Assembly (NCBI GenBank): GCA_013115125.1 | Contig: JABANN010000009.1 | Location: 62,001 to 126,000 of the forward strand | DNA length: 64,000 nucleotides | Reading direction: 5' to 3' | Source: Perkinsus olseni | Taxonomy: Eukaryota | Shown: positions 1 to 64,000 of the stretch, in pieces | Numbering within the stretch: position 1 is the first letter of the stretch | Layout of the letters: each line of letters opens with the position of its first letter | Notes under the pieces: generated by a model | Database searches by the model: none | What the model saw: the letters and a program-made list of their open reading frames with translations, nothing else | Told to the model about the DNA's origin: nothing | Program-made: the position numbers and the translations under genes

Positions 1-784
1 AGGGAAGGTAAGGTCTAAGGGGACGGAGAAAGCATTCGGTCGGCCATGAATCGCCTCCTGCTGGATCGAGCACGCTAGCAAGCCGCTAGCTGTATTCCGA
101 TAATGGTCGGTTGTCAGGGGCTTTTCATGCAAGTTATCCGCAGACAAAAAGCTGGTATGAATTAATAATAGTTTAATCCTAGTGATGGTTATCACAGGTT
201 AGAACCACTTCAATCGTTTTCTGGTCACCAGCAGATGAAAGACCAACCGCAACAGGAAAGAATTTTCTCTTTTTTCCATACTCAGAACTTCTGAGTAAGA
301 ATTGTGTCCAATGTCCCCCTTCCGAGTCAGACGGGCTGCTCGAAAATTACGTGAAATTAATGACCCGTGAACGGCCTTCGGACATACATCGGAGCACACA
401 TGACGATGATGATAATTATGTTCATCTAAGGATTATATTCACGCTCTCTTGGCTTCCGGGTGGTTACACTCAGTAGCCACAGAACCCATCAAAACTCCGC
501 CGAAAGCAGCAAGAAGGGCAACGGCCACCTTGTGTTGGTATAGAGATGACCGTCTGCACTGTCTCACGATCATCTCCGACCACCAGGAAAAAATCGCCGT
601 TCTCGCGGAGAAGTCTGAGGCAGCAGCATGTGTACGGCAGTAGTCGTTGGCTCTATACAAAGGGGGACGACAGGGCGACGGAGCGATCGGAAAAGTTTGG
701 TGATTTCGACCGAATAGAATTTTTCACGGGAGGAGCTCGGCGAAAAAAGAGATAACACCAGCAAGAAAAGCTCTACAGCCATAA

Positions 785-1105
785 TTACACAGCGCATTGA
801 GGGATCCAAGTTTTTTGAGAAAAGCGGACGGAAAGGTATTCATGCCCATCGAAGGCTGACCTCAAGGAAAGTACAGTCTGTCTGTTGTACAGCAGTCCTT
901 TCAAGGTGGCACTCCTCATGGTGATGACCGATCCAAAGCAGTCAGGCCTCTCTGAGTCATCAATCATGGGAGCGGCTCTGAAATGCTGTCGAGGCAGCAG
1001 TTTCCTGAGCATCCCCTCCTGCACGAGTACTTCAACCACCGGTCTCGAGAAAAGAATCTCGCCTCTGGCTATTCGACAAGCTCTGAAACCCAATGCCCCC
1101 TGAAG
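785..1105 (-). CDS. possible exon(s) of a hypothetical protein
   Basis: Open frame GALGFRACRIARGEILFSRPVVEVLVQEGMLRKLLP... begins after a plausible ttcttcag acceptor; no recognisable domain and full gene structure unresolved. Confidence 0.25.
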   Translation of the reverse strand, partial: LQGALGFRACRIARGEILFSRPVVEVLVQEGMLRKLLPRQHFRAAPMIDDSERPDCFGSVITMRSATLKGLLYNRQTVLSLRSAFDGHEYLSVRFSQKTWIPQCAV

Positions 1106-1921
1106 AACTCATTCGTTGTTCGATCGAACAACGGTCAAGCCAGTCAATATAGATGTGTTCCTCGATGTTAACGTAGATAGAGCCTCAGGCTGGAAGTCCA
1201 GCTACAATAACACTGATGAAGCCATCAGCTAGGGCTAGGGTTCCATAGTTGTGAACCGCCAAGACTGCAGGGCTGGACTAACTGTAGAGGACTCAGGAAG
1301 GTTGCAGCCAGGTTCCCCACCATGTTAACGATCAGGAAGCTCAAGCGGTAAATGCTTAGGGGAATCGAGAGATCCTATCTATCGTCACACTGATAAAGTC
1401 AGCAACTAGCGTCAGGCCAAGCTTAGGTTTCATAGTTGTGCGCTTGCACGTGCACTACCTCATGGCGGTAGGTGTAGTTATGGGACATAACATAACTATT
1501 AGGCCCACAGTGAACTAGATAGAGCAGATAGAAAGTAGAGTAGTTGAGAGAGTAGATTGACAATACAAAGCTAGTATGGGCACAGCTAGATTGTGTTATG
1601 TGGACAGTGCACACAACTGCACTGGTCAACGGCTACTTCAACCCAAGGGCCCGACTCGAACCCAAGACCGGCTGGTGATGGTAAAAGACTCAGAGATTGT
1701 TGTGGTTGTTATTATTGTTGTTGTTAAGATTGTTAAGCAATGGTCATCAGTAAATTGAAAGACAATCGCTCTCCATCGGTTACGAAGTCAACGTGATAAC
1801 CAACACTACGGCTCATCCTTCTATAATGTACAAGCTACGATGACTGTGTGATGAGGGATGGGCAGGGAAAGGCTCAGAGTCAACAATGAGGGCAGCATGA
1901 CGAAAATGAGGACAACAGAAT

Positions 1922-2558
1922 TCACTGCGACTGCTGATCTTGGCTTGACTCCCCTTGCGAATCTTTCTCAGGATGTCTGTTCTCGAACGGGTGGACCTGG
2001 TGAGTTCGGAAAGGTGTGGCATGACCAATCAGACTTGACGAAAAATTACCGTAATTTCAACATCGGCAACCCTGTGAACAGGTCCATCAGCCAAGATGCG
2101 CTGCACCGACTCCGAGTCCGCCATCAGAACGAAACCGAGGGAGGCTGGGCGAGAGCGAGTTCTCCTGAGAGAGACCGAATCCGGTACATGCCGACGCTTG
2201 AGCAACTTACGTAGTGTCATTGGGCCCGGGTTGCAACTGTCTCGAATGCGCCACCAGAACCTTTCGAACCTGAAAAAAATACAAAAGTGAAATCATAAAT
2301 GAGCGGAGCGAAGCAGCTGACGATCACCTGTCCGTATTCCTCAAAGTACTCCCTCAGGAAGGCGGGTGACTTGAATCCAAATTTGTGGATACGACGAACA
2401 ATGAAGATACAATTCTCATCCTCCTCATCAAGCTCTTGCAAGAGGGTTCTGCAAAGTGCAAGCTTCAACCTAAGATACCCTGCAGCTACGCCCACCTCAG
2501 CGTCTTGCCAGGCCCCTCATGAGCCGCAGCTCCTTGCTGCTGCGAGATCTGCTGCTGC

Positions 2559-2601
<43 letters not shown>

Positions 2602-2978
2602 GCTTATGATGGTGATGCCGACCACCCCTATGATATCCCTCGTCACGCTGTGGCTGCTGCGGGCGTTCCGGGGTAGAGTAAGCGTTCCCTCGGGCACCGT
2701 CAACGCGACGGCCTCTCTCGGGCTGCCTCCGATACGCCTCCTGCTGCTGCTGCTCCGCTCCGCCGTTGTTGTAGTTGCCACCCCGAGCGCTGTCACCTGT
2801 ACTGGGCGGGCCAGGCTTATTATGACGGATGTCCGCGTAGCACAGGTTGTCAGGATCAACCTAAGATCCGCGTGCCAGAGTGGGAATCCCCGACCTCTCT
2901 TACATTCTCCGCGTCCCGCACAAAGTAGCCGACTGGCGGCAAGATCATATTCCCGGAGGACTCCCTCTGCAGGACCAT
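1922..2978 (-). CDS. polyQ-containing protein with a C-terminal RRM-like RNA-binding domain (spliced)
   Basis: Exons joined at GT-AG: MVLQRESSGNMILPPVGYFVRDAEN / VDPDNLCY...HHHHKQQQQ / ...LCRTLLQELDEEDENCIFIVRRIHKFGFKSPAFLREYFEEYGQ / ...RPASLGFVLMADSESVQRILADGPVHRVADVEIT / VHPFENRHPEKDSQGESSQDQQSQ*. IFIVRRI and LGFVLM resemble RNP2/RNP1. Confidence 0.7.
2548..2602. repeat. (GCT)n/(GTT)n microsatellite encoding polyQ on the minus strand
   Basis: About 14 tandem GTT units preceded by GCT units. Confidence 0.95.
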
Positions 2979-3496
2979 CGGAGGGGCTGAGACAGAAAAG
3001 GAAAGCTAGAGGTGTCAGAAAGTCGAAGCATCACGACTCGAGGTACAGAGTTATATTTACTCTAGAGATCCTCTCACGTCTCGGAACTGGTACGAAAGTT
3101 CTCCGGGGAAAAATCCCCAACGACGTCCACCAGGCAAACGAAGAGATAATCACAGCCTTCTATATACCCGCCAGAGGACCATCCAAAACAGCACGTCTAA
3201 CGCTATGCATAGCACTCATACTAGCAAGTTGCTAATTAGGGTTGCTAGTAGCAATCCGGTGATATGTCTTGATATCCACACCCAGGAGTGCAGTCTTGAC
3301 ACTCTGGGAAGGGACTCAAGAATCCACCGTCGTTCGAGTACATTAAGTTCCATCATCAGCATACTGTATATGAAAAACTACCACAAATTTGAATAAACTC
3401 TACCATTTTAATGCCACATAAATATTGTTATTCATACCACAACATTAGCAATTCTCTCTCAGAAGGATCTCCTCCTACTCCCGCCCGTGGATCGCT

Positions 3497-4248
3497 TCAC
3501 TCAGTGAAAGACAACCGTTCACCCGCTTCCAGGAAAGGCGACCATCGGGCCAGCCCCTGAGTATTACCCATATTCATCGGCGACATCTGTACTGGATTAA
3601 GCATAGGAGACTGAGGGACTCCACCGTCAGAAGACATAGAGCATACACTGCTCGTCGGAGAGCCACCACCCCTCATCATAGCTGGGTTGCCCAGGTACGC
3701 TCCGTAGTAGGGCGCAGCCACTGGTGACGGGGACGGATAACCCTATCGGAGAAATCAGAATCATCAAGAAATTCGGTACAAGCATACAGTCCAGCGCAGG
3801 AGACATGTCCACAGCTGATCCGAGCCATTGATTAGCGGAGCGAGACAGGGTCGATCAGATCATAAATTTGTAGTGCTTGACCAGTGTGAGTAACACGGGA
3901 CAGACTCCCCGCTGCGTTTCGCTTCTACCGGGCTTATCTTCGATGACTGATTTCAAATCCTTGGCGATCCTGGCCAAGGCACCACTGGGAAGAGCGTCGG
4001 GTTCGCGATCGATTGGGATCACCGTGTCACTTGAAGATACGGGGATCTTTTTTCTTTGGAGTGCGCTACGAAATTTATTCGCAGCCTAGCGAAACGGGAA
4101 ATGACGAATCAGAGTAATAATTTTCATAATTATATTACACCACCCGACCCTCCTGTATTACGTAGGAATGCTGTTGTTGTTGTTGCTGTTGTTGTTGCGG
4201 GATGGCTCCGTAGGGTAGCTGATACACAGGAGCGTAGTCTCCCATCGC

Positions 4249-4281
<33 letters not shown>

Positions 4282-4813
4282 AGGTTGGGACGGGTAGCTT
4301 CCAGGGGCCTAAATCCAGTAAGTCCGCAACACACGAGCTCACAGCCACTAAGACTCCGGAAAGGTGATTCCGACGACGAGTCCTACAGGTTGGGATGGCG
4401 GAGAAGGGTAAGGTGGTCCCACTCCAGTATAAACTGGTGATTGCAGTGGCGGGCCGTAGCTCTGTGGCTGAAGCACCAACGCTAGAAATCCCTCGAGATC
4501 GAGTCCCGAAACTTACGTATCCGATAGGGGCGAAGCTGCCAACTGAACGTACCGAGCCAGCCGGAGACTGAAGACACGCCATCGCCTTCTTGCAAAAGTC
4601 CCCCAATTGTCTTATTACCTGAGGAGCCATTTGAGGCGTCCCTGGTGGAGCTGGTTGATACATAGTCTGGTAGTACGCTACGGGAGTCCCTGGCTGAGAC
4701 ATGGGCGTCCCGGGCTGAGGCGACACCTGACGGTTCTCGCAGGAGCCTATCGGCAGTCGCTCTTGCTGTTGCTGCTGCTGTTGACTCGGGTATGCGTTAT
4801 TGTTGGCATACAT
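3497..4813 (-). CDS. low-complexity Q/P-rich hypothetical protein (spliced)
   Basis: MYANNNAYPSQQQQQQQERLP...PGTPMSQPGTP start, (CAG)n polyQ near 4251-4280, exon ANKFRSALQRKKIP...ARIAKDLKSVIEDKP, last exon GYPSPSPVAAPYYG...RLSFTE*. Confidence 0.65.
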
Positions 4814-5451
4814 TATATAATAGTTGAGGTTAGTAGTAAAGTAAATGAGCCTTTACGACAACAAAAAGAGGAAAACTAAAGGACAGCTAGAGGTGTCAAA
4901 ATCACGAGTCCTCGTCTAACTCGGCACCTTACGAAAATAGAGAACACGATAGGTACCATGGCACACCGGTAGTACATGAAAACAACGAGTACAGGGAGAG
5001 CGAAGGCACGGACGGTAGGGGGCCCCGGAGAGAAAGAGCAACCCTAACTGCTGCCGGATAGCAAGGAAGGCAGCTACTCTCGAGCGCAAAGGGCGACGAC
5101 TCAAGCGCATTCCGTGACACCGAAACACCATTGAGTGCCTCTCGTGTCCAGCCTTCCTTACTCGAACGGCGGCCCCGCGAGGGCATCACTGGCCATGTCA
5201 TTAATGCCAAACATCATGATGCTGACGGGAAAGGTGAAGTAGAGGAGGCCGAGCCAAAACCTCCACGTCGCTAGAAGATCCAATCGACCGCCGAGAGGGA
5301 TGAGAGGGATAATACGGCAGGATGATAATCCATATAATGGGTCGTGATAGCTTCATGTAGAAGTTGACGCGGGATAGATCTAGCATGGGGAGGGGAGCAT
5401 ATATTGGTTCTAAGCCTTGGAGCGAGAACTCTATGCGAAACGGAAGAGAAA

Positions 5452-5490
5452 TGCCGGGTGTGGGGATCGAACCCGCGCCTTCCCAACGGT
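5452..5490 (-). other. tRNA-derived 3' fragment (T-arm/B-box), not a full tRNA
   Basis: Minus strand GGAAGGCGCGGGTTCGATCCCCACACCCGGCA; no matching 5' acceptor strand or D-arm found. Confidence 0.55.
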
Positions 5491-6454
5491 TGACGGTTCC
5501 AGCTGCTTTCCCAAAGGACCTTGTTATCTTTTCCTCGTCGGCGAAATCCAGCGAAAGCCGATAACTTTCAGAGATCTAATCGGCCCTGGCGTTCTCAAAT
5601 TTGGCACCATAGTTTTGGTCGCCTCGCGTGTGTGGTTCGAGGGCGCCCGTAGGGCGCGCAAGAAATGCCACGTGCAGGTAATCGCATGTCACTCATTCTG
5701 AAGGTAAATTCATATTCTCAAGGAACTTACTGAATTCTATCGGAGGAAAATCTCGCGTACACCCAGCACAGTTGTCAATTCCGCATACGGAATTCCGAGT
5801 AGGGTTTACTTATGGTCATGAAAAATCCATGACACTGAAACTAGTCCTCCATCTCCTCGGGGAACTCATCCCTTGAGTTCGAATGTGTCACTGAACACGT
5901 ACGCTCCAGTGCCCCGTGCTGGTCTAGTGTCCGACGAGCTTCAATTTGAAGCCTTCAAATCTCCGAACTGTCTTCAACTCGGGCTCCTTGTTTGAGTCCA
6001 GAACCAACCTAAGGATACGTTTCTACTGCCTACAAGCTCGTATCTTCAAGTCGACCGCGGATCGAACAGATAAGGTCGCTTAGGGGGCCTGCCCGCGCAA
6101 CTCCACCGGGGGACAGAGAACTCTTTGGCGCGCCTTCCTGCTGAGTGACGTGACGCGTGTTCTTAAGCTGTTCGTTCACTGACAGTATCGTTTTTTTATT
6201 CATCAGTCGAATCGATCTCCTTCAAGTTTGCTCCCACCGAGAAGACTTTGAACGGATTGATTGATTGGCTTTGAGCCTTTCGAGTGCTCTTCAATAGTCC
6301 TAGATTCATCTTTTACACGTTACATTCAATTCTGTTAGTCAGGAGGGGTCTATTGGGCTCTCCCAATTATTGAACGGATTCATAATCTCGATCGTCATTA
6401 AATGACGGTGAGAAAATTTTTCTCTCTCTCCCTCAGGCTTCTCCAGTGCTCACT

Positions 6455-7303
6455 ATGGCCCGCCTCATCGTCATTTTCGCTGCCATCGTCGGTGTGTGCT
6501 ACGGTAGTGATGACGACCTGTCAAACGACGACACTCTCAAGTTCGCGGGCCTCCTAGGCGATCCTGATGTTCGTCAATTCATCGACGGCGTCTTTGCTGC
6601 TGCTGATGTACCAGATGACGTGACCGACTCTGCCCAAGTTGGGGCCGCCGAAGGCCGAAGTCTCAGGGATGTGGCTGCGAACGCGTCTGCGAACGCGTCT
6701 GCGAACGCAACTGCGAATGCAAGTGCATATAGCTACGAATATGTCCTGTGTGATAAGTGTATCGACATTAATTCCATGGCCATCGGCAACTACCTTGTCC
6801 AGACGATTCAGTACGCTTGCTTCTGGGGTCCTCTCGCGTCCCCATCCGCGGAGATCTTCTGTGGGTGCCTCAATAAGGGTATCATCTCGCTCGACCAGCA
6901 GCTGAACGGCTACATCTTCACACAGGGCCGTGGCCGTCAGCTTGCGATTGGTATGTGCATTGGCACTAAACAGTGCTCGCAAAAGGACGCCTTCAACTCC
7001 TACTTTAACCCTATCATTCCCAACAAACTTGTCAACTTCAAGAAGTACAGAGATTGCCCCGGCCCTCCCTACCTTTCGTTCGACGCCTGCCTCAGTGACA
7101 TGCTACCAAGATTGCTCTCATTCGCTGCTGACGAGTTGCATAAAGCTTGTCATGAGTATTATTATTATGATTATGACTTGCAAAACTTTTGTGACTACTA
7201 TCACGTCGACGAGCACTTCGCTTACGGTATGGTGCTAGCTTACGTGGACGTCCATCAATATGCGGAGGGCTATTGTCTTCGTGACTATCTCTCATCAAGC
7301 TAA
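6455..7303 (+). CDS. single-exon secreted cysteine-rich protein of unknown function
   Basis: 282-aa ORF from ATG 6455; signal peptide MARLIVIFAAIVGVCYG, acidic pro-region, (ANAS/T)x4 sequon repeat, many Cys; polypyrimidine/AG tract just upstream. Confidence 0.85.
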   Translation: MARLIVIFAAIVGVCYGSDDDLSNDDTLKFAGLLGDPDVRQFIDGVFAAADVPDDVTDSAQVGAAEGRSLRDVAANASANASANATANASAYSYEYVLCDKCIDINSMAIGNYLVQTIQYACFWGPLASPSAEIFCGCLNKGIISLDQQLNGYIFTQGRGRQLAIGMCIGTKQCSQKDAFNSYFNPIIPNKLVNFKKYRDCPGPPYLSFDACLSDMLPRLLSFAADELHKACHEYYYYDYDLQNFCDYYHVDEHFAYGMVLAYVDVHQYAEGYCLRDYLSSS

Positions 7304-8738
7304 AAACGCTCAGAAGTGACTTGCGTTAAGCACTTGGACTGAAGAGGGCCTCGTGTCCCCGTTAGTCGCGAGTCATTCGTAACTAGATTTTTATCACGCC
7401 AGAGTATTCTCATCGACTCGTTCGCTCTGATTGAGCTTTTTCGTTTTATTTCATTTTTTCCGGATTGGTGTGGTCCAGCAATTGGTAGTGATCGCTCTGA
7501 AGTGCTTCCAAACTTGTGGCGTTTATGAGGTTTTTCACAACATCTTATTGAGTGGTGTTGAGCACAGTAGTCGAATGTGGCAGCCGATGGTATCTCCCTC
7601 CATGAGCGGTGAACGCTCGTTAGCTCAGCGGGTTCAATTATGTCACATAATTTACGTGTAACTAGGGGGCTGTCGGTAGGCGGACCGCTAGTAGTATCGC
7701 TGGAAGGGTAGTGTGGAAGGATGGGTCGTGAACCGTGATGTAAGAGTTCTGTTCTGAACGCCAGCATGGCTGGTCGGACGATATCAGTCACGGATTCCGT
7801 GATACGAGAGCACTCGGTAGTTTTCATTCTCATCGGCGCTTGAACTTTAGTCGCTCTGCCCGTACGATTGCGGGAACACGAATCGCTGGGAGCGGTCGGA
7901 TGCAGCGAGGTCGTACGACGGACTCCGAGTCGAGTTGTCGCAAGTGAATTGGTTTTGAGAGGAGCCCAGGCTCAGCAGGTGAGCTGCCCTGGGTTCTTGG
8001 GGCTCCTCCATCTCATCGTACGAATCTGGTTGTATGACTTCATGCCTTGCATACCCGCGGGTTGATTTCCTAGGCGATGATTTTGTAACTCGTGGTGCTA
8101 GTTTGTTTGGTGTTGAGTATCTTAATGGCTCTGCGGAAATGCCGTCTCACTCGTACTGTATGAGTTCGAGTAGTTTATCGTACATTGATCCTGGATTTGA
8201 AACATTCATCAGCAGTGGTTCCGAGAACGACAGATCAGTTTGTTGATACTCTCCTCTAATACGCGGGTCTGCGTGTGATACTGTCAAACTCGGATAGTGC
8301 CGAACTAGCAGACAGCTTGTTCTGAGACAGGATTCATGCGCTTCTGAGGGTTGGCGACACCCGGGGCGTCACGCCCCTCGCTCGGATTGCGATAGATAAG
8401 TCTCAGTCTGAGTATTTTGGGGGATACTCGCCTGCTCATCTCCGCGCGGAGCGGGGATCGTTGTTTTTGACTCAGCTGATTTTTCCAGTCCCTTGGTCGT
8501 TCAGACAATCAATGCTCATGACCTTCCCCAAGCGGTTCGCCGGGCTTCTCCTCACAGTGAGTTTCATTGCGGCCTCCATTTCTACTCAGTGAGAGAAATC
8601 GGATCTTCTTCGGAAGATCCGATCAGCCGTATATTTTCGAGCTCACGAAGATCATCTTCCCTTGTTGTTACGGACCGTCCGCGGGACTGGATACTCCTCT
8701 CGGTGGCGTCGCACGGTTTAACTGCTTCGTGTGTAGAT

Positions 8739-11388
8739 ACTCTGTCTCTCTATCGCTGGGAGCCGCGGGGAGTCCGTGATTCTGAGTAACGGCGTCGAAA
8801 TGCCGGTAGTTGGCCTTGGCACCTTTATGTCCAAGGGTGATGAGGTGGAGAAGGCGGTGTACTCTGCGCTTCAACTAGGATACCGGCACATAGACACTGC
8901 TGATTTGTAATCTGGGTGGGTCGGAGGGAGGTGTTTACTAGCATGACTGTCGCACAGATATATGAACCATGAAAGGGTGGGCAAGGCTCTTAAGCGGGCT
9001 ATCGATGATGGAATCGTCAAGCGCTCTGAAGTATTCCTGGTCTCAAAACTATGGCCGACAGATTATCGGGCCGACGTAATGCGACCCAGGGTCGAAAAAA
9101 TGCTTTCCGATCTGCAAGTTGGCTACTTGGACCAACTGCTGCTGCACATGCCGGAGGCTTGGGATTATCCGGGGGAGTCGGACGAGTAAGAGGGTGAATC
9201 TGATGCGGTTTAGCGGGCGTCAGTATGCCCGGAACGCGGACAGGCTATGTGTGAGCGTCGTGTTTTGCTATTGATACAGTGGTGGGGCGTGTTCTACAAC
9301 TTTGGAATTTTAAAAGGCTAATTCATTCCGTAGATTCTCCACACGAAGGTTCGGTAGAGTCACATGATTGACCATCCACTAGAGTCAGTCTGAAAAGTTG
9401 GGCTGCCGAGGTTGGATTGTCGTTCAGTTACAGTCGCTTCTTCCCGACGACAACTGAAGGGCTCCCTGCGGTCAATGCAAGCCATGACCTCGTCGATACT
9501 TGGAGGGTGCTGGAGGGGCTATGCGAGGAGAGGAAGGTAGTCTGACTAGGGGCCCCCTATTAGAGGGAGTGAGTCACTTCATCGCAGGTCGGGGAGCATG
9601 AATCTTCGTGTACTCTGTGGGTCTCTTGTTAGGAGTAACGACATTCGTTCATGCCAGCTGTAAATCTTGTCGAATTGCGGTGCTCGTTGCGCACAGCTCG
9701 AGCGAATAGACTGTCTGAGCTGCACGTTCGTATATACTGCAGTCTGTGATTGCCCGGTTGAATGAAAGTTCTTCATGTCCTCCTTTCATTCGAGGCTCTC
9801 AACTCGACATTCTCTTGCCCCTAAAATTGAGAATCTCGTAGTAATCAGCCTCGCAACTGTCCGCTGCGGTTGTGTTGAGGTATGCATTGTTCGGCCAATC
9901 TTGGCCAGAATTTCTAAGGGCCTCAAACTCGGCTCGCCACGCCTCTTGCATTGCTGGCTTCGTACTGAGGTAGCGGAGGGGAATCGGTCGTCAGAGTATT
10001 TAGTCTGACGAACCCGAACAACAGACCGCTGCCAGGGTTCGCCTTGGACTCTCACGACCATGTATTATCGTTGCTAAGCCCATGGTCAATTGATTCCATT
10101 CATACAAGTCATAAAATGACTTCCCGGCTCCTACTGCCAGAGCGGGTACCAAGAGAACGTGAGAACCAACGCTATCCACTGGATAGTATCCAGCGCACCG
10201 CCAGTGCCGCACTGGGGCCCCTGTACTTCCATGCAAATTTTCGACGCGATCTGGGTGGCGGTGTTGTACTACCGCACGTCCGCATCTTCGTTCAAAGGTT
10301 CGCTCAATCGGAGTCAGCAACTTTGACATTGTACGGATGAGACACTTGCTGCGTGCGGCTCGGATCAAGCCAGCAGTGAATCAAGTTGAAGTAGTCACTA
10401 GCTAAGCGCTCATTCATCACAAGTCCCTTTCTCGAGGTACATCCCTTTTTGCCACAAAAGGAGTTATTGGAATTCTGCAGAGATGAAGGCGTGGCAATTG
10501 TCGCCTACGCTCCGCTCGGGGCTCCTGCATACCCGTGAGACCTGATTCTCACGAGTCTAGCTACTTTCACGCGAACGAAGGATTTGTTGTTCTAGGTATG
10601 ATCATGATGGGCCCCTGCCTGACGTGCTCAACCACCCCACCATCCGGACTCTCGCTGACAGGCATGGGAAGAGCGCAGCACAGGTAGGCCTCGGGGGCGC
10701 CTGAAGGTACTGTATGCTCACACAGGTTGCGATACGCTGGGCTATTCAAAGAGGGACCATAGTGATACCGAAGAGCGTTCACAGGGCAAGGATCGAGGAG
10801 AATTTGGATGTCTCTGATTTCGAGCTTTCGCTGGATGAGATGGTAAGCATTGCCTTCGGTTCTCTCAAAGGGGATCCCTCGTCCCAATACGGGAATGACG
10901 AAGAGCGATCGGAGCGTACTCCTATTAGGAGTCCTAGCGTCTAAGAAGTACCTCCTAGTACCTATTAGGAATGTTATTACGCGCGTACTCCAGCTGAGTA
11001 AGCTGGAGCTTTCTGTTTAATCTGTCATCCGTTCGCACGGACTGGATGGTATCAGTCGGTCTGTTCTTAGGAGGAGCGGTTTTTTATCCCTCTTGCGTCG
11101 CTTGAATTTCGATAGATCCATGTTGGATCAATAATCGCTGCTAACTTCAACGATTAAGTTAGGCGGTAAGGTTGAGCATCACATGCCCTTCGGCAAGGTC
11201 AGTGACCTCAAGTCACTCGAACGCCGGAGTCGTTGCCGCTCTGTACAGGAGATCTGTGGCTTCAGGCGTATATCGATGATATTGGCCGAGCCCCGGAAGA
11301 TCACATTCGTGCTTTCACCCTTCCCTTTGCTGCGGATGGCAGCAGTATCTTCGAACAGACTAAGTTGACCTTGATGGAGGAACTTTAA
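8739..11388 (+). CDS. aldo-keto reductase (spliced; 5' end uncertain)
   Basis: Exons [16 protein letters not shown]...GYRHIDTA / [11 protein letters not shown]...FLVSKLW...[10 protein letters not shown] / DTWRVLE / VRSIGVSNF...PAVNQVE / VHPFLPQ...AYAPLG / [27 protein letters not shown] / AYIDDIG...LMEEL*; D-Y-K-H catalytic tetrad present. Confidence 0.93.
10172..10193. mobile_element. putative transposon excision footprint, 8-bp site CTATCCAG
   Basis: C-TATCCA-C-TGGATA-G-TATCCA-G, perfect pattern, in an AKR intron. Confidence 0.75.
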
Positions 11389-11565
11389 GTGTTGTATGAA
11401 GATGTGGTTGTTGGATTATCCGTTCAGCGCCAGTCTCTTTGCTTTTCGCAGCGACATGGATTTTTTGTTTCTCTCTGGCTTGTTTTGTGTTACAGTGATA
11501 ACGAAGTCGATTATTCAATTTTTTCGTGAAGGTTTCGTTTCCGTGTGTTTCCTCGTGGCAGGAGG

Positions 11566-14500
11566 ATGCTCAATAACGTGCTGAATTACCTAACCAGTAA
11601 CAAGCTGGTCAGTTCCTATCAAGTCGATAAGGAGCCAACCTGCTACGGCAACGAGCTCCGATGGAAGGTAGTATTGGGGGACTCGGCCTGCGGGTTGTGG
11701 TTGTTGTGACTCTTGATAACAGGAGTACTTTCGATGTGGTATTAGTCGAGCAGGCATTTGCTGTGAAAGTGCTTCTTTGGGTTTTCGTGAGGGAGTCCCC
11801 CCTCCCAAGACTGGAGTAACGGAGAGCAGTGGAAGGCTACTCCTGAGCTGGAACTGCCTGTTTAATCTGTCATTCGTTAGCAGGGACTGAATGCGACGCA
11901 TTCAGTCCGCGTTCGGACTTTAACTTCGGACGCATTAGGTGACCAGCGGGATCATGCGGGACTATGAGAAAATGTTAGTGTAGGTTTTTTTACTGGGAGT
12001 TTAAATCAGGAAGTTATAACTGAAATTGAAGGTGAATAGACTGAAATTGGGAACTCTTGAATGGGTTCGGTGGTTGCGACTCTGACTAGCGGTCGGCGAA
12101 GGAAATTGAAGAACTTGGCGGTACATGAGGTACTTGCGGCTGTGCATAGTGTAAATTGTCTCCGAGTTGTATTGATTCAACCCGGGTCATTGGGTCCTCT
12201 CTCTCAGTTGTACAATGCTGAACGGCAGAAGTCTAGCACGTCTGGATCTGCAGCGGGAGGGCCTGCAGGAGATGACACTTCTCTCACAGTGTTTTTATTT
12301 GAGAAGAAGACGCTAGATACCAGGCAGTACCCGAAGGACTATAGAGATCAGGTAAGTAGGTAGACCGTAGATTTTGCCCTTTATTGGTGCCGGGTTCGAT
12401 CCCTGCATACGTCATTTCCTTGTCAAGATACTGGCGTCGTTGCATCGGGAAGCTACTGTTCTTCAGCGGTTGCGGCATCCCAATATTCTCTCTGTCATCG
12501 GTAAGCCTCCATGCTCCTCTCAGCCAACCCTGACATGGACCTTGTTAGACCCATTGAGCGACGAGCGCCAAACCATGGCATTCGTCACGCGACGGGTGAC
12601 GCAGACGCTCGGGACAGTGCTGACGATGGACAGGAAGCAGCTGTCGCTGATCGAAGTACAGACCGGTAATACTGATTATGGGGGTCTCCGGGAAATTAGC
12701 TCGGATCTGGACGTACGGGGTAATTTTCCCAAGGGAAAAATCTCGCAGTGCACTTCTCACTTGATAAACCTCGGAATTTAATCACGATTTTGTGGCCCTC
12801 CGCAAAACTGGGAACTGTATCCGTGCATAGCATACCTGTGAGATTTACGTGATTTGTGGTATCAAAAGAAGCGTTGCTCCATGTGAACGGCGAATCAATA
12901 TTTCTGGCTCCACGCCCGCTCACTTCTCGCCTTTTCAGGATTGCTGGACATCGCGTCAGCTCTCGAGTTCCTCCATCATGCAAATACCTGTCATTTGGGT
13001 CTGTGTCCTAGTGCGGTAAGGGGGGGGGGTTGCTGCAGAAAAATTGATGAGACTTCTCCGAGGGTGAACGTGCTGGTTGCCGCGATTACCGTCGAAGTTG
13101 GCAGGGATTGGTCGTGGCAGATTTTCCTGACTCCCAACGGTCGGTGGGTCCTAGGCGGACTGGCATACAGCCAGTCGCCGGTGGAGCTAGGCAAGATGGT
13201 GCCATGCCAAGTGAAGTTCAGAGGAATCGGAGGAATGGCGGGAGGGATGATCCTCAATGAGCCCCCTATTAGGTAGGCTCTAGGCGCAGGTTCGATCCCT
13301 GGCAGGAGCATTTTTCTGTGCAGGTATGCAGCTCCTGAAATGACCACTGGCTACAGCAGCACCTGTGGACAGTGCAGCGACGTATTTAGTTTCGGCCTTA
13401 TAGCGTGAGCGGGGGGGGGTCTTCCCGTTAGCATCACGGACTAAGTCTTCTGTCTAAGCGAGGTCGCGGGTTCGATCCCTTGCGCATGGTTTTATCCCAT
13501 ATAACTGGTAACTCTCGCGACTGGCTGTCTATGAACTTTGTCTTGCATCCACCGCTCGCACGTCAGGTACGAGCTCTTCTCGAAGGACCGCCAACCCCTG
13601 CTCTCTAGAGTCACTCCTGGGGCGGATCCCACCGTTCATCAGCGGGAAACTCAGTAGGCGCTGGATAGTCGGGCGGAAGGCGTTGTGCATTGGGCGATGG
13701 TTTCAGGAATGCTCTGCCGCTAAGGGAAGGAGATCCTCAAATTAGCAATCCGATGCTGTTTGCTGTAGTACCTCGGGGGGCATCTTTGTGATCTGTGCAA
13801 TGTGTGGTACTAAAAGTGACTCTGTATATCTGCGGAGCGGTAGAGTGAAATCGTAAGCGTTGGTGGAGAGGTGGATAGTATCTTATATGCTACTATACTC
13901 GAATTTTAGGGCTTAATTCGGTTCCATGAAAGCGTTGTAGGTCGCACAGTACTTATGCTAAGATTATGCGGAGCAGTGTATAACGAACAGCGTTTGGCAT
14001 TCTTTTCTCTCCTGTCGTCGAAGTATTCCCGCCAGGAGGGCGATTTCTGGAGCGACGCTTCGCCCTTATGACTTTTCATGCATCAGTTGCTCCAGTCGAT
14101 GACGCAACCTGAACCGACACGGCGGTGTACCATAGAGACGTTTCTTAACTCGGAGTACTTCAATGACATCAATATCAAGGTAATCCAATGTCGGATCTGC
14201 AGCCCTATTTCCCGATTGGCCCGAGGAATGCGCTGCCGATCGCGGGAGTCGTTGAGCATTCTGAAAGGAACATTTTGGCCTGAATATGGGATTGCCTGTA
14301 GGCATTGAGGTTCTTGGAGACCCTGTCAGAAAAGGACGACGCAGCACGGACAGCATTCCTGCGAGGTAAAAGAGGTTTCAGAGGAGTGCCTTACTGATCG
14401 GCATTAATGACGTCTGGTCGGTAGCATTGACTCGGGGTGTTGTTAGCTCTTGCCGTAGCTTAGTAATTTCCAGATGTCCAGATCTTGTGATTGCAGGTCT

Positions 14501-17500
14501 TCCTCGTCTTCTGAGCGACAGAACGTCTCCACTAGTTGCCAGCCCACATCTCATCAGAGAAAGGATTCTACCGCCGCTCGCAGATGTAGTGTTGAAGCGC
14601 GTGCGTGCTGCCGCACCGACCAGGCTTATCAGGTTGCTCTGTCCTTCTCGGCGTTGTGGTCATCAGCGTTGCCGTGCTTGCTGATGGCTCTGAAGTACGA
14701 TGGAGTCTGCGATCCACAGTACTTCCAAGGCCGGATATGGCCGCGTATCCGCCCTCTGTTCAGCGCGAAGGAGATATCTGTCGGTAGGTCGCGCGAGTAG
14801 ACGGCTACTTGTGTTGCATGTCTCCGTCGAGTCTGGGCCGATTTGGGCATATGTGAAGCCTAGGGCGTCGGAGTTCATTATTTGTAAGTGCCGGAGCCCT
14901 AGGATCCCTTTTGCAGCATGTAGAAGGCCTAGGGCTTTGGCGCTTGTAGATATGAGAACGTGTGAAACATGAGCTGATATGCTAGTTCTAATGGCTCAGC
15001 AGACTATCTCGTGGTACGGCACTGTTGATCTGCCGCTGAGAGCTGACCAGGGGTTAGCGATGATACTCTTCCTATTGCTGTTTTCTCAGAGTGCGTGACC
15101 ATCCTCATACGTAACCTCGATCTCTTCATCAACAACACGACGGCCAAGGACGCCAGTGACGTGCTAGTACCATTCGTATTGCGGTGTATCGAGTTGAAAG
15201 AAGATACCATCATCCAGGAGGTAGGTTGGACTCACTTTCCCCTACCCGCGGCACCAGCTCTTATTTCTTCTTACTAGTGCGTTATAGTAGGGACATATGA
15301 TCCGATCTGAATTGCTGCGGTCATTTTAGGTTTTCACCCGATTGCCCCTCCTTCAGCGACGGTTTGAATACACTACCTTGCAGCATGTTTTACTGCCAAG
15401 GATGCTGAAAATGATGACGGATGCCAGCGAGGGGGTTTCAACGAGGATCCGATGTCTTATCATCAACTGCATGCAGGAGATGCTTCCGGTAGGCGGTTGG
15501 GCTCGTGAAGGAATCGAGCGTCCGGGGGCGACTGAGTAGTGATTGAGAGACGGCAGTTATTCTCATCGTGCCGTCGGTGGAGTTGCTGTACGTCAGGTGC
15601 TGGATAATACGACCGTTGTGGGCCCTCTACTAAAGGCGTTGACGGAGACCACCACTACTGATAGCTCCTCTCAGGTAGACGATTGAAACGTGAATGGAAC
15701 GCATTCCTCGGAGAAGCTTGTGTCGCAAAAGAAACTATGTCTCAGCGATCTCATGGATGCTCGTGCGTCCCGCATCAGCACAGGGTGAAGTGAGTACGAC
15801 TGGTTCTCCGGTTTTATTTCTACTTTATCATGTGAACCATCCCCGCGCGAGGCTCGTCCCGAGTCGGGACTTCATGAGCTCCGTTGCTGCTAAGATCGAC
15901 GATGTAGTCGAATCGATACGACGAGAGGTGGAGCGACCAATTTAGGACGACCTCGGCTGCGAACGCAGGTCTCATGAGACCTCTCACCATGATGAACTTC
16001 GTCATGGTCTTCTCGTTGTAGCCCACACCGCGTGAGAGAATCTTGAGAGTGGCGCTCTACCCTACTAGGGGGTGTACCTGACGTTGGAGAGCGACTCTGC
16101 CGATTCGGCAGTGCCGAACGAACTCCCATAACGCTGGCTAGGTCGAGTCGTGGCCCACGACTCGTGGGTGGGAGTCCGATCAGCCTAGAGAGTACTGACG
16201 CATAAACAGCTCAGTCGAGCTTCTACTGGCTTTATCAAGACTGCGCTCTTTGTCAACATCCATGTAGCCTGGCGACGTCAGGCTGACGCTATGTAACTTT
16301 AAGTTTGGTGATCTGATAAGGATGACGCCAGTAAGCGTACGAAATAGATGGAGGCTCAGTATTAAGGGCGGTACTGAGAAGGCCTGTGGGTGTTAAATAA
16401 GGTTGTATGCTACGCTCTCTTAAAGAGAGGCAGTGGTAGCCAAAGAGAGTCTCTTTGGCTACCACTACCGGAGGGGTGGCGGGAACATGAAAAAACATGT
16501 ACTTCTCTGTCTCCAACGAGAAGTGGCACTCAGTCTTCGCATTATTTTGTGGCCCAATTCACAGCGGAATAGCCTTGCAGCACCAGTAACAAGAGAAACC
16601 CTCACAGGTTAGCGACCATTCTGCCAACGTGGGTGTTCTGAAACCGGGCTCGAGGATCCTCTCCTGGCTTCACGAGAAGTGCCCCATAATGATCAATTGG
16701 ACGCTGCTCCCATTAAGAACACCAGTGTGGACTTAGTAGGCGGAGGATCAACCCCTCAGCGTCAAAGCCTGGTCTGAAGTTCAATGCTACTACTAGTAGC
16801 AGGGCTTAGCCCTGCTACTAGCATGGCTAGCATTATGCTAGCCTTTTGCCGTGCATGTCCGCGTCGAGTAATGGCAGCAGCAAGCCAGTTCTCTCGACCT
16901 GGAAATAAGGTCCCGAGCAGCAGGACAGCAGGGCGGTCCGGACAGTATACAGTCACCTTGATGTGGGTCGGAGGTTCTCAGCCCATTCGAGCTGCAGCGC
17001 CTCAGTTAGATGATTGTGTTGCGAGAAAGTGCTGCTTCTCATGCACTACGGGTCTTCGAATATACCAGTGCTCCACTTGTTCGGGAAGGGGTGTTTGGTT
17101 CCGGAAACTTATGCGTAACGGATGGTATGAAGTTGCCTACTTTATACCATTTCTTACGCATTAAGTTGTCTTCGTTGGAAATTCTCTGTTGGCAAAGTTC
17201 GAAATCTAGTCTTCGCCGGCTTCGGCTGGGCCGGAGGTGCTCTTATTCCGTCCAGGGAGTTTGGCATGGGTTCATTCTTCAGGTGGTGGCGGCACTGGGT
17301 GAAATTTACGAGAAGATCAGTGAGAATCTTGGTGCCAAGCTTACGGCGACGAAGGTGAGACCTTGAGAAAACAGGTTAGACTCTGGGACTAACAAAACTC
17401 CAATTCGAACGAAGTTGCGAATTCCGTGTTTCGAGCACGTAAGCATCGTAAGACGTCCTCAGACTTACATTTATGCCGAGTTCTTCACACTTTGTGCATA

Positions 17501-18877
17501 TTAGACTACTCTCCTACATGTCCTAGATTGTGTGCAGGGCCTGTAGCGAGTTGAAAGCTTCAGCGTAATCAGATGACGATGTACGGTACCGTGGTATTGA
17601 CCTGGCGATGTGTTTCGAAATGGCTCGCAGGTGATAGCGTGAAAAGTGTTCTGGGCTGCGTCAGGTCCTGCCCTGTGTGACGCCTCTGATGGCGAATGAG
17701 GACCTCACATTCGAGCAGTGGAACCGCATAAACGGAATCATCACTGGGATGGTCGACAGAGTCGTCTGTTGGCGAGAGAAAGAGTAAGTGTTTAGGAATC
17801 TTAGGTCGCTCCTTGTCAATCGCGGGACCGAAAGATGCGATTCATCTCGGTGTACGGAGCAAGTATCGTGTATTGCAGTTACCGCCACCGCACGGATGCA
17901 GGGAGAGAAGCCTCCGCAGCGCTCGGTGCATCAGCGCCCCCTCCTCCGCCGTCAGTGGGAAGTCGCAAATCCACCTCGTCGGGTGCCTCCGATCTGATTG
18001 ACTTTGATACCCTCCTTATGGGTGGCGCGCCATCAGAACCTTCACAGTGAGTGGCCGGGTGAGGGATGAATGTCACCGTTCGATGGGTGTTGGTTGAATT
18101 TTCGAGGGACACTCTTGGAGTTGTTTCTGGCTGGCATTTATGGTCATCCTACTTTCCAATTTTGTCTTTTTCTTGGCGCATTGTTCACGGCCTGAGCAAA
18201 TATATCGTCTATCGCAGTTACCGCCCCCGCACGGACACAGGAAGAGAAGCCTCCGCAGCGCTCGGTGCATCAGCGCCCCCTCCTCCGCCGTCTATTGGAA
18301 GTCGCAAGTTCACCTCGTCGGGTGCCTCTGCTCCGATCGACTTGGATCTCCTCCTCATGGGTGGTGCGCCACCAGAACCTTCACGGTGAGTGCTCGGGCG
18401 AGGTCACCTTTGACCCATCAAGATCATCGCACAGTTAGTTTTGGTTGAGATTTTGACGATTCTTCAGTGAGTTGCTTCTGTGGTGGTCCTACTGCTCGAG
18501 TTGGTCTTCTTCTTGGCACATTGGTCGTGGCCTGACCTTACAGGCGCTATGGCCGCCACGCACTCTCCTCGTCATAAGGCCACTAGGAAATCACATAAAT
18601 GAAATACGGTATTCTAAATACCCATCTACAGCTTCGAGCTCCCAAAGACGGATCTAGCCTCTGAGCGGATGGGAGACTCGAGCGTGTGGCTTGGCATAGA
18701 ACCGGCGTTCAATAATCTTATAGACTCATCATTTTTCGCCCTTGCGTTCTCAGGCCGTCTCGAGCAGCTCCTCCGCCGCCCCCGCAACAGCAACCACTGG
18801 TGCGGACTGGTGCGGACCCGAAGCGGTTTGGTGTGAGGAATTTGGGCAACGAGGATCCCTTTGCAGGGTTGCTGTGA
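11566..18877 (+). CDS. SCYL2: SCY1-like pseudokinase with HEAT repeats (SCYL2/CVAK104-like), about 20 exons
   Basis: MLNNVLNYLTSNKL / VTSGIMRDYEK / ...VFLFEKK / EATVLQRLRHPNIL / ALEFLHHANTCHLGLCP / IFLTPNGRWVLGG / YAAPEM / SDVFSFGL, then HEAT-like exons (ALRFLETLSEKD, ILPPL, VLLPRML), then a Pro-rich tail with DLIDFD and terminal EDPFAGLL*. Confidence 0.88.
13422..13490 (+). pseudogene. degenerate tRNA-like sequence (tRNA pseudogene or SINE head) in a SCYL intron
   Basis: A-box-like TAGCATCACGG, D-loop-like GGACTAAG and canonical GAGGTCGCGGGTTCGATCCC; acceptor and anticodon stems not intact. Confidence 0.5.
16147..16168. mobile_element. putative excision footprint, site GTCGTGGG
   Basis: G-TCGTGG-C-CCACGA-C-TCGTGG-G, perfect. 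Confidence 0.75.
17860..18535 (+). repeat. tandem ~340-bp duplication of an exon plus following intron in the SCYL gene
   Basis: Exons ~17879-18047 and ~18218-18386 encode YRHRTDAGREASAALGASAPPPPPSVGSRKSTSSGASDLIDFDTLLMGGAPSEPS and YRPRTDTGREASAALGASAPPPPPSIGSRKFTSSGASAPIDLDLLLMGGAPPEPS; downstream intron sequences are also similar. Confidence 0.9.
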
Positions 18878-19075
18878 TGGAGTTCCTACTGTCTATGATT
18901 TGTAGAATTTGTGGTACTAGTGTGCTATTGACCTCAAGCGTTATATAAATAAGTCCTTGCTGTCGGCTTGAGTTGGTTCAATTTCACCCGGAGGAGAAGG
19001 AGCGCATGGGTCGAGTTGTGCTGCTCTGAAAAGTAGCGGTATTGGACGATGAGACGGAGCAAAAGGTTGTTAGTT

Positions 19076-19097
19076 TTACGGTGACCGTAATACGGTC
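19076..19097. mobile_element. putative excision footprint, site TTACGGTC
   Basis: T-TACGGT-G-ACCGTA-A-TACGGT-C, perfect. Confidence 0.75.
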
Positions 19098-19278
19098 GTC
19101 ATTCGAAAAATTTCCTCTCGTAAGATGATGATCATGACCTTTCACTCGAGGGGGGATTTTGCGCTCGCATGCTGTGACCAGGCCTCATCGGAGTTTTTTA
19201 CTCGGACAAAATCGGTTGGGCCGCCGCGGCAGTAGTTTTCCGATTCAGTAAGCATATTATCTACCTTCGACTGCACTC

Positions 19279-22163
19279 ATGGTTCGGTGGCGGTTGCTCG
19301 TCATCCTAGCTTCGACCTGTGATGCGCGGGGTGCCATTAAGGCCGACAACTCCGGGGGCTTCGCGGTGCCTATCGTCTATGAGAAGTTCTCCGACACGCT
19401 CGTCGGGAATATCACCCTCGGAGTAAGGGGGATTCTAACTGTTGAAGATGTTTTTGTGAATTTCATAGTGCAATACTGCAGAACCTTCGTGAGCCGTCGG
19501 AATGTTATATGCGCGACAGGCTGAAGGAGGAGTCCTGGAGGACGCACGATGAAGAAACTTACTCCCAATGCGCAAATTCAGCTGCGATCATCCATAGTGC
19601 TTGGAATTGTTGTTGATTGACCAGTTTTGTTTCCTAGCGGGGAGAATGCGCGGTTGATGCAACTTCCGTGACGTCTCCTGTCAGATTCCGAAGCCCCTGG
19701 TCGCCCCACAGAAGTGCTCGGAAGCCTGTGTGTACTTGGCCCAGGCGGAAGCGGCCAGTGAGCTCCCGAGTGTTTCTTGCAGTCGGGCAGCCGATAAGGA
19801 GTCCTGCGGGACTTGTGTGCACGAATCGATCAGGCCGGACAACTCCTCTTCAAAATATGTGAGTTTTTGCATCGCTCCGCCGTCAGTGTTTATGCTTTAC
19901 TCTCAGTACTTCGCGGTGGATCGAGCTCCTGAATTGACCGGGGGGTTCCGAGGCGCTCTGCCGGTCTATGCCTGTCAGCGGCAAACCAACCGAACGCTGA
20001 CCGTAGTTGCGAAGTCGCTTGGAGCAGTACGATTTTACGACTCGCCGGTAAGGGGCGCTGATGGGACTAGGAGGAACGTGACGCTCCGCGTCTCATGTGA
20101 ATGCCTCCAGTTGGTGGACGTGGTAGGCATGACTAAGTCCCAGTGACCTTCTCCCCATTTGATAAACTGATTTTGCAATTCGGAATCGGTTCTGAAATTT
20201 ATATTCACGAGTGAAATGCGGTTCCAGAATCGATTCTAAGGGGTCGTGCAACAAACCCATTTTGAATCGATTCTGGACCCGCATTTTACGTGAAAAAAAC
20301 CCGTATTTAACGGAATTGATTCTGACTTTTAGAATTACTCTATTGAACGGAGGGTGAGCCTCCTGGCCGCATACGACGGTCTTCTAGATACTTTTCGATT
20401 ACTGCTGTGGTAAACCTGGCCCAAGGCGAGTTCTCTCAGGTTTTGAAGCTCGATGGCGTGTTGCCGAAGAGAAAGATTCGAGTTCGAGTAGTGTTGAATC
20501 CAGGTTAGCGGAGGGGGACTCTCGCCTGTAGAGGAGTTTAATTGTATTAGGTTGGCTGGAGCGTTTCGACCTTCCCTGCCGAAATTGCTCATCCGTGAAC
20601 AGAATGGTAGTGAAGGTCCCGCAGTACAAAGAAAGTATCGGAAGATGCGACGGGTGGGAATTTGTCCATGCCCGTTCACGGAGATTTTTTTCTTCAGATT
20701 TGTCGACCAATACGCTCTTCCAGCGGGCCTGGCCGGAGATGAGAATGAGTTGACACAAATCAACGCGGACACAGCGTCCTTTTGGCTACTGAGTGAGGTC
20801 TCCAGCAGCTGCCGGAGCGAGACTGCGTTTTGTATCCAGGCTCGGAGCATGTCACGAGTCAAGAACGCCGCCAGTTCTATCGGAATACGTTTTATCTCTG
20901 CTTTTATGAGAGCTCCATGGCTCGCGGAGGGAAGTTAGTTGGTAAGACTAGCGAGCAGCGCTCGAGAATTTTGAATGAAAATTTCATAAATTTTCGAATT
21001 TTCGAGTTGCGAATCCTCCAATCGGAACATAGCAGTGTTAAGTGTAAAGAGGCGTTTTAATAGACGGATCATCCGTCTGTTGAAACGGATCAACCATCCG
21101 TCACGGATGGTTGATCGAATTTTTATCATAATTTTTTGCTTGCTGATGCACTGGCGTAAATAGCGATGGTATCTTTTGAGCTCATCTCAGGCACGGTCGA
21201 GTTCCAAGTGTCATCAGCAGACGCTCAAGCTTTTGTAAGTCGTCCTTTCGAACCACGGATTAATTTCCGCCCTCCAGGTGGCCTTCGTTATCCTCATGGG
21301 AATTGGCATGCCGCTGAGCTGTATGATTACAATTCTTCTGCACGCGGCCAAGTTGAAGAGGTGCAAGAGGAGGATACGGGCGATAAGGTGAGTAATAGCC
21401 AAACGAGTCGATGAGCGCAAAATAGACGCAAAAAACTCAGAGAATAGGACGTTCGTGCAAGGGCTTGGGAACAGCGATCAATCTCGATCACAAAACATCA
21501 ATAGTTAGCACTCGCTTGCTCTTTAACACAATCCCACATCAATGGGGGTTGTTTCGGCAGAGGGTTGTCTCGTGAGCCCTCAGGTGTGAGGAAATATGCT
21601 GTACGCAATTGGCTGTCTTGCTCCGGCGTTCTCTGGGAATTGTCACCCTTGCTAGATTACGTACATTGCTACTGCTACTAGTAATCTAGTAATTTGCTAG
21701 ATTGTATTTTTATTGTAATTATAATTCGATAACTACTGTCAACGACTCTCTCCAGTTATCGAACCTAACGTCAGGTACCATACACAGCGGCAGCAGCTTG
21801 ATCAGGAGCTTTTGGATCGGCAAGTGCAACTAGAGAGCACGGTGAGTGGGACGTGTCGTTTTGTAAACGGAAATGCGTTCACTGTAATACTAACAGCAGA
21901 CGCAGTATTATCACTAACGTGCCGTAACGGTGCCGCGGTACGATGGAAAATTATCAGCACAGAGTCGTCGCGGCGGATGTCGTGTCGGATTTCCCCGTAT
22001 CGTGTCGTAGTTCGTGGCTTCTGCCACGAACGTATCGTAGCGTGTCGTTCGTATCGTACGGAAGATATCCGACAAGCGAAGACACGATTGGAGTGAACCC
22101 GGAACGTTCAAGGAGCAGCCGAGCTCGGCGAGCCATGAGGGGCACTTCAGTCGACTCAACTAG
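19279..22163 (+). CDS. hypothetical type I membrane protein (spliced; 3' end uncertain)
   Basis: Signal-like MVRWRLLVILASTCDARG, Cys-containing exons 19.7-20.9 kb, TM exon VAFVILMGIGMPLSCMITILLHAA followed by basic KLKRCKRRIR (~21279-21387), coiled exon YHTQRQQLDQELLDRQVQLEST. Confidence 0.55.
20176..20335. mobile_element. foldback/MITE-like non-autonomous element remnant
   Basis: Inverted arms AAATGCGGTTCCAGAATCGATTC / GAATCGATTCTGGACCCGCATTT; related sequence at 63790-63893. Confidence 0.55.
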
Positions 22164-22507
22164 AAGCGTCGAGCGCTCCGAAGATCATCTTCTTCCTGTT
22201 GGTCAGCATCCGTTCGTCAGTTGTTGCTTTGCTAGCGTCCATTCGCTCTAGTCGATCCCCAAGCTTTCTTCATGTTCTGCCCAGTCTATCAGCGTGCCCA
22301 CCGCGAATGAACCAAAGCTAACTAGCCTCGAAGCGGCAGCCGATGGTCCCTGGCCCTGCTTCGCCTGGTGTTAAATCCCCATTGGCTACCACCACGAAAT
22401 GGTTCAGCCTATGGCAGTACAGAGATAGGATGTGTCGTGGAACACCTTCGACTAGCCAAATCTCTCAGTCCAAGGTCACCACGTTCAGTCGTTGAACGAG
22501 TCTCGTT

Positions 22508-22529
22508 CTGCGAACTTCGCAGTGCGAAG
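22508..22529. mobile_element. putative excision footprint, site CTGCGAAG
   Basis: C-TGCGAA-C-TTCGCA-G-TGCGAA-G, perfect. Confidence 0.75.
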
Positions 22530-23036
22530 ACTCTATGCGAACCCGACGGAGACGAGGGAGCTGATGCTGCTTGATAGCATCAGGGGGGCCATTGTTCCTC
22601 GTCGTGGAAAGCAAAGCTGTGTGAGTGACACTTCCGGTAGTCAACGTTGGTGAGGTGATAGATTTTATTTCTGCCTGGACAGTTGGTGAAATGAGCCCCC
22701 ATTATTATCAGACTCTAAAGTATTATCTATGGATAAATTGATGGAGGCTCTTGAAGGTCTACAACTGAATTCGATTGATAGCAATAAGGAGGATCAAATG
22801 AAGGTCAGCGTTAGCAGACTACTAGATTCGACCCATGCTGCTTGTTATATTCCGAACTAACCCAACCCATCATCATAATCGTATTGAGTTCCGCCACTGT
22901 AATTGAGTATTCTACCGTATAGGTTATACTCATTACCAATGAGTCATTGGTGCGAAAGCAAGTTTCTTCCTAGTCGTTGTAGAAAGTATTCCAGCATCGG
23001 AGGAGACGGTGCGACTGCTTACATCAATGGACTGTG

Positions 23037-23058
23037 ATGCTGTTACAGCATTGCTGTA
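23037..23058. mobile_element. putative excision footprint, site ATGCTGTA
   Basis: A-TGCTGT-T-ACAGCA-T-TGCTGT-A, perfect. Confidence 0.75.
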
Positions 23059-24105
23059 TGTGGTACATAAACACTTCAGTGGTAAATAGGTAAGTGTACG
23101 CACGTTTCGTGATCATGGTGTATTCGTGTTGTGTGTTCACAAAATGACTCTCACTGTGAACTCATTTGTTGCTTCTGTGACGCCCTGAGGGCGTCACCTT
23201 CTAATCACCTACCCAATCAGCGTGACCTATTCGAGAACTTGGTATTTATTTATTCGTATATAAAGGTATTTTTTGCCTAAACCCGAAAAACGCGATTTGG
23301 AAAAATGTCGGTGTTTATGGAATCGTATCGATTGATGTTACAATGCGATATGATGTTACCAACGGCTGAATATTCTCTGCCGAGGTTTGTCCGTGGCGGA
23401 TTCTGAAACTCGGTAAGGATTTCAGAATTATTTCTTACAAAGTCGTGTTCAGTAAGCTGCATCCAAAATAGGTTTTGAAGGTGTTCAGTATGCTTCAGAA
23501 TCAGTTCTCAAATCCTTTGCAGAATGGCTATTTCATCCCCAAAATTTACTGAACAGCGGGGTCATATTTACCGCGAGCCACGAACTTATATTTTTTATTC
23601 TCAGGTTGCCTCTGGTGCTCCTCCTCCCGGAGTTCTCGTGAACGTACCGAGTGGACGAGAGTGAAATTTTTCGGATGTCTTTTATCATTGCTATCAACAG
23701 TTTAAAGCCGTTCATTTTCAAGCACTAAGATATGTGGTGGAGTTTTGAATTTTGTGCCAACTCGGTCACGGAGCTCGACTCTTCCATCTGGGATCTCAGA
23801 ATCATCAGCGCTTCAGAGTGACTCCAGCGCGGCTGCTTATCAGAATAAGCTAAAGATTGGATCTCCTAGTATTGAGATTGAGGCGCGAGTTCGTGAACGG
23901 CAGGGATTCCTTCCCCGGGGAAGTCAGACGAACGTTTACCTTTCTCGTGGTTGAGGGGGATAGTGCGGAAGTTGAGGCTAGCGTCGAAATTTTTGTGTCA
24001 AGATAAAACTTCGACTTCTCAAGAGGAATTGTCTATCACCATTGGCCTTTTCTCGGCTGTTGCTTTGACCGTCTGATCGCAAAGGAACAGAAGGTATCTT
24101 TCTGT

Positions 24106-27100
24106 ATGGCTGCAAGCTCCAGTACGGCCGCCGTTGATGACAGCGTCCGGGTGCCTCTCACAGTAGCCAATGGTGGTACGGCAGCAGAAAGTTCACCGCG
24201 GATAAAATACGCCGTTGTTGCGAGAGGTGAATGCTCGGGCCGGCTATGTCAAAACGGCCACTGTTGCGTTTCAGATAAGACTGTCCTTTGCGAATACGCC
24301 TTTGTTGGTGGCAACTTCACGAGTGTCGCCAGGGTGAGCAGCCGGGGTTTGTTTGCGAATTCAGGGAATTTTTTTTGGTGACATGTGACGTCGTTGTGAC
24401 GAGAAGAGAATTAAAGTGAGAAATTCTTACTTTCTGTCAACAATCAAGTTTTCTCACATGATAATCACTAGCGATCTCAGACGTTACCAAAAACTCTCTT
24501 GGTTAAACCTTTTGTTCACTTTCAATAATTATTGCGAAGGATCATTGGCTGCTGAAAGTTTGTCTTTGTCGTTGAACGACGAGAAAGGCAACACTCTCGC
24601 TGTTGGAATATCTATCCTGCTTCCCAGCTAGGCGAGTTGTTGGTTACGGTCTGATCATTTCCAGCGGTTATGAAAAGCGGTGCAAAGAAGCGAAGAGTTA
24701 GTGCAAAAAAGGTATACAAAGCGTTTACTTTTTTCCCAATTTGCAGTAAAATTTGAGTTCTCAGCCCCGTTGCTATGAGAGACCCAACTCTGAATCTAAG
24801 CTCATTAGTGTCATCCATGACGAGGCAAGATACCGTTATGGTCGGTACTTTATTTCTCTGACTCAGGTGCTCCTGGCGAAAATAAGTCCGATGGCGTCCG
24901 GAGTCTCAGGTGAGGTTAGGAAGAGCTACGTTTATGATGGGTAAGCAGGAAACGTGAGCGTATCTTTCTGTTCATGTCAAGTTGACTTGAGCCCTAAGAT
25001 ACTCCGTGGTGATACCTCGAATACAGTGTCACCATCTGACTGTGGTGATACCTCGAATACAGTGTCACCATCTGACTGTGGTGATACCTCGAATACAGTG
25101 TCACCATCTGACTGTGGTGATACCTCGAATACAGTGTCACCATCTGACTGTGGTGATACCTCGAATACAGTGTCACCATCTGACTGTGGTGATACCTCGA
25201 ATACATTGTNNNNNNNNNNNNNNNNNNNNNNNNNNNNNNNNNNNNNNNNNNNNNNNNNNNNNNNNNNNNNNNNNNNNNNNNNNNNNNNNNNNNNNNNNNN
25301 NNNNNNNNCAGTGTCACCATCTGACTGTGGTGATACCTCGAATACAGTGTCACCATCTGACTGTGGTGATACCTCGAATACATTGTCACCATCTGACTGT
25401 GGTGATACCTCGAATACATTGTCACCATCTGACTGTGGTGATACCTCGAATACGTTGTCACCATCTGACTGTGGTGATACCTCGAATACATTGTCACCAT
25501 CTGACTGTGTGGTGTTACGCTTGACTTTGTCAACAATCAATCCTGTGCTAGCAGTTACACATTCCACTATCATTCGCTGTTGACCTCCAGCGTACCAGGG
25601 AATAATCAACCTCCGTGTCGCATAACCTTTTTGTGCATGGCGGACGAGCAGATGGGCAGGTAACTTCTTATTTCTCGAAGGGCGCTAAATTCGTCTGATC
25701 TGATTGGATTTTTTTCGACAGTGAGTGATATTGCATGCAGAGATCGGACTGAGTACGAAAACATCTTATTGGATATCCGATTCGATGTTAAATATCATAT
25801 TTAGCGATGAATTCCCAGAGGATACGTTCCACCGTCCGCAGTCACCATGTTACTTGGGCCTCTGAGGGCGTGGAAATCAAAAATTATCGCACTTCCGTCT
25901 TGCGCGCTTTTTTCGAGCCCACGCTGTACCAGGAGGGTATGAGATGGTCTGCTCTGTTCCTTCCGCTCGCTCGGGTAGCTTAGTAACGCAACACAGAGCT
26001 CATCGTTAAGTTGTTACCACATCGGCACCAAGTCCTACTATGCCGGCGACGGCGTTGGGCTTTAAACTGACACACACACGTTTAGCATAGCGTTCGCGCC
26101 CGGCATGGCGGTGCTCCTCAGGCAGCGGCCCTTCGAGTTTCTCGAGGATTTGAAGAATAAATTTGAAGAAAAGTGAGCAGCTTCAGCACCCCTTTTGCCG
26201 ACGGCCTGCGATTTCGTAGGTATGACTATGCTATAGTGCGAGCGGCGACGCCTCTGCAGTTCAACGGAGAGATGCAGCAGCCTGTGCTTGCGAGGTTGAT
26301 GGAGTTTCACAACTCGCCTGAGGTAACTGTCGATGGCGATGGTCGCCCGACTCGAGTTTGTCCTCCACCAATGGGAATCGGTCACGCCGAGTCCGGGTTA
26401 CGGACTCGCCTAACGCGTGGAAAACGGGATGCATAGTCTGATTTTTAACTTGTCTAATTAGGTTCGACGATGAAGTTCAAACCCGCCCACTTTCACGCTG
26501 CTCCTCAGGAATTTCCTCCTCCAATGCGACGAATAGGGACACCTCGTCAATTTAGAGACGGCGGTGTCCCTCGACCTTAAATGTCCCCACGTCTTTTGCT
26601 CATACTGTGAACGCATAGCTATGTAGATACTCACGACTGAAAAGTTTCAGTGAAAACGTCTAGACAATAACGTACTACCGAACGAGATTACTCCGTATCC
26701 TCGGTAGTACTTATTGTTTTCGTATCATATCGTCACTCAAACAGTAACAACCTTCCGGAGAGATCCTGCGCTCTCGTAAATCCGTCTTCCGGCTATGAGA
26801 GCAACGAGTAAGGTTCTACTCGCAGCCTCATGATTTGTACCCCTCAGCTAAACAGTTAACACCGACGGGCATTATGTCCGGGACATATTGTCATGTGCGT
26901 CAACTGATGCTGTAGAGCTTCTGAGAAGACCTGGGTTAGGTCTGTCGTTCTTCCTTGAAAGCTTGACAACCTTCACAAGTACTTGTGATATTACCAAACC
27001 GTATTACTCGTTAGGTGTCAACACAGCCGTCCCGTCCCAACTCAAGGAGCTTCTTGACAAACTCACGGTAGCGAACTGTGTTCAACCAGTACCTAATCCT

Positions 27101-28395
27101 ACGTATGCCGACACTCCCTACTGCGACAACGCCGAAACTACTGGTATCGCTTGTGAAGGTATTCTCAAAGCCATCATCGAGATGTTCTGCAATGATGACA
27201 AGTTATTTGCATCACAAGAAGTTCTTGTTCTTGAAGAACTGTGCGACCAAAGCTTCGTTATGTGTAACTTGTCATTCGAGCTTCTCAGGCTCTAAGGTTT
27301 TTCGTCATTACCAGCTAGCGTAGCGGAAAAATGTGCTACGCACTTGCTCGATTGACGAACTCTTTCAACATTTCCGTCAAAGTTCTGTCAACTCTGCGCA
27401 CTTGTACTCATCGTCCCCGGTTAAGAACGACAAAGCTAAGCAGAAGTCATCAGCACTATCTCGTCTCGAGAAAGTGTTCGTACTCAAGTAGTGCTCGACT
27501 TGTCCCAAGTTCTGTTGAGTTTTCCTTCTAAAACTGACGCGTGTATACTAATGACATTCCAGGATTTCCTTTGGCGCAAAATTGACTCTCACTGTGAAGG
27601 TTTCACAGCAAATTTCATGGAGTAAATTGTTTTTATATCTTGTGACCAGACTATCGGTCCAAAAAAAAACACTTTCTCATGGTAACACCAATGGTGTAAC
27701 ACCATCACCGCTCTTTTCAATTTAGCGTCAAGCACGACGCCTAACAGAGGTCAACTCAGACCTGCCTCCTCCACGAGGCAGTACAGTAGTCTTAGTCGAC
27801 CAGAAACCATTTTTTCAGAATTTGACTAAGAAAAATGCACGCTCCTTATTTCATTGGTCCAACCGTGATAAGTTTGCTAGACTGCTCTCGCAAGTTACCA
27901 ACTGAGCGTTTCAGGCGGATACAATTACCAGAGTGAGAGCGCAGATCGGGAACATCCACGAGAACATGGTTGAGAACATCGACAACATCATCAAACGACA
28001 GGTCCGTCTCACGAAGGCCCGGGTGGGAGTGCTCAATTTTCAGGAAAAAATCGAGCTGCTTGTTGAGAAGACTGACGATCTCAACCGCACCGCTACCGTC
28101 TTTCGCAGAGAGGTGAGCGTGGGCGCTTTGTCCGGTTACTTGGTGTGTTCTTGCCGGGAGGCGGCTCAGTTAAGCAAGCACCGAGTAGTGGCGCTTTTCA
28201 GGCAGCCGACCTCCGTCGTCAATTGTGGTGGAGACAGAAGAAGATGCAAATTTTTCTCTGCTGTTGCGTGCTGGTGAGAAGCTTATTTAGACGGCTTTTT
28301 GCCTTTGGCTTTTTTCCCAGTTGGTAATTCTCCTAGCCGGGATGTTCATCTGCGGCCCTACGTTCAAGGCATGTCGGGCGTCCTCGCTTCTATGA
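24106..28395 (+). CDS. VAMP7: VAMP7-family longin R-SNARE (spliced)
   Basis: Longin exons IKYAVVAR / KTVLCEYAFVGGNF / RKSYVYDG / YTFHY...ITFLCMADEQMG / RQRPFEFLEDLKNKF; SNARE motif VRAQIGNIHENMVENIDNIIKRQ/EKIELLVEKTDDL; LRRQLWW followed by a C-terminal TM. Confidence 0.95.
25006..25508. repeat. 36-bp tandem minisatellite in a VAMP7 intron, collapsed around an assembly gap
   Basis: Unit GTGGTGATACCTCGAATACAGTGTCACCATCTGACT, about 11 visible units on both sides of the N-run. Confidence 0.97.
25210..25308. other. assembly gap (N run)
   Basis: 99 consecutive n. Confidence 1.
26856..27295 (+). CDS. candidate nested gene/exon inside a VAMP7 intron, Cys-spaced helical protein
   Basis: Open frame NTDGHYVRDILSCASTDAVELL...CDQSFVMCNLSFELLRL* after a cag acceptor, with an upstream gtaagg donor (~26808); lies within the 1.6-kb intron 26323-27914. 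Confidence 0.45.
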
Positions 28396-29013
28396 TGATA
28401 ATTGGCAAATTTGTTGTGAATTTTTTCGACGCTTGTTTCACGAACTCTGTTGTTGTGCTCTCTCCTGCAAGTGTTGGACATTATTTTGCGGAGACATGGG
28501 ACGCGAAGCACAAGATTAGACAGTACGCATTAGAACTTCGATGATAGGGAACCTGAGAGGCAGAGAGCAACGAGGAAAGGTCTTGCTACCAGCGGCATTG
28601 CTGTTGAAAGAGAGGGCATCTTTGAAGCACTCAAGCTAGCGACCGCGCTGCTCTTTACTGAGTGAAGCGAGCGCGTTGCAACTTACGCTGTGTGAACCAA
28701 TTCGTTAAATATTGAAAATAGCCCGGAAGTGAGAAGTTCATATTAACGTTAGAGTGCTTATGTATTTTAAAGAAAGGAACACAATGATATATCGATCGAC
28801 CGTTTCACCGACCGTTTCATTGTTGTACTATAATATTATTCATATAGCGTAATCTATAACTTCAAGGAATCCAGCATGATCTTATTTATTTTCCATTATA
28901 TCTTTTATACAGTATTTTACTTGTGATATTTTTTCATATTCTTTAGCTCACCTTCACCTTATCGTGCATTCGGAATGCCTTATCGCGCATGTAACATACA
29001 GGAATGTAGCATT

Positions 29014-29035
29014 CCTGTATCATACAGGCTGTATG
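29014..29035. mobile_element. putative excision footprint, site CCTGTATG
   Basis: C-CTGTAT-C-ATACAG-G-CTGTAT-G, perfect, within one arm of an older palindrome. Confidence 0.8.
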
Positions 29036-29099
29036 TTACATAATTAGGTTTGCCTAATTTGTTCACCCACCTTCAGTGTCTGTAAAAGTCGCCAAACAC

Positions 29100-32000
29100 A
29101 TGTCAACTGTCGCGGCTGCGGCGAGAGAGCTCCTGTACAAGTGTCGTGGCTGTGTGAAGTCCCGTGCCCCCCTCTTCCTAGTGGTGGCCGGACTGGCGTC
29201 GGTCTTTGCTGTGAAAGCTGTCAGATTTGCACTGCGGACGAAAGTCGACCTTCGCGCTCGGTTCGGCGGACCGATGCAAGTGGGTCTGGCGGTCACTTTC
29301 TAGTGTCGTCAATATTCTCCTTGACAGTTCAACTCTGTTCTGGGATTTCTACCGAGATCGCTTGATCAACTTTACAACGGTTTAGAGATCTTGGCTGATT
29401 CGTACGGCGGCGCCTATTTTATTAAGTAAGCCATCACGTACCTACTTTTCGTTTATTCTCGGTACTGTTCCTGAAACATCGTGTTGTAACGCATTAACCA
29501 GACCATTTTGACATGTCTTCACAGCGCTGGCTAGAAGCGTCCTAGCGAGTGGCCCTGATGCTGGCGACCGGGCGGAGTTCCGAGTTTCACTTTCATACGA
29601 TTTTGGAATTGTTATCGAGTTTTCATCCCGTTATTCACTCGCCTTTTGTTGAACATAAATGCTGGAAGCTTCCTCGGCATACAGTGTGGCTGTTACTGTG
29701 TATCGATCAAAGCCTCTTGGTATCGTTCAATTTTCATACGGTACTGGAATTGAGACCCTTTGATTGAGGATGAGAACTACTCCGTTTATTAGCGGTTTCC
29801 AGTGCGTGTGACTTTGTAGTCCAACACCAGTTACGGCCAGTTCAGTTAGAATCTTGCAGATGCGGACCGTTAGAGACTCTCTGTAGCGTTGGAATGCATT
29901 GCAATTCGTGTTTCCCTCAGGACCACCGGCATCGGCATGGCGGTCGTGTCCACCCCCGAGCTGGTTCGCCAAGTGCTCGGAGAACGTCCCAACGTTTATA
30001 TCAGATCGTTCAACAAGGACAAGATAATACCGATTCCTGGGATGTTCACTACCGAAGGCGAAGAGTGGAGACGCAACAGGCGACTGGCTGCCCCCGCGTT
30101 CAACGAAAAAAACACAGCGGCGATGGTACCATCTATGGCGAAAGTTGTAGAAAAGTTGGTATGACAAGCTGTGTTGGTCATCGAGCATCTTGATGAATCC
30201 GTTCAGATTCGGCGACTGGATGCCCTCGCTCAAGGCCCGGACGATCGCGTCGTCTGGAGCCCCACCCAGCTGTTGCCTCTGTGCACTCTGGACGTCCTGT
30301 GTGTCACCACCTTCGGGAAGGACTACCATTTTCTTCATTCTGACGGTTACTCGTGATGGGATGGTTCTGTCATCCGCTTTAGACGTTTGCCTTTTCCCCT
30401 CGGGAATCTTTCTCTGGTAACGAACCATTCACCTCGAGATGCAGGTCATTTACGTCCCCATGTCCCGTTCCACCACTAACGGAATCTTTTTTCGTCGCTT
30501 GCACAGAATAAGGAATTCATCCGAAATGAGTAGAGCCCGTAAACCACGGAGATGTTCAGTAAACTGATTCTGGAATCACAAACGTGTAAGACGTCAGTTC
30601 CTGAGTCGATTTTGAGGTCATTTCCGAGAGACGGGAGTTCCGCTCCGCTCCGTCCAGCAGTTCCTCGCGTGCAGTTGTAATCGGATGCTCTCTATTGTCA
30701 GATGCTTCCCTCACTCACCGCACCCGTGAGGTTCAGCAAGCTATGACTGACACATTGTACGGCTCGGGTTACGCCATACAGCCAGCCGCCTTTTCCTGGG
30801 CGACCAAGGACAGATTCCCGTGGAACCTAAACCCCATGATCAAAAAGGTGAACATGGTGGGATGAAATAGCGGTCACGTACAGGGTTCGAAGCGGTTGAG
30901 CGATACATGATTGAATTCTTCTCGTCAAACTACATGAGCAGTTTAACTCCGGTATTTAGTAACTCTGTGCTTACGGAGAGCCCTCAATTCTGCGATTTGC
31001 GTAACGAATTGTTTCACCTTGTAGTTGCACACTGGGGTGAGAAGACTGACGAAGATCTCCGACGACGTTATAGCTGAGCGGCGAGAACGGCGCGAAACAG
31101 GAGACGGGGAACGGCATGATCTGTTGGACAAGCTGCTGCATCTGGACCAGGACGATCTGCGAGGACATCTCATGACGTGAGTTCCACCTTGACAGATGTT
31201 GTTGTGATTATACTGTAGTCCGGTGCCTGCGTTCCGTTTCCCTCAACGCTGTCTGTTCTTCGACTAGATGTCGAGAAGTGTAACGTCCGAGATGGGCTGG
31301 AAGTAGCGTGCAGGTTCCTAATCGCCGGCAGCGAGACCACTGCAATGACGGTGGCATGGTGTTTGTATTACTTCTGTCTTTATCCGGATATCCAAGACAA
31401 GGCCAGGGCCGAGGTAGATCAGCTCGGCCACGACCCGCAGACGATAGAAGACCTCGAAAGGCTCTCGTTCATCGAGTGCTGTATTCTTGAGACTTTAAGG
31501 GTGAGCGGTTACTCTGCGCTGAGCGCGGTAGTTCCGGGTACCTCCAGGTTCAACCTGTCGCGGGTTTGCTGCCTCACGAGTGTGTAGAGACCACCGCGCT
31601 TGACGGAAAGGAGATTCAACCGGGCACCGTGGTCGTCGTGATGTTGCGCAAGGCTATGACTGCTCTCTCTGAGGGAGGCACACAGTTCAAGTAAGGAGAC
31701 CTTCTGGTTTCACAGCCGCATCCTCGTGCCACGGGGTATTGTCCTACAAGGGGTCTACACCCTGTAAAATCGAGTGAGTTACGACTTCTAGTGGGCAGCA
31801 ATCGAGAGCTCTCATCGCGAACTGAGGGATGGTGTACTTGGCTGAAACCCCATTCTCTTCACCCTAATGATAAATCCGTTCAACCGCTGAAAATTCCCCA
31901 AAATCGCTAAATAGTGAGGGGTGGTCCCTTTGTAAGTGTTCACGATGTAGTTGTGTGTGTGACTTTTAAGCAGACAAGACGGCCTAGTTGGACCAGCTCG

Positions 32001-32411
32001 GACGTACCTTGATGTGGGGGATCAGTTCAGCGAATTTAATAGCCTCTGTTCGTCAAGCCAAGGAATGTTGCTTTCAGAGCAGCCAGGATACGTCCTTTCC
32101 TCCCGGCAGAATCCGCTTCCAGCGCTGTAATAATCTGTCTCGATCTTCTCAGACCAGAGCGGTGGTTGGGTCGTGACGGTTCTGGAGTTGATCGGCTGCG
32201 TGCTCGTGACCATCTTGGCTTCGGTGGAGGAGCTCGGCAATGCCCCAGCCAGAGCATGGCGTTGAAGGAAGGCACGATTTTACTACCGACGATCCTCAGG
32301 CATTTCGACCGTATACGACACAGTTCCGATGTCTCCATTGTGCGTCGAAAAAGCAAGATCACTCACGAGCCTGAGAATCTTGAGCTAGTCATGCAGCGTC
32401 GATTCACTTAG
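29100..32411 (+). CDS. cytochrome P450 (spliced)
   Basis: N-terminal anchor, WRRNRRLAAPAF (C-helix), FLIAGSETT (I-helix), ETLR (K-helix), PERW, heme motif FGGGARQCPS. Confidence 0.95.
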
Positions 32412-32983
32412 CTGCACTTTTTCTGTTCTTATTGCAACTGTGAGATCGAGCATGCCTCTAGTCCTGTGATACGGGGTTGCGTGATTGTGGCTTTGGACAG
32501 AGGAATTCTAACGACATCAAGCCTGCAGCCCGAAGGGTTCAAACAACGCTGGTCGTCAGAAGCACGAGCCAAACATATTCGCAACGGAGTGCGTGTGAGC
32601 TCGTACTCTGACGGCGTTAATAACAAGTGGTTGGCAGATAGTTTGTTAGAAGGGCATCCCTCGCTATTGTTCAGACTTGGAAACTCTCAGAGTGCAAAGA
32701 GAGTCGGGAGAGAGCTGGTGCTGTCACAGCATTGCTGTGTGTGAGTTTGAAGTCCAACGGCGACAGTACGGCTTAGTTAGGCTAGCAGCACCGACGTACC
32801 TTTCTGAGGGGGATAAGTTCAACCTGTTGGATAGGCTCTGTTTATCAAGCCAAAGGACGTTGCTCTCAGAGCGAGGTCATCGTCAGCTGGGAGCCGATGC
32901 TGATGTCGAATATCCTGAACCGAACCGGTTGATTCTGTTCCACCTCGCACTCATCCATTTCAACGCAAATGCAGCGTAGTCGT

Positions 32984-33872
32984 TCAAGTGGGAGTTGAAT
33001 CCTTGCACATCTTCAACATGATCATGAACTCACGCCGAGTAACTTTCTCTCGACCGTCGAGGGCATTCCTCATGATAGCCGTAGCATCCGTGAGCGTCAC
33101 TCCAGTCTCGCCCTGCCGAGGAGGTCACAACGAGCCGAAGGAAAAGCCGTCCCTCACCGATTCGGCCATGACTCGGGCGAAATCTCTGCTGTCGATGTAG
33201 CCCTTGTTTTCCCGATCGAAGGTCTTGAAAGCTTCGGCCATCTGTTCCTCAACGGTGGTTTCTCGCATGTTTCTTACCTGGGAGGATCACGAGCATTCCC
33301 TCTGCCAGAGCGTTTCCCTCTTGAAACAAGATACACCGGCGTTAGTCTGACTAAATCGGTTCTTAACGTTGGTATATTATTATTATTTCATTCATAACTA
33401 TTGAGTGTCCTCTAACTATTTGATATCTATATAAATTATTAATGAATATAGATAATAAATACCAAGATTAACTTAGTATATTATCTGGACTCAAAACTCG
33501 CGCGCGCGTGCAATTCCGGGAGGGCCGAAGTGTGGCATACCAGCGCACTGATCATCTCCTCGAATTCTATTTCGCCCGATCCATCTTCATCAACCTCTTT
33601 GAGTAAAAGCGATACTTCTTGCTCAGTCAACCGGAGACCGAGCGTCTTCATCATCATCTGAAAACGTTTTGTGATTCACACGCTTCAACCTAAGATACTC
33701 TACGGCACAGCACGGACCAGCTGGAGCAAATCGTTCCGAGCAAGCGTACTTTAAAATCCTCGGGCCCGATCGATCCATCTCGATCCTTGTCGAATATATT
33801 GAATGCTTCGCGAAACTCAGCAATCTGCTTGCCAGAAAGCTGGCTGCGAAGGTCGAAGGTGGCGCGAGACAT
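32984..33872 (-). CDS. calmodulin-like EF-hand protein (spliced)
   Basis: QIAEFREAFNIFDKDRDGSIG / MMMKTLGLRLTEQEVSLLLKEVDEDGSGEIEFEEM / EEQMAEAFKTFDRENKGYID / ...REFMIMLKMCKDSTPT*; EF2 canonical, EF3 and EF4 degenerate. Confidence 0.92.
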
Positions 33873-34349
33873 GACGAAAGATAATCTCCAGCGTAACCCA
33901 GAATGCTCGAGTAAGTGTGCGTTTACAGTCCGATACCGTTACCGACTCAGTTGGACATTCGCCGACGTGCTCACTCTTCACGCGCGCGTTTATCTGATGG
34001 TTCATCAGAAGGCTTCCCCCAAGGTTTCGTTCAAACTCAGAAGCTCCCAAAATTATCGAGTTAACATCAAAGTTGGTGACACCGGGTTGTCTATTTTCAT
34101 GAAGTATAGAAGCCGCCAAGGACGTTCCGACAGAAGCCAGCGTTGGTGTTCTTCGAGTGATGATCGCCTTCGATAACACCGTGGATGGTGTCCGCCTTGT
34201 GTCTAGCTAGCACGGGGATGGGCGGAAAGAGGCTTACTGAGGCCCTGTGAAGGAAGGCCTGACAATTAGACAAGACGGCGTTCAGTGGATCTCGCCTGAG
34301 TGCAAGAGCACTTCCAAAATTTGCTTTGGCGAGTCAACAGGATACTAGC

Positions 34350-35490
34350 ATGTTCTTATATGTCATCAGTAAGCCTAACGTGTGGCCTTTGAAAGCCTAT
34401 CTTCTCCTCTTCTACCCTGACCTTATGAACTCTACCGAAGCCTTTGCGGTGGGTTGGAGTCCCCTGGCCGCAAGACAGCCACGAAGAAAACAGAGAAAGG
34501 GACGTTCAAAGAATCTCCTATGTGTTACAAGAGCGCTCCCAGGGTTTAACTTTGGTGAGAAAGCCACCCTGGGAGTCATATTGAAGCTCGGGAGAGATCT
34601 ATTGACCACCTATACCGTCCAGGCTCGTCTAGGCTAGAAGAATTTTGATGAGCATCACCCACGCCAAGAATAAAACTGACCGACAAGCGTCTATTCGTTC
34701 TTTGCGGACTCAGACTAATAATATTGCTTATAAAAGACTGGACGTGTTAGTGAAGTCAATGCATCTGTTGTGAGTTTCAAAACTTCTCCCAGGATGGAAG
34801 TTGACCAGCGAACAACAGTTCGCAAGCGGGAGAGATGATTCACCTCAGGTGAAGGTTGAAGAACTTCTAAAGTTCCTTTGCATCGCCTGTGACCGGAAGG
34901 AAACTTCAGATTCAGATCCACTTTATGATAATATTTATGACACCAAACTTTTCAAAAGACGGGTTTCCCGCGTTCGGCGGTTAGCGAGCTACCTCAGATC
35001 GCCAAGTCCTGAGAAGGCGAGGAGGGTCGTTGTTCATCTTAGGTTGATAGTAGCGACGTTCAGCGTGAGTTAGAGGCGCCCTGTGGAGGCGAGTGGCCGA
35101 GAGGGTCCTGAGCAGGACAAAGTTGGGGGAAATGTGGTATTGAGGAGAAGCCTCACCTTCGCAGTATTTCTGCTTTCTGCCTGGTTGGACGATTGTAAGA
35201 CAGAGACGAGCAAGTCATTTGGAAGATAACACAAAGCCTGCAAAGCGGGACCGGAGCACCTGCCAGCATCAGGACGCCGAAACTTCTCTCAGGTACAGCC
35301 CAAGCGACCAGCGGAACCAACGGCCGCCTCAGACCTGGCCGATCGGAAACTAAGTCCTTGGCTTCTACGTACAGGGCGTGCCGTTGTGAGGAGACTCCTA
35401 GTTGTTTCACACTGTGAGACTGGTCGAATGGCAGCAGATATCAGTGAAAGGCGGACAGCGGACGACGAGAAAACGCGGAGAAAATGAGTG
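34350..35490 (+). CDS. hypothetical spliced protein
   Basis: Exon-like frames KPNVWPLKAYLLLFYPDLMNSTEAFA and WKLTSEQQF...VEELLKFLCIACDRK...LASYLRSPSPEK; boundaries unresolved. Confidence 0.35.
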
Positions 35491-36208
35491 GACATCAGAT
35501 GGCTTAATATCTTATTCTATGTTTTGATAATATTATGCTATACAGTTGCAAGCTGGTGAGGGCTAAAATACAAGGGAGAAGTACAGAGTCCAAGGAAGCG
35601 CTGGGAGGCACAGGCAACAAAAGGGAACCCTCAATAGCGGGCGAAACCAGGAACCCAAACAAAATGTAGTTGTGAGCAAAGATAGGAAATTAGGCATATA
35701 ATGATAATTAGTAAACAAATGAGAAACCAAACACCAGTGGGTCTATGAAGTGACCATTCCCGGTCAGCGACCTTCACGCCGCGGTAAGGCACTGGGTTCC
35801 CGAGAGAAGCTCGAGTAAGAACGAAAGGAGTTCTACGTCTTCTTGCTTGGGCCCCTGAAGGAAAGTGCGATGTGATTTCGCGTACGCCATGGTAATCGAT
35901 TATCGGATTAAGGGCCTCTCATCTACGCAGCTGGCCGAGGTTAGAATTCTTTCGAGGTAGTCAAGGAGGCGGCCGCGGTAGGAGGTAGTAGAGGAAGCTA
36001 TCAAAGAGGGTGCTCTCGAGATGGAAATTCTTTGAATCGTGCATGTTAAATTGGAAGGGTGCAGGGCAGTTTACGAATTTTCGTGGTGCGGTTGGATGCG
36101 GAATCCAAGGTTGAAGCATGAAAGATGTAGAATAGGTCGGGTTGAAGGCCACGAGTTGCCTCAGTATTTTCTCTCCCTCCACTTTCTGGGTATTCATTAA
36201 CTAGTCCT

Positions 36209-38924
36209 ATGCCGACCGTGTCTGTCTTCGAGGACGAGCTGAAGGAGGTGTTAGGCCAGGACCTCACGGAAGAGTCCTTCGACCAGCTATGCTTCGAATT
36301 CGGCTTGGAACTCGATGAGGTTACTAGCGAGTACTGACCGGGCGTATCTTTTTCTCCGTGTTCAGCCAAGGTCGACCTTAGATACGAGATGTACACTCGG
36401 GAACGAGGATACGATGCCAAAGAAGCAGACAAGAAGTCCAAGCGTGTCATTTACAAGGTCGACGTCCCCGCCAACCGCTACGATCTTCTGTGTTTAGAAG
36501 GCCTTACTACTGCCCTCAAGGTGACCACCTAGACTGCCACGGCTCTGTAAGCTGACGCTTCCTTCAGGTTTTCAGGGGCCTCACGAAGCCTCCTACCTAC
36601 ACTCTCGACCCTCCGGTGCAAACCAACAAGGCCCTTACCATGACCGTAATAGAGGATAACAGTTGGTGCTCCCGCGTGATTGTAGTACTCGCTCAGGTTT
36701 CTCCCGAGACGGCCCAAGTCCGGCCTTACGTCGTCTGCGCGATCCTGAGAGGCATACAGTTCGACGAGGCTAGGTATCAGAGCTTCATTGACTTGCAGGA
36801 TAAGTTGCATCAGAACATCTGCAGAAGGAGGACGTTGGCGAGCATGGGTATACCCAGTTTGTGATTCGACTTGGGCGAGGAGTGGTATTAGGTACTCATG
36901 ATCTTTCCAAGATCGAGGGTCCCTTCACTTACGATGCCCTTCCGCCGGACTCCTTCACCTTCGTACCCCTCGGCCAGACCGAGGAAATGGACGGCAACAG
37001 GATGATGGAGGTGAGTACCGGTCGTACTGAGTCAATTTTTGAGGGCGTTTGGCAGGTTTTGTCCCATCACCAACAGCTCAAGGCCTATCTGCCGATTATT
37101 AAGGACGCCCCGCTCTACCCTGTCATCAGGGACGCTAAAAAGTGGGGATTCTTTCGACTGGCGCGAAGGAAGTTTTCCTTGGCAGGCGCGTCCTCTCCTT
37201 GCCTCCCATCATCAATTCTGAGTTCTCCAAGATCACTCTCGACACCCGTGATGTCTTCATCGAGTGCACTTGTACTGATTTGACTAAGGGAAAGACCGCG
37301 GTGAACATGCTGGTAATAATTAGAGGCGGGAGAGAAAAAGCAGCATCCCCGTCTGATCAGGTCACTGCCTTCTCGCAATACTCGGCCAAGCCCTTCACCG
37401 TTGAGCCGGTTCCTGTTACGTACTCCGCTGGCCACGCGTCTAAGTGGGCGGGTCGCACGATGGTCACTCCTGACCTCACTTCGAGGGTCATCGAGGTCTC
37501 TGGCTTGAGGCTTCGCAAGGCGCTTGCGATCGAGGACAAGATTGGGGACGAGCAGGTCGCTAGTGATCTCACTAGGATGTAAAAGCGGGATTGTTTTTAC
37601 GATTTTTTCTATTCTCCCTACTTGCAGGTTTTTGCCATCGAAGGTGGTTGATGCCGCTAAGGACACCCTGCAGGTGACCATCCCGGTGACTAGGAGCGAT
37701 GTGATGCACGAGTGTGATCTTATCGAGGATCTTGCAATCTCGTACGTTTCCTCAACGCTGTTGTCTTTGCGGATCCCTTCGTTTGTAGTTACGGTTACAA
37801 CAACCTCGATGCCACTGTCCCTCTCACAGTCACCTTCCCTAAGGAACAGCCTATTAACAGGCTGTCGGATATGATGAGGTAATGCCGCTGCCGGGCTGTC
37901 TGGCGTGGACTGGAGTTCTCTGGACAGGTCCGAGTGCGCAATGGCTGGCTTCTGCGAGTGTCTCACGTGGGTGCTGCTCAACACGAAGGAGAACTATGAT
38001 TACCTCAGAAGGTAGATTGTGGGAATCGAACTATATGTCTTTCGGTGGACGTCGCGGCGGTCTACCACTGGGCTATTATTACCGAACTTAGGGATGTTGA
38101 TCTTGAGCTCACTGGTAAGGAGCCCATCCCCAAGGCCTTCCAGAAACACCCGCCGACCGGTGCTAAGAGCCCCAAGTCGAAGCTCGCCGCTCACGGTACA
38201 ACTCCCCCACCTTCTCGTTTTTCTCCTGAGACTCTCTAACAGATGCCGAATCCCTTTACTACCCCTACGAGATCAACCCTGTCCCGGTGCAGCTGTCCAA
38301 CCCCAAGACCAGAGACTTTGAAATCTGCCGTACGAGTTTGATTCCTTGCCTGCTCAAGGTCCTTCAGTCTAATAAGCACAACCCACCCCCGATTAGACTC
38401 TTCGAGGTACGCGAGAGAGCTCACAGATTTCGCGGTGACTGTTTCCTAGGTTTCCGATGTGGTTATCCAATCGTCTCTTGCGGAGACCGGCGCCCGAAAC
38501 GAGCGGAGACTGGCGGCCCTTATTGCAGGTAGGGCGGTGCTGCTTTTTTTGTACTGATATTAGGGGTCATCCTTAGGTACCAGCAGCGGCTTCGAGACCA
38601 TCCATGGTCTATTGAACCAAATCATGTGGTCGCTCAACCTTGCGGCTGACTTCGAAGAGAATGTTAATAAGAGGGTCCAGAGACGATACCATCTCGAGGA
38701 GATCGGCGATGCTGCGATGTTCCCTGGCCGCCAGGCTAAGGTTATGGTCGGTGACGTTTGCATTGGCATCCTAGGCGTCCTGCATCCTGAGGTAGGATGA
38801 AAGATGTCGGGTGTGGGAATTGAACCTGGGTGCCTTTTAGGTGTTGGAGCACTTCGACATGAGTTTCCCTGCTTCGGTCCTCGAGATTACTTTGGAGCCA
38901 TTCCTCGAGTGGCTGAGGGAGTAG
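36209..38924 (+). CDS. FARSB: phenylalanine--tRNA ligase beta subunit (spliced)
   Basis: MPTVSV...[14 protein letters not shown] / [16 protein letters not shown] / [29 protein letters not shown] / [15 protein letters not shown] / [25 protein letters not shown] / [10 protein letters not shown] / GILGVLHPE / ...[10 protein letters not shown]. Confidence 0.97.
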
Positions 38925-39070
38925 AAAACCCATTGGACCATTCTTCCTCCCGAGCTGGTTTCTCCACCCTTCACCCGGCTCTTGGGTTGTCTCAGCAGCT
39001 TCCAAAATCGGTCCGTAAATTGACCGCACAGGCGTCCTAGTTTTCTCTGTTCGCCGTCCTCCTCTGCCAC

Positions 39071-42000
39071 ATGCTCCCACCTCCGCCTGGCATGGGGTTC
39101 CCGCCGCCCAATCCCGGCTTCGGATCAGCACCGGGAGGCTTCCAGCTCCCAACGACAGACCAGCAACAACAACAGCAGCAGCAGCAACAGTTCCTCCCTC
39201 CCCCTCCGGGGGGCCTCGGCCCTCCACCCGGCGGACCGAGTCCGTTCCCTGGCGCTCCACAAGGTGGAGGCCTCCCCCCAATGCCGGGGATGATGCCGGG
39301 AATGATACCTGGGGTGCCTCCCATGCCCATGGGTGAGTCTTTTTGAATGGATGTGTTGTATAGGAAAGGGAGGTGTTCGATAGACTGCGGCCTCTCCTGA
39401 ATTTCTGAGCCGCTCCCAGGACCGAATTTACCATGTGGGAGACCATTCTGGTGGCGCTTCGCAACTCAGAATAGACAGTCTTTTGAATACTCGGAAAGTT
39501 TCTGAGTTCTCGCCAGAAGCTCGGCACAGGATGGATCAGCTAACAATCATCCCAAGCTGCCTTCCTGCGACCCATCTTTAGATAGCGCTATATCGTCTCT
39601 ATAGGGCTTCCACGTTAGCGTAGCGAAAGTCTCGTTGTTTCAGAGATCCCTGGACTACCCCAACCGCCGGCTCCGCCACCAGCTCTGTTCGGCGCCATGC
39701 CCCCTGCTGCTGGGAATCCCGCGGCCATGTTCCCTCCCGTCCTCCAGCGTCCGCCGACACCTGCAGCACCAGTAGAAGGCGGCAGCAGCGGTACCACGAT
39801 TGAACTGAAGGAGGTCAGAACGACCATCAAAAGGGAGACATGCCGGGCTTATGTTGGCAGACTGTGCGTAGACATCAGCGACTCTGTCGTGAGGAAACTG
39901 CTGGATCAATGCGGCACCGGTAAGAGAAGGGGTCGTCGCTCGCCGCTGCCTGACGTCCGCTGTCAGTTGTCAACTGGAGTCGCCAAGTGGACCCGTCTAC
40001 GGGAAAGGCGCTGAACTTCGGCTACTGTGAGTTCGCTGACGCTGGAGGAGTCTGGAGGGCCATCGAGCTGCTGGACGGCCGTGAGCTTGGAGGGAAGAGT
40101 ATCTTGGTGAAGTGTGACGAACGAGCTCAGAAACTTGTGGATGACTATACTGCAAGGGTAGCTCTCTTGCAGTAGACTGTTGGGTGATGGACGGCTGTGT
40201 TTAGGAGGATATCGATATCAAGCGGGAGAAGGAGACGGCGGCGGCTGTGGAGGCTTTGGTTACCGAGGCAAATAAGGAATGGAAGGAGAAACTGGAGAGG
40301 GATAAGACGGCATCTTCTAGGGTGCGCACAGCGAAGGTTTAGTGTGGAGAATCTTGACTTCCTTGCCTTCAGGAAGCATCGAGAGCTCGAGGCGACAGGA
40401 AGAGCCGGGCGTCTTCCGAGGGTCGTAGTACGCGGGAGGATACCGGAGCGGCTGTATCGGCTCTCTCTAAGCGCTATCGCGACTCCGCCCGGGAGATGGC
40501 GAGGCTCAGGCGTAGGGCTGACCTCAGGGAATCTATCAGGAAAGAGTAGTCTCTTCGATTGTCGGCGGGCCGGGAGTTGAAGGCCCTGGTAGGTACAAGA
40601 GACGGAAGGGTAATTGGGAGAGGACGGAGCGAGAGAGAGAAATCGAATCTGAGAGGCAGAACGATGAGGAGATGCAGGAGGAAAGCGAGAGGTTCGAGCT
40701 CATCGATCAGGTAGCACTAACTGGCAGCGGTACGCTGGGGGCTTAGGGTGTGATACAATGGCCGGGAAAATCTACCGATGGCACCATCTTGGTGTTTTTG
40801 TATTTTTCCTCGAATGCTTGTGGTCAGGACGGTAACCCGAACGAAGGCCCAGTGCGGTGCTCGAGGCGGCTGGATAGGAGAAGGGAGGAGGAGCTCGATG
40901 ATGAGTAGTGTTAGCGTGGATCCAGGCAAACCTGAATGTGTGGGCATTTGAGAATTTTATCGTCTCAGAGATCGCGCCAAGGAGGCTCGGGAGGTGAAGG
41001 AAGAAGAAGAAAAGCGACGAAAGGAAGAGGAAGAACGGAAACGGCGGGAAGAGGAGGCCAGACGGCAGCTCCTGGAGGAGATGCAGGAGCTGAGAAGACG
41101 GAAAAAACAGAGCGCTGATCAGCGATCGCGGATGGGCTTTGGTGGCGAACCGGAGCGGAAGAGCGGTAGTAAATACTATTCCCGAATACTATTGCTAGTT
41201 TGAAAATGGCTGTATTACTCACGCTGGAAGTCGTCGGGAATGGATTCCCCAGTCACTTGGATCAGCGGAAGTAGTTTCCTGCTGCTGGAGTTTTTACTGG
41301 CTATAGTCGCTATAGCTATCTGTGGTTACACGCTGGTGTGTCTCATCATTTTCGTCAAAATTTGAAAACTCCATCTGCCATTTTAAGTGAATCTGCGGCA
41401 GCTAACGGCATTCCTTTCAGGTTCCTCGATCGAGAAAACCAAGGAGATGTTCGCCCAAGCCAAGGCTGAGGACCATGCTCGCCAACGACAAGTTGAACGT
41501 GGGAAATAGCGTTTTCGAGCGCGTTCGTGACTGTACTGTTTTCAGCTCCTCGGGATCCTGCGGCTAAGGAGGCGGCGCTGCGACAATCTCAGGCACTCCT
41601 CCGGGCTATGCCCAGATCGAGGTGAGAAGGTCCGGCGTCCCTCGGGATTGATGCGCCTTCTCAGGAATGAAATTATGGACTTCGAACTCGACTGGCACGC
41701 TCTGAAGGAGTGTGATGTCCTTCGGTTGCAGCTCAAGCCGTGGCTGGAGAAGAAGCTGACGGAATACTTTGGTAATAGAAGTGGTTGTTCTGGGGGAATC
41801 ATCGCATGGTCTTGTCACAGGGTATCTGTTTCCCTTCCTTTTTGCGATTCAGTCGTCGCAGTCTTCTCTTCTTAGGTGTCATGGAGCCTCGTATGCTGAA
41901 TCTGATTTTGGAGCGGATGGACGCCGAGACGCCGGTCCAGCAGTGCATTACTGACCTCAAGCCCTTCCTGGATGACGAAACTGAGGTACGAGAGCTACTC

Positions 42001-42348
42001 TCTGGGAGGGCTGATCGGAAATGAATCTGTTCTCGAGGATGCCGAGGACTTCTCTGGCAACCAGGCCATCGAACATTCGGCTGGATGTCTCATGGACGAG
42101 CGATGTTGGCTTCTTTCTCTCTCACGGAAGAGAATACTCCTTTACCATGATGAAATTGATTTGATTGAGGAAATATTGTGATTATTTTTTTGTTGTTTCA
42201 GACCTTCGTTTTGAAGATGTGGAAGCTGTTAATATACAAGCACATGCAAATCTGCGGAGTCCCTCAGGAGCCGCGCCACGACTCCCCTCCTCGCCGTTCA
42301 CGACGATCCAGTCGGAGCCGCAGCAGGGAGAGGAGCCGCCGGCACTAG
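39071..42348 (+). CDS. RBM25: RBM25/Snu71-like splicing factor (Pro-rich, RRM, RE-rich coil, PWI)
   Basis: Pro-rich N-terminus; RRM AYVGRL...LLDQCG / DPSTGKALNFGYCEF; E/R-rich exons; PWI LKPWLEKKLTEYFG/VMEP...FLDDETE/TFVLKMWKLLIY; RS tail. Confidence 0.9.
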
Positions 42349-42453
42349 TTCGGGAAACTATCTAGACGGCGAGATGATCTCTCAAGGTTGGTCACAGTAC
42401 TCTGTATCATTACTATTCTTACTACCGTCGCGGCCGCCGCGGATGGGGTCCCG

Positions 42454-43607
42454 ATGAGGCCGACCAAGCTGCATTGTTATGGACGTTTAAGACAGCTCTG
42501 GTGGTGTTCTTGTGTTCTCTAGTGTCAATGGTTCGAGCTCTAAAGTGCATTGAATTCCCTTCCACAATTCGGCAGCAGCGAGACGACGATGATGGCGGAG
42601 TGAAAAAAGGCGGAGCGATGCGGCGTATGTCTGAGCCGACGACTCTTCGGTACTCCGTGTCCGCTATGGAAGCAGCAGAGTAGTGGGGGCCGTTCTACTA
42701 CGGATGGTGTGGTATTGTGTTTGGCAGGTGCGAGTCTACCTCTGGCGAGACGATGGAACGGGGGGCTGCTTGTAGTGGTAGTAGTAGCGGCAGTACCTTC
42801 TCGTGCATGGTGAAGCTCGCAAGCGGCATGAGCAGTCAGAGTGGAAGGGCGTACTATGGTAAAGAGGAAGTTGACGATCTTATCGATCTCATGGGTGGGT
42901 TTGGCGGAGGGTTCGACCTCCTTGCCTCTGACAGCCTCCGCGGGGGGAGATGGTGAAGTTCAGTGCTCTGTATTTGCCACGCTGACGCAGCCAGACCGCA
43001 CTTTTTGCGTTTGGCGTGGTACCAGCGTCCACAGCCAAATCGAGTCCGAATTTTGTGAAGGCAATCTTCGGCCAATTTATTCTACCCACACTGTACCGGC
43101 CCGAACTGCCATTCGGGTTAGGCGTGGAAGGGTCTAGCCAGCATTTGTCCTTCAGAATGCGAGATGGAGTCTCTCGAGTGTGATGTGGAGTACTGGAAAA
43201 CGCTCTTCAACCAGAGCCAGGACGAGCTCAACTACCACAAAACTCTCGTGGACAATCTCGAACAAGAGGTTCGAAAAATTAAAGCCGTAATATAATTTCG
43301 TGGCGCGCGACAAAAATCCCCTCCCTGTGTTCAGGACACCAGCGCTTCACCGGATGACGACCAGCCGCCCTCCTTGCAGAAGTAAGTTCGAGATTCACCG
43401 GTGCTGATGATCGCCGGATGTCAGCTCCTCGGCGGACCGTTCGAGCGTCGCGAGTTCCTGCAGCAGTGGCAGCGCCCTGAGTCGGACGTTCAACGGCAGC
43501 TCTCGTACAGTACTCTCCCATTCGGCGGCATCTTCGCGGCCTGTGAGCCTGAGGTCGTCGCCGAGCACCTCACCGGAGCGGAGGCGCCAGCGGGCAGCCC
43601 GAAATAA
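42454..43607 (+). CDS. hypothetical spliced protein with a short coiled coil
   Basis: Exons RDDDDGGVKKGG...; EMESLECDVEYWKTLFNQSQDELNYHKTLVDNLEQE; LLGGPFERREFLQQWQ...AGSPK*. Confidence 0.5.
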
Positions 43608-44048
43608 GAGTATTAGACTGATTCGCCTTGGTCGGAAGAAGAGCGCGGCGCAGAAGAGTGTCGATAAAGGCGGAAGTAAGAGGCTTCTTCATGGCGTGCT
43701 GGGGGTGGTCCTTGGCAAGCTTAGTGCTATGGTAATTTCGTACATTCAGAGTACATCATAGAGTACTTTAGAGAGATTATATAGCCGTAGGGGGAAATGT
43801 GGTATAATAGAGCATAGCAGTGCACATGTTTTTATCTCGTCAGAAGGGGGTTGATCTTTGTCTAGCTTGAGCTTAAGGTACCCGTGAGCGACGGCCAAGT
43901 TGAATCATTTTCATTCGCTGCCAAGAGCCTTTGAAAGTCTCTTACTTTACTGGAATGAATGTTAGTCGAAGAGTGCCGAAACCGCGCGAAGAACCACGCA
44001 AAGAACCACGCAAACTTGCGTGGTGGTCTTGAACCTGCAGCGTACATC

Positions 44049-45039
44049 ATGAATGGGAGTCTCTGCAGCAACCCTCTTGTCCCCTTCCTTCCCTCAGACT
44101 CTTCCCAGGGAAACTTCCTCACCGGCGCCTTCGGTCTACTAAAGCGGATCGCCGGCCACACCTCCTCTGAGAAGTGAGTTGCCTTCGTCACTCTGGTCTG
44201 CATTCGTCGCCAGGACAAGTCCGAAGAAGTCTCGCGATCGCCGCAGCAGCAGAGGATCTTCATAGTCCGCCTACCATTTGTTACACTTTTGTACCCTACT
44301 ATTCATTGTTAAAGTTGCTGATAGCTAACGTCGTTGCATGACTGTGCACTCGAGAACGCCGAGCTCTCCGAACTGACTGAGCTCGAGACCGGGAGAAGGT
44401 GTCGGGTTCGCTCAATTCAACGGCGGGTCGACTGGATGTAGAGTGCGGAGCTGGTATGTGTGAGTAGGGAAAGATGTGGTACCACTGTGGCGCTGAGCAG
44501 CTTTTAGTGAAGAAGGAAAGTGTGATGTTCTTCATCCATCGGGTGGCCAATGCCGTGACTATGATGTACAACGAGGCGGATGAACTCACCGTCTGCCACT
44601 TTATAAGGTCAGTCCAGCTCCGAAAGAGCTCGGAGCACTTCCTTTCGGCAGACCCAAGGAGCGAGCTAAGATACTTGAAGGATTAGCAGACCAGAGTGAC
44701 CAGGCTGAGCCTCATGACGGGCAGGAATCGTCACATCAGGCGCCTGGTGAGGAAACTATTTCTTTAAGACGTGACATTGGATGAGAATCTGTTCGACCTT
44801 AGAGCAGCGGGAAGTGCTCGTGACGGGCGAGGGAAGAGTTCTTCCGACATCACCAAGTCCTGTGAGTGTCGGTGGTGGGGTGGTACAGCCAAGCTCACCG
44901 GCTCACGGTTAGGGCGAAGGAGGTGAAGTGGAAACGACTGAGTCGCCTTCAGATGAAGATGCTCAGCGAACCCTGAGTCCTATTGAGAGCTCCCCGGCAG
45001 CCTTGGAGGAGCGAGGATCGCCGAGTAGACCAGCGTGAA
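44049..45039 (+). CDS. hypothetical spliced protein
   Basis: Short exon-like frames bounded by GT/AG (MNGSLCSNPLVPF...; GKMWYHCGAEQLLVKKESVMFFIHRVANAVTMMYNEADELTVCHFIR); end uncertain. Confidence 0.35.
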
Positions 45040-45239
45040 TAATATCACGACGAGAGCATGCTTAGTTTGGGGCAGTGACGCACTCAAGCACATTACTGAT
45101 GGGAATCTTGGTGGTTACTCTTGCTTGTTGCAAGTATGATGATTCTCCTTTTGGCTACTGTAGTTGAATTACTAGTCACAAGGGGACGGAACAAGGAAAA
45201 TGTCGGATGGTATCTTCCTCGTAGCCGAGAAGTTACCAA

Positions 45240-45670
45240 ATGGACCCTTCATCGTCATCCCCTGCCTCTTCCGGCAGTCGCAGCAGCAGTCCAGCAAGAG
45301 GGTACCACTCCACGCCCTCATCCTCCTCGGCGGATGACACCAGCGAGGTTGGCTTCACGTTCGAGGAGTACGAGCGCGAGGCTGAGAACGTTCTCAAGGG
45401 AATCTTCAGTACTGCAGAAAAGATCATCAACGAAGAGGAGGGGAGCTTTGGAGAAGGTGAGAAGCCTGGTCGGAGCCCCCACAGCAGCTCGCGGTTGATC
45501 CAGGTCTAGACGAAGCACTCCTACCCGTCGTGAAGGAGATCGAAGCTCTGTAGGTGGCTTCTGATTGGTTCTGTTGAATACCTTTGTTTTTCAAGGTACC
45601 GGAGAAACCATCATCTAGTGCTCTCATCGACTGCAGCTCCCGGCTCGTGACGATTACCATTAGTGCATGA
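45240..45670 (+). CDS. small Ser-rich hypothetical protein
   Basis: MDPSSSSPASSGSRSSSP...FEEYEREAENVLKGIFSTAEKIINEEE with coding-like composition; 3' exons uncertain. Confidence 0.4.
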
Positions 45671-45745
45671 AGGTTTACGATTTCTGAATTCATCGTTGCG
45701 TCGGGTCAGTGGGCATAGGAAAATGTACTGATGCTGCTCCGAGGA

Positions 45746-45767
45746 AGTGATGTCATCACTGTGATGA
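45746..45767. mobile_element. putative excision footprint, site AGTGATGA
   Basis: A-GTGATG-T-CATCAC-T-GTGATG-A, perfect. Confidence 0.75.
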
Positions 45768-46588
45768 CCTCCAGCGCGGAGAATTCTCGATAGAATCTCG
45801 GAAGATTTCGATGATGCTATGCGGGACCGTTCACGTTACGGTATACTCCTTTACCAAAAGAAAGACCGCAGAGAATCGTGATGATAAAACTCCGGGGCGA
45901 TGTGATGCGATTTTTATGTGCAACGGAAAGTGTATAAAAGCCGCCTTACTACCCGGGAGTTTGGGAGAGGTGGAACGCAGGAGTGACGGCGGAAATACCT
46001 GAACCGTCACAACTGCGTGACACGAGGCGGGGGACCGTGCACTCATCCTAGAGCAACATGAAACGACACGTAGAGCATTTCACGTGACACGTAGCGATGG
46101 TAGCTATTTCACGCCTGTCCGAGTGACGCTCGCCGCGCCGTGAAGTGCCGGTATCCGGTCTCCTCCCGGGTGGTAGAGGGTGGGTCCGAAACAGAGACGT
46201 GTCAGAGAGGCACAAATCTAAGCAACAGACGAATATATGCCGACTTCGTTGGCCATATGAACGCGACACCCAAAGCGGTCGACGAAACAGTTGTGTACAC
46301 AATTGCACGCACAAGGATCAACTCCCGGGCGCACCGCTATTTTACGCTACGCGCGACCTGTTGCTCTCCACATAAGAATCACATGAAATATTGTTAAACG
46401 CCAATAAACTCGTGAAAAGAAGAGGAATAAGACCTAATCTCCCAGGCTGGATTGTTTCCAGCCGTGACAAGCCACGACGGGCTGTGAACTCACGCATGCA
46501 TGAAGACAAGATGCAACCATCTTGGAATGGAGAACTGCTGAATGAACTCAACACGCCCGCGCAGCCGAGAATGAATTAATTAGACGTG

Positions 46589-48916
46589 CTACAGTGTACG
46601 ACGGCTTCTTTTGGCTTTGCTAGCGATGGACTCTCTGTCGGTGGGCGGACGCTTCCGAGTGTTCACCTCCTCAGTGTCCATCTCTTGTGGAACTATATGA
46701 ATCACCACGGCAGTGAGATTGTCGTCAGAGAGGAGCTCATAGGCTCGACGAACAACTCGAAGCGCGCATGCATCAGGTCGAATGAGGGTCAACGGTGACG
46801 GAGGGGCAAGCAACGAGGCTACCTGGGCACGAAGACACTCCCTTAGGGAAGAACGACTACCGCTGTCGGCGAGCCGCAGTGGTAACAGTAGCGATGCACT
46901 TGCACGAAGAAGATGAAATTTTCTGCCTCCACTAGGGAATCGTGAATTCACATGCAGAGACTGCAGCAACTCACCAGGTTATCTGACTGGACGTCGAACA
47001 CGCCGTCCGATGCCAAGACGACGGATCGATCCACGGCGGGGTCGAGGTCGTACACCTTGACTTCGGGATGATTATTGATGACCGTACGAGGGGCCTTCAG
47101 AGGGAGGTCGCCCAACGACCGCGACACGGCGAGGCCCCATTGAAGCACCTACGGCAGACAGCACTGAGCAGGGAGCAGTTCGGCTGAGCCGTGGTACCTT
47201 GTCACCAACAACGACAGTTTCCGGAGTGAAGACTCGCCAGGTGCCGTTGATCTCGATTACGATTCCTCCTTTGCTTTGGACCCAGCGCCGTTCATCCTCC
47301 CGATTGGGTTTGTGGTCCTCCGTCAATCTCACGCATTTCGTACCGTCGCCCTTGACGAGGACAGCCCGGGAATCTCCCGCGTGCGCGACGAGCATCTTCA
47401 GCCGCTCCGCTGAGTCAGTCCACATGATCACCACCAACGCCGTGCTGCCTGAGCGAAATCCAAGTTGGCCGAGTCGCCGCCGAGACGTACCATCAGGAAC
47501 GCCTTCAGCGGATGCAATGGCCAAGAAATCATCATCAGTAAGTACGAACGCTTGATGAACACTATCCTGAAGCCGCTGTTCGAATGGGGTGGCGGTATCT
47601 TTGGCTGCGAGGCAGTGAGATATGTTCTCGCCAATATGAGCAACCTGATTAGCGAGAAACTGTTGCTTCTACGTTGTTGCTTATGGTCGAGGCAAGACGA
47701 GAAGGAGTGTAGAATCTATTCTCTTCTCCTTTCAAGCTTACTCCTCCGAGGGGAATCAGCTATGCACGCATACACAAGGCGATCGGCGCATAATGAGTAA
47801 CAGAAACACATGGAGACTCACAGTTGGCGAAGCATGCAAGGGAAACGCAGCACGCCTCGGGAATTACCAAGTAGTCGGCGCACGCTGGGCCGCTGTGACC
47901 ATCGAAGACGGCAACACCGTGCACTGGGGGATCCGTCCCCGGGGTAACGAGAGACAAGTCCAGCACGAACCTTGCAGTGGCACGGAACGAATGCTGTATA
48001 AAACGCCAGCCGAGAGAGTTTCTCTCAGCAACGCTGCTGCTGGATAATCGGGAGTTATTGTGTTTGGCGGTAGTGCTCTTACCTGTCCTCATTGGCCCTC
48101 TTATTCCCCTTCCACGTCTCAGCTCCGAGCCATATTTTCATTCCAGGATCTCCGAGGCGTATAAGCTTGGGAGCGCCGTCACTGACGCCCGTCTCGCTCA
48201 GCGCTTTCAACTGCTCGGCGTGAGCATGGACGGAGCCGGCGTGATCGACGTGAGTGGTAGTCGACGACCGCAGACGCTCCTCGAATTTCTCTTGCAACGA
48301 CCCTATCAGGGAGCCCAGTCGGACAGGTTGAAGCTTCTGGAGTCACCCAAAGCAGCCTCAGCTTGCTGAAGGGTCCACTCCAACTTCTGCCGTCTCGCCG
48401 CCAAAGAAGAGCCCTCTGTAGTCTCCTCTGTCGCAGCGTCGCCGTGGTTCAAGCTCGTCGGGAAGTTCTCAAGGGCAGCACGCGTGCCTATGATTGTCTG
48501 GCGTAATTCTAACCGGCGCGAGAGGGTTTCTTGGTCGAGTTTCTGAGAGCATTTGGTGACCGTTCGAACAGAAGCGAAGCTCGTCAGAAGACACTCTCCC
48601 TCTGGGAGTACAATACTATATAAAATGATATAAATAATAATCTATAATAATAAAACTACTTCCCTCTGGAAGTATTACCCACCATCCCGGCCCACCTCCA
48701 AATTCGCTCTGTGCAGATCGGATACTTCCTCGTGCCTTCGCAAGTGTTCGAGATCAGCGAAGCGTCGACGGCACAAGTAACAGACCATTCGAGCGGCCTT
48801 AGCGGTCTCTGAAAGTAACCGTTCAGGGGCAGCCCCTCGAAGGAGGGGCTACCTCCCCCTGTGGACTTCGCGTCTGTTGCAACTCGTTCCACCGGGGTTG
48901 CCTCCGCTGCTGGCAT
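46589..48916 (-). CDS. PPM/PP2C-family protein phosphatase (spliced)
   Basis: KGNKRANEDR, VAVFDGHSG, DG/STA, AHAGDSRAVL, LTEDHKP, GLAVSRSLGD, VVLASDGVFD, SDDNLTAVV motifs in order. Confidence 0.95.
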
Positions 48917-50072
48917 GGTCAAGAGATGGTTACACCTAGGCGATCTACTAAGTCGTTGCCGAATCAGCTGCGTAAACGAGAAACCTCGAAGACGTGTGAA
49001 AGAGGATTGTAGCACCCAGGAGAGCAACAGACACTCCCGATAGATAAGGGACACACTGCTGGTGATTACACAGGGGCCAGCCAGCGTGCCGTTAAATATT
49101 CCGATGCCCCTGAGAATGGCGGTTTACTTTGTCGGATGAATACCAGCATCGAAGCGACAGCAGAAGGGAAGTCCCGGGGGGCTCCTCATCCGCCGGTCAT
49201 AATTGCAATGAGAGTTGTGCGCGGCAAGATGTCCCCCTCGCCGCGGTAAGCCCACCCAAAGCAGCGGAGTCCTGGTTCTCTGCCGTGAAGCCCTTAAAGG
49301 GCTGGGATATCCGAGGTCCTTTTCTCAGAGTATGATCAGAGCGCGGACATCACCTTGTCATGCAACGTAGCCCGGCGAAGAAATAATTACAACTCGTGAC
49401 GAGTTGTAATTATTGACGAGTTACTCGTCCGCCGCCACTTCTGGGCATGACCCAGAAACTACACAACGTGCTGTGCAGTTTACAATTTGGACAACCCGCA
49501 CTCCTGAGGAAGTTCAGCGTGAGGCGGTCCTAGGCTGGGCCTTGTAGACTTGGTGGTAAGGGCTACAGTGAGTCAAGATCGTGAGTGAGAGATTCTAGGG
49601 AGGGCCGCGCGGAGGTCGAACAAAACGGCTGACCGCCGTTACACGAAGAGAAGTGAAGAACAGTGAGCTTGAGGCCGTCCAAGCGCCTCCGCAGGGCTGC
49701 TATTTCCATGGATTCTGTAACATAGAAGCATTACTTAAGGAATGTAGCACAGGCTGAAGCAACATCTTCCGAAACCGCTAGCTCGAGTGTGGCGCCAGCG
49801 CAGTCCCAGGCAATGTCCCCTACCGTGCCGATTTGCCTTCGCTAGAACTCTCCGTTCGCCTCGCGAATGTCCAACCCGCCTGTGTTCACGTTATCTCAAA
49901 GAATCTGATGGCCTATCCCTCTCGCAGCGGTCTGGCGAGTTTAACCACCGGCGGCTGCGGATTGTGTGAGCCATTCAGCACGCATGACCAATGATCGTGC
50001 GTGCAGCGGGCGACTTGACCGAGGTCGAGGAAGCCGCGCAGCAAAGGGCTCTTTGAATCCCATCGAAACTCA

Positions 50073-50888
50073 ATGACAGCGGCTCGGCTTGAGTACTGCG
50101 CAGTGGCTCTCCTGGTCCTCCCGCTGATCCAGTGTGGGCCCTACCCGAAGCCTCAGCGTTTCGGAGATATCTCCGAGAAGACCAAGTTCATCACAGTCCA
50201 GCTGCCTAGGAATGCGAATGGCCTTGTAGGGAGTTCTGTCCCTTTTGTAGCTCCCGAGGGATGCTCCCCAACTATCAAGAGCATCGCTGAGAACTACTGC
50301 GTGAACGGCACATACGATGCCGGGAGTACGATGGACCTCGCTATGACTTTAAACGTATTTGACGTGACTATTCCCACCAGGACGGTTACTCTGGGGATTC
50401 AAACAAACTTGAACGAGGGGAATGCAACCACTGTAACAGCTATGACCGGCGGGTGTGCCACCATACTGAAGAAGACCATCGTCATCTTCTTAATCGACGG
50501 GGAGATCACGGCATGCACGTCGGGCGGCGGAAAGGGGAAATACGACCCCGCCCTGCCCGGCTACGTGTCCGCTATCGATCTGAGCGGCCAGCTCAAGTTC
50601 ACCTCGGGTAAGAAGAACATCACCAACTACAACTACTCTTTGCCGGGCTACGTCCACGCTGGTAATCGCTTCGACATGGGTATGGCTGCCTCTGTCTACA
50701 ACAGCAGTGGTGACCCCAAGGGGATAGGGATCAATTCCACCTTCTTCATCACTATGAACAATACTGCCGGATCTTTGTTCGACTGGCGTATCTTTGTTGG
50801 TCTCTCGACTGACAGCTGGGACTATCCATTGCCGGCCGCTCATGTTGATATCGCAATCGTTGACACCGTGATACATCTCAAAGTGTGA
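50073..50888 (+). CDS. secreted protein, family A copy 1 (intronless)
   Basis: 271-aa ORF with signal peptide; clear paralog of 56454-57245 and 58142-58969. Confidence 0.9.
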   Translation: MTAARLEYCAVALLVLPLIQCGPYPKPQRFGDISEKTKFITVQLPRNANGLVGSSVPFVAPEGCSPTIKSIAENYCVNGTYDAGSTMDLAMTLNVFDVTIPTRTVTLGIQTNLNEGNATTVTAMTGGCATILKKTIVIFLIDGEITACTSGGGKGKYDPALPGYVSAIDLSGQLKFTSGKKNITNYNYSLPGYVHAGNRFDMGMAASVYNSSGDPKGIGINSTFFITMNNTAGSLFDWRIFVGLSTDSWDYPLPAAHVDIAIVDTVIHLKV

Positions 50889-51624
50889 GACGCACCCTGC
50901 CGGTCACGTCAAAGCCCCAATAAAAAGTAGAACTTGCGTACTTTTGCTGCTGCGAGCATGAGCCTAGTTTTATATTTTAAAGTTCCGATGTCGCATTTTT
51001 TACTGATGCTTCGTTACGCCCGTTACCATTTGAGTCTTGATTCGAGCTTGACTGTTTCATTCAGGAGGTGGTTCAGAGTTGGACCAGGGGTAAGTCACAT
51101 AACTTATGTGAGCTTGAGTTCTGCCTTTTATCGCCTTCTATCACCAAGCAGGGTGTTCTTCCTCCACCCAGAAAGCCGGTCAGCGCCGTCGTTTATACCC
51201 ACAGAATAGCAAGCACGCGTATAGCCGTAGATAAGACCCTATCACAGTATACGGTGCTGATAATATGGATTCGCTTGCTCTCTCGCTGAGTTGAGTGCTT
51301 CGCTATGGCCTATCAGTTCTCGACATGATGAAAAAACGTTCGGATCCTCATCAATCGCCACCTAAAGGTTGTGACTCCCTCGCGCCCCTTTACGTCTTGA
51401 GGCGTGCGACCTGGGACAGAGAGATTATTCGGATGCACTGCTCACTATGAGAGGCGCTACGCGAAGGCTGAGCTGCCATACATGCTGCAGGCTCCCGTTC
51501 ACCACGTGCAGCCCAGAAGGAGACGCCAGTAGCGGGCCGTATAGATCGCTCGGGCGTGCTCAGCCAAGCGCCCGAATTTGGAGAGTCTTCAAATTCCATC
51601 CAAGCCGATACGCGCTCTGGGACC

Positions 51625-52406
51625 ATGGTGACCCTAACCTGCAATATCCTCACGTTGGTGTCCGTCCTTACCTCGGCGATGGGCTTGGAAGCCGCAAACA
51701 ACTTCAACGTAATCGTAGCCATTCGACGCCGAAATGTATTACACCCGCTCTCCTTCAGATGGGGGACCTCAGAAGAGCGCCTCACCAGCACAACCAGCCC
51801 AAGCCCCCACGGACGGTATGTGGCTGGAGACTTAGCGCATTCTTTCCGAGTTATCGCTTTTTCAACTGAGGGGCCCTCCTCGCGTATTTCTGTCCCGTTT
51901 GTGTCCCTTTTGATGAGCCTGGCGCAGGTCACGGGTGATGCCATGGGATGCAAGATAGAGTATGGCGACAGCTCCATCGATCTTCGTAAAACCTGTAATC
52001 AAGACTATTACCTCCGCTGGGAGGCCGACCAACCGCGGAGCATGTCCGCAACTTTCTGGTGATATGCGTCGTTGATTGTTCGAGTTCATCGAGTGCTACT
52101 CTCAGGGTTTTCCCTGATGAAACGTATCATTTCTCCTTCGTGGACGGTGCGCGTTCGACGAAATGCGCTGGATCGGACAATAAGATGGAGACATTGTACG
52201 CTAGAGTCTGTCCCTTGCCCCCGTTGATGGACTCCATCGAGCACGCCTTTACTGGCGGTATGAATCAAGAAAAATGCTTAATGCTGGCTGAGAAGATCGA
52301 AGACTCTCCGCTCGAGGGATACGTCAAAGGCAATTGGTTGAAGCAGTTTTTTCTCGAACGAATGTCGGAAGCATTTGAAGTTGATAACGTAAAGTGCTTG
52401 TACTAG
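51625..52406 (+). CDS. secreted protein, family B copy 1 (spliced)
   Basis: Signal MVTLTCNILTLVSVLTSAMG; exons GCKIEYGDSS...RWEADQPRSMSATF and YARVCPLPPLMDSIEHAF...NWLKQFFLERM; paralogous to copies at 54.7 and 59.9 kb. Confidence 0.8.
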
Positions 52407-54697
52407 TCGTGGTGTTGTTGTTGTCTATCTGAGATGCTTTTCAGAGGCAGTGGGTTAATGGTATACCGGACCGGATAGAGACCGAGGAAATTATCTGCAA
52501 ATTAGCCTGGATTGGCTCTCGGTCGCCGGCCGAAAGACAAATTCAAGCCTTTCCCAGAAGTCAGAGTTGATTTTTCAGGTTGAGAGTTCGGCAAAGTGGA
52601 CTCTCAGCAAGGCAAAATGCGATGTGCACGTCAGTTCAATGATTTGAGGATCTCGCTCACCCGCGCACCCGTGTGCAAAGGGGGGAGGAGAGATGGTCCT
52701 CCTAGTCATCTTCCCTTTAGGTTTGTTACTTCCTCTAATGGCTGATTGAGACGAAGCCATCGTTAATAATTGCACGATTTGAGTTTTTTTTTCCACCCGA
52801 CCCATCCGGGGTGCAGGGTTCACGCGTCCCACTACATCAAACCAGTGTTGTGTTCGCAAATTGGGACCAGGGGGGCTCAAGATTGTGGATAAGTGTTGTT
52901 TGTCTTGAGTTCTCCCGATCGGAGGTGAACAAAGAAGCCAAGACGCGGTCTTTGTGTTCGGCGGCTCGTTCACCCGACATTTGAATCCGGGTTCGCAGGA
53001 TTGGCTGGACCAGCACAATTCTCTGATCGATCCACACAGAACCTTGTCGTACCACCGCATAGGTACAATGTCTGGTGGCTTCCGGGTTGCGGATTCTGGT
53101 TCCATGATTCGGGCTTGGCCTTCAGTTGGCGGTTCGGAGAGTAACGGACTCACCGGACCGGGCAGCTGTGCCGAGTTTGAGAGTCGAGAACCGACTCGTC
53201 ACATTTGTAAGCCTTTACATTGTAAGGTTGTGGTTCGGTTCTCCCGAGGCCCTCGTCCGGAGCATGATACAACACTGGTTTGCTATAGTGACGACGCTCA
53301 GTCATCGTCCGGTTTCCCCATTGCTACCTCACCTTGGACTGATTGAGCGTCACACTTGCGTTTTAACTCGTGAAGTGTTATGCCATACCACCTACACTTG
53401 TACTTTCGTTCCATGAGAGACACATCAACAACTTTGGACTCGCTATCAGCTGCTCTCTCGGACTGTCCCATCGCCATCATGGAGCTAGGGTTTGAGCTGG
53501 AGAAATTGACGTTCTACTATACGGCTGGCCGGAGTAGGGGCCGAGATGGGATTAAATGCCACCGAGAAATTCTTCGAACATCATGTTCGTAATGTTTCGC
53601 TGAATCAGATTATATGTGTACCTCAGTCTCTAGACACCGGAGTCAGAGACTGAGCTAGACATATGCTCGGACTCAGTGGAAAATTTCCATTGGAAATGAC
53701 GAGTATAAGATTCGAAGAATTCATCGGTGGCAAAAAGTCCCATCTCAGCCCCTATTCCGGCCAGCCGTGGATAGAGTCAGGCAGGGAGACGTCATAGGGC
53801 AAGGGCAGAGAGAACTATAGATCACTCGGGCGTGCTCACCGGAGCGCACGATCGTGGGAGGGGGGTGTTCCCGCAGCCAACATCCCAAAGCCAACATTCC
53901 AGTAACGGGAAGGACCACTGCGAGAATGAGTTCTGACTTGAGCAGTGGATTTTCGGAGTTCCGGTTGAGCTGATAATATTGGTGTAGTGGTGGCTCTGAC
54001 CCCAACCCTGCTTGGACTCCTTTCCCAGCAAGGATCGCGAAAAATCATTATGATCGGATGCACTTATTGTTACCAAGTGAGTAGGCCTACTGCCTAAAGG
54101 ACACCCTAACGCCCTGGAATACTCCAAGTCCAGCGGAGAGCCGAGCGGAGAGCCGATGATGATAGCGATGGTGTGCCGGTTTCGGCATGAAGTAGAGAAT
54201 CGCTAAGGCAGCAAGACGATGAGATTCGACTGTGCTATTGTTGTCTTTGTGTATGGTTCTGCTGTCTCTCTAGCGCTGGTTACATTGACGTATTAGTCAT
54301 TGCCATATTACTGTATAACGATCTGTTACGTTCGTCCACTATCGTACCTCTATAGTACGGTTACCAGGTCTATATTGGGTGTTTAAAACACCGTGTTTTG
54401 TTCACTTAATAAAACCTGCACAATGGATGATATGACATCCTCGCCGCGCTCAGCCATAGTCGTTCGTTTACCAGTGATCCTCATGATAAAAGTCTCTATA
54501 ATAGCTGGCAGGAGATGGGCTCTGGCTGTCAACAAAAGGAGCGCGATGAACTGCAGCATGCTGCACGCGTGGCATTCACGAGGTGCAGGGATGATACGAG
54601 GACGTTTTGAGAGAGTATCCTGCGTATCAGGAACTGATCCATCGCTGCTGTATTTTCCCGTCACTTCGTTTGCAACTTTCTGTGCAACCCTTTTTAA

Positions 54698-55554
54698 ATG
54701 GTCGTGATCTCCTATCCCACTTTGGCAGTGCTGGCGATTCTGCCGATGGCTCTACGGGCTGCCTCGAAGCCACAAGTAAGCGTGAGCAGCAACAACCGAA
54801 GTGCATCCTCGTTTCACCCGTCAGATCGAAGCACCAGTTCGAGCGCCTCGGTTGATCAGAGGAGTAAGTCCGTCGGAGCTGAGAGCTTCTCCACAAAGCA
54901 TGTCATCCTGGCGTAGATCAAAGCTGACACAGAGAGCTGCATAATCGATTATGTGAGAGTTCCATCTACCTACACAAGAGCTCGGATGATTATCTCATTC
55001 GCTGGGAGGCAACTGAACCCCGGGATATGTCCGCATACTTCTGGTGATAATCATCAACTCTGGTTTTCTTATGGCCGATCTTCATTACCAACAACGTGTT
55101 TGTACGCACAATTTTTATCGTCAACTTGGTGGCTTTGCACCGCTGATTCTCGTCATCAATTCAGTGGTTGTATGGCCGAATTTTTCTTCCGTCAATTCCG
55201 TCTTCATGGCCGATTTTTATCATCAACTTAGTGCTTTTCAGGATAAATGATGATGATACCATGGCTGTCCGTTTCGTGGACAGCGATCGCGCAAGAGAAG
55301 ATAATGGTCCATCAGTTGACATGCAAGAGAAATACGCCAGAGTCTATCCGTTCGCTCCGCTGATCAACACCATTAAGCAAGCATTCCGAAGCGGCATGAG
55401 TAGGAGAGGCTGCTCTAAGCTAGCTAATACCATAAAAGCAACTCCTCCCGAGGAGTACAAAGATGCAGACAATTGGATGGGAGAATTCTTTGTCGGAAGG
55501 ATGGCCGAAGCATTGGAGCTAGTCGGGAGAAACCGGAATGTTCAGCAGATGTGA
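54698..55554 (+). CDS. secreted protein, family B copy 2 (spliced)
   Basis: Signal MVVISYPTLAVLAILPMALRA; IKADTESCIIDY, RWEATEPRDMSAYF, KYARVYPFAPLINTIKQAF...NWMGEFFVGRM; middle exon may be degraded. Confidence 0.75.
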
Positions 55555-56453
55555 AAGTGTGTTTGGACTATGCTGCAAATATTTATCCGAGATTTGAGTC
55601 GAATTTTGTGTGGTCAGTGTGGAGTTCGAATTCGGGCGATTGGACTGTTCACGGCCTGGCTGTTCAGCCCACGTTCAGGACGAACGCGTCACAGTCCATT
55701 CATTGATATCGCGATTCCTGGAGCCCTCCTATCTTGACAAAGTGATTACCTCCACGCGATGCAATTTCTGAGGCAAATTGTTGGCCTTCAGCGCAAACGA
55801 GCCATGCAGGCCACGGCGGTGACTCCCAGCTAGGCACCCTGAGGGAGTCCGACCAATTTCATCACTCGAATGATCATAGTCTAGCGAGGCGAAGGTTTCG
55901 GAACGCTACCTATTCGCGTGAATACGCATTGGTAAGGACGAATAAGGCCTTCGAGAACCATGGTCGCTGTGACAAGGGGTCTTGCGGGATGCACACCTGG
56001 TCGTGCTCTGGGAAAAAACGGCCGCACTCCTGCGCGGTACGGCGTGGGTCAACGGGCAAGAGCTCCAGCTGTATGGGATGGCGCATACCGCCACGCTGCT
56101 CTACGCGGACTCAACATCGTGCCAAATTGCTCTCTTGCCAATTTTCAGCATTTTCCATTAGCTGTGGCACGCAAGTTGGCGCAAAACCTCTTGTAGTCCT
56201 TTTGTTATCGTCACTACCACCAGCTACGTTATCAAGGTTTTGGGTTGACTATGAGAGCGACCAGGAGAAACAGCCAAGGGCGAACGGCCGAACACGCATA
56301 CCCAAAGCATTCGCGTGCAAGAGGTGACGCGGCTACCCAACGGACCCATTCAACAAGGAGCTCCTGCAAGCCTACTGGGATATGGTCTAAGCCTTAGACC
56401 ATATCCTCTGAGGCTCTAAGGCATTCAGCCTTGTTGATCGTATCTAACTCGTA

Positions 56454-57245
56454 ATGACAGCGGTTCGGTTAAGCTATTGTGCAGTGGCTCTCCTGGTCCT
56501 CCCGCTGTTCCAGTGTGGGCCCTACCCGAAGCCTCAGCGTTTCGGAGACATCTCCGAGAAGACCAAGTTCATCACAGTCCAGCTGCCTAGGAATGCTGAC
56601 GGGCTGTTAGCAAGTCCCTCCACTTTCACAGCTCCTCCGGGCTGCTCCCCCGACGTCCGAGTTCTCGTTGAGAACTACTGCGTGAGCGGCACATTTGCCG
56701 TGAAGACCACAGTAAACCTTAATATCAACTTGAATGTATTTGACGTGGAGATCCCAAATAAGAAGGTTGTAGTGGGTCTGCAGACCACCTTAGACGAGGG
56801 AGATGCCACGACTATAACAGGTTCGACCGGTGGGTGTGCCACCATATTGAAGGAAACCCTCGTCGTTACGGCATGCACGTCGGGCGGCGGAAAGGGGAGA
56901 TACGACTCCGCGCTCTCGGCCTATGTTTCGGACATCGGCCTGAGCGGTCACCTGAAGCTCGATCTGGGCACCGAATCTACCACCGAACACGACTTCGGCT
57001 TGCCGGGCTACGTCTATGCTGGTGATGACTTCGACATGGGCATGGTTGCTTCAGCCTTTAACAGCAGTGGTGACCCCAAGGTGTCGGGCATCAACGCGAC
57101 GTTCTTGACCATCATGGACACTCTCAATGCCTCTCTATTCGATTGGCGTGTCTACACTGGGCTGACGGTGGATATCTGGGACTATCCACAACCGGTGCTT
57201 CACCGCGAGGTCGAATTTATCAATACCATTATTCATCTCGTTTAA
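56454..57245 (+). CDS. secreted protein, family A copy 2 (intronless)
   Basis: 263-aa ORF; N-terminal ~45 aa nearly identical to copy 1; lacks a 7-aa segment (around IFLIDGE) present in copies 1 and 3. Confidence 0.9.
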   Translation: MTAVRLSYCAVALLVLPLFQCGPYPKPQRFGDISEKTKFITVQLPRNADGLLASPSTFTAPPGCSPDVRVLVENYCVSGTFAVKTTVNLNINLNVFDVEIPNKKVVVGLQTTLDEGDATTITGSTGGCATILKETLVVTACTSGGGKGRYDSALSAYVSDIGLSGHLKLDLGTESTTEHDFGLPGYVYAGDDFDMGMVASAFNSSGDPKVSGINATFLTIMDTLNASLFDWRVYTGLTVDIWDYPQPVLHREVEFINTIIHLV

Positions 57246-58141
57246 GAGAAGTTCCCTGATCGGCCATGTGAGGCGTCATCATTTCGAGATTAACACGGGC
57301 ACGGCTTGAGTCGAGAGTACACTGCAAGCTCTGCAGTATGATTGTATGGACTATTATTCTGTCGATGCTTTGTAGCACCCATCATCATATGAGTCTTGAT
57401 TAAGGGCGAACTGTTTCATCTTGAGGGCGTTCAGAGTTGCACGCTCGGTGATGGTTCAGTCGGGTTTCTCTTGAGCCCACCAGCTCCTCGACGGTGCATG
57501 CTGCATTCGAGCTGATAGTGTTATTCAACCCTCCCAGAAACGTGTCTGGAGAACGAGCGTAGAACTCTCTCTTACAGTGTTGAGGAAGCACGCTGCTGTA
57601 CGGGTCCTAGCTAGACAGACCAAAAGGCGAGTAGTCAAGCGGCGAGCATATGCCCCGCGAAGATCCCCTTTTGTACCATCGGGGCCCGAATAGAGAACAT
57701 TCTTAAATGGAACCAACCTGCAGGTGAAGCGACTCTACCCAGGCTGCTACCATGGTCACCACGGCATGGTGTCTTGCCACCTGTGAAATAGCATCGGCGA
57801 GAGCATCAAAACGAGTCAGCCCGGACGCTAGACGTGGATCTGTCCCCAAATCGTGTGGCGCAAGGTGTTGGCCCGAGCGATTTGCAGCCAAGTGGCCAAA
57901 CCTCGGTCTATTCGATTGGGGCATGACTAGCCGATTCGCCCCGCGCACAATACAGTGAAATGACGGGGAGAAGCTATCCAGTAGGGGAGCTCTTGCAGGG
58001 CATGTCTTAGATCCCTCAGCACGCACATACTATGCACATGCGTGCTTCAAGTATCCTGGGACAGCCCAACGGATGAGTCGCTTCTTTCGTCTGATGAGGT
58101 TGTTCTCTCAGGCTGCCCACTTTGATACTCGTAGGGAGCTA

Positions 58142-58969
58142 ATGACGGCGTGCCGGCTCAACTTTGGTCTGGCCTTGGCAAGGCCGCCTTGCTAGTTCTC
58201 CCCCTCCTCCAATCTGTGTCCAGCGCGAGGCCCAGGCGTTTCGGCAACATCTCGGAGAGGACCACTTACCATACAGTTCAACTGCCCAGGACAGCAGAGG
58301 GCCTCGTAGCAAGCCCGTCTGCTTTCAGCTCGCCTGTGGGCTGTTCCCCCAAAGTCAGGAGTGTCGTGGAGTACTACTGCGTCAGTGGTACGTACAGTGT
58401 GGGAGACGAAGTCGACCTAACTATCAACTTAAACCTATTCGATGTGAAAGTCCCTACTAAAAGCGTCACGATGGGCATGCAGACCACGTTGAACCAGGGG
58501 AATGCAACTACGATAGTAGGGCTGGCCGGCGGGAGTGCTACCATATTGAAGAAGACCCTCATTATCCTCCTACTCGACGGGGAGATCACGGCGGAAACGT
58601 CAGGCGGCGGGAAGGGGGCATACGACTCCGAACTGTCCGCTTATGTTTCCGACATAGACTTGAAAGGACAGTTGAAACTTGTTTCTGGTACCACAAATAT
58701 CACCGAGTACAACTACTCCTTGCCGGGTTACGTCTATGCTGGTGATCTCTTCGAAATGGGTATGGTTGGCACTGTCGTGAAGAGCAGTGAGGACCCCGAT
58801 GAGCCTGGAGCCAATGCAACTCTTGATCAAAATGGATACCATCAAGGGCTCTCTGTTCGATTGGCGTATCTACGCGGGTCTCATGATTGATTTTTGGATC
58901 TTCCCGGCTGCACCGGTAATCCACGTTGAAACCGACATCGTTAACGACGTGTTGCACCTCAAAGTGTGA
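58142..58969 (+). pseudogene. family A copy 3, disrupted by a +14-bp scar and a 2-bp deletion
   Basis: ATG 58142 aligns with the paralog starts; scar at 58171-58192 gives TAG at 58193; second frameshift near 58820 (ACT-CTTGATC versus paralog ACG-TTC-TTG-ACC); C-terminus ...VLHLKV* matches copy 1. Confidence 0.88.
58171..58192. mobile_element. putative excision footprint, site GGCCTTGC, inside a coding sequence
   Basis: G-GCCTTG-G-CAAGGC-C-GCCTTG-C, perfect; absent from both paralogs. Confidence 0.85.
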
Positions 58970-59875
58970 GCGCCCTTCTGTCCCTTCGAAGGCTTCGAAA
59001 CGGTATATCAGCTCCGATGCAGTCACTCAAAGATGAGCGTGCGCTCCGCTCCGCTAGTGGCTACGCATACAATTTCATATCATAACCATTCACTTGGATA
59101 TTCGCCCGATGCTCCGAAGCGTCCATAACTAGAGTCTTGACTTGAGAGAGATTTTCTCAACTGCCAGGCCGATCAGAGTTACACTAGGGGTGGATCGGGG
59201 CGTTTCTCATCTCTCAACAGCCCTCTTGTTTGGTCGATGCAATAATCGTCAACAGGAAGTCATCGGCGGTAATATCGGACCGCCGCAACTACCGAGACGC
59301 TACAACGGTCACAAATAAGCACGGCGATGATTCCAGGGAAAGAACGGTACCCGACTGAGCAGACTTACAATGCAATGAGGGTGCACTCAAAGCACCAACT
59401 GACAGCGGCAGGGAATTGAATTTTGATTTGGGTATGTTGTGCAGCTGTGACTCGATGCTGTGAACCACATGTTACTCACCGCAAGCGGCTATTTGTTATT
59501 GTCCGAGCCGCTCGGATTCCGCTGGTGCGCTCGGACCGAGCGCACCTTCCCGCTAGAGCCATGATTGATCGGGCGCGCTCGTTGCCGCGCTCAAGAAATT
59601 TTGAGTTACCAGTTTCCAGTTTTTGAGTCGCGAAAACTGGAGACTTTCTGATTTCCACGAAAACGGCAGAAGTCCGCTCCCAAGATGCGCTCCGCAAATT
59701 GACTCCATAAAATACACCTGGTGCTGTTAGTCCCAACTCACCGTGAGCACCTCGATCTTGGCCGTGGACTCGTAGCAGCAACTTACTGGGCACAGTTGAG
59801 CACAGAGCAGCCGAGTCTCAAGTGCGCAGTAAACGAGGCTGTGAACATTGTCAGGAACACCTAGTATCTCACCTT

Positions 59876-60735
59876 ATGCCCTCCTTTCTGCACTCCATCT
59901 TGAACCTGACGACGGTTCTGAGCTCGGTTATGGCCTTGCGAGGTGCGGTAACCGCGAGTGCCCGATCGTATGCCAGCAGACTGTTCACCAGGCTCGAACT
60001 TCCGTCCAAGTGTCTCATCCGGCCCAGCAGACCAGAAAGGTAAGGGGAGGCGTGTGCGTGAGACTCTCACAGTGAGAGTTTCTAGTCTAACGCCGGTTGC
60101 TCCGGCTTAGTTAGACTCTTGCCGATGTGCTCAGTTGGAGGCTCTCTGTAGCGTTGAAATGCAGTGCACTCAGACAGGTTGTCAAGAAGCTTGCATTCGG
60201 TGGTGGGAATCGTCGTCCAATCCCCTCGGCTCAGAATCTGCTGGACTCCATATCGAGGCTGACGCGGAGTCCTGCAGAATCATCTATCCGGACAGCTCCG
60301 TGTATCTGCACATGAGTTTCGAAGTCCAACTCGTCCGCTGGGACGCGAGGGAACCGCAGAACATGTCCGCAACCTTCGGGTGAGTTCCAGCATTGGTTTT
60401 TTACACCAGATGACTTCTTCAGGACCTTGAGAAATCGGACAATGAATGTCCGCTTTACGAACGGCAACCGGGGGCGAAGCGACGAAGGACCCGTCAAGGA
60501 CATTATGAAGAGATACGCAAGCTTCTATCCCTTCGCTCGTCTTAAAGGCCCAATCAAGCAGGCGTTTAAAGATGGAATGGGGAGAGAAGCATGCACGGAC
60601 TTGGCCGCTAAAATTAGAGCAACCTCTCCCGGAGGGTATGAGAATTCTACTGACTGGGTCAAAGAGTTCTTCCTCATAAATATTGATAAGGCTTTGAAAG
60701 TGGCTGAACGACATACGAAAGTTAGGAAAGTTTGA
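59876..60735 (+). CDS. secreted protein, family B copy 3 (spliced)
   Basis: Signal MPSFLHSILNLTTVLSSVMALRGA; IEADAESCRIIYPDSS...RWDAREPQNMSATF; RYASFYPFARLKGPIKQAF...DWVKEFFL. Confidence 0.82.
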
Positions 60736-61224
60736 AGGCTATGCAGCGGTGCCAATAGTCACGTCAATGTCTATAAGAGTGTCGTCGCATTGCAGTTGAT
60801 CAATGATGGGCTGACCTGATAAAATGGTTGATAAGACTTCACCCTATCGCGTGCCATGAACCTCACTTAACCGAGACGTACATACCTACAGCAACCAACG
60901 CGCAGTCTGTCCCGGACGAGCCATCACCTGCAAATGTCGCAAACTGCATACTTAAGAGAGTCGACAGCAGTTCGCACGTGTCATTGACAAACATAAAACA
61001 CAATTGATTCTAAGAACGTGTTGGTATCGACACTTCGGGAGCATTCTCTGTCTGCTGCTGGAGTCTCTCTCTCACCGCTCTGCCGAATATCTCGCGGAAG
61101 AAACTGAAGAGGCCTGCTGAGTTTTCAGTGAATTTTCACATCACTGCCATGAGCACTCCTTGCCTGTCATTGGCTCTAGTAAACTCCGTAAAGTCGAATT
61201 CTCTCGATCTTAAGTTGAACGTTT

Positions 61225-64000
61225 CTACCCACTTCTTGAAGAGGGCGGGCTGGCCGTAAAACTGAGAGAAGCAGAGCAATCCGTCAACCACCGTCCCTGG
61301 AGCTTTTCACCTCCCTCAGTGTCCTCACGACCGCCTCTCCTTCGGCCTTGGATAAATCCGGAGAGACCAAGTCGGCCCGTAGAAGCGTGAGCTCCTAAAG
61401 AACGCAATTCGTACTGTACGTGGACATGAGATTAGTACCTTAGACTTGAGCAGGTCGTCATAGAAATTCAATACCATGAAAGGAGGCGCTTCTGTCGGGT
61501 TGCTCCGATAGTGGTCAAGGAAAGTCATTAGGCAGTACCTGAGTTGAGGTTGCATTCTCCTAATTTGCCACACGAACGGGATCCCGGATAAATTTCTCCA
61601 CGCCGATATTCACAAGATGAAGTTAACGAACGACCGTGGGAACGCCGATCATTCCCCGACGGAGGGAACTAGCCGCCGTGACCGTTAAGTACGATTAAGA
61701 ACCGAGTCGTTCAGTACTTTCCGTCCTGTATTTGGGAGACCATGTTGAAGTAGCCCTCGGGTTTCTGGACGGGAACGATGAACATGGGGCAGGCCAACGC
61801 ACTGAGGGAAGATAGAGTGATTCCCTCCGAACACATCCGATGGAGATCACAGAACTACTCACGCAGAGACCTTCAAAACAGAACCTTACTTTTTGTGGAA
61901 AATGTCCCACTCGGGTTTCGCTATGACCGCGCCGATCGACCGTGGCTTCCCATTAATATGTTCCAGCCACATCGATCCTGAATCAAAATTACTGATGAAC
62001 CGTGCCACGGTTACCGTGGTGTCTCAAACACCTTATCCTATCATCAAGCACCGGAAGAAAGTTCGCCAAGAAAGTAGGAGCTCTCGAGACTCCGAGTTGT
62101 CATGTATATTCCGACAATTCGAGCAAACCCCACCAGCTGATAGCACACGAAATCATATTCATCCTAATTATCAGAGAATCTTCACCCGAATCGGAGAGCC
62201 ATTCCCGCTGACCCGAGAACTTTTCCGCAGAAGAGGAATTCGAAGAACTCCGATTTGCGCCGAATCATTTGGTCCGTTGAGGGCCTCATTCCGAGGACGA
62301 TTCCATGACAATTAGAGGAGGGCATCTCTCAGAGGCGACTCCAGAGCCGATGGATGACATGGAAACACAACCCTACACGGCTGAAAATCCGACGCACATG
62401 TTCCTTTACAATAACGCCTCATCGGAAAACATGTAATACATCGGAGCTCCACTGAGACCGGGGTGTGGATATATAAACAGCAGTGCTATCACAACACCCC
62501 AACGTGAAGCAAGGTGATCAGCCCTGCCCATGGAGCATGGCGTCTCCGGCGTGATGAACCTCATACAGGGTCAGACCGGACGCATCATACACATCTTAGG
62601 CATACGCTGCCATTCTACAAGGTCTCCTGCGATCGAGAGCTCAGTTTAATTCACGGGACGCGGTGACCATTAACACGGCATGACTGTAAAACGTGGACGA
62701 ATTGACGGCATATGTTCTCATTGCCGAGCTACCATCGCCTTATCCATATCTATCATGCGTTGGACAACATTGCCACCCAGACTGCTCCCCCAAGCGTCGA
62801 TTCAATCGCTTTGAAAGACTCACACGTAGGTATCCACGTGTCTGTTGGGTATCAGGTAGAAGATTACTGGGAACATACTGCCCGACTCGGGCCGCACGAG
62901 TACTGTCAACTGCTGAGTCCACTTGGGGCAACACCGCTCGAATGTGCCGTCCATAGCCAAGTGTACCGCCAGCTGGTCTAATAAGCACCGAGTCCGACTC
63001 GGCCAGTCGTACCAGAGCAGGATGCGATTAGGGTCCTCCGACCCTGTGTCCAGTCAGAGGCTTGGTTGGTTCTTACCACCGACTCATACAGGTTTGCAGT
63101 CCTCTGGGATGATCCATCCCGTGTGAAGAAACACTCCTACGCTCCAAGGAGCGAGAGTTGGAAATTCCAACTTGGAATTTGTGTCATTCGGCCCGAAGCT
63201 CGGGCTCATCTGCATGCCCTCATACCAAGACAAGCGGTCAGCGCCACTGCCCTGGTACCAGGAAACCTCGGTCGCAACCTCAGCAGCTTAGGATCAGCGA
63301 CAGTGGCTCTCTCAGAGCCGTTATTGTGCCGCTAATATTGCTGATTAATATATCGGTGTTACGATCTCCATCCGCCAGGGCGGGCAGTAGAACTCATTGC
63401 GTCGCTACACCCAAGGCATCACCTCTCGTTCGACGTCTTACGAGGGGCCGCATTTGAGGGTATTCGCTTGTATCCATCAAAAGTATCACTGACCGCCTAC
63501 CCCAAACCGAGGGGCACGTGGGCTTTGAGCCCTCCACACCATTCAGGAGCTGAACCGAGGCAGCATATGCACCGCCTATCAGGTCCTTCCCATGACGATT
63601 TCCTACCGCGAATGGCAAACGGAAAATAGCGGAGGTCGCGCTCATTGAGTGAGGCTCAGCATAACTGCCCGATGTATTCCGAAGTTCGGAATCCGAACCC
63701 GTTGGCACGGAATGCACTGATGGAAGATAAAGGAAGCATGAATGAAGCATAAATGAAGTAAATGCATCGGGATCTCCCGCGTTCAGCAAAGTTATTCTGA
63801 AACTCAAAATCGATTTTAGAATCGCTCTGTACACGTAAAATGTGGTTCTCGAACCGATTCTGAGTTTCAGAATCGGCTTATTGAACGACCCCCCACTACT
63901 ACTTATTTTTACTGGCTCCTCTCTCTCGAACAGCGGCAGTCGTACTATCTCATTGAGCTTCTTTGGGATGGGCATGGTGAAGGTGGTTCTGGCCCACCTA
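61225..64000 (-). CDS. hypothetical multi-exon gene, 5'-partial (continues beyond the window)
   Basis: Exon-like frames bounded by AG/GT: WARTTFTMPIPKKLNEIVRLPLFEREEP; NRHGKDLIGGAYAASVQLL...; ALACPMFIVPVQKPEGYFNMVSQIQDGK; YCLMTFLDHYRSNPTEAPPFMVLNFYDDLLKSK. Confidence 0.4.
61998..62019. mobile_element. putative excision footprint, site AACCGTGG
   Basis: A-ACCGTG-C-CACGGT-T-ACCGTG-G, perfect. Confidence 0.75.
63157..63178. mobile_element. putative excision footprint, site GTTGGAAT
   Basis: G-TTGGAA-A-TTCCAA-C-TTGGAA-T, perfect. Confidence 0.75.
63677..63698. mobile_element. putative excision footprint, site TTCCGAAC
   Basis: T-TCCGAA-G-TTCGGA-A-TCCGAA-C, perfect. Confidence 0.75.

Follow-up and report, generated by a model that had tools for sequence, protein, structure and literature searches.

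Recurrent 22-bp scars in Perkinsus olseni, probable footprints of hairpin-mediated, hAT-like transposon excision

A 64,000-nucleotide stretch of the Perkinsus olseni genome (the window) carries numerous 22-bp scars of fixed geometry, which are probably the donor-site footprints of a family of cut-and-paste DNA transposons that makes 8-bp target-site duplications and excises in the manner of hAT elements. Each scar has the layout A-BCDEFG-h'-rc(BCDEFG)-a'-BCDEFG-H, where h' and a' are the complements of H and A. We found no description of such scars in the literature. Perkinsus is a parasite of oysters and clams.

Scar geometry and abundance

A scan of the whole window recovered 14 perfect 22-mers. 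The eleven starts listed in the initial annotation all proved to be perfect (11/11), and those at 5938, 16097 and 54378 are new. No perfect 22-mer occurred in 30 dinucleotide-preserving shuffles. With the core length varied from k=3 to k=11, the signal peaked at a core of 6 alone, with 18 triples and 14 full matches versus 0 in shuffles; k=3 was at chance level (18 versus 18.1), k=4 gave 0 versus 1.0, k=5 gave 1 triple and 0 full matches, and k=7 to 11 gave 0 sites in the window. Four sites (27684, 32718, 53676 and 60057) have a perfect core triple with position 15 not complementary to position 1.

Mutational decay of the scars is graded: sites with 0, 1, 2 and 3 mismatches number 14, 12, 10 and 19 in the 64-kb window, versus means of 0, 0.05, 0.6 and 5.35 in 20 shuffles, and the 36 sites with at most 2 mismatches compare with 0.65 expected. 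We count ~36 scars as secure and ~50 as probable, or one per ~1.3-1.8 kb, all scar counts being those of one 64-kb window. The abundance claimed earlier is thus upheld, though the figure of one per 6 kb is not, the actual density being ~4 times higher. The standard scars are as follows, with coordinates, target and mismatches to the layout (strand "." in every case).

281..302, target CTCAGAAT, 2 mismatches
5938..5959, target GCTTCAAA, perfect, missing from the initial list
7637..7658, target ATTATGTG, 1 mismatch
8356..8377, target GACGCCCC, 1 mismatch
9546..9567, target CTAGGGGG, 2 mismatches, verified intron 9534-10294
10172..10193, target CTATCCAG, perfect, verified intron 9534-10294, abuts the 10194 scar
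10194..10215, target CGCACTGG, 2 mismatches, zero gap to the 10172..10193 scar
11195..11216, target AAGGTCAC, 2 mismatches, verified intron 10842-11264
16097..16118, target CTGCCGAA, perfect, not listed initially, verified intron 15671-17278, retained in X7
16147..16168, target GTCGTGGG, perfect, verified intron 15671-17278, retained in X7
16268..16289, target CCTGACGC, 2 mismatches, verified intron 15671-17278
18601..18622, target GAAATACC, 2 mismatches, flanked by exon pieces 18218-18384 and 18753-18926 (one spliced contig)
19076..19097, target TTACGGTC, perfect
22487..22508, target ACTCGTTC, 1 mismatch, 1-nt overlap with the 22508 scar
22508..22529, target CTGCGAAG, perfect
22929..22950, target CTCATTGG, 1 mismatch
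23037..23058, target ATGCTGTA, perfect, bare 8-mer in sample X7
23180..23201, target ACGCCCTC, 2 mismatches
26866..26887, target CGGACATA, 1 mismatch
27586..27607, target CTTTCACA, 2 mismatches
27684..27705, target AACACCAT, 1 mismatch (position 15)
29014..29035, target CCTGTATG, perfect
32718..32739, target GTGCTGTG, 1 mismatch (position 15)
34832..34853, target GAGGTGAA, 1 mismatch
45746..45767, target AGTGATGA, perfect
51089..51110, target GTTATGTG, 2 mismatches
53676..53697, target GTGGAAAT, 1 mismatch (position 15)
54378..54399, target GGTGTTTT, perfect, missing from the initial list
57750..57771, target CCATGGTG, 1 mismatch
58171..58192, target GGCCTTGC, perfect, in the third DUF6740 paralog (signal-peptide codons), frame shifted
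60057..60078, target CGTGAGAG, 1 mismatch (position 15)
61998..62019, target AACCGTGG, perfect
62879..62900, target TGCCCGAG, 2 mismatches
62988..63009, target CCGAGTCG, 1 mismatch
63157..63178, target GTTGGAAT, perfect
63677..63698, target TTCCGAAC, perfect

Among combinations of left and right palindromic (P) tract lengths, scanned against 10 shuffles, the full 8-nt tract alone was enriched (13 versus 0); the classical 1+1 footprint gave 1 versus 0.8, and for the plain 8-bp tandem duplication the counts were 3 versus 1.0. The sole geometry that fits has an 8-bp duplication and, at the centre of each of the two palindromes, the complement of the base that adjoined the element. Odd palindromes are enriched 10-90 times over shuffles (arm 7, 45 versus 3.6; arm 8, 10 versus 0.6; arm 9, 3 versus 0.1; arm at least 10, 9 versus 0.1), whereas even palindromes show no enrichment (arm 7, 4 versus 4.0; arm 8, 3 versus 0.8). 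This bias is exactly what a nick offset by 1 nt before hairpin formation predicts, and 46 of the 67 odd palindromes with arms of at least 7 coincide with the centre of a listed scar.

The target sites are biased towards A|CTnnnnAG|T, with T2/A7 at 32/84 (P = 0.004), C1/G8 at 34/84 (P = 0.002) and A at -1 or T at +1 at 37/84. The preference is symmetric, lies at and just outside the 8-mer, and is weak (~0.1 bit per position). Hermes, a hAT element, is reported to have a strong T2 and A7 bias (PMC8721813), which the preference of the Perkinsus scar targets resembles.

Compound, nested and abutting scars

The 22-bp product is dominant, as the initial annotation had proposed for a single +14 product, but it is not exclusive, with ~7 non-standard products beside the ~36 standard ones. 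The non-standard scars follow (strand "." in every case).

16415..16456, compound scar, target CTCTCTTT: left P of 8 nt and right P of 18 nt (10 nt past the 8-mer), separated by filler GC
16783..16841, nested scars: standard 22-mer, target AATGCTAG (16783-16792 and 16830-16841), split by 37 nt
21063..21109, compound scar, target GACGGATG: left P of 9 nt and right P of 15 nt, separated by ~9 nt of filler
26637..26657, 21-nt scar, target CTGAAAAC: T-run of the inverted core short by one T
49391..49429, compound scar, target AACTCGTC: left P 17 nt (9 nt past the 8-mer) fused to right P 8 nt
56385..56421, compound scar, target GTCTAAGG: left P of 15 nt, then an 8-nt filler TCTGAGGC that nearly copies the right flank TCTAAGGC; right P 0
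58983..58999, short footprint, target CCTTCGAA: left P 0, right P 3; a small hAT-type footprint of classical form
59502..59542, compound scar, target TCCGAGCG: left P of 8 and right P of 12, separated by filler TTCCGCT that nearly copies the right flank TTCCCGCT

Each of the five compound scars retains a partner copy of the target that is exact over 7 nt, has the complement of the lost base at its palindrome centres, and shows arms of 11-17 nt, of which 4-10 nt are unique flank past the 8-mer; the filler is copied from the flank in two of the five. Arms that continue past the 8-mer are long P-nucleotide tracts, beyond the reach of an 8-nt template switch. The 37-nt insert of the nested pair includes, in our own parse, a second scar (target GCTACTAG) whose site was created within the first. 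Scars attract scars, as seen in this nested site and in two abutting pairs (P = 0.004).

Presence in other samples and direction of the change

Logan contigs of run X1 match 5500-25035 without a single difference, but because X1 may itself be the source sample, the agreement is not independent. Unspliced, RNA-derived contigs of X10, from a separate 2015 study, span 7 scars and show 0 differences from the window over 9879-10308 and 21814-23613. A contig of sample X7 over 15602-17733 differs by only 7 substitutions and one 1-nt gap, so that the scars at 16097, 16147 and 16268 and two local compound scars are retained. The scars are not assembly artefacts, the same sequence being present in contigs from three studies. 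The 19.7 kb covered by contigs holds 17 scars with at most 2 mismatches; spliced contigs place 8 of these in verified introns and 0 in a verified exon, the other 9 being unassigned. The earlier statement placing every listed scar except one in introns or intergenic DNA holds for the 8 of 17 in verified introns, agrees with 0/17 in verified exons and with the coding position of 58171, and leaves 9/17 without placement.

The direction of the change is given by two sites. The third DUF6740 paralog as it stands reaches a stop after 17 codons, but both its part up to 58177 and its part beginning at 58192 are in frame and agree with the two intact paralogs, which keep the signal-peptide reading frame that the 58171 scar breaks. 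At 23037, the diverged sample X7 has an empty allele, the bare 8-mer, and further upstream a separate deletion of 21 bp; this is the one polymorphic scar site seen among the matches listed, and it lies beside that other deletion. The change at 23037 and 58171 runs from 8 bp to 22 bp, i.e. 14 bases are inserted. Empty and scar alleles, two of the three states envisaged in the initial annotation, are thus both represented at 23037, while no occupied allele was found at scar sites among the matches listed in the other-sample contig comparison.

The hAT transposase and the MITEs with 8-bp duplications to which the initial annotation had pointed did not turn up in the window, where 0 of 92 ORFs of at least 110 aa held a transposase domain and 0 elements combined terminal inverted repeats (TIRs) with an exact 8-bp duplication under strict criteria. 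Relaxed criteria gave 1 element versus a shuffle mean of 0.5. The only interspersed element seen in the window is a ~105-nt foldback MITE, which has no readable 8-bp duplication.

Proposed mechanism and alternative explanations

The hairpin-mediated, hAT-like excision originally suggested is supported by the geometry, the odd palindromes, the long arms, the direction of the change and the T2/A7 preference. The transposase, probably of the hAT superfamily, would nick one base into the flank, and each flank would then be sealed as a hairpin composed of 7 duplication bases, the complement of the eighth at the tip, and the other strand. Hairpin opening in this Perkinsus is predicted to occur well off the tip, by 8 to 18 nt or more, and the unfolded 3' tails would bear long P tracts. 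The sole long microhomology common to both tails would be the 8-nt tract h'-rc(core)-a', which replaces the 6-nt core as the overlap previously proposed; annealing there, with flaps past the annealed tract trimmed and gaps filled, would always give 8 + 14 = 22 bp, whatever the opening position. Tails that failed to anneal would be joined directly or with short flank-copied filler to give compound scars. The joining appears microhomology- or polymerase-theta-like, and flap trimming may have left the exactly 8 P nucleotides on one side of three compound scars. The scars would be inherited and then decay by point mutation and, being palindromic, would attract further insertions.

It is unlikely that the same hairpin-and-rejoin process was run by another superfamily, either a MULE that makes 8-bp duplications or an unclassified element related to hAT, MULE, Kolobok or Dada, though the want of a hAT transposase in the window would fit such an agent. 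The MULE Muta1 likewise forms flank hairpins and 8- or 9-bp duplications, but its excision is >90% precise, and its footprint pattern is described by its authors as unlike that of hAT elements (PMC5499845). MULE duplications are typically 8-10 bp, whereas the window shows 8 alone (0 sites at cores of at least 7). Dada elements and Merlin-related ORFs reported from Perkinsus marinus (PMC3706591, PMC8101967) indicate unusual DDE transposons in the genus, but Dada duplications are given as 6-7 bp, and hairpin chemistry is not mentioned for Merlin in the literature found. The 1-nt offset with complement-centred odd palindromes is documented for Ac/Ds (PMC5873905), with no such statement found for MULEs, and the T2/A7 preference matches that of Hermes, itself a hAT (PMC8721813).

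Somewhat less probable again is repair without any transposon, in which breaks that arose spontaneously or were made by a nuclease were repaired through short-range template switching or through synthesis-dependent microhomology joining, or in which a domesticated nuclease cut with an 8-bp stagger. Such repair is consistent with the failure to find an element or transposase in the window, or an occupied allele among the matches listed; flank-copied filler, as in two compound scars, is a hallmark of polymerase-theta-type repair, and in other genomes short template switches are known to give rise to inverted repeats (PMC7954356). Template switching should, however, yield a spread of lengths, and one geometry alone is enriched, while a plain 8-bp staggered cut predicts the 8-bp tandem duplications that are not enriched here. 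Nor does fill-in or switching explain why the outermost base of each copy is lost and replaced by its complement at both junctions, the mark of a 1-nt offset nick and hairpin; palindrome arms that continue into the flank for as much as 10 nt beyond the 8-mer and the symmetric sequence preference also argue against it. A sequencing, library or assembly artefact is effectively refuted: some amplification chemistries can make short local palindromes of this type, but the contigs of three studies agree, the 2015 RNA-derived ones with 0 differences over 7 scars, the diverged sample X7 retains 3 standard and 2 compound scars, and the scars decay in graded fashion, avoid verified exons and carry a target-site preference.

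Excision by a hAT-like transposon accords with what is published for Ac/Ds, whose footprints contain palindromic insertions that have at their centre, as in Perkinsus, the complement of the element-adjacent base; in yeast their arms reach 20 nt, and 85-100% of the joints show microhomology (PMC5873905). The hAT footprints described so far vary in form (PMC5873905), whereas the Perkinsus scars are near-uniform, a uniformity for which we found no precedent in the literature. As probable excision footprints, the 22-bp scars preserve an exceptionally clear fossil history of transposon activity and of the repair of broken DNA in this organism.

Geometry and number of the 22-bp scars

The standard scar is a 22-mer, A-BCDEFG-h'-rc(BCDEFG)-a'-BCDEFG-H, in which an 8-mer target with a 6-nt core (BCDEFG) is extended by 14 bp, and a complete scan of the window found 14 perfect instances. 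All 11 scars placed by the initial annotation proved to be perfect 22-mers, and three more start at 5938, 16097 and 54378. At four further sites the direct-inverted-direct arrangement of the core is perfect and position 15 is not complementary to position 1; the complement rule is thereby satisfied at both centres in 14 of 18 core-perfect sites. Every base of each of the 14 perfect scars is derivable from its own 8-mer, and no sequence is common to the scars. No perfect 22-mer arose in 30 dinucleotide-preserving shuffles. When the core was varied from 3 to 11 nt across the window and compared with shuffles, the sharp peak at core 6 anticipated by the initial annotation was obtained: core 6 gave 18 triples and 14 full matches versus 0 in shuffles, core 3 stood at chance level (18 versus 18.1), core 5 gave one triple, and core 4 and cores 7-11 gave no sites.

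Sites with 0, 1, 2 and 3 mismatches number 14, 12, 10 and 19, respectively, versus 0, 0.05, 0.6 and 5.35 in 20 shuffles, which gives the 64 kb about 36 scars that are secure and about 50 that are probable, spaced one per 1.3-1.8 kb. The deviations in one-mismatch scars, judged by eye, are mainly transitions, as decay would give.

Product spectrum and compound scars

Products were scanned in the form of 7 bases, i left P nucleotides (palindromic bases from an opened flank hairpin), j right P nucleotides and 7 bases. The full 8-nt tract is the sole enriched product in the window (13 versus 0, a low-complexity filter having left out one further perfect site), with the classical 1+1 hAT footprint at 1 versus 0.8 and the plain 8-bp tandem duplication at 3 versus 1.0. 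Odd palindromes exceed expectation at every arm length from 7 nt upward (arm 7, 45 versus 3.6; arm 8, 10 versus 0.6; arm 9, 3 versus 0.1; arm of at least 10, 9 versus 0.1), while even palindromes are not enriched (arm 7, 4 versus 4.0; arm 8, 3 versus 0.8). Centres of listed scars account for 46 of the 67 odd palindromes with an arm of at least 7, and on inspection 10 of the remaining 21, at five sites, were found to make up compound scars, which are non-standard products with longer P tracts.

Non-standard products in the window (P, length of the P tract)
16415-16456: compound scar; target CTCTCTTT; left P 8; filler GC; right P 18
21063-21109: compound scar; target GACGGATG; left P 9; filler of about 9 nt; right P 15
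49391-49429: compound scar; target AACTCGTC; left P 17; no filler; right P 8
56385-56421: compound scar; target GTCTAAGG; left P 15; filler TCTGAGGC copying flank TCTAAGGC; right P 0
59502-59542: compound scar; target TCCGAGCG; left P 8; filler TTCCGCT copying flank TTCCCGCT; right P 12
58983-58999: small classical footprint
26637: standard scar minus one T
16783-16841: nested scars; standard scar of AATGCTAG split by 37 nt containing a second scar on GCTACTAG

In all five compound scars the complement of the missing outer base is at the palindrome centre, and the arm reaches 4-10 nt beyond the 8-mer into unique flank. The word GCTACTAG, target of the inner nested scar, is present only within the first scar. 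Overall, the balance is about 36 standard products to about 7 others. The core-6-only enrichment and the two exact 7-nt target copies in the five compound scars agree with a hAT footprint's 8-bp target-site duplication, and the odd-palindrome bias, complement centres and arms extending into unique flank follow the hAT palindrome and complement rule as given in the excerpted text of PMC5873905.

Scars in sequencing data and direction of change

Contigs from four public sequencing runs were aligned to window positions 5500-25200. Those of run X1 are identical to the window; X1 is the likely source run, so they are not independent, though another assembler produced them. Contigs of run X10, from a 2015 study, omit GT..AG introns, and the run is therefore evidently RNA; its unspliced contigs match 9879-10308 and 21814-23613 with 0 differences, across seven scars. 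Run X7 is a diverged sample with 59% of sampled words, and one of its contigs, across 15602-17733, departs from the window by 7 substitutions and a single 1-nt gap, so little that the three standard and two compound scars of this interval must be retained in it. Spliced contigs from run X9, which is labelled as another organism, are 99-100% identical to window exons across 7289-18926 and presumably represent parasite transcripts within a host sample.

Two independent comparisons at the sequence level, one between paralogs and one between strains, show the gain of 14 bp by an 8-bp site. Scar 58171 lies 29 nt past the ATG of the third of three tandem DUF6740 paralogs, whose present frame ends after 17 codons; both the segment up to 58177 (MTACRLNFGLAL) and that starting at 58192 (LVLPLLQ...RFGNISE...VQLPR...) read in frame and agree with the two paralogs that are intact. 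At scar 23037, X7 carries TGA in place of window 23014-23051, which, read against the window, is tg-ATGCTGTA-tgtgg, that is, the bare 8-mer plus a separate upstream 21-bp deletion. The strain comparison, which the initial annotation had proposed for empty, scar and occupied alleles, thus yielded at least one empty allele, and no occupied allele at a scar site is among the listed rows of the run-contig comparison.

Genes and introns

Pfam identified synaptobrevin, P450, PheRS-beta, PP2C and the three DUF6740 paralogs among 92 ORFs of at least 110 aa. The PP2C exon shares 91% identity with a protein of Perkinsus olseni, the next matches reaching no more than 45% over comparable coverage, and this places the window in a Perkinsus species; five distant PP2C relatives in a metagenome collection (L001-L005) share 33-44% identity, and none is Perkinsus DNA. 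The DUF6740 paralogs, which look secreted, lie at 50073-50888, 56454-57245 and 58142-58890, the third being frame-shifted by scar 58171, and compound scar 56385-56421 is located 33 nt upstream of the ATG of the second.

Among the 17 scars in the aligned region, eight lie in verified introns, none in verified exons, and nine are without assignment.

Verified introns holding scars
9534-10294
10842-11264
15671-17278
18385-18752

Intron lengths in 8556-18752, taken from spliced contigs, are bimodal, with many of 42-61 nt and a few of 242-1608 nt, and the long introns are where scars gather; the 1608-nt intron 15671-17278, whose neighbours measure 42-61 nt, contains three standard scars along with a compound and a nested one. 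A 201-nt direct repeat (17864-18064 and 18203-18403, 339 nt apart, 88% identity) overlaps spliced-contig exons and may be an internal exon duplication.

Target choice, clustering and tempo

For target analysis, 42 reconstructed empty sites were pooled with their reverse complements (84). T2/A7 is present in 32 of 84 (P = 0.004), C1/G8 in 34 of 84 (P = 0.002), and A at -1/T at +1 in 37 of 84, a weak palindromic preference, A|CTnnnnAG|T, as expected from a symmetric enzyme dimer. The hAT target preference nTnnnnAn is therefore present as a weak signal. The hAT element Hermes is biased to T2 and A7 within its 8-bp duplication, according to the excerpted text of PMC8721813, and the window shares this preference, but weakly and accompanied by the C1/G8 and -1/+1 signals; a Hermes-like element was not identified in the window.

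Two pairs of scars abut one another (10172/10194 and 22487/22508), and the chance of at least two such pairs under random placement in 38 kb is P = 0.004. Together with the nested site, these pairs suggest that scars attract new insertions. After background subtraction, scars with 0-3 mismatches number about 14, 12, 9 and 14, and this flatness fits a constant-rate process, under which the classes should be equal in size. With about 12 scars in each class, the rate would be about 12 per 0.045 substitutions per site in 64 kb, roughly one scar for every 240 point substitutions per base. One polymorphic scar against a sample about 1.7% diverged, as estimated from the 59% word share, would be of the expected order.

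Search for the agent and dispersed repeats

Pfam found no transposase domain among the 92 window ORFs. Elements carrying 8-bp duplications, to which the initial annotation had attributed the scars, did not rise above chance within the 64-kb window, where a search for terminal inverted repeats plus an 8-bp duplication gave 0 strict candidates and one relaxed candidate versus a shuffle mean of 0.5. Perkinsus marinus is reported to have Dada elements, which make 6-7 bp duplications, as well as Merlin-related ORFs, in the excerpted texts of PMC3706591 and PMC8101967.

A foldback MITE-like repeat of about 105 nt, with termini CGTTCAAT.../...ATTGAACG, occurs twice in the window, at 20176-20349 (copy 20246-20349, with a truncated inverted partial copy just before it) and at about 63783-63887. 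It is built on 2-4 copies of a CAGAATCGATTCTG-like 14-bp palindrome that has 13 matches with up to 3 mismatches in the window versus 3.6 in shuffles, and it is dispersed in the genome, as contigs of three runs stop at its edges. This repeat was considered as a candidate scar agent but could not be linked to the scars, since no clean 8-bp duplication is readable at its flanks (AAGGGGT/GAGGGTG and TCTCCCG/ACCCCCC). Two tRNA T-arm-like motifs (GGTTCGATCCC) are positioned at 13282-13315 and 13460-13480, where X1 and X7 contigs diverge into unlike sequence, suggesting part of a tRNA-derived dispersed repeat; Rfam and ARAGORN returned 0 matches each on the window, with no tRNA at these motifs. A 36-bp tandem repeat array at 24916-25602, flanking a 99-N gap (25210-25308) and showing very high contig depth, is probably a collapsed satellite.

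Alternative sources of the scars

Short-range template switching or synthesis-dependent microhomology joining, operating free of any transposon, would give inverted copies of variable length and spacing, whereas the enrichment here comes from a single geometry and a symmetric target preference is present. Three other geometries were rejected by reasoning, because none would place complement bases at the two centres: a perfect hairpin on a 7-bp duplication, fill-in of a plain 8-bp staggered cut, and snap-back synthesis. P-element-type footprints likewise arise at 8-bp duplications; their staggered cuts fall inside the element ends and keep terminal bases, hence a common sequence, and this source was rejected because all bases of the 14 perfect scars come from their own 8-mers. 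Ciliate-like programmed elimination was rejected as the main reading, as the scars decay by point mutation, occur in the diverged sample and include one that is polymorphic.

Footprints of Mutator-like elements (MULEs) remain a rival. According to the excerpted text of PMC5499845, Muta1 and other MULEs resemble the window scars in making 8-9 bp duplications and in passing through a flank hairpin intermediate, but more than 90% of Muta1 excisions are precise and the footprints are said to differ from those of hAT, whose rule the window scars obey; precise events would leave no trace here. MULE duplications of 8-10 bp are usually 9 bp, whereas the window duplication is strictly 8, with 0 sites at core 7 (a 9-bp duplication), though Muta1 is able to make 8 bp. 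Overall, we consider it probable that the window scars are a record of hairpin-type transposon excision, and somewhat less so that the agent is a hAT element in the strict sense.

Proposed mechanism and comparison with known systems

In Hermes excision, the transposase cuts the strand carrying the element 5' end at a point one base into the flank, and the resulting 3'-OH of the flank attacks the opposite strand. The scar geometry is what hAT chemistry of this kind would give. The left hairpin would unfold to A-core-h'-rc(core)-a'-(flank complement) and the right hairpin to (flank complement)-h'-rc(core)-a'-core-H, leaving the 8-nt h'-rc(core)-a' as the only long tract that both tails would share. 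Annealing at this tract, with flap trimming and gap filling, is predicted to yield the 22-mer whatever the opening point beyond 8 nt. Tails of 8-18 nt are directly visible in the compound scars, and in three of these the tail is exactly 8 nt on one side; we read such a tail as probably a flap that had been cut back to the edge of the microhomology by the time the joint came apart, the alternative being a nick exactly at 8 nt. The flank-copied filler is reminiscent of polymerase-theta-type joining.

Hairpin-sealed ends opened off-centre also give palindromic additions in Ascot-1 of Ascobolus and in V(D)J coding joints. The hairpins of V(D)J recombination are not known to carry a 1-nt offset, which makes for even palindromes, and they yield P tracts of 1-4 nt, whereas the window palindromes are odd with P tracts of 8-18 nt. 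Footprints of Ac/Ds in plants, Saccharomyces and Candida, as described in the excerpted text of PMC5873905, are palindromic insertions with, at their centre, the complement of the base bordering the element, and share with the window scars the 8-bp duplication, the complement-centred P-nucleotide palindromes, the capacity for long arms (up to 20 nt in yeast) and joints mainly at microhomology. Those footprints are heterogeneous, 128 Candida revertants having yielded 28 kinds, and short P tracts dominate in them, whereas in the window one product dominates, in which each tail is unfolded for 8 nt or more and the joint uses the whole 8-nt overlap; moreover, the window record is dense, inherited and genomic, while the Ac/Ds data come from a reporter assay. 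The scar chemistry is the already known hAT footprint rule, and what is unusual here is the near-uniform product, the P tract length, the density of the inherited record and the use of scars as targets.

In Amoebophrya, a related myzozoan parasite, thousands of introns carry terminal inverted repeats of 8-20 nt and direct repeats of 3-5 nt, according to the excerpted text of PMC7789003. These non-canonical introns and 'introner elements' resemble the window scars in having no family-specific sequence and no matching transposase, but their repeats bound both intron ends, whereas those of the window form a 22-bp unit. A common origin is speculation, as is a contribution of hairpin-type repair in Amoebophrya.

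The literature search, with supplements and Yu et al. 2004 outside its coverage, returned no description of such scars in Perkinsus or of a uniform 22-bp hAT footprint, and nothing on hAT or end-joining genes in Perkinsus; the excerpted text of a genome-editing paper (PMC8062965) held no information on Perkinsus repair genes.

Implications for Perkinsozoa

Tentatively, and with somewhat less than even confidence, we propose that Perkinsozoa mend hairpin-capped breaks near-deterministically, by opening at least 8 nt from the tip and polymerase-theta-like annealing at the 8-nt microhomology, so that essentially every imprecise excision would leave a +14-bp scar. The genome would then hold an account, open to counting and dating, of excisions in the tens of thousands, a figure extrapolated from about 36-50 scars per 64 kb to contig sets totalling about 42 Mb; the scars would be preferred targets, lengthening introns and killing genes, and the element population driving all this would be small, highly mobile and almost never caught in place. 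Weakness or lack of Artemis/classical end joining might underlie such a repair route. Visible effects in the window are the frame shift of a DUF6740 paralog, a scar-laden long intron and the apparent seeding of further insertions.

As the scars are invisible to homology-based repeat finders, the same signature may hide in other genomes. If the proposal is true, excision, which is normally nearly traceless for cut-and-paste transposons, would become a quantitative record, datable by decay and comparable between strains, and its product spectrum, dominated by a single microhomology join, with direct joins bearing flank-copied filler as rare exceptions, would reveal the in vivo repair of hairpin-capped double-strand breaks in an unstudied group.

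Follow-up and report, generated by a model that had tools for sequence, protein, structure and literature searches.

What made the 22-bp palindromic sequence that interrupts one gene of Perkinsus olseni just behind its first codons, in which direction did the change run, and is it this sequence that has broken the gene? The gene, copy 3 of a family referred to here as family A, lies in a 64,000-nucleotide stretch of genomic DNA (the window). We read the 22-mer as a hairpin-type excision footprint, hAT-like in character, and copy 3 as a strain-specific pseudogene of a P. olseni lineage, with a probability of roughly 0.78.

A first, sequence-only reading had quoted 14 extra bases behind 12 codons of copy 3, and the window confirms the letters, the ATG at 58142, the 12 codons and the TAG at 58193. 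The start codon occupies 58142-58144 and codon 12 is the TTG at 58175-58177. Translated from this ATG, copy 3 reads ...ELMTACRLNFGLALARPPC*, with the tail LALARPPC and the stop at codon 18. The CTA at 58192, followed by GTT CTC, begins the long frame of copy 3, which the list of open reading frames gives as open over 58135..58890. The features are collected in Table 1.

Table 1. Features of copy 3 and its intact paralogs, in window coordinates.
Feature	Position	Strand	Basis
Family A copy 1, intact, 271 codons + stop, DUF6740 secreted-type	50073..50888	+	ORF; PF20525 38.6 bits; tblastn
Family A copy 2, intact, 263 codons + stop	56454..57245	+	ORF; PF20525 38.5 bits
Contigs of X7 and X8 (~1035 letters), 0 differences to the window; possibly RNA (guess only)	58110..59100	+	
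Copy 3, first 12 codons (MTACRLNFGLAL), start-codon frame	58142..58177	+	matched by P0024 residues 17-28 (MTACRLDFRLAL)
22-bp scar, GGCCTTG + GCAAGGCC + GCCTTGC (7 + 8 + 7)	58171..58192	.	derived from the 8-mer GGCCTTGC
14 extra bases	58178..58191 (58172-58185 is an equivalent placement)	+	missing from another isolate's allele
Premature TAG, ATG frame	58193..58195	+	translation of the ATG frame
Copy 3 body, 210 codons, open, shifted relative to the ATG	58192..58821	+	91% identity to P0024 29-238, no gaps; PF20525 29.2 bits
Second lesion: 2 bases missing (TT in another isolate), frameshift	between 58820..58821	+	contigs, alignment, P0024
Last 49 codons, then the TGA conserved in the family (58967-58969); ATG frame again	58820..58969	+	90% identity to P0024 239-287
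Premature TGA of the body frame, due to the 2-base deletion	58888..58890	+	

The scar has a strict internal order. With T standing for GGCCTTGC, its 22 bases are the first 7 bases of T, the full reverse complement of T and the last 7 bases of T, with 0 mismatches, and this 22-mer is unique within the window. The palindromes in it are centred on G 58178, which complements the final C of the 8-mer, and on C 58186, which complements its initial G. The same architecture recurs with other 8-mers. Exact 7+8+7 sites number 14 in the 64-kb window, as compared with 0 in each of five shuffles, and the count rises to 25 when one mismatch is allowed (0 in the shuffles) and to 34 when two are allowed (0, 0, 0, 1 and 0 in the five shuffles at two). 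These counts exclude the rows produced by 25210-25308, an assembly gap of 99 N that gives false hits in self-complementarity scans.

When lengths of 5-12 were combined with offsets of 0-2, the enrichment was found solely at length 8 with offset 1 (14 vs 0) and all other combinations were at chance. A looser scan, in which a 6-mer is followed by one base, its reverse complement, one base and the 6-mer again, gave 18 sites, all with the 1+1 spacing, vs 0 in 10 shuffles. Direct 6-mer repeats likewise peak at a spacing of 14 (32 vs 12.2), and spacings of 7 or 8 show no excess.

The target preference of hAT elements follows the consensus nTnnnnAn. Among the 8-mers underlying the 25 scars, T at position 2 or A at position 7 accounts for 22 of 50 symmetrised observations against a background of 24%, a mild preference that leans towards the hAT consensus; GGCCTTGC itself has neither the T nor the A. 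Some scars are chained: two share base 22508 (22487-22529), two abut at 10193/10194 (10172-10215) and two are 50 bp apart (16097-16168), as if some short segments had been visited more than once. The scars at 23037-23058 and 32718-32739 are built on the near-identical 8-mers ATGCTGTA and ATGCTGTG, which suggests either that a segment was duplicated or that this target is preferred.

Removal of the 14 bases had been said to restore a reading collinear with the paralogs. The N-termini quoted for the two paralogs agree with their open reading frames, and at the level of the peptide the statement holds: GCC TTG CTA GTT CTC CCC CTC in scarless copy 3 and GCT CTC CTG GTC CTC CCG CTG in copy 1 both encode A L L V L P L. 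The collinearity is incomplete, as scarless copy 3 is one codon shorter than copies 1 and 2 (19 residues up to the Q, compared with 20). The nucleotide alignment of the paralogs therefore supports the scarless reading but gives a net difference of +11 nt and not +14. A count of 19 is found in P0001 and P0024 too, both of them intact orthologues, so the missing codon belongs to the copy-3 lineage and not to the lesion.

The direction proposed for the event, from 8 bp to 22 bp, is borne out by comparison across isolates and with database proteins. In X15, another sample of the same organism as the window, a contig of 803 letters covers 58017-58821 with 43 substitutions and lacks exactly the 14 bases, placed at 58172, at a depth of 33.6 of 33.6. 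P0024 (P. olseni FOZ63_033874, 287 aa) reads MTACRLDFRLALLVLPLLQAVSS... and passes from residue 28 to residue 29 without a gap at the scar site, and P0001, a partial protein of 213 aa annotated as P. olseni, reads MTAGRLDFRLALLVLLLLQ through it. The scar's internal logic, the scarless paralogs and the intact allele of another isolate thus fix the direction in three ways: the 8-bp site is still present in P. olseni, and the 22-bp form derives from it by insertion. At 58171 X15 has A where the window has G, and since the inverted copy in the window carries the complement of G, the scar arose on a G-bearing allele.

Indels are the commonest type of assembly error and copy 3 is otherwise well conserved, so that both lesions might be sequencing or assembly errors of the window assembly. 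We consider the chance of this negligible. Contigs from X1, X7 and X8, which come from three studies, carry the window version and show 0 differences to it over both lesions, letter for letter, and a palindromic triplication involving 14 bases is not a typical base-calling error. As the read evidence consists of assembled contigs, in which rare variants are dropped, a scar-free second haplotype may remain in the window's own strain.

The scar had also been credited with knocking out the gene. It does shift the frame after codon 12, so that translation stops at codon 18, but a separate deletion breaks the gene as well. A three-way alignment of copies 1-3 has a 2-column gap in copy 3 near 58820, and in tblastn the matches to copy 3 fall into separate frames, one at 58186-58824 and the other at 58820-58966. 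TT follows 58820 in two X15 contigs, in agreement with the loose end of the long X15 contig, and residues 238 and 239 of P0024 cross the two window frames with no residue lost. The body frame ends early, at the TGA listed in Table 1, because of the 2 bases missing after 58820. This deletion lies 640 bases downstream of the 14-base insertion, and the sum of the two (+14 - 2 = +12) puts the tail of copy 3 back in the frame of the ATG. The sum rescues nothing, as the ATG frame has already ended at 58193 and the 210 intervening codons lie in another frame. The two lesions are either both present or both absent in each data set: X1, X7 and X8 carry both, and X15 and P0024 carry neither. With the second frameshift present in the same data sets, the scar cannot alone be credited with the knock-out.

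From the stop at codon 18, and from a body frame that has no ATG before about residue 113, we infer that the copy 3 protein is lost. Could copy 3 nevertheless still work? A 29-nt GT..AG mini-intron (58167-58195) would restore the frame, as 29 mod 3 = 2 and both end dinucleotides are present; an alternative start or ribosomal frameshifting might also give access to a body frame that is open for 210 codons, and Perkinsus mitochondria are described as decoding frameshifts (PMC9550989). That mechanism concerns organelle genes, however, and the late first ATG of the body frame argues against an alternative start. The mini-intron itself is disfavoured, as the 14 bases are retained, with 0 gaps, in the contigs of X7 and X8, although their RNA nature is guessed and rare forms are lost from contigs. 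In any case the C-terminus is cut short by the second frameshift, and we regard a working copy 3 as very improbable. The picture is instead that of a polymorphic pseudogene, with disabling frameshifts (stops at 58193 and 58888) in the window and an intact frame in X15 and P0024.

The substitution pattern fits a gene that selection maintained through most of its history and that was disabled at a late stage, although the counts are small. For copy 3 against copies 1 and 2, dN/dS is 0.26 with dS near 1.0, and for copy 1 against copy 2 it is 0.33. Between the window and X15, copy 3 shows 14 synonymous changes in 132 sites and 14 non-synonymous changes in 393 sites (ratio about 0.34); the 71 bp of non-coding sequence upstream of copy 3 show 9 changes. 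That the 22-mer is perfect is no proof that it is recent: with a divergence of roughly 5% per lineage, a 22-bp sequence should have gathered about 1.2 changes, and the chance of a clean scar is estimated to be about 0.3.

All three copies of family A score above the gathering cut-off of 27 bits for DUF6740 (Pfam PF20525), with matches that span only profile positions ~310-439 of 532. The body of copy 3 is 91-95% identical to named P. olseni database proteins. Among 1.84 billion proteins, the family comprises 20 representative clusters at E <= 0.001, and the named members that were looked up come from P. olseni, P. marinus and P. chesapeaki; by sequence, family A is small and, among these named members, confined to Perkinsus. 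A bacterial PAS protein was the weakest among the matches listed and is probably spurious.

A hydrophobic N-terminus and many N-x-S/T motifs suggest that family A encodes secreted glycoproteins. The structural model of copy 1 (50073-50885, pLDDT 81) has an N-terminal helix followed by a long-stranded beta meander. A Foldseek search of this model against the PDB gave nothing at E <= 0.001, and the best hits of a wide VIA-align search were outer-membrane-type beta-barrels at Z 5.3, within the noise range of the tool.

The surroundings contain a second paralog family, family B, with ORFs of ~135 residues at 51999-52403, 55147-55551 and 60316-60732 (all +), mutual identities of 39-42% and no Pfam match. 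The family B ORFs are interspersed among the three genes of family A, which makes this a tandem array of mixed composition. A PP2C phosphatase domain ORF at 47075-47668 (-; E = 1.6e-17) is the sole confident Pfam match outside family A among 44 window ORFs of 127-305 residues, which were picked from the 75 window ORFs of at least 120 codons. Beyond PP2C, only a sub-threshold match to B3_4 was obtained in this set, and none of the 44 ORFs matched a transposase.

Copy 2 equals the first ~248 residues of P0003 (NCBI FOZ61_000542), as judged by eye. In that protein the C-terminus conserved in the family is replaced by 21 residues encoded just upstream of copy 3 (57243 to about 58014-58079); the annotated splice is probably wrong, and the broken copy 3 may have led to it. 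The model of FOZ63_033874 starts at an upstream in-frame ATG equivalent to window position 58094. The X7 and X8 contigs begin at 58110 and 58118, beside a pyrimidine tract with AG, and extend about 50 letters beyond 59100. The tract and AG could represent a trans-splice acceptor, which would leave 58142 as the first ATG. X7 and X8 have no cover on 57900-58105 and differ in depth between the copy 2 and copy 3 contigs, a pattern that hints at transcription at most.

The order of the bases in the scar would follow from a simple route, and we infer both a transposon and this hairpin route from the sequence of the scar. A cut-and-paste transposon with an 8-bp target duplication would have entered at GGCCTTGC, within the signal-peptide codons, and would have left in the manner of hAT elements, through DNA hairpins on the flanking DNA. 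The tip of each flank hairpin would be the complement of the duplicated base adjoining the element. The left flank strand would thus read, after excision, as the first 7 bases, the complement of base 8 and the inverted rest, and the right flank would mirror it. If each hairpin were opened 8 nt or more away from its tip, the resulting 3' tails would be the 8-mer and its reverse complement. These tails could anneal over 8 bases, and fill-in would give 7 + 8 + 7 = 22 bp, 14 bp more than the original site. The fixed length of the scar would then be set by the length of the duplication and not by precise nicking. The locus has several marks of such a footprint: the scar derives from a single 8-mer, its palindrome centres lie where they are described for Ac/Ds (PMC5873905), and X15 has an empty, single 8-bp site.

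A different origin would involve no transposon. In this account the scar is a templated insertion made during the repair of a break or a stalled fork, by polymerase-theta-type snap-back or template switching that copied the 8 bases first inverted and then direct. The insert indeed consists of local sequence only. The 64-kb window yielded 0 candidate elements when it was searched for 8-bp duplications flanking terminal inverted repeats, and the four runs (X1, X7, X8 and X15) contained no occupied site at the copy 3 scar locus. Template switching should, however, give variable lengths and offsets, and the window shows the 8-mer with a 1-base offset alone. The palindrome centres lie as in the published signature of hAT hairpins (PMC5873905), and the mild T2/A7 preference of the 8-mers may also speak against this account, which we regard as quite improbable. 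We keep to excision of a hAT-like element through hairpins as the preferred reading.

Do scars of this kind spare exons? The first reading had argued that a gain of 14 bases always shifts the frame, which is correct (14 mod 3 = 2), and that scars therefore pseudogenise redundant gene copies and are purged from essential exons. This second part draws on one case and is unproven. Only 1 of the 25 scars with at most one mismatch (1 of 34 with at most two) clearly splits a long reading frame, namely the copy 3 site. Removal of 14 bases at the 25 scars gave a mean spanning frame of 31.1 codons, vs 31.2 and 32.3 when 13 or 15 bases were removed, and it merged long frames only at 58171 and, marginally, at 10172. 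Scars fall in positive ORFs in 2 of 34 cases, compared with the about 17% of the window that such ORFs occupy (P = 0.056); this figure, obtained with a self-trained codon model that is weak and scores opposite-strand ORFs alike, is crude and not to be relied on. The ORF at 7303-7971 (-), which holds the scar at 7637, had no homologue found and is probably not a gene.

Copy 3 offers a natural case in which a transposon footprint would have helped to make a null allele, an ordinary kind of event in an unusually tidy form. The 22-bp scars of the P. olseni genome are not confined to junk DNA, and they add to the differences in gene content between isolates. The affected gene belongs to a Perkinsus-restricted family of secreted type in a commercially important parasite of molluscs (shellfish), and the 14-bp length difference provides a simple genotyping marker for telling lineages apart. 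A tentative and somewhat doubtful extension is that annealing of fully inverted target-duplication tails might be the default repair of transposon hairpin breaks in Perkinsus, adding 14 bp per visit. If so, the scars would act as an obligatory frameshift mutagen and, in tandem arrays, would be a main reason why secreted-protein genes are lost in a strain-specific way. Each scar would moreover record its own ancestral state, which would allow gene losses to be given a direction and tallied between isolates with no need for an outgroup.

In place of a hAT element, the agent might also have been a MULE (Mutator-like element) or some other transposon that duplicates 8 bp, with the mechanism of scar formation otherwise the same. 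The MULE Muta1 resembles the inferred agent in its duplications of 8-9 bp and in its flank-hairpin chemistry, which it shares with hAT, Transib and RAG (PMC5499845). Yet more than 90% of Muta1 excisions in yeast are precise, unlike the footprint-rich pattern seen here, and the part of the account available to us describes no stereotyped 22-bp product (PMC5499845). The palindrome centre with a 1-base offset is documented for Ac/Ds (PMC5873905), and the available part of PMC5499845 makes no such statement for MULEs. A MULE-type agent thus appears unlikely, and a hAT-like element remains our preferred candidate.

Among the papers listed on Perkinsus transposons and footprints and on the P. olseni genome, none describes such scars, as judged from titles and abstracts. 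The closest likeness is with the Ac/Ds system of the hAT superfamily, for which excision footprints are described in plants, Saccharomyces cerevisiae and Candida albicans (PMC5873905). Ac/Ds and the P. olseni scar are alike in the 8-bp target duplication, in the use of microhomology and in P-nucleotide insertions, palindromes whose centre is the complement of the base adjoining the element; both also leave the empty donor site with more bases than before (PMC5873905). They differ in origin, as the Ac/Ds footprints were obtained by experiment (PMC5873905) and the P. olseni scars are natural. They also differ in diversity: in the same account, the footprints of Ac/Ds in Candida were of 28 kinds, none with arms longer than 3 nt, and yeast gave a broad range (PMC5873905). 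In P. olseni, by contrast, one product dominates, in which the whole 8-mer is inverted and the arms are 7 nt long on both sides. In plants, excision of Ac/Ds or Tam3 leaves a few extra bases in coding sequence and thereby a stable null or altered allele; such footprints vary in length and some stay in frame. The +14 product of P. olseni, unlike these plant footprints, always shifts the frame, and its setting is a tandem secreted-protein family in a protist parasite.
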